64,000 bases of DNA from Eledone cirrhosa (Eukaryota): contig OZ024746.1 of the NCBI GenBank assembly GCA_964016885.1, positions 99,882,001 through 99,946,000 on the forward strand, in the 5' to 3' direction. Shown here one piece after another: positions 1-64,000 of this stretch (its first letter is position 1; each line of letters begins with the position of its first letter). Made by a program: the position numbers and the translations under genes. The notes beneath the pieces were generated by a model. That model did no database searches and had not been told where the DNA came from. It worked only from the letters and a program-made list of their open reading frames with translations.

Positions 1-3000
1 GTAGGTGGGGAACTGCCATTGAATGAGGTAGTCACTGTGTTGAGATACAGGTCCTCAACTGTAGGTGGGGAACTGCCATTGAATGAGGTAGTCACTGTGT
101 TGAGATACAGGTCCTCAACTGTAGGTGGGGAACTGCCATTGAATGAGGTAGTCACTGTGTTGAGATACAGGTCCTCAACTGTAGGTGGGGAACTGCCATT
201 GAATGAGGTAGTCACTGTGTTGAGATACAGGTCCTCAACTGTAGGTGGGGAACTGCCATTGAATGAGGTAGTCACTGTGTTGAGATACAGGTCCTCAACT
301 GTAGGTGGGGCACTGCCATTGAATGAGGTAGTCACTGTGTTGAGATACAGGTCCTCAACTGTAGGTGGGGCACTGCCATTGAATGAGGTAGTCACTGTGT
401 TGAGATACAGGTCCTCAACTGTAGGTGGGGCACTGCCATTGAATGAGGTAGTCACTGTGTTGAGATACAGGTCCTCAACTGTAGGTGGGGCACTGCCATT
501 GAATGAGGTAGTCACTGTGTTGAGATACAGGTCCTCAACTGTAGGTGGGGCACTGCCATTGAATGAGGTAGTCACTGTGTTGAGATACAGGTCCTCAACT
601 GTAGGTGGGGCACTGCCATTGAATGAGGTAGTCACTATATTGAGATACAGGTCCTCAACTGTAGGTGGGGCACTGCCATTGAATGAGGTAGTCACTGTGT
701 TGAGATACAAGTCCTCAACTGTAGGTGGGGCACTGCCATTGAATGATGTAGTCACTGTGTTGAGATACAGGTCCTCAACTGTAGGTGGGGAACTGCCATT
801 GAATGAGGTAGTCACTGTGTTGAGATACAGGTCCTCAACTGTAGGTGGGGCACTGATATTGAATGAGGTAGTCACTGTGTTGAGATACAGGTCCTCAACT
901 GTAGGTGGGGCACTGACTTTGAATGAGGTAGTCACTGTGTTGAGATACAGGTCCTCAACTGTAGGTGGGGAACTGCCTTTGAATGATGTAGTCACTGTGT
1001 TGAGATACAGGTCCTCAACTGTAGGTGGGGCACTGCTATTGAATGAGGTAGTCACTATATTGAGATACAGGTCCTCAACTGTAGGTGGGGCCCTGCCATT
1101 GAATGAGGTAGTCACTGTGTTGAGATATAGGTCCTCAATTGTAGGTGGGGCACTGACATTGAATGAGGTAGTCACTATATTGAGATACAGGTCCTCAACT
1201 GTAGGTGGGGCCCTGCCATTGAATGAGGTAGTCACTGTGTTGAGATACAGGTCCTCAACTGTAGGTGGGGCACTGCCATTGAATGAGGTAGTCACTATAT
1301 TGAGATACAGGTCCTCAATTGTAGGTGGGGCACTGACATTGAATGAGGTAGTCACTATATTGAGATACAGGTCCTCAACTGTAGGTGGGGCACTGCCATT
1401 GAATGAGGTAGTCACTATATTGACATACAGGTCCTCAACTGTAGGTGGGGCACTGCCATTGAATGAGGTAGTCCCTGTGTTGAGTTACAGGTCCTCAACT
1501 GTAGGTGGGGCACTGCCATTGAATGAGGTAGTCACTATATTGAGATACAGGTCCTCAACTGTAGGTGGGGCACTGCCATTGAATGAGGTAGTCACTATAT
1601 TGAGATACAGGTCCTCAACTGTAGGTGGGGCACTGCCATTGAATGAGGTAGTCACTGTGTTGAGATACAGGTCCTCAATTGTAGGTGGGGCACTGCCATT
1701 GAATGAGGTAGTCACTATATTGAGATACAGGTCCTCAATTGTAGGTGGGGCACTGCCATTGAATGAGGTAGTCACTATATTTAGATACAGGTCCTCAACT
1801 GTAGGTGGGGCAGTGCCATTGAATGAGGTAGTCACTGTGTTGAGTTACAGGTCCTCAACTGTAGGTGGGGCACTGCCATTGAATGAGGTAGTCACTGTGT
1901 TGAGATACAGGTCCTCAACTGTAGGTGGGGCACTGCCATTGAATGAGGTAGTCACTATATTGAGATACAGGTCCTCAACTGTAGGTGGGGAACTGCCATT
2001 GAATGAGGTAGTCACTATATTGAGATACAGGTCCTCAACTGTAGGTGGGGCACTGATATTGAATGAGGTAGTCACTATATTGAGATACAGGTCCTCAACT
2101 GTAGGTGGGGCACTGCCATTGAATGAGGTAGTGACTGTGTTGAGATACAGGTCCTCAACTGTAGGTGGGGCACTGACATTGAATGATGTAGTCACTGTAT
2201 TGAGATACAGGTCCTCAATTGTAGGTGGGGAACTGCCATTGAATGAGGTAGTCACTGTGTTGAGATATAGGTCCTCAATTGTAGGTGGGGCACTGCCATT
2301 GAATGAGGTAGTCACTGTGTTGAGATACAGGTCCTCAATTGTAGGTGGGGAACTGCCATTGAATGAGGTAGTCACTGTGTTGAGATACAGGTCCTCAATT
2401 GTAGGTGGGGAACTGCCATTGAATGAGGTAGTCACTGTGTTGAGATACAGGTCATCAATTGTAGGTGGGGCACTGCCATTGAATGAGGTAGTCACTGTGT
2501 TGAGATACAGGTCCTCAATTGTAGGTGGGGAACTGCCATTGAATGAGGTAGTCACTATATTGAGATACAGGTCCTCAACTGTAGGTGGGGCACTGCCATT
2601 GAATGAGGTAGTCACTGTGTTGAGATACAGGTCCTCAATTGTAGGTGGGGAACTGCCATTGAATGAGGTAGTCACTGTGTTGAGATACAGGTCCTCAACT
2701 GTAGGTGGGGCCCTGCCATTGAATGAGGTAGTCACTGTGTTGAGATACAGGTCATCAATTGTAGGTGGGGAACTGCCATTGAATGAGGTAGTCACTATAT
2801 TGAGATACAGGTCCTCAACTGTAGGTGGGGCACTGCCATTGAATGAGGTAGTCACTGTGTTGAGATACAGGTCCTCAACTGTAGGTGGGGCACTGATATT
2901 GAATGAGGTAGTCACTGTGTTGAGATACAGGTCCTCAACTGTAGGTGGGGCACTGACTTTGAATGAGGTAGTCACTGTGTTGAGATACAGGTCCTCAACT

Positions 3001-5022
3001 GTAGGTGGGGAACTGCCTTTGAATGATGTAGTCACTGTGTTGAGATACAGGTCCTCAACTGTAGGTGGGGCACTGCTATTGAATGAGGTAGTCACTATAT
3101 TGAGATACAGGTCCTCAACTGTAGGTGGGGCCCTGCCATTGAATGAGGTAGTCACTGTGTTGAGATATAGGTCCTCAATTGTAGGTGGGGCACTGACATT
3201 GAATGAGGTAGTCACTATATTGAGATACAGGTCCTCAACTGTAGGTGGGGCCCTGCCATTGAATGAGGTAGTCACTGTGTTGAGATACAGGTCCTCAACT
3301 GTAGGTGGGGCACTGCCATTGAATGAGGTAGTCACTATATTGAGATACAGGTCCTCAATTGTAGGTGGGGCACTGACATTGAATGAGGTAGTCACTATAT
3401 TGAGATACAGGTCCTCAACTGTAGGTGGGGCACTGCCATTGAATGAGGTAGTCACTATATTGACATACAGGTCCTCAACTGTAGGTGGGGCACTGCCATT
3501 GAATGAGGTAGTCCCTGTGTTGAGTTACAGGTCCTCAACTGTAGGTGGGGCACTGCCATTGAATGAGGTAGTCACTATATTGAGATACAGGTCCTCAACT
3601 GTAGGTGGGGCACTGCCATTGAATGAGGTAGTCACTATATTGAGATACAGGTCCTCAACTGTAGGTGGGGCACTGCCATTGAATGAGGTAGTCACTGTGT
3701 TGAGATACAGGTCCTCAATTGTAGGTGGGGCACTGCCATTGAATGAGGTAGTCACTATATTGAGATACAGGTCCTCAATTGTAGGTGGGGCACTGCCATT
3801 GAATGAGGTAGTCACTATATTTAGATACAGGTCCTCAACTGTAGGTGGGGCAGTGCCATTGAATGAGGTAGTCACTGTGTTGAGTTACAGGTCCTCAACT
3901 GTAGGTGGGGCACTGCCATTGAATGAGGTAGTCACTGTGTTGAGATACAGGTCCTCAACTGTAGGTGGGGCACTGCCATTGAATGAGGTAGTCACTATAT
4001 TGAGATACAGGTCCTCAACTGTAGGTGGGGAACTGCCATTGAATGAGGTAGTCACTATATTGAGATACAGGTCCTCAACTGTAGGTGGGGCACTGATATT
4101 GAATGAGGTAGTCACTATATTGAGATACAGGTCCTCAACTGTAGGTGGGGCACTGCCATTGAATGAGGTAGTGACTGTGTTGAGATACAGGTCCTCAACT
4201 GTAGGTGGGGCACTGACATTGAATGATGTAGTCACTGTATTGAGATACAGGTCCTCAATTGTAGGTGGGGAACTGCCATTGAATGAGGTAGTCACTGTGT
4301 TGAGATATAGGTCCTCAATTGTAGGTGGGGCACTGCCATTGAATGAGGTAGTCACTGTGTTGAGATACAGGTCCTCAATTGTAGGTGGGGAACTGCCATT
4401 GAATGAGGTAGTCACTGTGTTGAGATACAGGTCCTCAATTGTAGGTGGGGAACTGCCATTGAATGAGGTAGTCACTGTGTTGAGATACAGGTCATCAATT
4501 GTAGGTGGGGCACTGCCATTGAATGAGGTAGTCACTGTGTTGAGATACAGGTCCTCAATTGTAGGTGGGGAACTGCCATTGAATGAGGTAGTCACTATAT
4601 TGAGATACAGGTCCTCAACTGTAGGTGGGGCACTGCCATTGAATGAGGTAGTCACTGTGTTGAGATACAGGTCCTCAATTGTAGGTGGGGAACTGCCATT
4701 GAATGAGGTAGTCACTGTGTTGAGATACAGGTCCTCAACTGTAGGTGGGGCCCTGCCATTGAATGAGGTAGTCACTGTGTTGAGATACAGGTCATCAATT
4801 GTAGGTGGGGAACTGCCATTGAATGAGGTAGTCACTATATTGAGATACAGGTCCTCAACTGTAGGTGGGGCACTGCCATTGAATGAGGTAGTCACTGTGT
4901 TGAGATACAGGTCCTCAACTGTAGGTGGGGCACTGCCATTGAATGAGGTAGTCACTATATTGAGATACAGGTCCTCAACTGTAGGTGGGGCACTGCCATT
5001 GAATGAGGTAGTCACTGTGTTG
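1..5022. repeat. 60-bp tandem satellite, about 83 units, no indels, open at the window start
   Basis: Unit gtaggtgggg(c/a)actgccattgaatgaggtagtcact(g/a)t(g/a)ttgagatacaggtcctcaa(c/t)t stays in register on every 60-nt line. Confidence 0.99.
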
Positions 5023-5300
5023 AAAAGTAAGGATGGGAACCTATTATCTATATCTATATCTTGGTGTATATGTTTGATTGCCTCCCTTATTTCCTTCATA
5101 GCAGTAATACCAAATATGTGGACATCATGTGCTAATGAATCAACAAAAGAGCCTCTATTTAGTGACTCCATGTGCCCATAATAGCAGCCAAATATCTCTC
5201 AAATTAGATTTTACTGATACATAGGCTGATGTAGTATTAGATACCCAATTCCTGAATACAGGCTGGGATAGCCATAATAGGAACACTATTGGTATTAGAT
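5023..5300 (-). mobile_element. Heavily decayed CR1/L2-like reverse transcriptase relic adjoining the 60-bp satellite
   Basis: Fragments in RT order: ISLCISKI..ER, ESLNRGSFVDS, AHDVHIFG (cf. ADDVKIF), IHQDID (cf. LQ.DLD). Confidence 0.5.
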
Positions 5301-5861
5301 CTATTGAATCAGGTAAGAAGAAAAAGAAGAAGAAGCTATCTATCATCTAAATTTTAATTGCCTTCAAATCTATCTTGTTATTAATCATAAATCTTTGACA
5401 GTAGCTAGCGTAAAAAGTAAAGGGAGGTTATATACTTCACAAATGTAAGTATTAAAATACCCGGAGTTGTCTCCCGTGCTTGCAGTAAACATATATGTAT
5501 AAACATTCGATAAATATTAATTTATCACCGAATATTCCGTAATCACTGTTTCTGCTTTGTCCTCTTTTTTCTGGCACGCCTCCCAAATAAAATTTTACAT
5601 ATAGAGAAAATGGAGGTAAATTAATAAAAAGGAACGAGTAATATAAAGTCAAACACGCAGTATTAGTTTTAGTTGAGTACGATAAGTGTTGAATATATGT
5701 CTTTCACTTTTTGCTATTCAATTATCTTTTCATCTACCTAATCAATAGAAATGAGCCGAACTCCCACTGTCATCGCCTCCATCTCTCTCGCCCTCCCCAT
5801 CTCTCTGTATAGTGAGCAAATGGGTCCCACGTTCTGGTCTCCCCACAATCCCGGCAGACGG

Positions 5862-6040
5862 AATGGAGAAGGCGTTTCCTCGGAGGACGGCAAGGGATAT
5901 GTGCTGGAAGAGCCATTCCATCTCGCGAGGCTCACACCTGCAGCTGGCCAGCTCAGCGCTTGTGGTGGTGAGTAGGGAGGTAGCCCTAGGGCCAAGGACA
6001 CCAGAAGTCTCCACTGCCAAGGGCACGGCCGCGAACCTGT
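5862..6040 (-). mobile_element. C-terminus of a CRE-like non-LTR retrotransposon (restriction-like endonuclease tail)
   Basis: VPLAVETSGVLGPRA...EPREMEWLFQHISLAVLRGNAFSI resembles the P.AVET.G..G...LFQR.S.A.QRGNA motif. Confidence 0.7.
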
Positions 6041-6081
6041 AGGAGTATTAGTTTTTCATAATACACTTTACAGTTTCTTGT

Positions 6082-6337
6082 GAAGGCGCGTGGCTTTGTG
6101 GTTAGGGTGTTTGGCTCACAATCGTAAGGTCTTGAGTTCGATTCCCGGCGGCACGCTGTTTCCTTGAGCAAGACGATTTATTTTACAAAGAACTAACCTT
6201 GTCGTCACATTCTATGTCACGCTGAATCCCCTTGAGAACTACGTTAAGTGTCTGTGAAATTCTCAACTACTGGCACGTTAATCTCACGAGTAGGCTGTTC
6301 CGTTGATCGTATCAATAGGAATACTCGTCGTAACCGG
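6082..6337 (+). mobile_element. tRNA-derived SINE with CORE-like domain
   Basis: A box tggctttgtgg, B box gttcgattccc, then tccttgagcaagac. Related copy on the minus strand at about 29020-29345. Confidence 0.75.
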
Positions 6338-6417
6338 AGGCAAAGTTTAACATGTAAGAATGTATAACTATGTAGTATTCTACATAGTTATACATTCTTA
6401 CATGTTAAACTTTGCCT
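6338..6417. repeat. Perfect inverted repeat, 38-bp arms with a 4-nt loop
   Basis: 6338-6375 is the exact reverse complement of 6380-6417. Confidence 0.97.
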
Positions 6418-6505
6418 TTCATCCTTACAGGGTCGATAAAATAAAGTACCAGTAATGTACTGGGTAACTGGTGGCCTTGAGCCAAAAGTAGAAACAATTA
6501 TTTAT

Positions 6506-6720
6506 TGGCAGTATCGGTGGAGGGTCGGACGCCATGCGTTGTAGCCTAGAGTTACGCCCCTTTATGATCTGAGTTCAAATCCCACCGAGGTGAACTTTGC
6601 CTTTCATCCTTACAGGGTCAATAAAATAAAGTATCAGTCATGCACTGGGGTTGATTTAATCGACTTTCCCCATCCCGAAAATTGCTGGCCTCGTGCCTAT
6701 ATAAGAAACCATTATTTATT
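6506..6720 (+). mobile_element. tRNA-derived SINE with Nin/Deu-like central domain (representative copy of about 15)
   Basis: tggcagtatcgg..gagttcaaatccc..gcctttcatccttac.gggtc.ataaaataaagta. Approximate other copies: + 6405, 19803, 19935, 20503, 32692, 33675, 45115; - 7480, 8310, 9935, 14030, 17160, 43245, 44095. Confidence 0.85.
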
Positions 6721-6892
6721 TATTCAATTTAAACGTCTGTATAGACCTAGTAAGCCATCACAGACTAGGGGAAGTATCTAGTACTCCTTACAGTAGGTAA
6801 TCAAGAAGAGCTAGTGAGACAAGTCAAAGAAAAAAAAAATTAAAAGGGGGAGGAGGGCAAAAAAATAAAAATAAAAATTTCAAAATATGGGT

Positions 6893-7165
6893 GATGTGTT
6901 GTTTCCTTGAGCAAGACACTTTATTTCACATTGCTCCAGTTTACTCAGCTGTAGAAATGAGATGATAGGGACTGGGGTCCCTATCATTCCACTGCAAAGT
7001 GGTCATGGAGGTACCACGGCAAAAAGCACCCAGCACTCACTGTAAATGAGGTTGGTGTTAGGAAGGGCATCCAGCTGTAGAAATCAAGCCAAATCAGTTC
7101 CCGTCCCACCCTTGCAAGCAGGGAAAAGTGGACGTAAAATGATGATGTTGATGATGATGATGATG
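6893..7165 (+). mobile_element. 5'-truncated CORE-like SINE with RTE-type 3' tail and (GAT)n
   Basis: Near-identical to 23064-23335. Shares ggtgttaggaagggcatccagc with the RTE 3' UTRs. Confidence 0.8.
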
Positions 7166-7320
7166 GCCAGTGTGAGGCAGATTATGGATAAGAAGAAAAA
7201 GAAAACAAAAAGGAAAATAGGAAAGAATGGAAGCTGTAAAACAGAAGTTTCTCTTGTTGAATCTCTTCCTAGCTTCCATGTACGCAAAGATTTTATTTAT
7301 ATTTGGTAGACCTGTTTGTT

Positions 7321-7948
7321 TTAACCCTTTAGTATTTAAACCAGCCATATCCAGCCAGAATGCTCTCACCTCTCTCTGTTCAAACCGGCTGTAATCGGCC
7401 GTTCATACTGATATTAAGGTATTGTTCTCAAAATAATTAATATCAAAATCTCATAGATTCGATATTATGTGAGATAATAATTGTTTCTATTTTTGGCATA
7501 AGGCCAGCAATTATCCCTGTGTATTACTGGTACTTTGTTTTATCGACCCCCGAAAGGATGAAAGGCAAAGTTAACCTCGGCAGGATTTGAACTCAGATTG
7601 TAAAGGGATAATGATAATAATAAATTTATTGTGTACAGTGCGCAGGTGCACTACAACTCATCAAAGGTGCATGTATAATACATAGAATAATATACAAATG
7701 TCAGGAAAATGAACAGTGTACAAGTCATGAAATACATGTGTGCGTGTGGGGGGGAGGGGCATCAGGTGTAGTATTGGCGAATCTCAGGAAGCATGGATTT
7801 TTAAAGGATGCAGTGTCTCGACATCTAACAACTGATGCAGGTAGTTTGTAACTCTATACTACAAAACATGGCGTCCGACCCTCTACTGATACTGCCAATC
7901 CCGTTACCACAAAAATATGATAGTATAATGTAAATGCTAAAGGGTTAA
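7321..7948 (-). mobile_element. TTAA-flanked (piggyBac-like) MITE with a nested SINE and a CR1-like 3' end (about 7615-7845)
   Basis: Ends ttaa-ccctttagtattta and taaatgctaaaggg-ttaa. Body matches 14712-14929 in reverse. Confidence 0.75.
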
Positions 7949-7969
7949 TATGAAAATATATGTTATTAC

Positions 7970-8135
7970 CTGAGTTCTCAGGCAAAACATCCTGAGTAAA
8001 CAACAGTTTGAATAAGCCTGGTATTATTCCTATACTGTTCAGCATAACAATTTGGACAAAAATATCCAGCAATGGAAATATATGAAAAAGGAAAACGGTA
8101 AGTCCAACAGAATGTAATGTTTCTGGGAATAGTAT
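7970..8135 (-). CDS. CHS: Exon H (166 nt), TM segments: ILFPETLHSVGLTVFLFHIFPLLDIFVQIVMLNSIGIIPGLFKLLFTQDVLPENS(G)
   Basis: Acceptor tttctttattacag, donor CAG/gtaata. ETLH..G....F...P.LD.....M.N.....PG is typical of metazoan chitin synthases. Confidence 0.9.
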
Positions 8136-8211
8136 CTGTAATAAAGAAATGAATAATGATAGATAAAACTTTATTTCAACAATTGTTCATGTTAAAAAAC
8201 ATAACTTAGAG

Positions 8212-8734
8212 CAGAGCTTCTCAAATTGGACTCTACTACCCCCTGGGGGAGGGCACTGAGAAGGTCCAGGGGGCAGTAAAGATGATATAAAGCGATAAAG
8301 ATCCCATAATTCCTTGTGGAGTCATAGAGGCACCGTTTAATGGTGTGTCTAGGCCACATTTAAACCTGGCAGAGCCCAACCCTCTCCAGGTCTGAACACA
8401 GCTGATTTTTTCTATATAGGAAGAATCAACCCCAGTACATGACTGGTACTTTTTTTATCAACCTTGAAAGGATGAGCGGCAAAAACTCAGAGTGTCCAAT
8501 GAGGTGGGAGAAATAGTGTGAAGTATTCTCTATATTAAATATCAAATGATACATACTATATATAAATATATTAAAATAGCAAATATATATTTATTATATA
8601 TAAATTAACGATTTTATTTATTATATTTTATTTACAATTTTCGTGTAGACAGGTCTCTCTAGAAATAGGTTTGTGGGGTGCTGAGGGTATTATGTGGCCA
8701 TGGGGTGGGGACTGAAAAAGTTTGAGAACCTCTG
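8212..8734. mobile_element. hAT (Charlie-like) MITE with an internal SINE fragment
   Basis: TIRs cagagcttctcaaa / tttgagaacctctg. Exact 8-bp TSD acttagag on both sides. Confidence 0.85.
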
Positions 8735-8929
8735 ACTTAGAGCAATATTTTTCAAGAGCAATAATTATTTCAAGAACAAAACTTCATTTGCAACAGTTTT
8801 ATCATTCTCAACATGGAAATAAACCTATTTAGAAAATTCCTACATTAAAGCGGAATACAAATTAATAGTTTGTGAATGTATATGAGTGTTTGTGTGAATG
8901 TATGTTTGAGTGTGTATTTTTGTCATCAT

Positions 8930-9612
8930 CATCATCATCATCATCATCCAGCAGCCTCAGCTGAAATGGACTCCACAACTGATCTCCACCTGGGTCTGTT
9001 GTTCATTGCCGTTGCCAAGTCCTGGATTTCAATACCAGAATCTCTGGAGATGACATAGGAGAGCTTGTGTCCCCTGTTATTAGTGACTGCTTGAGGTTTC
9101 CAAAGCACTAATGGGGACACAGCCTCGTAGGTGGTACGATGGCAGTGACAGCAAATCTTACTCTGCTCTTACAACGACAGATATGTGTGGGAGGCTGGCA
9201 TATATTTCTTTCAAAGTCAGATGTCGCCAGCTTATGTTCTGAATGCATTGAAGCAGGCAAGTGTAAGTACCATCAAGGTAGTAGTAGTAGTGTAAGTGCC
9301 ATCAAGGTAGTAGTAGTAGTGTAAGTACCATCAAGGTAGTAGTAGTAGTGTAAGTGCCATCAAGGTAGTAGTAGTAGTGTAAGTGCCATCAAGGTGCTTT
9401 TGTTGTTTGGATGAAAGAGTCCAAGTTTCACTTCCATATAGCAAGATTGGTTGAATTGTTACTTGGAAGAGTCTGATCTTGGTGTGGTGGGAAAAATTTG
9501 AGCGCCAAACTTGATCCATCTTGTTGCAAGCTGACCATACTTGGGCCTTTCTGGTGGAGAAATCCTTCTTAGAGTCCATGATCCAGGACCCAAGATACTT
9601 GAAACCCTAGAC
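8930..9612 (-). mobile_element. RTE-like LINE 3' fragment containing a 29-bp tandem array (9261-9395)
   Basis: KIRLFQVTIQPILLYGSETWTL..LDGTYT; (GAT)n tail. Confidence 0.75.
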
Positions 9613-10207
9613 TTGTATGTCTGTGTTTGTATGTTTATATTTGTATACTCATACATATAAATGTATGCACATACATACACACACACATAAGCATCAGCGT
9701 GTTGAAAACAATCCCAGCGATATAATATGTATGAAGATCAAGATGGTAATTTTGAAGAAACAATATTCTAATAGCTAAAAGTTTTAAATTGCAAATAGCT
9801 TTCACACATAAAGAGAGTGAATTGTAGTTTTATGTCTCATCTAAAATGAATTTGATTGGCACCAAAAAGGAGTGGGTTAAAATAGAATTATAGAATAATA
9901 TTTAAGCTATATAAATATAAATATGTATAATCCTGCAACTCCTGAAGGAGTATTAGGGTGCCATATTGACACTAGGGCACTTTAAAACCTGTTTCAGCCC
10001 ATCGCTCTCCAGGTCTAAACACAGCAGGTTTCTTTCATAGAAGAATAGATAGCGAGCAAGAGGAAGTGAGGAAGAGATATAGAGGTATAATTGATCCCAG
10101 TACTTGACTGGTACTCTTTTTATCAACCCCAAAAGGCTGAAAAGCAAAGTTGATCTCGGTGGGATTTGACCTCAGAGAGAAGAGAGCCGGAACGAATACC
10201 ATAAAGT

Positions 10208-10790
10208 ATTCTATCTGACGTTCTAACAACTCTACCATTCTATCTGACGTTCTAACCACTCTACCATTCTATCTGACGTTCTAACAACTCTACCATTCTA
10301 TCTGACGTTCTAACAACTCTACCATTCTATCTGACGTTCTAACAACTCTACCATTCTATCTGACGTTCTAACCACTCTACCATTCTATCTGACGTTCTAA
10401 CCACTCTACCATTCTATCTGACGTTCTAACCACTCTACCATTCTATCTGACGTTCTAACAACTCTACCATTCTATCTGACGTTCTAACAACTCTACCATT
10501 CTATCTGACATTCTAACAACTCTACCATTCTATCTGACATTCTAACAACTTTGCCATTCTATCTGACGTTCTAACCACTCTACCATTCTATCTGACGTTC
10601 TAACAACTCTCCCATTCTATCTGACGTTCTAACAACTCTACCATTCTATCTGACATTCTAACAACTTTGCCATTCTATCTGACGTTCTAACCACTCTACC
10701 ATTCTATCTGACGTTCTAACCACTCTACCATTCTATCTGACGTTCTAACCACTCTACCATTCTATCTGACATTCTAACAACTTTGCCAAT
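10208..10790. repeat. 29-bp minisatellite, about 20 units, inside a SINE head
   Basis: Unit attctatctgacgttctaac(a/c)actctacc; the single-copy equivalent lies in the SINE at about 43525-43553. Confidence 0.95.
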
Positions 10791-10948
10791 TTGCTGTTAA
10801 GAAACTCTCAGGAGAGCTGGACAAGAAAAGGTTTCCAGAGAAGAAACCCCACTAAAGCAAGAGTTTCAGCCCTTAATTTCTAACAACTCTGCTAATTTAC
10901 TGCCTACAGTGAAATTAACATCATTCAAAATTAAATATGCATACATAC

Positions 10949-11092
10949 CAGAGCCAGAACTGCAGTATTACATCTTTTATCAGAATTGAAAAGAAATTTG
11001 TGAGTGGAAATAATGAAACCAATTCCATATGGAATGCAAATCGCAATTGAAAGCAGTGAGAATGAAGTGTTCTGTTCATGATTTACCTTTCT
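10949..11092 (-). CDS. CHS: Exon G (144 nt), TM segment: RKVNHEQNTSFSLLSIAICIPYGIGFIISTHKFLFNSDKRCNTAVLAL
   Basis: Acceptor cgtttcag, donor CTG/gtatgt, phase 0-0. Pattern A.C.P...F..S....F as in chitin synthase domain A. Confidence 0.85.
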
Positions 11093-11100
11093 CTGAAACG

Positions 11101-11665
11101 ATATATAATATATATTAAAAGGATATATAATATCTATTAAAAGGATATATAATATCTATTAAAAGGATATATAATATATATTAAAAGGATATATAATATT
11201 TATTAAAAGGATATATAATATATATTAAAAGGATATATAATATTTATTAAAAGGATATATAATATCTATTAAAATATAATATTTATTAAAAGGATATATA
11301 ATATCTATTAAAATAATATATAATATCTATTAAAAGAATATATAATATCTATTAAAAGAATATATAATATCTATTAAAAGAATATATAATATCTATTAAA
11401 AGAATATATAATATCTATTAAAAGGATATATAATATCTATTAAAAGAATATATAATATCTATTAAAAGGATATATAATATCTATTAAAAGGATATATAAT
11501 ATCTATTAAAAGGATATATAATATCTATTAAAAGAATATATAATATCTATTAAAAGAATATATAATACCTATTAAAAGAATATATAATATCTATTAAAAG
11601 GATATATAATATCTATTAAAAGGATATATAATATCTATTAAAAGGATATATAATGTACATTAAAA
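11101..11665. repeat. 22-bp AT-rich minisatellite abutting the exon G acceptor
   Basis: Unit atatataatatctattaaaag(g/a), about 25 copies. Confidence 0.95.
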
Positions 11666-11719
11666 TGATATACTGAATACTCTGATGGCTGGATAATCTT
11701 TAAGATTTTCCTCGATGAA

Positions 11720-12458
11720 GCAGGAAAAATGCAGGTTTTCACCCAATGCGGGCCCTAGGGGATCAAGAAAATGAATTTTTTTTATGTGCAATATGCCTTG
11801 AAATTTCGGGAAAATTGGCTAGACGTAACGCCTCCAAAAAGCCCTAAGAAGCTGAAAAAATGAAGTTTTATCACTTAATGCGGGCCCTAGGCCATAAAAA
11901 TTTGCTCGCGGTATGAAGAAGAGACTGACTAATACATAGTTACAATTTCAAGGAAATCGGTTTGACGTAACGCCTCAAAAAAAACCCTAAAAAGCTTAAA
12001 AAACGCAGTTTTTCACCTAATGCGGGCTCTAGGAGATCAAAAAGTTGAATTTTTATGTGCATAACATTCCCTGAAACATAAGTAATACACATGTAAAGTT
12101 TGAAAAAAATCGGTTGGGTACTTCTCGAGTTTTAGGGATTCAAACTCACAGACACACACACAGACAGACATCCTCAGGGAAGTGACGTAATGCAGACAGA
12201 TATTATAAGGGCACGACATTATATGTATGTATCTATCTAAAAAGAGAAAGACTAAGAATTATAGAGAGAGATCGCTAAGTCGCTTAATGTGGTCCCTAGG
12301 GCATCGAAAATTTGAAATTTCTTTTCCTCATAACACGCACGGGACCATAAGTATTAAATGTGTAAAGTTTGAAAACAATCGGTTGGGTGGTTCTCGAGTT
12401 TTAGGGATTTAAACTCACACACACACAGACAGACATCCTCAGTTTTATATATATAGAT
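11720..12458 (-). mobile_element. Non-autonomous Helitron-like element(s) with internal subrepeats
   Basis: Minus-strand start TCTATATATATAAAACTGAGGATGTCTGTCTGTGTG. Repeated aatgcgggccctagg blocks and a duplicated 5' part. Confidence 0.45.
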
Positions 12459-12524
12459 ATTGAAATTATATATAACATCCGATGGATGTGTAATAGTAAT
12501 ATATGCGAATGGCAAAGCAAAACA

Positions 12525-13108
12525 AATTGAGAGAGAGAGACTGAGCATAAGAGGAATCAAATGCTGTATACAGGAGAGAAGAATGCATTGGTATGGACAT
12601 GTGATGCGTATGAATGAAGATAGCTGCATAAAAAGGCGCAGAGCACTAAAAGTTGATGGAAGCCTTAGAGAGGGGAGACCCAAGAAGACCTGAGATGAAT
12701 GATAAAAGCTGATCTTGCCCAATTGCACCTCTCAAAGGCGAGGGCACAGGACTATGACCTCTGGCATTACGCAGTAATACAGAAGACCTGACTTCCCATG
12801 GGTACAAGCCGAAGTATATAGCCAATATGACCCCATCCCCTTCCACTGCAAAGTGGTCGTGGAGGTGTCACGACAAAAAAATCATCCAGCCCACACTGTA
12901 AAGTAGTCGTGTAGGCACCATGGAAAAAAAAGCACTCAGTCCTCACTGTAAATTAGGTTGGTGTTAGGAAGGGCATCCAGCTGTAGAAATCAAGCCAAAA
13001 TCAGTTCCCGTATCAGCCGACTGGACATTGCCCACAACAGGACAACCCGTCTAACCCATGCTAGCGTGGAAGAATGGACGTTAAATGGTGACGATGATGA
13101 TGATGATT
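12525..13108 (+). mobile_element. RTE LINE 3' end
   Basis: IRGIKCCIQERRMHWYGHVMRM..GRPKKT, then a 3' UTR and (GAT)n tail. Confidence 0.85.
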
Positions 13109-13169
13109 AAAAGGATATATAATATACATTTAGTGTATTTAAAGCTAAAATATGTCATTTTTCTTCTTG

Positions 13170-13670
13170 TTTTTCTTCACCCACTTATTCCTGAGAGGGT
13201 AGTTGGCATAGAGCCCTCAAACACTCCTTCCAGTGGGTCCTGTCAGAAGCAACCGTCTCCAACTGGATCCCTAAACAAAGCCCATGGATGTTATCCAACT
13301 ATCTTGCTCGCGATCTACACCTGGGTCTCTTGCCAGTTGGTTTTGACCATAAAATCTGTCCAGCGATTCTTTCCTGAGACATTCTAACCCCATGTCCATA
13401 GTATTGGAGCTGTGATCTCTCAATTCAGAGATTCTAACCCCATGCCCATAGTATTGGAGCTGTGATCTCTCAATTCAGAGAAGTAGCGGCTATACCTGGA
13501 ATGACTCTCTGATCCCAGAGCTACACACTTTATCGAGTAATGTTACTCCAAAGACCTTTTGCAGAAACCCCATTTTGGCCACTTGTATTCACGATATACT
13601 TTCAGTCATTACCCAAGATTTATGACCTTAGGTAAGGGTTGGCACGGATACCAAATTGAAGATATATAAG
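13170..13670 (-). mobile_element. Decayed RTE-like LINE fragment with a 51-bp internal duplication
   Basis: VPTLT..H.SWVMT...IQVAKMGFL..VFGVTLLD-like translation; 13380-13480 is duplicated. Confidence 0.55.
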
Positions 13671-13734
13671 TCATCATTTTAAAAAATCAAATCAGTTAAT
13701 ATTAGTATTTAACTAAGCATACATGCATGAAGAC

Positions 13735-14027
13735 AAGGCCAGATTTAATGAAGGGCAAAAGGGGCAATTGCCCCGGGCATCATGTAGTGCAGGGTCCCAC
13801 CAGTGATGGTCATAGCAATATATTTGTGCCCTCAGCTGGACTTTTTAGTTTTAGGATGGTTAGAAGTTTTTAATTTAATACCTGAATGTATAACTTTTCA
13901 ATTCCAATTACTTGCGCCAAGCTAACTTTGATATGTAAAATTGGTGGGGTATTCTAATATTTGTGTATGAGGGGCCCCCAAAAAGCCTAAAGTACCCCGG
14001 AGCCCCCAAAGGTCTAAATCCAACCCT
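13735..14027. mobile_element. MITE with GC-rich TIRs (Harbinger/hAT-like); partial copy near 21093-21200
   Basis: Ends caaggccagattta and taaatccaaccctg. Confidence 0.55.
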
Positions 14028-14368
14028 GCCTGAAGGAGTCATGGGGGGTATCGCAATGACATACATCATTTCTAGGGTATTTTTAAGCCTGATGGACCCC
14101 ATCTCCTCTCCAGGTCTGAATGTAGCAAAATTTTTCCAGAGAAGGAGAGAGAGAGAGAGAGAATGGAAGTGAGAAAGAGATATAGAGGAAGAATCCACCT
14201 CCAGTACGAGACTGGTATTTTTTTTATTGACCTCAAATGGATGAAAGGCAATGGTGACCTCAGTGGGATTTGAACTCAGAGAGCAGAGAGCCGGAATTAA
14301 TATTGCAAAACTTTCTATTTGACTTGGCTCACTCTTCAATCTATAATTTTCTGAAAAGGCCAATCATT

Positions 14369-14498
14369 TTCAAACTAAACCATATGCAAGTAAATCTAGG
14401 TTCAAACTAAACCATATGCAAGTAAATCTAGGTTCAAACTAAACCATATGCAAGTAAATCTAGGTTCAAACTAAACCATATGCAAGTAAATCTAGGTC
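14369..14498. repeat. 32-bp tandem repeat, 4 copies
   Basis: Unit ttcaaactaaaccatatgcaagtaaatctagg. Confidence 0.95.
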
Positions 14499-14707
14499 CA
14501 GCACATAAGCAATAACGTTCTAATCATGAGCATTCTGTTGTTTTTAGAAGTATACCTTGTACTTCATTATCCAATGAGTCCTTTCCATTTGGGAATGGGG
14601 TTATAGGCAGATTTGGCTGCTATTTCTAGCAGCTTCTGCACTCACATAGAGGAACCTCTATGTATATAACATATTAAAAACAAGACAATAATTCATGTTT
14701 TTCAAGT

Positions 14708-14933
14708 TTAACTCTTTAGCATTTATATTACTCTATATATGTATTATTGTATTTTCATGGAAAAGGATTTACTTCACATAACTATCTCACATAATATTGA
14801 AGTTATGAGATTTTGATGTTATTTATTTTGAGAACAATACCTTAACATCAGTATGAGCTTTATGGCTGGTTTGAACAGAAAGACGTGAGAGAAATCTGAC
14901 TGGATACTGCTGGTTTAAATGCTAAAGAGTTAA
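14708..14933 (+). mobile_element. Uninterrupted TTAA-flanked piggyBac-like MITE (about 218 bp)
   Basis: TTAA-ctctttagcattta ... taaatgctaaagag-TTAA; 14-bp perfect TIR. Confidence 0.85.
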
Positions 14934-15479
14934 ATGTATTTTTGCTAACATTCTTTGAAAACTACAAAATCTACTTAATGCATCTAGATTTCAGTTGATC
15001 CCTACTTGTTATCAAGATTTTGTAGACACAATTCCTGCTTAATTCCTACTATTGTTACATTGATTCTTGGCCATACCTAGTTCCATTAGATGTTATATTT
15101 TATATGATATTTGAAGTATGAGACTGCTGGTCATATAGGCCTCAGCTGGCTTCTTTAACAAGTTGCTTGTCTGTTGAAAAGAATGCATCTAGTTTTTTTT
15201 TCAACACACACAAAAGCACTGATGAAAACAACTTTATTTAGTTATAAATATAACGTAGAAAAGGAAACACATTATTAAAGAGAACAGTAAAGGAAGGAAT
15301 AAAAAAAGAAACTGAAAAAGAGAAAAAGAAAAGGAAAGAAGGATGAAACAACGAAAGAAATGGAGAGGGGGTAGAGTCAGTATACCCCAGACTCAATAGT
15401 GCCTCACCGTACCCCGCAGACAAAACAGTAAAAGTGTTACTGCAGAGAATGGCCAAAGACACCTGCTGCAACAACTATC

Positions 15480-16590
15480 CCACCTCATTGGGATGACATT
15501 AGGGAAAAGAAAGTGTGCAGATTGAAGCCATATGCCTGGTTTTGGCAAGCTCTTTGCATGTGTCAGTCATTATCAAGCAGCAAGCATGTGAGGTGATGTA
15601 CTACTTACACATCACATGTCACTCAATACTGCCAACAACTATCCTGAGTTCCTGAATACTGTGATAACTGCAGACAAGATAAGGATATATGGGTACACCC
15701 TAAACCCAAAGATGAGTCATCACAGTAGAAACATCCAAAGGTGCCAAGGAACCAAAAAACATGTTAAGTGCAGAGCAAAATCAAGATGATGCTGACTGTT
15801 TTCTTTGACAACCAAGACATTCTGCATCATGAATACACAGCCGATGGTCTATCAGTTACAAAGAAATAAAGTAGTCAGCAAATCCTCTAACATCTCCATA
15901 ATGTAGTTTGGTGCAACAGACCAGTTCTGTAAGTCTCACAAACCTGGCAGCTACGTTATGACAATACCCTCAAATATTCACAGCTGAAAGTATCCTGGCA
16001 AAAAAATTTATTTTACTAATTAGCCTCACACCCTACACACCAGACATGGCTTCTTCTGACTTTTGGTTGTTCCCAAACATGAAGATGCCACAGCAAGGCC
16101 CCTGCTTTGAGAGCTGAGAGGACATCATGCAGATTGCAATGGTAGAACTGAGAGCCATTCGGGAAGACGCATTCCAGACATGTGTAGCGGTTGTCTCCCT
16201 TGTTGTGACTCACAACCCCAATAGATTAACAACATCTAGACGGGAAGTAGAACCCTTTCTGTAACTTCCGGCAGAGCCCTATAAAACGAATAGCCTTCGG
16301 CTCTCTCCCTCTCATTTGCCCTTCCGGCGCCTGGCCTTAGCCAGGCGTCTCGCGTTTGCCTGGCAATCAAAACGGTAACTACTAACTTTGCTTCATTCTT
16401 TCATCTATTTCATTGACATGTCAACTATACTGTTAGATTGTTAATTAAATATTATACACACAAACCATGTCTCTTTGTTACATTCATACAACCCAGTATC
16501 TTCTCTATACATGCTTCAAAACAGGGGAAGTATCACTTGGTTGTGTATGGAGCCACGGGAGTCAACTTCAAAGGGGATTAACAATTGAAC
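15480..16590 (+). pseudogene. Decayed mariner transposase, interrupted by a solo LTR
   Basis: SKIKMMLTVFFDNQDILHHEY and PDMASSDFWLFPNMK (cf. YSPDLAPxDF.LF); many disruptions. Confidence 0.8.
16183..16509 (+). mobile_element. Solo LTR, 327 bp, 4-bp TSD CATG
   Basis: Termini TGTAG...CTATA, internal TATAAAA and ATTAAA. Removing it restores the mariner sequence cagacatgcttc. Confidence 0.7.
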
Positions 16591-16663
16591 CACTCCAAAG
16601 AACATAATTTTTCTCTCCCCAGTTAAAGGGATTTAATAGACTTTGTATAAGTAATATAGATAC

Positions 16664-16841
16664 CTCAACTGCATAAAATTGAACAATCAGAGTAAGGGTC
16701 AGCTTCTGTATTACTGATGAAGTAAGAATTATAAGAAAAAATAGCAGATATAGAAATATTTTGACAACAATAATGAATTTTGAATGTTGAATTTCATCTC
16801 GTTCTGGATCTTCTTCGAACATTTCAAAAATATCCCATGGA
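16664..16841 (-). CDS. CHS: Exon F (178 nt), chitin synthase N-terminal TM region: PWDIFEMFEEDPERDEIQHSKFIIVVKIFLYLLFFLIILTSSVIQKLTLTLIVQFYAVE
   Basis: Acceptor ttttctctcctccag, donor GAG/gtatct, phase 2-0. WDxF...K..(hydrophobic)..V..K.TL resembles the start of metazoan chitin synthase domain A (insect WDVF...VVSKGTLLFM). Confidence 0.87.
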
Positions 16842-17349
16842 CTGGAGGAGAGAAAACAAACAAGAAAGGTATTAGAGAAGAAATAATAAATCTGAAAGAA
16901 GGCAGATATTTCAGAGGAATGGTATAGTCGGTTATATTCAGCCTCACTATTACAGTGTTATTTATTTCATTGAAGGCTGAATGACTACATTAACAAAAGT
17001 GGATTTCAACTAAGAATAAAAATACCAAAAAACAACTTGGCAGACAGACTAATAATAATACGCCCTGAATATCTGAGGCTGCAGGTAGCGACTTGATGTT
17101 CATTTCAACAAATTTTCCAGTTAAATAACATTAATGACTGAGACTCCAAGAAAATAATAATAATAATAATTGTTTCTACTTTTTGGTACAAGGCCAGAAA
17201 TTACCCCAGTACATTACTGGTGCTTTATTTTATTGACCGAATAAGGATGAAAGGCAAAGCTAACCTCGGCAGGATTTAAAATCAGAACATAAAGGGACGT
17301 AACTATGCTGGAAAACATGGTGTCCGACTCTCCACCGATACTGCCAATT

Positions 17350-17990
17350 ATTATAATAATAATAATACTTTCATTTATTGGCCACAAGGGCCGACATATA
17401 GGGGACAATACAAAAGACTGGGACAGTGGGGCTTTACATATACAACGTGTAAACAATATAGATAACAATAACAAAATAACAAGAAAAATACAAACAAGAA
17501 AAATTCCCCAATAGGGGGGATGACCACCCAGGGTTCACTCAGGTACCCCACCAATCCTGAACGACCCAATGCTTTGAGAGCACCCGGGAAGGGCACACCT
17601 CCCCTCCTTAAATTCACCCACCAACAGGCGCATGGTCAGAGTAGGCCCACTCACACGGGCCATTCTCTCCACATTCACCCAACTTTCCGCAAATGTACCA
17701 GGGGAAAGCTCTTAACTCTCGACCCTCACCTTCCTTTCCAGGTGAAACTTGAAAAAGTTGATGAGGGATTGGCCGAAGAGAAAAGTGTCAGTCTTCAGTC
17801 CTTTCAACCTGGTCCACCACACAACCTCTTTTGCTACTGCCACCAGACAGAGGAAAACTGCCTACCATCCCTGACCAAAAGAAGGCAGCGGATCAATCTT
17901 CACTATGGACTCGGCTGATAACCGAATCCATCCTACATGTGACAACAGCTGTTTGACATAAATCCACAAGTCAGTAATGCTTCGGCATTT
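17350..17990 (-). mobile_element. Tx1/L1-like LINE 3' fragment
   Basis: Reverse-complement homologue of 34530-35172, with AATAAA and an (ATT)n tail. Confidence 0.8.
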
Positions 17991-18059
17991 TGCATTCATC
18001 TTTCCAGACTGAATGTCTAGATTGATCTTATGAGTAAAAATCAGTTTTAGTGGTGATAT

Positions 18060-19621
18060 TTAACCCTTTATCATTTACATTACTTTCATCATCATCATCA
18101 TCAGGTTTAGCGTCCGTGTTCCACGCTTGCATGGGTTTGGACGGGGGTTTTCCCACTTGAGGCAAGAGTGGTTGTCTTGCTCGCATAGGACTGTCTGGCG
18201 GGTTTTCTACAGTTGGATGCCCTTCCTAACACCAACCACATTTACAGTGTGGGGCTGGGAGGTTTTTACCGTGTTGCCTACACGGCCACATTACAGCGTG
18301 GACTGTCTGGCGGGTTTTCTACAGCTGGATGCCCTTCCTAACACCAACCACATTTACAGTGTGGGGCTGGGAGGTTTTTACCGTGTTGCCTACACGGCCA
18401 CATTTACAGCGTGGACTGTGTGTTTTTTGTCGTGACACCTACACGATCTCATTTGTTTCGGCCTGGATGTTGTGGGACCAACATAACTTTACATTGAAAG
18501 GGCGGTGTGGGTGGGGTGGAGGTGGTGGGACGGGGGTGTGTTTTGATAGAGGTGCCTACTGACTGTAGTAGGTATTTACTTTGTATTTAGGTAAGGCGGG
18601 TCTTCTCTATTACTGAGTACCGCCAAAGGTCTCGGTCCAGTGACATTGTCTTGGAGAGGTGTAAGCGTGTGAGGTCGGAATTTATCAGCTCGTCCCATGT
18701 TTTTCTGGGTCTGCCTACTCCGTGGCTACCGTCTATCTTTATTGCCCTGCACTTTGTTATACAGCTGTCGTCTTTCATGCGCATCACGTGACCGTACCAA
18801 CGTAGCCTTCTCTCGAGTAAACAACATCTGATCCCTCTTATTTCTAATTTTTTTCTTAGTTCGTTTATGCTTTGCCGTTCACGTATATTACTATTGCACA
18901 TCCAGCGGAGCATGCAAGCTTCGTTCCTCTCTAGTCTGCGTATATCCTCTGCACACAATGCCCAGGTCTCACTGCCATGCAGCATTGCTGTTCGTATGCA
19001 GGCATCGTATAACCTGCCTTTCATTTTTAGGGAGAACCCTCTAGCGGCTAATAGTGGTATAAGCTCTCTGAACTTTTTCCATCCAGTTCTGACTCTAGCT
19101 ACTGTACTTTCAGAGCACCCTCCCCCACTGCTGATTTTGTCACCCAGATAACGGAAGCTGTCCACTATTTCTATAGAACCCTCTGCGCAGTTGAAGGAGC
19201 TAGTATTTTGTGGGCACTTGCTGCTACTTATTGCACCAGAGCACCGGCCACATGTAAAATCTATGTTCTTAGTTAGCTTACCTGTGATCCCACTACATCT
19301 TTTATGCACCCATACTTTGCATTTGGGACATAAAATGGAGTTTCTACCTACGCCTTTCCTACACACTGAGCATGGCCATTTCCCCGATGGGACCGCCGCC
19401 TTATTTTCTTTCCTACAAACTAGAACTTTAGTCTTAATATTACTTTAGTCTTAATATTACTTTATATTTACTATTGTATTTTCACAATATTATTTCACAT
19501 AATATTGAATCTGATATTATTTATTTTAAGAACCATACCTTAACATCAGTATGCTCGTTTGAACAGAAAGAGGTGACAGAATGCTGGCTAGAAATGGCCA
19601 GTTTAAACGCTAAAGTGTTAA
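18060..19621 (+). mobile_element. TTAA MITE split by an RTE insertion
   Basis: Left end ttaaccctttatcatttacattac. The MITE body resumes at about 19450 and ends aaacgctaaagtg-ttaa. Confidence 0.75.
18086..19440 (-). mobile_element. 5'-truncated RTE LINE (ORF 18587-19366)
   Basis: Cys-rich PHD-like CxxC..WVHKRC, FRYLG, LHGSETW, RLRWYGHVMR, GRPRKTW; (GAT)n tail. Confidence 0.93.
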
Positions 19622-20223
19622 ACTTACAGTGTGTGTCATATATTCTCAATAATTAAGTTACAGTTAATATATTTAATGTAGTGAGTATCAAAAATTTAAT
19701 TAGAAAACATTATGCAATGAGGAAATGACAATATTATCTGCATAATGTATAATTTTAATACTATTGTCTAACATGTATGAAAACTTGGACATGATTCAAG
19801 GATTGGCAGTATCAGTAGAGGGTCAGACACCATGCTTTCATCCTTATGGGGTCGATAAAATAAAGTACCAGTAATGCACTGGAATAATTGCTGGCCTTGT
19901 GCCAAAAATATAAACAATTATTTGAAATGGTTGATTGGCAGTGTTGGTAGAGTGTCAGATACCATGCTTTGCAGCATAGAGTTATGGCCCTTTACGTTCT
20001 GAGTTCAAATCCCACCGAGGGTAACTTTGCCTTTCATCCTTATGGGGTCGATAAAATAAAGTACCAGTAATACACTAGGATAATTGGTGTCGATTTAATC
20101 GACTTTTCCCTCTCCTTAAAATTGTGGACCTTGTGCCTAAAGAAGAAACAATTATTAGAAATTCTCAGAGATATAGAGTACATAGTATTTTCAAGAATCT
20201 GATTTGTTCAATTGTTTGCTTAC

Positions 20224-20330
20224 TATTTTGTCGTTTCTTCTATTTGATTATAAATGTCCTCAACTCCACCTTTCTTTAAGCCTAACGGGCTGTTGATATT
20301 TTCCACTGACACAGTGTTCTTCATCCTTTC
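20224..20330 (-). CDS. CHS: Exon E (107 nt), linker: ERMKNTVSVENINSPLGLKKGGVEDIYNQIEETTK(Y)
   Basis: Long poly-T acceptor ending tag, donor gtaagc. Its phase 0-2 is exactly what is needed to bridge exons D and F. Confidence 0.85.
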
Positions 20331-20804
20331 CTAAAAAAAAAAATGAAATTCAAAGAAAAAAACAAACAAAAAACAGAACAAATCACTGTATTTTCTGGCA
20401 TCGAAGATGTTACTTTTTTCCTAAATAAGTCTAAAAAATCTACCATGCATCCTGGAGGCCGAAGGTTGTTTATTATTTCTCTTTCAAAGAAAGGGCAGTG
20501 GATTGGCAGTATTGGTAGAGGGCCGTAACTCCATGCTTTGATGCATAGAGTTACGACCTTTGTCATTCTGAGTTCAAATCCCACCGAGGTTAACTTTGCC
20601 TTTCATCCTTATGGGGGTCGATAAAATAAAGTACCAGTAATACACTGGGATAATTGCTGGCCTTGGGCCAAAAGTAGAAACAATTATTGTTTTTCAAATT
20701 TTTAGTTGTCAAAATTAGGGTGTGTCCTCGAGGACAGAGCATCTTCGGTGCAGGGAAAGCAAAAATTAAAATGAAGCAATTTCGTCAGAAATGAAATAGA
20801 ATGG

Positions 20805-20992
20805 GACACACACATATGTGTGTGAGTGTGTGAGTGTGTGTATATGTGTCTGTGTGCGTATGTCTGTGTGTTTGTGCATCTGTGTGTGTATGCCTGTGTG
20901 TGTCTGTGTATGTGTGTGTCTATGTGTGTGTATGTGTCTGTGTTTGTGTGTGTGTGTCTGTGTGTATATGTGTGTGTCTGTGTGTATATGTG

Positions 20993-21027
<35 letters not shown>
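20805..21027. repeat. Degenerate (TG)n microsatellite
   Basis: Direct inspection. Confidence 0.95.
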
Positions 21028-21259
21028 TTGCAAGGTTATTGACTTTCAATTAAGACAGCCTTTCAGATTCCCTTCCTTTTTTTTTTCATATTCAAGGCTG
21101 GAGGCAAAGGGGGCAATTGTCCTGGGCCCCTTGCAGTGATGGCTGTAGCAATATATTTGGGGTTTTAGTTTTAGGATGGCTAGAATTTATTACTCTCTCT
21201 TATCAAAAACATTTTGAAATGAATTGGCTCCAATTCAGAATTTTGCAATCTCAGTGGTT

Positions 21260-22110
21260 AATCACTGATGGCGGCTCATGGGTGGATGTTATTTATCTTG
21301 ATTTTTCTAAAGCTTTTAATTCTGTGCCACACAAAAGACTTATGGCAAAACTCTCTGCAATGAGTGTGATGATCTTTATAACTGGTTGAAGTTCTTCATT
21401 CTTAGCCATAAAGAGGTAGTCACGGTTCGAAGACAGCATTCTTCACCCTATGAGATGACATCTGGTAAACCATAGGGATCTGTTCTTGGTCCCCTTTTGT
21501 TTATTTCATATATTAATGACATAGATGCCAACTTAAAGAATGCCACAGTACTGAAACATGCAGATGACATCAAGCTGTACCTTGAGATGAAAAGGATAGA
21601 TCCTGAACACTATAGATCTTTCCTGCAATCAGACCTGGATACAATGCAGCAATGGATCACAGACTGGCAACTCAAGCTCACTATGGACAAGTGTACCACC
21701 ATGCATTTTGGGCGGAAAAACCCAGCGTTCACATACTCCCACCACAACACTAATCTCAAGAAGTCTTCTTGTGAACATGACCTGGGTATTATTGTCAACA
21801 GCGATTTGCATTGGATAAAGCATGTCTCTAAAATTGTCAAGAAGGCCGAGGGTGTCTTAGCATCACTCAGTAAGACCTTTGTCAGCCACTCTCCAACTAT
21901 CTATTTAAAGCTGTATATAGCTATGGTGCGGCTATACTTAGAATTTGCATCACCAGTCTGGAACCCCATCTTGCTAAGAACATTGACATCCTGGAAACTG
22001 TTCAGAGACGTGCAACAAAGCGAATACTCTCCATCAGGCATCTACCATACTCTGAACGCCTTGCTTCCATAGGCATGGATACATTAAAGCTCTGATGTCT
22101 GGCAACTAAC
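21260..22110 (+). mobile_element. CR1-like LINE RT fragment, disrupted
   Basis: VDVIYLDFSKAFNSVPH, HADDIKLY, KCTTMHFG, LEFASPVWNP. Confidence 0.88.
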
Positions 22111-22114
22111 TTGG

Positions 22115-23016
22115 TGGGAACAAGGGTAGGAATTGAGTTTATTGAGGAATTCCAGATACAAGTAGGAGTACATCAAGGTTTGGTCCTCAGCTCGCTCTTG
22201 TTCATTATAGTCCTCCAATCCATAACAGAGGAGTTTAAGACTGGCTGTCCATGGGAATTTCTATATGCTGACGATCTGGTTCTTATAGCAGAATCAGTAG
22301 AGGAGCTAGAGAATAAATTCTGGCTATGGAAACAGCAGTTGGAAGCAAGAGGACTGAGAGTGAACCAAGCTAAGACAAAAGTGTTGATGAGTAGAAAAGA
22401 GAACAAAACTCTGATTCCGTCAAGGAAATGGCCATGTTCGATATGTAGAAAAGGAGCTGGCATAAATTCTATAAAATGCACACAATGCAGATCCTGTGTA
22501 CACAAGAGATGTAGCGGGATAGCAGGCAAACTAACAGGTAGGGAGAAATAAGTATGCAGTAGATGTACAGGGAAATTAGACACATTTTTCAAATGAGGGC
22601 GGGTGCTATAGAAGTGGTGGATAGCTTCCGGTACCTAGGAGATCAGATTAGCATAGGAGGGAGGTGTTCCGAGGCCATAGTATCTAGAATAAGGATGGGT
22701 TGGAAGAAGTTTAGGGAACTGCTTCCTCTGCTGACGAAGAAGGGTTTCTCCCTGCGTACAAAAGGCCGGTTATATGATGCCTGTGTGAGGAGCGTGATGC
22801 TGCATGGTAGTGAGACATGGGCAGCAACTGCAGAGGATATGCGACGGCTGGAGAGAAATGAGGCAAGCATGCTCCGTTGGATGTGCAATGTCAATGTGCG
22901 TGAACAACCCAGTATGGATGTGTTGAGAGTGAAACTGTGTCTGAGAGGGATAGAATGTAGTGTGCGAGAGAGGAGACTGCGGTGGTATGGGCATGTGATG
23001 TACATGGAGGATGACC
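22115..23016 (+). mobile_element. RTE LINE fragment
   Basis: GVHQG, YADDLVL, LHGSETW, RLRWYGHVM. Confidence 0.9.
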
Positions 23017-23332
23017 GATTGGCCTTGCAATCGAAAGGTTGTGAATTCAATTCTCAGACTGGCTGATGTGTTGTTTCCTTGAGCAAGACACTTTATTTCA
23101 CATTGCTCCAGTTACTCAGCTGTAGAAATGAGATGATAGGGACTGGGGTCCCTATCATACCACTGCAAAGTGGTCGTGGAGGTGCCACGGCAAAAAAGCA
23201 CCCAGCACTCACTGTAAATGAGGTTGGTGTTAGGAAGGGCATCCAGCTGTAGAAATCAAGCCAGCATCAGTTCCCGTCCCACCCTTGCAAGCAGGGAAAA
23301 GCGGACGTAAAATGAAATGATGATGATGATGA

Positions 23333-23335
<3 letters not shown>
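23017..23335 (+). mobile_element. tRNA-head CORE-like SINE with RTE tail
   Basis: B-box-like gaattcaattctc, ccttgagcaagacacttt, RTE-type tail and (GAT)n. Confidence 0.75.
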
Positions 23336-23368
<33 letters not shown>

Positions 23369-23818
23369 CTCTAGTGTCAGGTCCCTCCTGGGTGCTCTTG
23401 GTATCATGTAACCCAGTACAACCTGTTCCATGGCTGGGTCATCAGCAACTAAACCGGCAACCCCACCTGGCTTGGTTGGTGAGGAGGGGTATTATTGGAC
23501 ATCCTGCAGGACAAAAAACAAAACCTGTCAAAGGGCAAAGGAACTCGCATGAGTAAATGGCCATCCATTAGTACCTACATATCTGGGTTGCATTCAGATG
23601 AGGTCTTTCTGGTTTTCCTGGAATTTCTTGCTACTGGCTACCATGTAACCCAATACTACCTGCTGCATAGCGCCAGCTGGAGGTCATTAACCTTGGCAGG
23701 TAGTCCATCTAGGAGAAGGAAAACTCTGAATCCAAAGCTCCGCTGCAGTAGCATAAAATCACTCTATATCACAATTTTCACAATGCTTTCATACACTATT
23801 CCATAATCTGCAACTTAC

Positions 23819-24175
23819 TTGTAAACTGATCGATTCTTTTGTTCGTTTGTTTGGTGGCGGACTTCTTATTAGGTTTGAATCTGAAATTTTATTCTTATTT
23901 GTTTCTAACTGCTGGCTTGATATACTAGGTTCTGTATCTCGAATGCTGTTATAAGGTGTTTCTTCTGAGAAATCGAATTTAGTATATTCTTCACATGAAG
24001 CTTCCATTATGTCTGTTACTTCAGTTGTGTTATCTATGCTACTTGAGATCGAATGCTTCGGCAGTTCTGATATATCTGCATAGTCATCACTCTCAGTTGT
24101 TTTAGATTCAATCTCCATTGAATATGCTTTCTGTTTTTTTCTCAAGGCAAAATATGCAGAATCTTTCAAGAATAT
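23819..24175 (-). CDS. CHS: Exon D (357 nt): converter end IFLK followed by a Ser/Thr/Glu-rich linker
   Basis: Acceptor ttttttgtttttcag, donor CAA/gtaagt, phase 0-0. Open throughout; overlaps ORF 23789..24169. Confidence 0.88.
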
Positions 24176-24276
24176 CTGAAAAACAAAAAATACTTGAATT
24201 AGATATATGAAATGAAATAAATTCTTAAGGAATTATCCTATCATGATTGATGGAATATTTATTTCATATTTTACAC

Positions 24277-24670
24277 CAGTCATGGGAAACCTGCGGCCAG
24301 TTTCACTTTCTGAATGACATGCCTAATTTCAAAATTGCCTGAAATTTTTTAGTAGTGCCGCCCACCTTATGATGATCCACATCCTATGTGGTCCACCTTA
24401 TGATGAGTCACATCCTATGTGGTCCACCTTATGATGATCCACATCCTATGTGGTCCACCTTATGATGAGTCACATCCTATGTGGTCCACCTTATGATGAT
24501 CCACATCCTATGTGGTCCACCTTATGATGAGTCACATCCTATGTGGTCCACCTTATGATGAGTCACATCCTATGTGGTCCACCTTATGATGAGTCACATC
24601 CTATGTGGTCCACCTTATGATGAGTCACATCCTATGTGACCCATTACTCTAAAATGTTTGCCCACGTCTG
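24277..24670. mobile_element. hAT-like MITE containing a 31-bp tandem array (24362-24640, about 9 units)
   Basis: TIRs cagtcatgggaaac / gtttgcccacgtctg; TSD ttttacac/ttttacat. Confidence 0.75.
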
Positions 24671-24782
24671 TTTTACATAATGACAAGGAAGGTGGGGGGA
24701 GGTAATTTCAGACTAATATGAGAAATATCACCCTCTTGACAGTTTTCTTATGGTTTACATAATTCATTGACACACACACACT

Positions 24783-26443
24783 TATATTTGTATAGCTAAA
24801 AGTAAATCCCTATACTTAGCTTTTGTTGACTTGGAAAATGCCTTTGACAGAGTCCCACGCCACATTATCTGGTGGGCTCTCAGAAAACTAGGTGTTGATG
24901 AATGGCTTGTGAGAGCTATACAAGCCATGTATAAAGAAACAGTCAGCAAGTTAGAATTAACAACGAATATAGTGAAGAGTTTAGCGTAAAAGTCGGTGTT
25001 CATCAGGGCTCTGTCCTTATCCCCCTCCTCTTTATTATTGCCCTTCAGACTATAACAGAAGAGTTCAAGACCGGCTGCCCATGGGAACTCCTATACGCAG
25101 ATGATCTAACGCTCATAGCTGAATCAATGGCTGAACTAGAGAAGAAATTCCAAACATGGAAGCATGGCCTAGAATCAAGAGGCCTTAAAATTAACTTGAC
25201 TAAGACTAAAGTTCTAGTATGTAGGAAGGAAAATAGGGCACTGGTCCCCTCTGGGAAATGGCCATGCTCAGTGTGTAGGAAAGGAGTAGGCAGAAACTCC
25301 ATTTTATGTCCCAAATGCAAAGTATGGTGCATAAAAGATGTAGTGGGATCACAGGTAAGCTAACTAAGAATATAGATTTTATATGTGGCAGGTGTTCAGG
25401 TACAATAAGTAGTAGCAAGTGCCCACAGGATACTAGCTCATTCCATTGCTCAGATGGTTCTATAGAAATAGTGGACACCTTCTGTTACCTGGGTGACAAA
25501 ATCAGCAATGGTGGAGGGTGCTCTGAAAGTACAGTAGCTAGAGTCAGAACGGGATGGAAAAAGTTCAGAGAGCTTATACCACTATTGGCCGCTAAAGGTT
25601 TCTCTCTAAAAATGAAAGGCAGGCTGTATGATGCCTGTATACGAACAGTAATGTTACATGACAGTGAGACATGGACATTGTGTGCAGAGGATCTACACAG
25701 ACTGGAGAGGAACGAAGCATGCATGCTCCGTTGGATGTGTAATAGTAATATACGTGAACGGCAAAGCATAAATGAACTAAGTGAGAAATTAGGAATAAGA
25801 GGGATCAGATGCTGTTTACTTGAGAGAAAACTACATTGGTATAGCCACGTGATGCGCATGAAAGACGACAGTTGTATAAAAAAGTGCAGGGCGATCAAAG
25901 TAGATGGTAGTTACGGAGTAGGCAGACCCAGAAAAACCTGGGACAACTTGATAAATTCCGACCTCACACACTTACATCTCTCCAAGACAATGTCACAGGA
26001 CCGAGATCTTTGGCGCTACACAGTAATACAGAAAACCCGCCTTGCCTAAGTACAAAGTGAAACTTACACTCAGTAGGCACCTCTTAACCAAATATACACC
26101 CCAACCCCCTACCCCATCCCCACCTACACCACCCCTTTCGATGTAAAGTTATGTTGGTACCAGAACATCCAGTCCTAAATAAATAAGGTCGTGTAGGTGT
26201 CACGACAAAAAAACACACAGTCCACGCTGTAATGTGGCCGTGTAGGTAACACGGTAAAAACCTCCCAGTCCACACTGTAAACGTGGTTGGGGTTAGGAAG
26301 GGCATCCAGCCATAGAAAACCTGCCAGACAGTCCTACACGAGCAAGACAACCAATCTTGCCTCAAGTGGGACAATTTCCGTCTAAGCCTATGCTAGCGTG
26401 GAAAATAGACGTTAAACGATGATGATGATGATGATGATGATGA
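24783..26443 (+). mobile_element. 5'-truncated RTE LINE, frameshifted; same subfamily as 18086-19440
   Basis: AFVDLENAFDRVP, YADDL; C-terminal ORF 25306-26049 closely matches 18587-19366; (GAT)n tail. Confidence 0.93.
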
Positions 26444-26681
26444 TATATATATATATATATGTTTCACCTTATACGGATCATTGGGTTGGTGGAATGGATT
26501 ACATCCGGATGTAATCCATTCTGCCGCGCAGATGATCCATATAAGGTGAAACAATTGTCCTCAACAATGGTTAATTAACTGTTGTGGAACTACATCTACC
26601 AAACTCGTCCCATGGACTGAGTGCTCTACTATTGTGGATATAACCCTCCAGTGTTCTACCTCCCTCTCTCTCTCTCTCTCT

Positions 26682-26739
<58 letters not shown>

Positions 26740-26970
26740 TGTATATATATGTATATATACAGAGAGAGAGAGAGAATATATTAGTGATCAGATTTGGTTA
26801 AGGGAAATCGAAGACTATGTCAACATGTAATGGTTTTTCACCTGACAAATGAATCATTTATTGTAGTATTTCTGTGGGTACAATGAAGGTCATTCCAGGA
26901 GTGTCTATATTTAATATAATAAGTAACATAAATATAACAACTCCACTGTTAAAAAACTAAAATTTATTAC

Positions 26971-27098
26971 ATAATTGACACGTTTCGCCAATCTACAGGT
27001 AGACAAAATCTAAAATGCTAGTCTGATGGGTTTTATAGGAAAATGCAATTTCCAATATTTTGTGACAGCACCATGGTAAATCAGCTCCTCAGATTTTA
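26971..27098 (-). ncRNA. Type I hammerhead-ribozyme-like motif (Penelope-type minimal core, long loop II)
   Basis: CUGAGGA, 10-bp stem II gcugauuuac/guagauuggc, then GAAACGUGUC. Stem I is weak. Confidence 0.5.
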
Positions 27099-27153
27099 TC
27101 AATGTTCACATTTATGCAGGGTGTCTATAATATAGATACATATACACACAGAG

Positions 27154-27267
27154 ATTGATAGGGCATGTCATTGTATAGGAATTAGGTTATATATAGCAGT
27201 CATATTGACATTTCTATATGACTGCTATATACAATCTAATTCCTATACAATAACATGTCCTATCAAT
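27154..27267. repeat. Inverted repeat, 52-bp arms with 4 mismatches, 10-nt loop
   Basis: Arms compared base by base. Confidence 0.9.
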
Positions 27268-27564
27268 ATATATATAACAGAAAAAAACGAATGGAATAAC
27301 AGCAACAACCATACCCAAACACACAATACTGACATAAGGGAAATATTAATAAATAAATAAATATATACACAAGTACAATAACAACAAACACATAAACACA
27401 CACTAGTGAACAAAGATAGAATACAAAAACACATACACTCAAACACGAACACACACACCAAACAGGAAACACACACGCAAATGCATGTGCAAACAAAGAC
27501 AGAGACAAGAATAAATAAATAAATAAAATTAAAATGGCATAGGCAATACAATACAATGGAAGGA

Positions 27565-27830
27565 AACATAATAGTACCATTGCTGATGTCACAGATGTGT
27601 GATGAAAGAACTTTGATAGACTATATATATATATATATATTTATATCTGTATTTCTAACGGTTGGTCACTCAATGATAAACATTGATTGCCAGGTAAATT
27701 AACTATGGAGATATAAAAGATACAGAAGTGAAAACCAATCCAAACCAAACAGTGAGTGTGTTCTATTATTATTTCTGGCAATATTATAACAATATGACCC
27801 TCCCCAAATATAACGATATATATGTATATA
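27565..27830 (+). mobile_element. About 250-bp dispersed element with a decayed hammerhead-like core; second copy at 43850-44090
   Basis: Colinear similarity of the two copies; combined core reads tatca-CTGATGA-t-gtcac..gtgac-GAAAGAACTC-tgata. Confidence 0.65.
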
Positions 27831-28199
27831 TATATATATATTTGAAAAGGGAATAAGGTTCTATACAAAACAATGGTTATAGAGAAAGTGGAATTGGAAA
27901 AAGCACGGAAATATATATTTAAGGATCTGTTTTTCTTTTTTTCTTCTTTGATTCATCAAAGTGACATTATTGAAAAAATGTGGGGGACAATTCTTTCAAA
28001 AAAAGAGTTTTATAATGTATATTAAATATATAAAATATCACCGGTTTCGATGTATCAGTGAAATCTATCTTATCAAATGTTGGATATTACAATTAAAAAG
28101 AATTAAAAATTAAGTTTTGGGGCAAGTTTGTTCATCTTTCTTGTTGAGAAGAAGACTGGATCTAAAATGGAATCTTATGTATAGAGAGAGAGGTAGTTA

Positions 28200-28260
<61 letters not shown>

Positions 28261-28792
28261 GGTGGTTGTATTTTTTCACACAGGACAAAAATATTTTTAG
28301 GGAGAGGGAAATTTTCTGTAAATATGTGCGTGTATCTCAATTGTGTTAATGGACTGGTCAAGAGTTCAGATGGGGTGGCGAGGAGGGGAAATGTAAGCTA
28401 GAGACAAATTCTATGGGTGGTAGAGGTAAATGGGATTGGCAAAGGTTATACTGAGTAATTTTTTAATTTGGTGACAAAATCTTACATGATTCCAATTCTG
28501 AATATCTCTCAAGAACATGAAATAATTGTAAAAATTCCATTCTTCTCAATATAAATTTTCTTTCTGTTTTTTTTATTCTTTTTCTATTAAACTGTATTTA
28601 CATGATATATTCCATAAATAAAATTATTTAAACAAGATTGAAAGAAAAAATATAATTACATAAGTCATTGAGAAAAAACAATTGACGCACATGTTTTTAT
28701 ATACACATGTGTGAAATAATCACTGCAGATATTTTAACACCTTATTTATCATATTTCCTGAAATCTATTTTATGTAAGTTATATCAACTTAC

Positions 28793-28901
28793 CATATTAT
28801 TTCCCAAGCAGTATCCACTAGGATTAATTTTTTCATTTTTAAGCATTTCCACAACTTTGTCTTTTTCTTCTGTTGGTTTGCAGTATTTGGAAAGACTAAA
28901 T
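28793..28901 (-). CDS. CHS: Exon C (109 nt), myosin converter: FSLSKYCKPTEEKDKVVEMLKNEKINPSGYCLGNNM
   Basis: Acceptor ttttcaag, donor ATG/gtaagt, phase 2-0. YCLGNNM|IFLK corresponds to myosin Y..GKTK|VFLK. Confidence 0.85.
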
Positions 28902-29769
28902 CTTGAAAATTGAAATGAAAAAGAAATTTAGTATATATATTTACCTGTATTTCTTATTCAGTAGGGTTTTATTCATCTCAAAGCTATAAGATTTGTTAGT
29001 CACTATCTGAAATAGCAACTAATACTAAAAATGGTCCCTATCGGTCACAAATGACCATGGTTTTGTGCCTAGAAAGTTTCACCTAGAAAGTTTCACAAAC
29101 CTTGTTTGTAGAAGACTAGCAGTCACCATTTATATCAGTCTCCCCTCTCCATGTCACCAATGTTATCCGAGGGAAAGGCAAAGGCTGATACAGCTTGGCA
29201 CGAATGATGTCTCAATTCATTTCTACAGCTCAGTAAACTGGAGCAACGTGAAATAAAGTGTCTTGCTGAAGGACACAACACATCACCCGGTCCGAGAATT
29301 GAACTCACAACCTCTCAATTGCAAGCCATGTGCTCTAACCACTAACACTAGAAGAGAAGCTAATACTGACAAATTTATTTCAGATTCACTCCACAAGAAA
29401 AACAATGATGCAAATGTACAATAGAACCAGTCACAACCTTACATTTCGATATACAGCAACCATGTAGGAGAATGCTAGAAAGGGACTGTTGAATCACTCT
29501 CAGAATTGTTAATCATGATAATTAGTAAATACAGATCTCTATCTTTCTCTCTCTCTCTCTGTCTCTCTCTCTCTCTATCACACACACACACACATACACA
29601 GAGTAAACAATATCAATACATTATGATATTTACCATTCTTCTAGGGTCTAATATAAAAGATGTAGACGGATAACGAGTACACTAACAGGAAGGGAGAAGT
29701 TTACATGTAGAAGATGCAAAGGAGTAATAGAGAGGAGGAGTGCCAATAATATAAACCTTTTCCAGTCAC

Positions 29770-31370
29770 AGGAAGGATCCAAAGACGTGGTTGATAGCTT
29801 CTGCTACTTAGGTGACTTAGCAGAATAAGGAAAGGATGGAAGAAGTTTAGAGAACTACTCCCACTGTTGACAACAAAAAGGTTTCTCCCCATGAAACACC
29901 TGTGTGTGGTGTACAATGCTGTATGGTAGTGAAACATAGGCTGTAACTGCAGGGCACATGTGGTGCTAGATGGTAGTGAAACATAGGCTGTAACTGCAGG
30001 GGACATGCGGTGCTACATGGTAGTGAAACATAGGCTGTAACTGCAGGGGACATGTGGTGCTACATGGTAGTGAAATATAGGCTGTAACTGCAGGGGACAT
30101 GTGGTGCTACATGGTAGTGAAACATAGGCTGTAACTGCAGGGGACATGTGGTGCTACATGGTAGTGAAACATAGGCTGTAACTGCAGGGGACATGTGGTG
30201 CTACATGGTAGTGAAACAGTCTGTAACTGCAGGGGACATGTGATGCTACATGGTAGTGAAACATAGGCTGAAACTGCAGGGGACATGTGGTGCTACATGG
30301 TAGTGAAATATAGGCTGTAACTGCAGGGGACATGTGGTGCTACATGGTAGTGAAACAGGCTGTAACTGCAGGGGACATGTGGTGCTACATGGTAGTGAAA
30401 CATAGGCTGTAACTGCAGGGGACATGTGGTGCTACATGGTAGTGAAACAGTCTGTAACTGCAGGGGACATGTGATGCTACATGGTAGTGAAACATAGGCT
30501 GAAACTGCAGGGGACATGTGGTGCTACATGGTAGTGAAATATAGGCTGTAACTGCAGGGGACATGCGGTGCTACATGGTAGTGAAACATAGGCTGTAACT
30601 GCAGGGGACATGTGGTGCTACATGGTAGTGAAACATAGGCTGTAACTGCAGGTTACATGTGGTGCTACATGGTAGTGAAACATAGGCTGTAACTGCAAGG
30701 GACATGTGGTACTACATGGTAGTGAAACATAGGCTGAAACTGCAGGGGACATGTGGTGCTACATGGTAGTGAAATATAGGCTGTAACTGCAGGGGACATG
30801 CGGTGCTACATGGTAGTGAAACATAGGCTGTAACTGCAGGGGACATGTGGTGCTACATGGTAGTGAAATATAGGCTGTAACTGCAGGGGACATGCGGTGC
30901 TACATGGTAGTGAAACATAGGCTGTAACTGCAGAGGACATGTGGTGCTACATGGTAGTGAAACATAGGCTGTAACTGCAGGGTACATGTGGTGCTACATG
31001 GTAGTGAAACATAGGTTGTAACTGCAAGGGACATGTGTCAACTAGAGAGAAAAGAAATAACAATGTTTCATTGGATGTGTAATTTAAGTGTGAGAGAAAG
31101 GCAGAGCTTGGATGAGTTGAAGGAGAAGATGGGTTTAAGAGGTGGTGTGCAGGAGAGAAGACTGCATTGGTATGGACATGTGATGTGCATGGACAATGAC
31201 TGATGGGTGAAAATGCCAGGAAATCCCAGTTGAAAGAGTTTGCAGTATAGGACGGGCTAGAAAGATCTGGACAGAGGTTCTAAGAGTGAGCCTCAAATTG
31301 CTAAGACTGGCAGAGGAGATGATGAAGGAACGCAACAAGTGAAGAGATTACATGCTGAGAAGGACCCATT
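29770..31370 (+). mobile_element. Decayed RTE fragment containing a 47-bp tandem array (about 29917-31038, about 24 units)
   Basis: Unit tgctacatggtagtgaaacataggctgtaactgcaggggacatgtgg equals the RTE LHGSETWAVTAEDM coding segment; RTE sequence flanks both sides. Confidence 0.9.
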
Positions 31371-32592
31371 CAATCTTTTCATCATCATCATCTAATGTCT
31401 ATTCTTCCATGCTTGAATGGGTCAGAAGGATTGTCTGCATTATAAGACAAGTCTGGCCAGCAGGCCATACCTTGCTTAGATGGAACTATATTTTGGCTGG
31501 AATTTTTACAGCTTGATGCCCTTCCTAAGACCAACCAAATTTACAGTGTGGAAATGGGTGGTCTCATTTATGAGGGAGTTCTGGCCAGTTGGCCATGCCA
31601 TGCCTTGCTCATAGTGTGTGGAACTGGATGGTACCATTGTGAGGCAAGTCTGGCCAATAGGCCATGTCATGCATTGTTCAAAACGGGACTGTATTTTGGC
31701 AGGGAATTTTACAACTGGATGCCCTTCCTAACACCACCCACATTTACAGTATGGAGCTGGGTAGTCCTGTTATAAGACAAGTCTGGCTGCACCGTAACTT
31801 GCTCAAATGGCATTGTATTTTGGCTGAGGTTTTTACAGATTGATGCCCTTCATAACACCAACCGTGCTTACCATGGGTATCTAAGCAATAGTTGCAATAA
31901 CCCTAACCAAACATCATATGGAGAACATTATTAACTGATTAAACAATATTTTTCTACTATATTTATTTTGTCTAGAAAGAAGCCAATTTCCCTTTTACTC
32001 CAAGATATGAATAGAAATTTAATATAAGACTAAACAGATTAACAGTAGTACAACCACCATATTACTTCAATTTAGTGAAAACTTATCAATACTTGAATGT
32101 TTTTCCATACACTAACACATATGTATATATGTGTGTGAGTGTGGGTATATGCATATGAATACATTTATATGTATGAGTATATAAATATAAATGTGCAAAC
32201 ACAGACACGCTTACAAAAATATACACTCACAGACATACATTCACACAAACACACACATACATTCACACATACATTCATACACACACACACATACATTTAC
32301 ACAAACACCCACATACATTCACATACAGTGTAGTTTTTCACCATCCCCTTCCTTCCTCTTACACACATTCACGCAGACAGCAGATGTAAAGAGAGAGGAG
32401 TAGTATGAGGTAGTCAAACTACTCCCTTCTTTTTACATGTTGTGACAGAAATTTATATATAGATTCGGAAGTATGTTTGGAATGTGGTGAATGAAGTTTA
32501 GAATTGAAATAGAAATAGAAGCTTCACCATAACATTGACTAAATATACAGTCTAATAATGAGGCATGTAAACCCACTGAACAAAAACAGATG

Positions 32593-32663
32593 GATTCATT
32601 GGTGTAATGGTTGAGTACTCATCTCGCAAATGAGAGATGTGGGTTCAACTCCCATATGTGCTG
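32593..32663 (+). pseudogene. tRNA-like sequence (anticodon CGC, Ala-like) with a poor acceptor stem, inside inverted repeats
   Basis: A box tggtgtaatgg, anticodon arm CTCAT-CTCGCAA-ATGAG, T arm GTGGG-TTCAACT-CCCAT. Confidence 0.6.
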
Positions 32664-32949
32664 ATACACATCATTTTCCATTCAGTGGGTTTGGCAGTAT
32701 CGGTAAAACAACATGCTTAGCTACAGAGAGTTACAGGTCTTTACATTCTAATTTCAAATCCTACCGAGGTTAGCTTTGCCTTTCAATCCTTACAGGGTTA
32801 ATAAAATAAAGTACCAGTCATACACTGGGGTCGATTTAATTGACTTTCCACTCCCCCCAAAACTGCTGGCCTTGTGCCTAAATCAGAAACCATTATTAGA
32901 CTATATTGTTTGGTCAATGTTGCGACAAATTTCAGATAAATATAATTAC

Positions 32950-33099
32950 ATATGAAGAAATTCCGAGTATGTTTTCCTGTTTGGATATCCAGTTTTGCAC
33001 ATTTCTGCAGCATGTGCAATTCCTGTGTAAAGAAGCTGCTTCTTTACTAAATCTTCCTCCATAAAATCTTCTTTGTTTGTGCTATTTGATCGAATGCAC
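32950..33099 (-). CDS. CHS: Exon B (150 nt), myosin SH2/SH1 helix region: CIRSNSTNKEDFMEEDLVKKQLLYTGIAHAAEMCKTGYPNRKTYSEFLH
   Basis: Acceptor ttattttacag, donor gtaatt, phase 2-2. Aligns by eye to the myosin consensus CIKPN..V..QLRY.G......GYP.R..F.EF. Confidence 0.92.
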
Positions 33100-33160
33100 C
33101 TGTAAAATAATATAAAATATGTAGATAAACTGCTTTAAAAAATTCTATGTACCAGAAGTG

Positions 33161-33496
33161 CAGTGGAATTCCATTATAACGAAATTCATTGGAAATAAAA
33201 AAAAATTTGTTGTAAAATTTGTTGAAAAATTCTTTATAACGAGATCATGTGGCCTGTATAATTTCATTATACAGGTAAAATTCCGTTATAACGAATACCA
33301 TTATAACGAATTTTTCAGTATAATGACATTTTTTCAATCCCTGGCTGCACACTTGATGTGTTTCGGTTGATCTCGTTATAAAGAATTTCATTACAATTTT
33401 TTTTCTTTTTATACCCCGTGAATTTCGATATAACGGAATTTCACTGTACTGAAAGATTCTTTATAGTAGTTTTTGTTATACGGGAATTTTACCTGT
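33161..33496. mobile_element. Overlapping or nested pogo/Tigger-like MITEs
   Basis: TIR pairs cagtggaattccattataacgaaattc / gaatttcgatataacggaatttcactg and caggtaaaattccgttataac / gttatacgggaatttacctg. Confidence 0.65.
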
Positions 33497-33861
33497 GTAT
33501 ATACTGACCATAAATAATACAGAGGAAGTGAAGTATAATTGTCTTTATTAAAATATGAGCATATAAAAATGCAGAACGATAAATGAAAACAATTTGTAAT
33601 TTGTTCTTGGGTCGTGAATAATGCCACCCCACCACCACCATGTGCCAAAAGTAGAAACAATCATTATTATTATTGGCAGTATCGGTAGAGGGTCGGGACG
33701 CCATGCTTTGAAGCATAGTTACCTCCCTTTATGATCTGAGTTCAAATCCCGCCGAGGTTAACTTTGCCTTTCATCCTTACGGGGTCGATAAAATAAAGTA
33801 CCAGTAATACACTGGAAAATTGCTGGCCTTGTGCCAAAAGTAGAAACAATTATTATTAACG

Positions 33862-35172
33862 AGCAGAGTAGGCAGTCTAACCCCAAAATCATCTACTACC
33901 GCCCGGCCGTCGTGCCTTGCCACCGTCCACGCCTCGTCAAATTGGAACGGCTCCTCTTCAAATTCTTGTGGAAGGGACAAGTTCCGTTGGTGAGGCAGTC
34001 CATCTGCTGCCAGCACCCTCTACACGGAGGGCTGGGCATGCCGTGACTAATGATGCGCAAACATGCGCTGAGGCAGCGACATCTCCAGATATTCTGCCTA
34101 AACGGTGACAGGTGTGGTCGCTGTTTATCAGACAGGCCTTTCCGCAGCTCATTTCTTTGACTGAGCTGCAGTCCCGGGTCAAGAAGAGACCGAGACTGGG
34201 TGACTGGCACCTGGAATGTTGCCAGGCACTCACTGCCCTCTACCAGGTGGGCAATGCGATCAGTGTAACTTCCACTCTCGAGTTCTATAGAGGATTAGTG
34301 GTGGGCAAGTGCGATGATGCTTTGGGCCTCAGCGAAGTCGAACTGACCAGTCTGTACCAGAAGATTTTTGAGCCGGTGACGATGGACAATTTCCAGATTT
34401 GCCTCGCTTAGCAGTGCTACCGGGGGGCACTGCCAGTTCGGGATAAACTCTACAGGCACGGAAGTGCTGTCAGATGGACCTGCCCAAGATGCGCACAGAG
34501 TAACGAAAAGGTTCTGCACACACTTGTCCAATGTCCGTGTATTACTGACCTGTGGAGTTATGTCGAACAGCTACTGTTGCGTATGGAATGGATCCAGCTA
34601 TCGGCCGAGTCTATAGTGAAGATCGATCCACCGCCTTCCTTAGGTCAGGAAGAGCAGGCAATTTTCCTCTGTCTGGTGGCAGTTGCGAAAGAGGTTATAT
34701 GGTGGACCAGATTAAAAGGACTGAAGACAGACACCTTTCTCTTCGGCCAATCCCTCATCAACTTCTTCAAGTTTCACCTGGAAAAGAAGGTGAGGGTGGA
34801 GAGAGAAGTGCTGCCCCCCCCCCCTCCAGTACATTTGCTAAAAGATGGATGAATGTGGCGAGAATGGCCCATGTGAATGGGCCTACTCGGAACATGCGCC
34901 TATAGGATAGTTAACTTGGGTGCCCTAGAAGCGCAGGGTGGTTCAAGATTCGTGGGGTACCTGAGTCACCCCTAGGTCGTCCACCCCTATAGGGGAATTT
35001 ATTTTGTTATATTTGTGCATAGTTTATTTTATATTTTTTATATCTTCATTGTTAAATTAGTCTTGCCATTGTGCACTTTTACTCGACCTTATTGTAAACC
35101 CCCACTGTCCCTGTCTTTGTATTGTCCCCTACATGTCGGCCCTTGTGGCTAATAAATGAAATCATTATTATT
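33862..35172 (+). mobile_element. Tx1/L1-like LINE 3' fragment
   Basis: Colinear with 38104-39510, with internal deletions; AATAAA and (ATT)n end. Confidence 0.9.
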
Positions 35173-38100
35173 ACACAGACACAGACCCTTTGTCTTCCAG
35201 CAGTGAAGATGAAGGAAAACCCAAAAGTGCCAAAAAACAAAAGAGAAAACTCACCAAAAAAAAAAAGCCCCAACAAAACACAAAAACATACACAAAAAAA
35301 TACAGACACCACTAACGCAAACACTTCCCCAATAACATCAACACCAAAATCAACAACACCACCCCCACAATCACCGAAACACAAACAACCTAAACAAACA
35401 CACGAAGAAATAAACACACAGACACCTGAAATTGTAGACACCACACCTACAACAAACACAGACATATCCGAAACAACATCACCAAAACCATCACCACCAC
35501 AGTCACCAAAACGAAAACAAATAAAACCACACCAATAAAACATTAAAAACTTTGTGCTTGTCAGAAGGGCCAACAATAAATTGATGGCCCTCTTAGCACG
35601 AAGCGAGGACATCCAAACATAGGGGGAGATCTTTGAACTGAACACATTTTGCGTGCCAGAAGTTTTGCTCCTGGTGCGAATGTCGCTCAATTCCTACAAA
35701 GAAATTCGAGAAAGCTTTCCTCAAGACATGGGAACCCCGAATGTGAAACCCACATCAAGACTTTTAAAGGGGTTCCCAAAAGAAACCTCACCAACCTTGG
35801 AGGTCGAACCACCCGACCTTCACAAGACCCCGGGAGGTATGTAAACCTTCCCTCTCTCTCTTTTAGCTTGCCAACATGGCGATATTAAGAGTAGGAAGGT
35901 TAAATGTTCGCAGCCTGGGGTCACCCTGGAAGCAGGGTCGCCTGCTCAACGATCTCAGGTCTCTGGAAATGGATGTGATTGCCGTCAGCAAGACCAGGAT
36001 TTCCGACATGCGCGCACTAGCCCCCATTTCGACGACTATCAGATCTTCGCATCTATTAGCAGGCCGGGAATGGGAGGTGGGGTGGCAGTGCTGTTTAGGA
36101 AAGGTCTGGATCTCGAGGTAAGGTCAATCTTCCGGGATCCGGACGGTAAGTTGGTGGTCCTGGATGTGAGCAATAGCGAAGGTAGTGCCTTTAGACTGCT
36201 GGTTCCTACTGGGGCCGAACGACCGTACTTTAGGCGCCTGGAAACCTTTCTGGGTACGTCTCGCCCTCTACTGTTAGCGGGGGACTGGAACGGCATCTTA
36301 GACGCACGCTGGGATTGTGTGGAAAGCTGATAGGGGGGGGGGGGGCAAAGGCCTCAAACACCTAATCAGCCAGTTCCGACTGTCTGACAGGTATCGACTA
36401 GATTTCCCCAATGCGCCAGTGTGGACCAACCGCATAGGATCATCTAGATCGTATATAGACAGGATCTTTATTAGGAAAATAGATAGAAATAGTGTAGGCT
36501 GCCCAATCTTTAAAACGGTCGCCTATTCAGATCACAAATTTGTGATCTGCTTAGTCGACCTAGATAAAACGCGTAGGTTGGGACCGGGCTACTGGAAGCT
36601 GAACATGTCATTTCCGGCACGTAAGGCTTACAAGGGGGATCATCAACAACAGATGGTGGAGGCTCTCAAAAGAGAGATTAGAGTAACTTCGATAGAGTTC
36701 AGCAAAGAACTAGCGTTAGAGAAAAATAGAAAGGACGGGGAGCTGGTAGATAAGTTAGATGAGGCTATTGGTAGTAGCATTGCAGCTGACATGCTAGCGG
36801 CGAGAATGGCATTAGACCATTTCTTCAATGCGAAACACGAAGGTTGCATTGTCAGAGCTAAGGCGCGTGCACTGAGAAACGAGGGAACCAAAGCTGTTAG
36901 ATGGGCCCCCGTGGCAGAGGCGCAGCGTGATAATAAAACCACAATTTGGTCTTTGGTGGACCGAGACGGACACGAGATAGGCGATTCCAAGCCGATGTAT
37001 GAGGCCTTTCGTCAGCACTTTGCTCAGTTGTTCGGAGAGAGTGGCAAGTCAGAGAGAGTAGCGGCTTTCTGCGCATCTCGACGGTCGACACTGAGCACTG
37101 CGAAAGGCCGATTACTTCAGCCGAAATTCAGGACGCCCTTGTCGGCCGCATGAAGCGCAAGTCACCCGGTTTGGATGGCCTGCCCTATGAACTTTACATA
37201 AATATGCCAGACTTGTTCCCCGATCTCCTCGAAACACTCTACTGCAACTAGCAGTAGAATGGGAGTATTCGCAGTTCTGTGAGCAGGGGAGTGGTGACGC
37301 TGATAAGGAAAGACGAGAACAAGAGGGATACATTAGAAAACTTCAGGCCCTTAACTCTGCTCAACACAGAGTTTAAAATTTTGGCCAAGCTGTTAGCAAA
37401 GAGATTGGCGCTTGTCGTCGAGGATTTGGTTGGGGAGGTGCAAACTTGTACAATCCCAGCCAGGTCCATACACAACAATCTCCACCTCATGCGATACATC
37501 ATAGAGAGGGTAGGGTGTAAACCTGGCTTCGGTGGGGCACTGATCAATTTAGATCAATCAAAAGCATTCGATAGGGTCAACCATTGGTATCTGAAGTTTG
37601 TCCTCAAAGCAGCTGGCTTTAGCCCTGTCTTCAGAAGCTGGATCGCTGCAATGCACAGCGGCACATGCTCGGTGGTCAAGGTTAATGGCCACCTCTCGGA
37701 ACCATTTCGGCTCTCCCTATCGGTCCATCAAGGGTGCCCTCTCTCTTCCCTTCTGTACGTATTGGCTCTCGAGCCTTTACTGCGGAAGCTGGAGCTGTTG
37801 CAGGGCATCCCACTCGAACCAGGATGTGGAAAGGCGGTGTCGGCTTATGCGGACGACATCACTGTGATGGTGTCGGACACCTCAGAAATCGAGGTGGTCG
37901 GCACCTTATTGAAGGAATATGAAAGGTTGACAGGAGCCAAACTTAACCCAGAAAAGTCGGTGGGCTTGCAGCTCGGAACCTGAAGTGGCAAGCCTATGCC
38001 ACCCAACAACGCCGTGGGGCGCTGCACGGACAGAATGGTAAAGTTGTTCGGGGTTTGGTTCGGACCAGACCTCCAGGTGGAAAAGAATTGGGACGAGGTA

Positions 38101-39499
38101 ACAAGCAGAGTAGCCAGTCTCACCCAAAAATGGGCTGGGAGGAAGCTATCACTGAAAGGTCGCGTGGAGGTGGCGAATGCGTACATCGCATCCGTCATCT
38201 ACTACCGCCTGACCGTCGTGCCTTGCCCCCGTCCGCGCTTCATCAAGTTGGCACGGCTCCTCTTCAAATTCTTGTGGAAGGGACAAGTTCCGTTGGTGAG
38301 GCGGTCCATCTGCTGCCAGCACCCTCTACACGGAGGGCTGGACATGCCGTGGCTAAGGATGTGCAGACATACGCTTAGGCTGCGGCATCTCCAAATATTC
38401 TGCCTAAACAATGAATAGATGTTGTCGCCGTTTATCAGACAGGCCTTTCCGCAGCTCGTTTCTTTGACTGAGCTGCAGTCCTGGGTCAAGAAGAGACCGA
38501 GACTGGGTGACTGGCACCTGGAATGTTGCCAGGCACTCACTGCTCTCTACCAAGCAGACAATGCGATCAGTGGAACTTCCACTCTCAAGTTCTATAGAGG
38601 ATTAGTGGTGGGCAAGTGCTATGATGCACTCGGGGAGGCTCTGGGCCTTGACGAGGTCGAACTGACCAGTCTGTTCCGGAGGACTTTCGAGCCGGTGACG
38701 ATGGACAATTTCCAGATTTTCCTCGCTTGGCAGTGCTACTGGGGGCACTGCCAGTTCGGGATAAAATCTACAGGCAGGGAAGTGCTGTCAGACGGACCTG
38801 CCCAAGATGCGTGCAGAGCGACGAAACCATTCTGCACACACTTGTCCAATGTCCGTGTATTACTGACCTGTGGAGTTATGTCGAACAGCTACTGTCGCAT
38901 ATGGAATGATCCAGCTATCGGCCGAGTCTATAGTGAAGATCAACCCACCGCCTTCCTTTGGTCAGGAAGAGCAGGCAATTTTCCTCTGTCTGGTGGCCGT
39001 TGCGAAAGAGGTTATATGGTGGACCAGATTAAAAGGACTGAAGACAGGCACTTTTCTCTTCGGCCAATCCCTCATCAACTTTTTCAAGTTTCACCTGGAA
39101 AGGAAGGTGAGGATGGAGAGAGAAGTGCTGCCCCCCCCCCCCCCCCCCCAGTACATTTGCTAAAAGGTGGATGAATGTGGTGAGAATGGCCCATGTGAAT
39201 GGGCCTACTCTGACCATGCGCCTATAGGTTAGCTAATTTGAGGAGAGGGGCGCTCTCTCTGGATGCCATAGAAGCGCAGGGTGGTTCAGGATTCGTGGGG
39301 TACCTGAGTTACCCCTGGGTCGTCCGCCCCCGATAGGGGAATTTATTTTGTTATATTTATACATAGTTTATTTTATATTTTCATTGTTAAATTGGTTTAG
39401 CCATTGTGCACTTTTACTCGACCTTATTGTAAATCCCCACTGTCTGCATCTTTGTATTGTCCCCTACATGTCGGCCCTTGTGGCCAATAAATGAAATCA

Positions 39500-39540
<41 letters not shown>
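35173..39540 (+). mobile_element. Near-complete, disrupted Tx1/L1-clade LINE (APE endonuclease, RT, CCHC)
   Basis: LNVRSL, GDWN, SYIDRI, YSDH, WKLN; NFRPLTLLNTEFKI, LDQSKAFDRV, QGCPLS, YADD; CPRC..ETILHTLVQC. Confidence 0.92.
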
Positions 39541-42500
39541 GTTGTTCTTTGAGTCTCACTCATTGATGTTATTTAACTGGAATGTTTGTTGAAATGAATA
39601 TCAAGCCGCTACCTGCAGCCTCAGATATTCAGGACGTATCGGAGGGTTCTTGCTGTTCCCAGCAAGCATGCCTTTTGAAGCGTTCCAAAAAGCGGGGCGG
39701 GACCAATTTTCTTTAACCATCCCTGGAAACTCTTTGAGATAGTACCTAGTGCGCCTATGACAATCGGGATCACTTTGACTTCATGGCAGTTCCAAATCCT
39801 TTTTACCTCCCACTTTAAGTCCTGGCATCGGTTAATTTTTTCCCTCTCCTTCTCTTGCACTCTCGTATCGAATGGGCAGGTTACATCCACAATCAGGCAC
39901 GATCTTTTTTCCTTGTCCAAAACCACCAGGTCAGGTCTATTGTGTTCCAGTTTCTTGTCCGTCTGTATCCTAAAATCCCACAACACCTTCATCTGATCGT
40001 TTTCTATCACTGACACTGGCTTATGCTCATACCACTTCTCAGAATGTGGTAAATTGTTTACTTTGCATAGGTGCCAGTGAATCACCCTGCCCATCACATC
40101 ATGTCTCCAGCCTTTATAGTGAGTCTGGGCTAGGTGTTTACACTCGGATACAATGTGAGCCACAGTCTCCTCTCTCTCTCCACAGATCCTACACAGTGGG
40201 CTATCCTCCACCTTGTAAATATGGTGTTTCACCCACTTCGTTTTGAGGGCCTGCTCTTGCGCAGCCATTAACATTCCTTCTGTAACCTTTTTAAGGTCTC
40301 CTCTTTTCAACCAGTTCCATGTCTGTGGATCTCTAAATTCAGTTTTCTCAAAGAAGGTACTATGAAGGGATTTTTCATGAAGGTTGCTCTTCCTCCTTGG
40401 ACATCCCCTGGTCTATTGTTCTCTCCTTCAGTACAATTCTGAGCATGCTCCCTACTATCAGTCACGTATTTGTGTAGGTTGTTTTTCTCCCTCTGAACAC
40501 AGTCCTCTATGCTGATAAGACCTCTTCCACCTTCAGATCTCCTTAAGTAGTGTCTATTGACATCACTCCTCTGGTGGAACATGTTGTAGATAGTCAATAG
40601 CTTCCTAGTCTTCCTATCCATTTCTTTTTGTTCAGCAACATTCCATCTCAGAATTCCCGCACTGTACCTAATAATAGACACAGCTCGGAAATTTACTGCA
40701 CTTATGACATTCCTACTGTTCAGATGTGACTTTAATATGCTCCTTACTCTCCGAATGTATTCAGATCTTATCAATTCCTTTGTTTTTTTGTTCTTGAGGT
40801 CATCAGCCTCCAGAACACCTAAATATTTGTATCCTTCTTCAGTGTCAATTTCCTTTATCTTCTCACCTGTTGGTACCTGGATTCCGTTGCTTCTGCTCAA
40901 TTTACCCCCTCCTCATCACAAGGACTCCACAATTATTAACACCAAATTCTATAAATATATCATTGCTGAAAATACGGACAGTGTCAACAAGCACATCCAA
41001 CTCCTTCTCACTGCTCTCCCTTTCCCAACTTGTATTCTGCTCTCAGTTTTCGCAGTATAATGGTCAGGGGGATCAGGGCAAGGACAAACAACAGAGGGGA
41101 CAAACTATCTCCCTGGAAGATACCTCTCTTGATCTTCATGCCTCCCAAGGATTCTCCACCCGATGTTAACTCTGTTTTCCAGGACTTCATACTTTTGCTC
41201 AACAACTGTCTGATGTTATCTGCCACCATGAAGATCTCTAGGCTTTTGGTTATCCAAGAATGAGGCACCATGTCGAATGCCTTTTTGTAGTCGATCCATC
41301 CCATGGCAAGACCAGTGTGTCTCCTCTTGCAATTCCTCATTACCATCTTATCAATAAGTTACTGGTCCTTTGTACCACGGGACTTCTTTTGGCATCCTTT
41401 CTGTTCATCCGGTAACAAGTTGTTTATGTGGAGGTGATGGTAGATTTCCTCAGACACAATGCTTGTTAACAGTTTCCACATTACGGGCAGACATGTGATA
41501 GGTCTATAGTTGGTAACATCATTACCCTTGATTCGGTCTTTCATTACCAGAACTGTGGTACCTTTTGTCAACCACTCTGGTACCTCACCTGACATCAAGC
41601 AGTCATTGAACATGGTTGTCAGTTTCGGGTGGAGGGATGTTAGATTTTTAATCCAATACCCCTGCACACCATCTGGGCCTGGTGATTTCCAGTTGGTTAG
41701 TTTTCTGGCCTGCCCCTTAAGAGTTTCAACTGTGATACTCAAATCAGTTTGTTGGTGTGCCTGTTCACTAATCTCCTTTTGTACTGTCTCAATCCACACT
41801 GCCTGAATATTATGTTCAACATCCTGCTCCCATATTTCTATCCAGAATGTCTTAGTCTTTCCCTTCAAGCTGTCCAAACAACATCTGGTTGTTGTCAAAC
41901 ATGCAGTTCTGTCTATACTGACTGACTCTGCTCTCATATCGCCTAATCTTTGCACTCTTTGCTACAATGCGTTGCTTCAGTTCCTTTATGATAATATTTA
42001 GCTTTTTGCTCCTAGTTTTGTACTTTATTTCCAGTCTATTTTTAGTGTCTATGTTTTGTAGTGTCCCATTCAGTAGGGACTCAAGCTTTCCAATGTCATT
42101 TCTCATTTCCCTGATTTGACCATTCAGTCGTTTCTTCCACCAATGTTCTGATCTTTCTTGTTTGTTGTTTCCTCTCGCTTTTATGCCAAGTAATTTCCTC
42201 ACCGCATTTGCTGTTGCTTTGAGGATATTGTTGCACTGGTGAAGGTTCCTCGCCTCAAGGTATGGGATGACTTTGTTTACCTTAGCTGTTGTTTCTTTTA
42301 ACTTTTTCCTGTCTACAAATCTTAGGTTCATAGGTTTTCCACTATCATTGTTCATTTCATCTACCACTAAGTTTAGGATATCAACCAAATCTTGTCCTAG
42401 CCCGTCAGCATTCATTTCCTCAATGGCCGTATCTTTGTTCCAGGTATTATTTATTTCAGCATTCAGATCATTGTCTGCTTCGGATGCTTCCTCCGTTCTC

Positions 42501-43124
42501 TCAACCTCTTCACCTTCATTTCCCACTGGCTCGTTTGCCTGGCATACTCCACTCTTCATTTCCAACCTAATCTCTCTGCTCAGTTCCTCCAGTTCCAGCT
42601 CGCTTATCCACCCATTAGTTCTTATTACCCGAGCCTGCCTGGACAATTTTTGTTCATCTAATTGTTCCAGATGTTATGCATCCGTTTCCTATAGCCTTTT
42701 TCCTTGGGGTTACTCTTCAGGTAACATTGCATAACAGTTCTATTCAATTCTTTCGTCCAGTTGGTTCTGGTCCCTTTCCTTCTTCTTCTTCCTCCGACAC
42801 CAGCAGTATTTGGTTGACAGCCAGGTCCCTGCTGCTGAGCCAGGGAGCACCTGCTGGGTGAGAGTCTGTCACATGACATTCTAGTCTCCATTTCACCGTT
42901 ATTCGAACTGTTTAGGTTCGACATTTAAACACTCTTATCGAGGATTGGTGAATGTATGGTTACATAACCACCGGGGATTTCACCACCCCCAGTGATTTTA
43001 GCGTGGCACTATCACGCTATAGACGAACATAAATAAATAAACAAATAAATAGGTAAAAATTTAAAAAAATAAACATAAGTTTCATTGTAATGTTTGAATG
43101 TCTGACTTAGTTTGTTTTTTTTAA
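39541..43124 (-). mobile_element. Near full-length, dead R4/Dong-clade retrotransposon (RT plus restriction-like endonuclease)
   Basis: NWTKELN..VMQCY....GYRKRM..IW, NYRPITCL, WIDYKKAFD, GIFQGDSLSP, CRIC..ETVAHIVSEC, RPDLVV..VDVTCP; (TAA)n on both flanks. Confidence 0.88.
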
Positions 43125-43144
43125 ATTATTATTATTATTATTAT

Positions 43145-43175
<31 letters not shown>

Positions 43176-43581
43176 GGTGGTGGTGGTGGTGGTGGTAGTA
43201 GTGGTGGTAGTATTAGTAGTATTAGTATGGTATAGTCACATAACACCTGATAGAGTCGTAGGGGCGCCATATTGTCATACAGCGTTACTTGGACATTTTA
43301 AGCCTGGTGGAGCCCACCCCTCTCCAGACCTGAGTACAGCAGATTTCTTCCAAAGAAAGATAGAAAGAGAGAGGGAGAGGAAATGAGAAAGAGATATAGA
43401 GGAAGAATCGACCCCAGTACTTGACTGGTACTTTTTTATTGACCTCGAAAGGATGAAAGGCAAAGTTGACCTCGGCGGGATTTGAACTCAGAGAGCAGAG
43501 AGCTGGAACTAATACCGCAAAGCATTCTATCTGACGTGCTAATGATTCTGCCAATTCACCGCCTTAGTAGTAGTAGTAGTA

Positions 43582-43615
<34 letters not shown>

Positions 43616-43688
43616 CAGCAGCAGCAGCAACAGCAGCAGTAATAGTAGTAAAAGGCCATGACAAACTAGAAAAGATATATATATTTAC

Positions 43689-43744
43689 CTGATGAAATGA
43701 AGTTTTGAGTGATCAAGTTTTTGAACAAGCAGTTTCAATGAATT
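43689..43744 (-). CDS. CHS: Myosin-motor chitin synthase, exon A (56 nt): NSLKLLVQKLDHSKLHFI(R)
   Basis: Acceptor ttttattccag, donor AG/gtaaat. Ends in phase 2 and joins exon B to give HFIRCIRSN, matching the myosin motor motif HFxRCIKPN. Confidence 0.85.
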
Positions 43745-43855
43745 CTGGAATAAAACAAAAACTGCATTAAAAAAGAATTCAGCGTGTTAAAATTATAAGC
43801 ATGCACTATTTTTTATTACAAATATTGATTTCTTTTATTCACAGTTGTATACATA

Positions 43856-43905
43856 ATAGTATCACTGATGATGTCACAGGTGTGTGACAAAAGAACTCTG
43901 AGAAA
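43856..43905 (+). ncRNA. Hammerhead-like core with one core substitution (GAAA to AAAA)
   Basis: atca-CTGATGA-tgtcaca-ggtg-tgtgaca-aaagaactc-tga. Confidence 0.45.
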
Positions 43906-44569
43906 CTATATTTATATTTATATTTTTAACTGTTGGTCAATCAATGATATACATTGATTGCCAGCTGAATTAATTATAGAAATATAAAATATACTGAAGC
44001 GAAAACTTACCCAAACCAAACAGTGTTTTATTATATATTTATGGCAATATTATAACAACATGACCCTCTCCAAATATAACAATGTATATATAATTATTTC
44101 TGATTTAGCCACAAGGCCAACAATTTTGGGGGAGAGGAAAAATCAATTAAATTGTGTATTACTGGCACTTTATTTTATCAACCCCATAAGGATGAGGAGC
44201 AAATCTAACCTCGGCGTGATTTGAACTCAGGAATGTAAAGCGCCATAACTCTATGCTGTAAAGCATGGTATCTGATGCTCTATTAATACTGTTGAATAAA
44301 TAACATTACAAATATAATGTTGTTGATAAACACAAATATAAACAAATGTAACAAATACTGTTAAGTACTGCTAGGAAGCTACAACAACACCAAAATATAT
44401 GACTAGAGTGAGAGAGAGAAAAAAAAAAAGAAAAAGAAAAAAATTTGGTGGAAGCAAAAACGGAAACGACCATCAATTAATTCACCACCAAGTGTGACAA
44501 TCGGCCGCACATCATAAGGATCAACGGATCACTTTGAAGCAAGCCAACATGCTTGCAACATTACCACGG

Positions 44570-44929
44570 GTGATGGTGAGGTTAAGGCGCTGAAATAAGC
44601 AGGTACCCTCATAGACATCACCTGACACCTCAGTAAGGTGATGTGATGGTGAGACTAAGGCACCAAAACAACCAAGTACCCTCATGGGCATCACCTGACA
44701 CCTCAGTAAAGTGATGTGATGGTGAGACTAAGGCACCGAAACAACCAAGTACCCTCATGGGCATCACCTGACACCTCAGTAACGTGATGTGATGGTGAGA
44801 TTAAGGCACCAAAACAACCAAGTACCCTCATGGGCATCACCTGACACCTCAGTAACGTGATGTGATGGTGAGATTAAGGCACCAAAACAACCAAGTACCC
44901 TCATGGGAATCACCTGACACCTCAGTAAG
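44570..44929. repeat. 73-bp tandem repeat, about 5 copies
   Basis: gtgatgtgat recurs at 44638, 44711, 44784 and 44857. Confidence 0.95.
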
Positions 44930-45762
44930 GCAAGTTGCCAGCAATGACAAGAATTGTTGTTGTTGGGAGACGTAGTTTAAATAAATACTAATTGCTAACA
45001 CTTCAATAGTTTTACACCAGATTGACTTAGCATGTTAAAAATCCATTTCTTATCACTCAAACATAGAAGATATGTAGCAGTACGGAACATTTTTATTTAA
45101 TATTAATCATGTGATTGGCAGTATCAGTAGAGCTTCAGACAATATGCTTTATGGCATCGAGCTACACCCCTTTACGATCTGAGTTCAAATCCTGTCGAGT
45201 TTAGCTTTGCCTTTCACCCTGATCGGGTTAATTAAATAAAGTACCAGTAATGCAATGGAGTCGATTTAATCGACTTTCCCCTCCCCCATCCCCAGTTCCA
45301 CCACACTTGTAAATTATAATTATATTTTCCCTCTAAAACACATATCTATTTGTATATGCTCTACAATTTATGTACATGTTATGTTTATCACATATGAAGG
45401 TTTTATATATCTTGGTTGATATTTGATAATAAAAGCTAAACTAATTACTACAATCAAATTTGCCCCCCACCCTCCCCCACACCTCATTCAGAAATGCTTA
45501 CACTGCTCCTGTTTTATTATCATTTTTGGCAATATTGGGACAACATGTCTCTCTCCAAATAAAACAATATCCCTTAACTTTCTCTTAAACTGCTTTTCCA
45601 TGAAACCTTAAAATATATCCTGTTAACAATATAATATTAATACCCAACATATAGCTGTAAATCTAAATAATTCCTGAAATTAAATATCACTACAGTTGAC
45701 TTAGCTTTTCACATTTTCAATAAAATAAATGCTACAAATACATGCAATAGACTTAATAAACA

Positions 45763-48700
45763 TTAATCCTTTACCATTACATTACTCTATATATACTATA
45801 GTAACCCTTTACCATTACATTACTCTATATATACTATAGTAATCCTTTACCATTACATTACTCTATATATTCTATTGTAACCCTTCACCATTACATTACT
45901 CTATATATACTATAGTAACCCTTTACTATTACATTACTCTATATATACTATAGTAACCCTTTACCATTACATTACTCTATATATTCTATTGTAACCCTTT
46001 ACCATTACATTACTCTGTATATATACTATAGTAACCCTTTACCATTACATTACTCTATATATACTATAGTAACCCTTTACCATTACATTACTCTATATAT
46101 TCTATTGTAACCCTTTACTATTACATTACTCTATATATACTATAGTAACCCTTTACCATTACATTACTCTATATATACTATAGTAACCCTTTACCATTAC
46201 ATTACTCTATATATTCTATTGTAACCCTTTACCATTACATTACTCTATATATACTATTGTAACCCTTTACCATTACATTACTCTATATATTCTATTGTAA
46301 CCCTTTACCATTACATTACTCTATATATACTATAGTAACCCTTTACCATTACATTACTCTATATATTCTATTGTAACCCTTTACCATTACATTACTCTAT
46401 ATATACTATAGTGACCCTTTACCAATACATTACTCTATATATTCTATTGTAACCCTTTACCATTTACATTAATCTATATATACTATTGTAACCCTTTACT
46501 ATTACATTACTCTATATATACTATAGTAACCCTTTACTATTACATTACTCTATATATATACTATTGTAACCATTTACTATTACATTACTCTATATATACC
46601 ATTGTAACCCTTTACTATTATATTACTCTATATATACTATAGTAACCCTTTACTATTACATTACTCTATATATTCTATTGTAACCCTTTACTATTTTATT
46701 ACTCTATATATACTATTGTAACCCTTTACTATTACATTACTCTATATATTCTATTGTAACCCTTTACTATTACATTACTCTATATATACTATTATAACCC
46801 TTTACCATTACATTACTCTATATATACTATAGTAACCCTTTACTATTACATTACTCTATATATTCTATTGTAACCCTTTACTATTACATTACTCTATATA
46901 TACTATAGTAACCCTTTACCATTACATTACTCTATATATTCTATTGTAACCCTTTACCATTACATTACTCTATATATACTATAGTAACCCTTTACCATTA
47001 CATTACTCTATATATTCTATTGTAACCCGTTACCATTACATTACTCTATATATACTATAGTAACCCTTTACCATTACATTACTCTATATATTCTATTGTA
47101 ACCCTTTACCATTACATTACTCTATATATACTATAGTAACCCTTTACCATTACATTACTCTATATATTCTATTGTAACCCTTTACCATTACATTACTCTA
47201 TATATACTATAGTAACCTTTTACCATTACATTACTCTATATATTCTATTGTAACCCTTTACCATTACATTACTCTATATATACTATAGTAACCTTTTACC
47301 ATTACATTACTCTATATATACTATAGTAACCCTTTACTATTACATTACTCTATATATACCATTGTAACCCTTTACCACTACATTACTCTATATATACTAT
47401 TGTACCCCTTTACCATTACATTACTCTATATATACTATAGTAACGCTTTACCACTACATTACTCTATATATTCTATTGTAACCCTTTACCATTACATTAC
47501 TCTATATATACTATAGTAACGCTTTACCACTACATTACTCTATATATTCTATTGTAACCCTTTACCACTACATTACTCTATATATTCTATTGTAACCCTT
47601 TACCATTACATTACTCTATATATACTATAGTAACCCTTTACCATTACATTACTCTATATATTCTATAGTAATCCTTTACTATTACATTACTCTATATATA
47701 CTATAGTAACCCTTTACCATTACATTACTCTATATATACTATAGTAACGCTTTACCACTACATTACTCTATATATTCTATTGTAACCCTTTACCATTACA
47801 TTACTCTATATATACTATCGTAACCCTTTACCACTACATTACTCTATATATACTATAGTAACCCTTTACCATTACATTACTCTATATATTCTATTGTAAC
47901 CCTTTACCATTACATTACTCTATATATACTATAGTAACCAATTACCATTACATTACTCTATATATACTATAGTAACCCTTTACCATTACATTACTCTATA
48001 TATTCTATTGTAACCCTTTACTATTACATTACTCTATATATACTATAGTAACCGTTTACCTTTACATTACTCTATATATTCTATTGTAACCCTTTACCAT
48101 TACATTACTCTATATATACTATAGTAACCCTTTACCATGACATTACTCTATATATACTATTGTAACCCTTTACTACTACATTACTTTATATATTCTATTG
48201 TAACCCTTTACCATTACATTACTTTATATATACTATAGTAATCCTTTAGCATTACATTACTTTATATATATACTATTGTAACCCTTTACCATTACATTAC
48301 TCTATATATACTATTGTAACCCTTTACCATTACATTACTCTATATATACTATAGTAACCCTTTACCATTACATTACTCTATATATATACTATTGTAACCC
48401 TTTACTACTACATTACTTTATATATTCTATTGTAACCCTTTACCATTACATTTCTTTATATATATACTATTGTAACCCTTTACCATTACATTACTCTATA
48501 TATACTATAGTAACCCTTTACTATTACATTACTCTATATATACTATTGTAAACCTTTACCATTACATTACTCTATATATACTATAGTAACCCTTTACCAT
48601 TACATTACTCCATATATACTATAGTAACCCTTTACTATTACATTACTCTATATATTCTATAGTGACACTTTACCATTACATTACTCTATATATTCTATTG

Positions 48701-51700
48701 TAACCCTTTACCATTACATTACTCTATATATACTATAGTAATCCTTTACCATTACATTACTCTATATATACTATAGTAACGCTTTACTATTACATTACTC
48801 TATATATACTATTGTAACCCTTTACTATTACATTAATCTATATATACTATTGTAACCCTTTACCACTACATTACTCTATATATACTATTGTAACCCTTTA
48901 CCATTACATTACTCTATATATACTATAGTAACCCTTTACTATTACATTACTCTATATATACTATTGTAACCCTTTACCATTACATTACTCTATATATACT
49001 ATAGTAACCCTTTACCATTACATTACTCTATATATACTATAGTAACCCTTTACCATTACATTACTCTATATATTCTATTGTAACCCTTTACCATTACATT
49101 ACTCTATATATACTATAGTAACCCTTTACCATTACATTACTCTATATATTCTATTGTAACCCTTTACCATTACATTACTCTATATATACTATAGTAACCC
49201 TTTACTATTACATTACTCTATATATACTATAGTAACCCATTACCATTACATTACTCTATATATACTATAGTAACGCTTTACCATTACATTACTCTATATA
49301 TTCTATTGTAACCCTTTACCATTATATTACTCTATATATACTATAGTAACCCTTTACTATTACATTACTCTATATATACTATAGTAACCCTTTACCATTA
49401 CATTACTCTATATATACTATAGTAACCCTTTACCATTACATTACTCTATATATACTATTGTAACCCTTTACCACTACATTACTCTATATATACTATTGTA
49501 CCCCTTTACTATTACATTATTCTATATATTCTATTGTAACCCTTTACCATTACATTACTCTATATATATACTATTGTAACCCTTTACTACTACATTACTT
49601 TATATATTCTATTGTAACCCTTTACCATTACATTACTCTATATATACTATGGTAACCGTTTACCATGACATTACTCTATATATACTATTGTAACCCTTTA
49701 CTACTACATTACTTTATATATTCTATTGTAACCCTTTACCATTACATTACTCTATATATACTATTGTAACCCTTTACCATTACATTACTCTATATATTCT
49801 ATTGTAACCCTTTACCATTTACATTACTCTATATATTCTATTGTAACCCTTTACCATTACATTACTCTATATATACTATAGTAACCTTTACCATTACATT
49901 ACTCTATATATACTATAGTAACCCTTTACCATTATATTACTCTATATATACTATTGTAACCCTTTACCATTTACATTACTCTATATATTCTATTGTAACC
50001 CTTTACCATTTACATTACTCTATATATTCTATTGTAACCCTTTACCACTACATTACTCTATATATATGCTATTGTAGCCCTTTACCACTACATTACTCTA
50101 TATATACTATTGTAACCCTTTACAATTACATTACTCTATATATACTATAGTAACCCTTTACCATTACATTACTCTATATATTCTATTGTAACCCTTTACC
50201 ATTACATTACTCTATATATACTATAGTAACCCTTTACCATTACATTACTCTATATATTCTATTGTAACCCTTTACTATTACATTACTCTATATATACTAT
50301 TGTAACCCTTTACTATTACATTACTCTATATATTCTATTGTAACCCTTTACCATTACATTACTCTATATATACTATAGTAATCCTTTACCATTACATTAC
50401 TCTATATATACTATAGTAACCCTTTACTATTACATTACTCTATATATACTATTGTAACCCTTTACTATTACATTAATCTATATATACTATTGTAACCCTT
50501 TACCACTACATTACTCTATATATACTATTGTAACCCTTTACCATTACATTACTCTATATATACTATAGTAACCCTTTACTATTACATTACTCTATATATA
50601 CTATTGTAACCCTTTACCATTACATTACTCTATATATACTATAGTAACCCTTTACCATTACATTACTCTATATATACTATAGTAACCCTTTACCATTACA
50701 TTACTCTATATATTCTATTGTAACCCTTTACCATTACATTACTCTATATATACTATAGTAACCCTTTACCATTACATTACTCTATATATTCTATTGTAAC
50801 CCTTTACCATTACATTACTCTATATATACTATAGTAACCCTTTACTATTACATTACTCTATATATACTATAGTAACCCATTACCATTACATTACTCTATA
50901 TATACTATAGTAACGCTTTACCATTACATTACTCTATATATTCTATTGTAACCCTTTACCATTATATTACTCTATATATACTATAGTAACCCTTTACTAT
51001 TACATTACTCTATATATACTATAGTAACCCTTTACCATTACATTACTCTATATATACTATAGTAACCCTTTACCATTACATTACTCTATATATACTATTG
51101 TAACCCTTTACCACTACATTACTCTATATATACTATTGTACCCCTTTACTATTACATTATTCTATATATTCTATTGTAACCCTTTACCATTACATTACTC
51201 TATATATATACTATTGTAACCCTTTACTACTACATTACTTTATATATTCTATTGTAACCCTTTACCATTACATTACTCTATATATACTATGGTAACCGTT
51301 TACCATGACATTACTCTATATATACTATTGTAACCCTTTACTACTACATTACTTTATATATTCTATTGTAACCCTTTACCATTACATTACTCTATATATA
51401 CTATTGTAACCCTTTACCATTACATTACTCTATATATTCTATTGTAACCCTTTACCATTTACATTACTCTATATATTCTATTGTAACCCTTTACCATTAC
51501 ATTACTCTATATATACTATAGTAACCTTTACCATTACATTACTCTATATATACTATAGTAACCCTTTACCATTATATTACTCTATATATACTATTGTAAC
51601 CCTTTACCATTTACATTACTCTATATATTCTATTGTAACCCTTTACCATTTACATTACTCTATATATTCTATTGTAACCCTTTACCACTACATTACTCTA

Positions 51701-54700
51701 TATATATACTATTGTAGCCCTTTACCACTACATTACTCTATATATACTATTGTAACCCTTTACAATTACATTACTCTATATATACTATAGTAACCCTTTA
51801 CCATTACATTACTCTATATATTCTATTGTAACCCTTTACCATTACATTACTCTATATATACTATAGTAACCCTTTACCATTACATTACTCTATATATTCT
51901 ATTGTAACCCTTTACTATTACATTACTCTATATATACTATTGTAACCCTTTACTATTACATTACTCTATATATTCTATTGTAACCATTTACTATTACATT
52001 ACTCTATATATACTATAGTAACCCTTTTCCATTACATTACTCTATATATTCTATTGTAACCCTTTACTATTACATTACTCTATATATACTATTGTAACCC
52101 TTTACTATTACATTACTCTATATATACTATAGTAACCCTTTTCCATTACATTACTCTATATATACTATAGTAACCCTTTACCATTACATTACTCTATATA
52201 TACTATAGTAACCCTTTACCTTTACATTACTCTATATATTCTATTGTAACCCTTTACTATTACATTACTCTATATATACTATAGTAACCCTTTACCATTA
52301 CATTACTCTATATATACTATTGTAACCCTTTACCACTACATTACTCTATATATACTATAGTAACCCTTTACCACTACATTACTCTATATATACTATAGTA
52401 ACCCTTTACCATTACATTACTCTATATATTCTATTGTAACCCTTTACCATTACATTACTCTATATATACTATAGTAACCCTGTACCATTGCATTACTCTA
52501 TATATACTATTGTAACCCTTTACCATTACATTACTCTATATATACTATAGTAACCCTTTACTATTACATTACTCTATATATTCTATTGTAACCCTTTACC
52601 ATTACATTACTCTATATATACTATAGTAACCCTTTACCACTACATTACTCTATATATACTATTGTAACCCTTTACCATTACATTACTCTATATATATACT
52701 ATAGTAACCCTTTACCATTACATTACTCTATATATTCTATTGTAACCCTTTACCATTACATTACTCTATATATACTATAGTAATCCTTTACCATTACATT
52801 ACTCTATATATTCTATTGTAACCCTTTACCATTACATTACTCTATATATTCTATTGTAACCCTTTACCACTACATTACTCTATATATTCTATTGTAACCC
52901 TTTACCATTACATTACTCTATATATACTATAGTAACCCTTTACCATTACATTACTCTATATATTCTATTGTAACCGTTTACCATTACATTACTCTATATA
53001 TACTATAGTAACCCTTTACCATTACATTATTCTATATATATACTATTGTAACCCTTTACTACTACATTACTTTATATATTCTATTGTAACCCTTTACCAT
53101 TACATTACTTTATATATATACTATTGTAACCCTTTACCATTACATTACTCTATATATACTATAGTAACCCTTTACTATTACATTACTCTATATATACTAT
53201 TGTAACCCTTTACCATTACATTACTCTATATATACTATAGTAACCCTTTACCATTACATTACTGTATATATACTATAGTAACCCTTTACTATTACATTAC
53301 TCTATATATACTATTGTAACCCTTTACTATTACATTAATCTATATATACTATTGTAACCCTTTACCACTACATTACTCTATATATACTATTGTAACCCTT
53401 TACCATTACATTACTCTATATATACTATAGTAACCCTTTACTATTACATTACTCTATATATACTATAGTAACCCTTTACCATTACATTACTCTATATATA
53501 CTATAGTAACGCTTTACCACTACATTACTCTATATATACTATCGTAACCCTTTACCATTACATTACTCTATATATACTATAGTAACCTTTTACCATTACA
53601 TTACTCTATATATACTATAGTAACCCTTTACTATTACATTACTCTATATATACCATTGTAACCCTTTACCACTACATTACTCTATATATACTATTGTACC
53701 CCTTTACCATTACATTACTCTATATATACTATAGTAACCCTTTACCATTACATTACTCTATATATTCTATTGTAACCCTTTACCATTACATTACTCTATA
53801 TATACTATAGTAACCCTTTACTATTACATTACTCTATATATACTATAGTAACCCTTTACTATTACATTACTCTATATATACCATTGTAACCCTTTACCAC
53901 TACATTACTCTATATATACTATTGTAACCCTTTACTATTACATTAATCTATATATACTATTGTAACCCTTTACCACTACATTACTCTATATATACTATTG
54001 TAACCCTTTACCATTACATTACTCTATATATACTATAGTAACCCTTTACTATTACATTACTCTATATATACTATAGTAACCCTTTACCATTACATTACTC
54101 TATATATACTATAGTAACCCTTTACCATTACATTACTCTATATATACTATAGTAACCCTTTACCATTACATTACTCTATATATTCTATTGTAACCCTTTA
54201 CCATTACATTACTCTATATATACTATAGTAACCTTTTACCATTACATTACTCTATATATTCTATTGTAACCCTTTACCATTACATTACTCTATATATACT
54301 ATAGTAACCTTTTACCATTACATTACTCTATATATACTATAGTAACCCTTTACTATTACATTACTCTATATATACCATTGTAACCCTTTACCACTACATT
54401 ACTCTATATATACTATTGTACCCCTTTACCATTACATTACTCTATATATACTATAGTAACGCTTTACCACTACATTACTCTATATATTCTATTGTAACCC
54501 TTTACCATTACATTACTCTATATATACTATAGTAACGCTTTACCACTACATTACTCTATATATTCTATTGTAACCCTTTACCACTACATTACTCTATATA
54601 TTCTATTGTAACCCTTTACCATTACATTACTCTATATATACTATAGTAACCCTTTACCATTACATTACTCTATATATTCTATAGTAATCCTTTACTATTA

Positions 54701-57700
54701 CATTACTCTATATATACTATAGTAACCCTTTACCATTACATTACTCTATATATACTATAGTAACGCTTTACCACTACATTACTCTATATATTCTATTGTA
54801 ACCCTTTACCATTACATTACTCTATATATACTATCGTAACCCTTTACCACTACATTACTCTATATATACTATAGTAACCCTTTACCATTACATTACTCTA
54901 TATATTCTATTGTAACCCTTTACCATTACATTACTCTATATATACTATAGTAACCAATTACCATTACATTACTCTATATATACTATAGTAACCCTTTACC
55001 ATTACATTACTCTATATATTCTATTGTAACCCTTTACTATTACATTACTCTATATATACTATAGTAACCGTTTACCTTTACATTACTCTATATATTCTAT
55101 TGTAACCCTTTACCATTACATTACTCTATATATACTATAGTAACCCTTTACCATGACATTACTCTATATATACTATTGTAACCCTTTACTACTACATTAC
55201 TTTATATATTCTATTGTAACCCTTTACCATTACATTACTTTATATATACTATAGTAATCCTTTAGCATTACATTACTTTATATATATACTATTGTAACCC
55301 TTTACCATTACATTACTCTATATATACTATTGTAACCCTTTACCATTACATTACTCTATATATACTATAGTAACCCTTTACCATTACATTACTCTATATA
55401 TATACTATTGTAACCCTTTACTACTACATTACTTTATATATTCTATTGTAACCCTTTACCATTACATTTCTTTATATATATACTATTGTAACCCTTTACC
55501 ATTACATTACTCTATATATACTATAGTAACCCTTTACTATTACATTACTCTATATATACTATTGTAAACCTTTACCATTACATTACTCTATATATACTAT
55601 AGTAACCCTTTACCATTACATTACTCCATATATACTATAGTAACCCTTTACTATTACATTACTCTATATATTCTATAGTGACACTTTACCATTACATTAC
55701 TCTATATATTCTATTGTAACCCTTTACCATTACATTACTCTATATATACTATAGTAATCCTTTACCATTACATTACTCTATATATACTATAGTAACGCTT
55801 TACTATTACATTACTCTATATATACTATTGTAACCCTTTACTATTACATTAATCTATATATACTATTGTAACCCTTTACCACTACATTACTCTATATATA
55901 CTATTGTAACCCTTTACCATTACATTACTCTATATATACTATAGTAACCCTTTACTATTACATTACTCTATATATACTATTGTAACCCTTTACCATTACA
56001 TTACTCTATATATACTATAGTAACCCTTTACCATTACATTACTCTATATATACTATAGTAACCCTTTACCATTACATTACTCTATATATTCTATTGTAAC
56101 CCTTTACCATTACATTACTCTATATATACTATAGTAACCCTTTACCATTACATTACTCTATATATTCTATTGTAACCCTTTACCATTACATTACTCTATA
56201 TATACTATAGTAACCCTTTACTATTACATTACTCTATATATACTATAGTAACCCATTACCATTACATTACTCTATATATACTATAGTAACGCTTTACCAT
56301 TACATTACTCTATATATTCTATTGTAACCCTTTACCATTATATTACTCTATATATACTATAGTAACCCTTTACTATTACATTACTCTATATATACTATAG
56401 TAACCCTTTACCATTACATTACTCTATATATACTATAGTAACCCTTTACCATTACATTACTCTATATATACTATTGTAACCCTTTACCACTACATTACTC
56501 TATATATACTATTGTACCCCTTTACTATTACATTATTCTATATATTCTATTGTAACCCTTTACCATTACATTACTCTATATATATACTATTGTAACCCTT
56601 TACTACTACATTACTTTATATATTCTATTGTAACCCTTTACCATTACATTACTCTATATATACTATGGTAACCGTTTACCATGACATTACTCTATATATA
56701 CTATTGTAACCCTTTACTACTACATTACTTTATATATTCTATTGTAACCCTTTACCATTACATTACTCTATATATACTATTGTAACCCTTTACCATTACA
56801 TTACTCTATATATTCTATTGTAACCCTTTACCATTTACATTACTCTATATATTCTATTGTAACCCTTTACCATTACATTACTCTATATATACTATAGTAA
56901 CCTTTACCATTACATTACTCTATATATACTATAGTAACCCTTTACCATTATATTACTCTATATATACTATTGTAACCCTTTACCATTTACATTACTCTAT
57001 ATATTCTATTGTAACCCTTTACCATTTACATTACTCTATATATTCTATTGTAACCCTTTACCACTACATTACTCTATATATATGCTATTGTAGCCCTTTA
57101 CCACTACATTACTCTATATATACTATTGTAACCCTTTACAATTACATTACTCTATATATACTATAGTAACCCTTTACCATTACATTACTCTATATATTCT
57201 ATTGTAACCCTTTACCATTACATTACTCTATATATACTATAGTAACCCTTTACCATTACATTACTCTATATATTCTATTGTAACCCTTTACTATTACATT
57301 ACTCTATATATACTATTGTAACCCTTTACTATTACATTACTCTATATATTCTATTGTAACCCTTTACCATTACATTACTCTATATATACTATAGTAATCC
57401 TTTACCATTACATTACTCTATATATACTATAGTAACCCTTTACTATTACATTACTCTATATATACTATTGTAACCCTTTACTATTACATTAATCTATATA
57501 TACTATTGTAACCCTTTACCACTACATTACTCTATATATACTATTGTAACCCTTTACCATTACATTACTCTATATATACTATAGTAACCCTTTACTATTA
57601 CATTACTCTATATATACTATTGTAACCCTTTACCATTACATTACTCTATATATACTATAGTAACCCTTTACCATTACATTACTCTATATATACTATAGTA

Positions 57701-60700
57701 ACCCTTTACCATTACATTACTCTATATATTCTATTGTAACCCTTTACCATTACATTACTCTATATATACTATAGTAACCCTTTACCATTACATTACTCTA
57801 TATATTCTATTGTAACCCTTTACCATTACATTACTCTATATATACTATAGTAACCCTTTACTATTACATTACTCTATATATACTATAGTAACCCATTACC
57901 ATTACATTACTCTATATATACTATAGTAACGCTTTACCATTACATTACTCTATATATTCTATTGTAACCCTTTACCATTATATTACTCTATATATACTAT
58001 AGTAACCCTTTACTATTACATTACTCTATATATACTATAGTAACCCTTTACCATTACATTACTCTATATATACTATAGTAACCCTTTACCATTACATTAC
58101 TCTATATATACTATTGTAACCCTTTACCACTACATTACTCTATATATACTATTGTACCCCTTTACTATTACATTATTCTATATATTCTATTGTAACCCTT
58201 TACCATTACATTACTCTATATATATACTATTGTAACCCTTTACTACTACATTACTTTATATATTCTATTGTAACCCTTTACCATTACATTACTCTATATA
58301 TACTATGGTAACCGTTTACCATGACATTACTCTATATATACTATTGTAACCCTTTACTACTACATTACTTTATATATTCTATTGTAACCCTTTACCATTA
58401 CATTACTCTATATATACTATTGTAACCCTTTACCATTACATTACTCTATATATTCTATTGTAACCCTTTACCATTTACATTACTCTATATATTCTATTGT
58501 AACCCTTTACCATTACATTACTCTATATATACTATAGTAACCTTTACCATTACATTACTCTATATATACTATAGTAACCCTTTACCATTATATTACTCTA
58601 TATATACTATTGTAACCCTTTACCATTTACATTACTCTATATATTCTATTGTAACCCTTTACCATTTACATTACTCTATATATTCTATTGTAACCCTTTA
58701 CCACTACATTACTCTATATATATACTATTGTAGCCCTTTACCACTACATTACTCTATATATACTATTGTAACCCTTTACAATTACATTACTCTATATATA
58801 CTATAGTAACCCTTTACCATTACATTACTCTATATATTCTATTGTAACCCTTTACCATTACATTACTCTATATATACTATAGTAACCCTTTACCATTACA
58901 TTACTCTATATATTCTATTGTAACCCTTTACTATTACATTACTCTATATATACTATTGTAACCCTTTACTATTACATTACTCTATATATTCTATTGTAAC
59001 CATTTACTATTACATTACTCTATATATACTATAGTAACCCTTTTCCATTACATTACTCTATATATTCTATTGTAACCCTTTACTATTACATTACTCTATA
59101 TATACTATTGTAACCCTTTACTATTACATTACTCTATATATACTATAGTAACCCTTTTCCATTACATTACTCTATATATACTATAGTAACCCTTTACCAT
59201 TACATTACTCTATATATACTATAGTAACCCTTTACCTTTACATTACTCTATATATTCTATTGTAACCCTTTACTATTACATTACTCTATATATACTATAG
59301 TAACCCTTTACCATTACATTACTCTATATATACTATTGTAACCCTTTACCACTACATTACTCTATATATACTATAGTAACCCTTTACCACTACATTACTC
59401 TATATATACTATAGTAACCCTTTACCATTACATTACTCTATATATTCTATTGTAACCCTTTACCATTACATTACTCTATATATACTATAGTAACCCTGTA
59501 CCATTGCATTACTCTATATATACTATTGTAACCCTTTACCATTACATTACTCTATATATACTATAGTAACCCTTTACTATTACATTACTCTATATATTCT
59601 ATTGTAACCCTTTACCATTACATTACTCTATATATACTATAGTAACCCTTTACCACTACATTACTCTATATATACTATTGTAACCCTTTACCATTACATT
59701 ACTCTATATATATACTATAGTAACCCTTTACCATTACATTACTCTATATATTCTATTGTAACCCTTTACCATTACATTACTCTATATATACTATAGTAAT
59801 CCTTTACCATTACATTACTCTATATATTCTATTGTAACCCTTTACCATTACATTACTCTATATATTCTATTGTAACCCTTTACCACTACATTACTCTATA
59901 TATTCTATTGTAACCCTTTACCATTACATTACTCTATATATACTATAGTAACCCTTTACCATTACATTACTCTATATATTCTATTGTAACCGTTTACCAT
60001 TACATTACTCTATATATACTATAGTAACCCTTTACCATTACATTATTCTATATATATACTATTGTAACCCTTTACTACTACATTACTTTATATATTCTAT
60101 TGTAACCCTTTACCATTACATTACTTTATATATATACTATTGTAACCCTTTACCATTACATTACTCTATATATACTATAGTAACCCTTTACTATTACATT
60201 ACTCTATATATACTATTGTAACCCTTTACCATTACATTACTCTATATATACTATAGTAACCCTTTACCATTACATTACTGTATATATACTATAGTAACCC
60301 TTTACTATTACATTACTCTATATATACTATTGTAACCCTTTACTATTACATTAATCTATATATACTATTGTAACCCTTTACCACTACATTACTCTATATA
60401 TACTATTGTAACCCTTTACCATTACATTACTCTATATATACTATAGTAACCCTTTACTATTACATTACTCTATATATACTATAGTAACCCTTTACCATTA
60501 CATTACTCTATATATACTATAGTAACCCTTTACCATTACATTACTCTATATATTCTATTGTAGCCCTTTACCACTACATTACTCTATATATTCTATTGTA
60601 ACCCTTTACTACTACATTACTTTATATATACTATTGTAACCCTTTACTACTACATTACTTTATATTTTCTATTGTGACCCTTTACCATTACATTAATTTA

Positions 60701-63700
60701 TATATATACTATTGTAACCCTTTACCATTACATTACTCTATATATACTATAGTAACCCTTTACTATTACATTACTCTATATATACTATAGTAACCCTTTA
60801 CCATTACATTACTCTATATATACTATAGTAACCCTTTACCATTACATTACTCTATATATTCTATTGTAACCCTTTACCACTACATTACTCTATATATACT
60901 ATTGTAACCCTTTACTATTACATTACTCTATATATTCTATTGTAACCCTTTACCATTACATTACTCTATATATATACTATTGTAACCCTTTACTACTAGA
61001 TTACTTTATATATTCTATTGTAACCCTTTACCATTACATTACTCTATATATACTATTGTAACCCTTTACCATTACATTACTCTATATATTCTATTGTAAC
61101 CCTTTACCATTTACATTACTCTATATATTCTATTGTAACCCTTTACCATTACATTACTCTATATATACTATTGTAACCTTTACCATTACATTACTCTATA
61201 TATACTATAGTAACCCTTTACCATTATATTACTCTATATATACTATTGTAACCCTTTACCATTACATTACTCTATATATTCTATTGTAACCCTTTACCAT
61301 TTACATTACTCTATATATTCTATTGTAACCCTTTACCATTACATTACTCTATATATACTATAGTAACCTTTACCATTACATTACTCTATATATACTATAG
61401 TAACCCTTTACCATTATATTACTCTATATATACTATTGTAACCCTTTACCATTTACATTACTCTATATATTCTATTGTAACCCTTTACCATTTACATTAC
61501 TCTATATATTCTATTGTAACCCTTTACCACTACATTACTCTATATATATGCTATTGTAGCCCTTTACCACTACATTACTCTATATATACTATTGTAACCC
61601 TTTACAATTACATTACTCTATATATACTATAGTAACCCTTTACCATTACATTACTCTATATATTCTATTGTAACCCTTTACCATTACATTACTCTATATA
61701 TACTATAGTAACCCTTTACCATTACATTACTCTATATATTCTATTGTAACCCTTTACTATTACATTACTCTATATATACTATTGTAACCCTTTACTATTA
61801 CATTACTCTATATATTCTATTGTAACCCTTTACCATTACATTACTCTATATATACTATAGTAATCCTTTACCATTACATTACTCTATATATACTATAGTA
61901 ACCCTTTACTATTACATTACTCTATATATACTATTGTAACCCTTTACTATTACATTAATCTATATATACTATTGTAACCCTTTACCACTACATTACTCTA
62001 TATATACTATTGTAACCCTTTACCATTACATTACTCTATATATACTATAGTAACCCTTTACTATTACATTACTCTATATATACTATTGTAACCCTTTACC
62101 ATTACATTACTCTATATATACTATAGTAACCCTTTACCATTACATTACTCTATATATACTATAGTAACCCTTTACCATTACATTACTCTATATATTCTAT
62201 TGTAACCCTTTACCATTACATTACTCTATATATACTATAGTAACCCTTTACCATTACATTACTCTATATATTCTATTGTAACCCTTTACCATTACATTAC
62301 TCTATATATACTATAGTAACCCTTTACTATTACATTACTCTATATATACTATAGTAACCCATTACCATTACATTACTCTATATATACTATAGTAACGCTT
62401 TACCATTACATTACTCTATATATTCTATTGTAACCCTTTACCATTATATTACTCTATATATACTATAGTAACCCTTTACTATTACATTACTCTATATATA
62501 CTATAGTAACCCTTTACCATTACATTACTCTATATATACTATAGTAACCCTTTACCATTACATTACTCTATATATACTATTGTAACCCTTTACCACTACA
62601 TTACTCTATATATACTATTGTACCCCTTTACTATTACATTATTCTATATATTCTATTGTAACCCTTTACCATTACATTACTCTATATATATACTATTGTA
62701 ACCCTTTACTACTACATTACTTTATATATTCTATTGTAACCCTTTACCATTACATTACTCTATATATACTATGGTAACCGTTTACCATGACATTACTCTA
62801 TATATACTATTGTAACCCTTTACTACTACATTACTTTATATATTCTATTGTAACCCTTTACCATTACATTACTCTATATATAGTATTGTAACCCTTTACC
62901 ATTACATTACTCTATATATTCTATTGTAACCCTTTACCATTTACATTACTCTATATATTCTATTGTAACCCTTTACCATTACATTACTCTATATATACTA
63001 TAGTAACCTTTACCATTACATTACTCTATATATACTATAGTAACCCGTTACCATTATATTACTCTATATATACTATTGTAACCCTTTACCATTTACATTA
63101 CTCTATATATTCTATTGTAACCCTTTACCATTTACATTACTCTATATATTCTATTGTAACCCTTTACCACTACATTACTCTATATATATACTATTGTAGC
63201 CCTTTACCACTACATTACTCTATATATACTATTGTAACCCTTTACAATTACATTACTCTATATATACTATAGTAACCCTTTACCATTACATTACTCTATA
63301 TATTCTATTGTAACCCTTTACCATTACATTACTCTATATATACTATAGTAACCCTTTACCATTACATTACTCTATATATTCTATTGTAACCCTTTACCAT
63401 TACATTACTCTATATATACTATAGTAACCCTTTACCATTACATTACTCTATATATTCTATTGTAACCCTTTACTATTACATTACTCTATATATTCTATAG
63501 TGACACTTTACCATTACATTACTCTATATATTCTATTGTAACCCTTTACCATTACATTACTCTATATATACTATAGTAATCCTTTACCATTACATTACTC
63601 TATATATACTATAGTAACCCTTTACTATTACATTACTCTATATATACTATTGTAACCCTTTACTATTACATTAATCTATATATACTATTGTAACCCTTTA

Positions 63701-64000
63701 CCACTACATTACTCTATATATACTATTGTAACCCTTTACCATTACATTACTCTATATATACTATAGTAACCCTTTACTATTACATTACTCTATATATACT
63801 ATTGTAACCCTTTACCATTACATTACTCTATATATACTATAGTAACCCTTTACCATTACATTACTCTATATATACTATAGTAACCCTTTACCATTACATT
63901 ACTCTATATATTCTATTGTAACCCTTTACCATTACATTACTCTATATATACTATAGTAACCCTTTACCATTACATTACTCTATATATTCTATTGTAACCC
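45763..64000. repeat. 38-bp AT-rich satellite, about 480 units, open at the window end
   Basis: Unit aaccctttaccattacattactctatatat(a/t)ctat(a/t)gt; the array begins at a TTAA. Confidence 0.99.

Follow-up and report, generated by a model that had tools for sequence, protein, structure and literature searches.

A probable single gene joining a myosin head to a complete chitin synthase in the octopod Eledone cirrhosa

We describe here what is very probably one intact gene of the octopod Eledone cirrhosa, whose product connects a myosin head through an acidic linker to a complete chitin synthase. ATP-gated binding of the head to actin is likely and would hold the enzyme at a chitin-secreting patch of membrane. 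The stretch of DNA that was analysed (the window, 64,000 nucleotides at G000:C6:99882001-99946000 of the 3.0-Gb assembly) lies wholly inside this gene, from position 1 to position 64000. The gene model, built with the Octopus vulgaris protein P0121 as guide on the genome stretches adjoining the window, occupies G000:C6:100052017-99824956 on the minus strand and spreads 33 coding exons over 227 kb, with GT-AG ends at every intron. Its coding sequence of 6558 nt specifies 2185 amino acids, and the sole stop is the last codon. Exons 1-14 lie above the window (upstream in the gene), exons 15-22 within it and exons 23-33 below it (downstream). The introns are rich in retroelement pieces and satellites.

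The eight exons within the window, in its own coordinates and in the order of the gene, are as follows.

Exon A (exon 15 of 33), 43744-43689, minus strand: 56 nt, phase 0/2, amino acids 580-598; motor helix and strand preceding SH2/SH1.
Exon B (exon 16), 33099-32950, minus strand: 150 nt, phase 2/2, amino acids 598-648; SH2-SH1 helices with His627 and Glu630.
Exon C (exon 17), 28901-28793, minus strand: 109 nt, phase 2/0, amino acids 648-684; converter, aligning with myosin converters.
Exon D (exon 18), 24175-23819, minus strand: 357 nt, phase 0/0, amino acids 685-803; end of the converter helix, then acidic Ser/Thr-rich linker.
Exon E (exon 19), 20330-20224, minus strand: 107 nt, phase 0/2, amino acids 804-839; remainder of the linker.
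Exon F (exon 20), 16841-16664, minus strand: 178 nt, phase 2/0, amino acids 839-898; WDxF motif, together with the synthase's first predicted transmembrane helix.
Exon G (exon 21), 11092-10949, minus strand: 144 nt, phase 0/0, amino acids 899-946; second predicted transmembrane helix (from hydropathy).
Exon H (exon 22), 8135-7970, minus strand: 166 nt, phase 0/1, amino acids 947-1002; ETxH motif and transmembrane segment.

All eight are preceded by AG and followed by GT, their phases fit, and their 1267 nt give 422 codons with no stop, as a preliminary description of this DNA had proposed. That description had the exons begin at the SH1/converter region; its progression from motor through acidic linker to membrane part stands, and its starting point is shifted, since SH2/SH1 lie in exon B, which comes after exon A, and the converter is in exon C. 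As a control, AG/GT-bounded pieces of equal lengths were scored for being open in the needed phase (58/131, 20/135, 25/117 and 3/149 for the lengths of exons A to D; 30/143, 12/133, 23/149 and 20/141 for E to H). The product of these open fractions over the eight lengths is 1e-7, a figure that takes no account of the reader's choosing among candidates, and the real evidence for the exons is therefore their homology together with the splice joint described below.

A Pfam scan of single exons covered seven of the eight (exon A, at fewer than 20 amino acids, was left out) and gave matches above cut-off in two: Myosin_head in exon B (E 8.6e-9) and ChitinSynthase_IV_N (PF23000) in exon H (E 4.4e-6). 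The transmembrane exon H thus belongs to a chitin synthase N-terminal family, which answers the earlier question of whether these exons match some other family. Exon C returned just two weak and unrelated Pfam matches below cut-off. When searched by tblastn with P0121, seven of the eight exons align, in order, at identities of 72% for A (E 1.2), 52% for B, 62% for C, 33% for D, 67% for F, 53% for G and 59% for H; the P0121 residues matched are 576-593 (A), 648-681 (C), 681-751 (D), 821-878 (F) and 881-923 (G), and exon E is without a match in this search. An equivalent of exon A, likewise of 19 codons, is present in a paralogue at 43 Mb on C11.

Outside the window, profile matches on the minus strand place Myosin_head exons above it and Chitin_synth_2 exons below. 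On one strand and within one open frame, 77 kb separate the window from the P-loop exon upstream, and 41-57 kb separate it from the catalytic exons downstream. This bears out the expectation that both the P-loop and the catalytic domain would be found beyond the window. The switch I and switch II exons are likewise upstream, and the DGD, EDR and QRRRW exons downstream. Single-exon Pfam matches elsewhere in the gene are to Myosin_head (E 5e-18 and 4e-18, making three single exons for this family in all) and to Chitin_synth_2 (E 1.9e-10). The last large exon has as its best match the O. vulgaris chs-1-like protein P0121 (2151 amino acids, myosin head plus synthase; E 1e-134); a search among representative sequences returned no close octopod match. 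The part of the model with the weakest homology support is exons 13-14, which carry loop 2, the variable loop preceding exon A.

The predicted protein has intact nucleotide-binding motifs in its motor and intact catalytic motifs in its synthase. The head contains a P-loop (GESGSGKT, residue 96), switch I (NWNSSRFGK, 146) and switch II (DMSGFE, 361), and alignment places a relay and a converter in it as well; that the nucleotide-site motifs are all intact fits a working motor as well as it does a tether. The acidic, Ser/Thr-rich linker encoded by exons D and E is about 150 residues long, and the 140 residues from 701 to 840 comprise 27 D/E, 15 K/R and 34 S/T. A simple hydropathy scan identifies 14 hydrophobic segments, seven before and seven after the catalytic core, where DGDVD (1471), GEDRW (1574) and QRRRW (1612) are found. 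With motor and synthase motifs intact in one open frame over 33 exons, the initial identification of the gene as a myosin-head chitin synthase holds.

Two features of the head bear on how it may work. An IQ scan past the converter found no IQ motif; neck IQ motifs were recognised by a relaxed pattern in just 3 of 28 myosin-chitin synthases, which rules out the missing IQ as a special trait of this gene. In the SH1 helix, the usual Glu and Arg/Lys are replaced by His627 and Glu630. At the second of these sites the 27 alignable myosin-chitin synthases of the named alignment (the Argonauta row, whose model is without the exon concerned, was left out) are basic in 19 cases, neutral in five and acidic in three, all three of them octopod. 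In the SH1 variability scan, whose 'CS' class was defined by text matching and probably contains a small number of ordinary myosins, an acidic residue likewise occupies the site in 3 of 28 other (ordinary) myosin helices. The site thus varies among myosins, and the SH1 change was ruled out as proof of a dead motor.

The closest annotated relatives are P0121 itself (O. vulgaris chs-1-like, CAI9724533.1) and the O. sinensis protein XP_029637692.1 (P0428). Each is a single model of 2151 amino acids, so the suggestion that this copy could easily be split into two models was not borne out in these two species. BLASTP against P0121 gives one alignment over residues 1-2139 at 57.7% identity, with 63% in the motor, 26% in the linker, 56% in the N-terminal membrane part, 77% in the catalytic core and 50% in the C-terminal part. 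The two Octopus proteins share with the Eledone protein the domain order, an acidic residue at the SH1 site and the lack of an IQ motif; the Eledone protein differs from them in having His instead of Asp at 627, in being 34 residues longer and in its poorly conserved linker. Two Logan relatives, P0122 and P0123 (2214 and 2228 amino acids), contain both domains on contigs of ~7.1-7.2 kb.

Judged by its sequence, the gene is a lophotrochozoan myosin-chitin synthase of the class-36 type. In the synthase tree (FastTree, 49 proteins, 748 columns) it is sister to P0121 (support 1.00), then to the two relatives (1.00), and the wider mollusc clade to which it belongs (1.00) also contains proteins of limpet, oyster, mussel, scallop and clam, with deep nodes unresolved. 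The motor tree (FastTree, 36 motors, 724 columns) recovers the same mollusc clade (0.96) and the same sister relationship to the octopus orthologue (1.00). Within a motor set assembled without myosin XVI, class 80 and myosin-17, and after one myosin II row was dropped as mis-cut, the CS motors group with myosin III (0.99), and they group with one another at a support of 1.00 without Lingula and 0.36 with it. The octopod stem branch in this tree is more than twice as long as that of its sister (0.79 vs 0.34). This long motor branch of the octopod copies and their charge-reversed SH1 helix together are a hint that the head serves as a tether and not as a mover.

This placement agrees with the published picture, as far as the consulted part of the survey by Zakrzewski et al. 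(2014, PMC3942024) gives it, of three lophotrochozoan groups of myosin-linked synthases (A-C) with heads related to myosins III and XVI, arising by a fusion independent of the fungal one. The CS motors have been named class 36 (PMC5583752) or placed in class XVI (PMC3942036) in the portions of those papers available to us. Lophotrochozoan myosin-chitin synthases have an N-terminal motor near myosin III, a type II synthase with helices flanking its GT2 core, and several paralogues per genome; the Eledone gene has all of these and shows no difference in architecture. The Atrina rigida protein ArCS1 shares the motor, a GT domain with DGD and QRRRW, many transmembrane helices and flexible links, and in the available text of a preprint (10.64898/2026.08.31.748318) its switch loop contains CCPGC. 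Since the Eledone gene and its clade have CSPGC, the gene is probably a paralogue and not the direct orthologue of Atrina CS1, as judged from this one motif, the ArCS1 sequence itself being outside the comparison set; CCPGC is found in the paralogue at 43 Mb on C11 and its clade. The fungal class V/VII myosin-17 synthases, such as Ustilago Mcs1, likewise fuse a myosin head to a chitin synthase and are described in the accessible parts of PMC3942024 and PMC3942036 as an independent fusion with another myosin class and with Cyt-b5 and DEK_C domains. The Eledone gene is not a member of that fungal family: its head lies beside myosin III in a tree built without myosin-17, and Pfam found neither Cyt-b5 nor DEK_C in the orthologue P0121.

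Chitin synthases polymerise UDP-GlcNAc in a GT2 core and thread the chain through the membrane. As a member of this family, the Eledone core would do the same, the chain passing through the transmembrane helices. The head likely binds actin of the cortex or of microvilli in an ATP-controlled way, which would set the site of chitin exit, presumably in the epithelia that make the animal's chitinous parts; the preliminary description had suggested beak, radula or sucker cuticle as possible sites of action. Among the excerpts consulted, a myosin-chitin synthase of a snail is reported to be radula-specific (PMC5995198), and chs expression is reported for aculiferans only (PMC12046283).

We lean towards the head being an anchor or short-range positioner rather than a long-range transporter, because it lacks an IQ lever arm, is joined to the synthase by a flexible linker, has an altered SH1 helix and has a precedent in fungal Mcs1. 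The Mcs1 analogy is one with an independent fusion involving another myosin class. His627 probably occupies the place of the conserved SH1-SH2 Glu of muscle myosin. PMC3364171 gives a fall of ~80% in ATPase and sliding on mutation of that muscle residue, and for Mcs1 PMC3252574 describes the capture and tethering of vesicles with no motility in vitro.

That the head is instead a true force-producing motor, which carries the synthase, or vesicles containing it, along actin or pulls the growing chitin fibre, is possible, although we incline against it. The head has the P-loop, both switches, the relay and the converter, the motor is better conserved relative to O. vulgaris than the membrane parts (63% vs 50-56%), and the ArCS1 head has been modelled on the motile Myo1c in what could be consulted of the preprint (10.64898/2026.08.31.748318). 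The SH1 change need not stop movement, because an acidic residue occurs at the site in the 3 of 28 other myosin helices noted above. Against a mover are the lack of an IQ motif past the converter and the pairing of His627 with Glu630 in the very helix where the muscle mutation is so damaging. It is unlikely that the octopod head has gone further and lost mechanical coupling to become a nucleotide-gated actin clamp, as its acidic SH1 site and long stem branch might suggest; were this so, the chitin synthases of a single octopod genome, among them the C5 paralogue with its degenerate switch II and the one at 46.6 Mb on C11 with a canonical helix and an IQ motif, would range by degrees from motor to clamp.

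Evidence that motor and synthase are transcribed together comes from sequencing run X4, in which contig record 9 (6977 nt, depth 126) contains exon E whole and spliced to exon F, the two adjoining with 3382 nt skipped between CT..AC ends. In this way the E-F part of the junction check proposed in the preliminary description was answered. The joint is absent from run X1, which covers introns. Runs X1 and X4 are both from one study, no run is registered as RNA, and X4 was chosen on a word share of 0.58, equal to exon D's share of the stretch concerned; we infer that X4 is a transcriptome because its contig is spliced. In the 5' direction from exon E, record 9 extends for 2601 nt, against 2409 nt of coding sequence in the model, and in the 3' direction from exon F for 4091 nt, against 3864. 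A 37-nt opposite-strand piece at window start 19456 has the same contig depth as record 9, and a repeat fragment 36-72 nt past the model stop codon equals this piece in start, length and strand. Because the flank lengths and the 3' repeat fit the model, record 9, an assembled contig and not a single molecule, very likely reaches from the motor as far as the 3' UTR. One of the seven joints in the window (E-F) is read directly, and the others rest on homology and length arithmetic. An apparent joint of 16664 to 19456 on opposite strands was rejected as an inverted extra exon, being the repeat fragment just past the stop codon, and an alternative F-G joint with a higher junction score was rejected since record 9 ends exon F at 16664.

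These data make it highly improbable that the fusion is only apparent, either because two neighbouring genes are involved, one for a tail-less myosin and the other for a plain chitin synthase, or because the main transcript skips the link. The linker, just 26% identical to that of O. vulgaris, speaks for such an arrangement; however, the 2601 nt upstream of exon E in record 9 match in length the motor with a short leader, the protein is a single model in two Octopus species, the P0122 and P0123 contigs carry both domains, and the motor and synthase trees are congruent. A pseudogene or dead enzyme, to which the retroelement- and satellite-rich introns and the long motor branch might point, is scarcely credible given 2185 codons without stop or frameshift, intact catalytic motifs, a GT core 77% identical to that of O. 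vulgaris and a spliced contig.

The intact fusion gene is not alone in its genome. A Chitin_synth_2 profile search gave 17 matches at 11 places, at least four of which are preceded by myosin exons on their own strand:

C6, the gene of the window: myosin-chitin synthase paralogue, one of at least four.
C11, 43.1 Mb: ~90% identical to O. bimaculoides chs-1; CCPGC in the switch loop.
C11, 46.6-46.8 Mb: matches an Argonauta model; canonical SH1 helix and an IQ motif.
C5, 20.2 Mb: closest to Lottia and Leptochiton proteins; degenerate switch II.

The gene had been thought a possibly divergent paralogue. It is indeed one of at least four, with a long octopod motor branch, but it also has plain orthologues in other molluscs. 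A literature search, with most subscription journals outside its coverage, found no paper on octopus myosin-chitin synthase paralogues.

The myosin-chitin synthase gene type has reportedly been known since 2006. Myosin-linked chitin synthases were surveyed in 2014, in the part of PMC3942024 available to us. Since the type is known and surveyed and two Octopus species already have an annotated orthologue, our result is one more correct gene model of an ordinary mollusc type, and the architecture is, as first described, not new. What the four paralogues offer, with their differently worn motors in one shell-less mollusc, is a test set for whether such heads move or merely anchor, and one that also allows asking which of them builds beak, radula or cuticle.

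The introns of the myosin-chitin synthase gene that spans the window are rich in repeats.

Intronic repeats of the window gene (window coordinates)
1-5023, satellite, 60-bp unit, 84 copies, 95% match
10208-10782, minisatellite, 29-bp unit
11096-11672, minisatellite, 22-bp unit
18590-19444, minus strand, retroelement fragment
21476-22069, plus strand, retroelement fragment
22096-22548, plus strand, retroelement fragment
24362-24638, minisatellite, 31-bp unit
24935-26046, plus strand, retroelement fragment
29923-31037, minisatellite, 47-bp unit
35845-39171, plus strand, broken non-LTR retroelement
39624-42924, minus strand, broken non-LTR retroelement
44570-44928, minisatellite, 73-bp unit
45764-64000, satellite, 38-bp unit, 478 copies inside the window

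The two broken non-LTR elements lie back to back in the intron between exons A and B, the first containing an RVT_1 domain (37258-37980, E 9.6e-27) and the second a weak zf-RVT match (39624-40412). The four further fragments are high-copy, as the very high contig depth over them shows; a PHD-like finger is present in one (E 8.7e-7) and RVT_1 in one (E 1.4e-10). The 60-bp satellite has one plus-strand frame that is free of stops across >1700 codons. The 38-bp satellite runs on above the window. A fragment resembling the neighbourhood repeat of the 38-bp unit is also found in the 3' UTR of the gene.

Elsewhere in the assembly, two chitin synthase exons at 68.35 and 68.50 Mb of C2 (L006 and L007) share an identical 172-aa open frame in opposed orientations 150 kb apart: either the sequence was duplicated recently in inverted orientation, or the assembly contains it twice by error.

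Two loci are myosin-chitin synthase paralogues of the window gene.

C11:46.61-46.78 Mb, paralogue (L062-L079)
C5:20.19-20.24 Mb, paralogue (L054-L061)

The C11 paralogue, which matches the Argonauta protein model P0128, has a canonical SH1 helix, encoded by an exon (46697648-46697803) absent from that model, together with an IQ-like motif. In the synthase tree it joins a chiton protein whose model has no motor. The synthase motifs of the C5 paralogue are intact, while its switch II reads DLTGHME and its P-loop GDSGSGKT. From this reading of the sequence its motor appears degenerate, and the C5 paralogue would be a better candidate than the window gene for a non-motile head.
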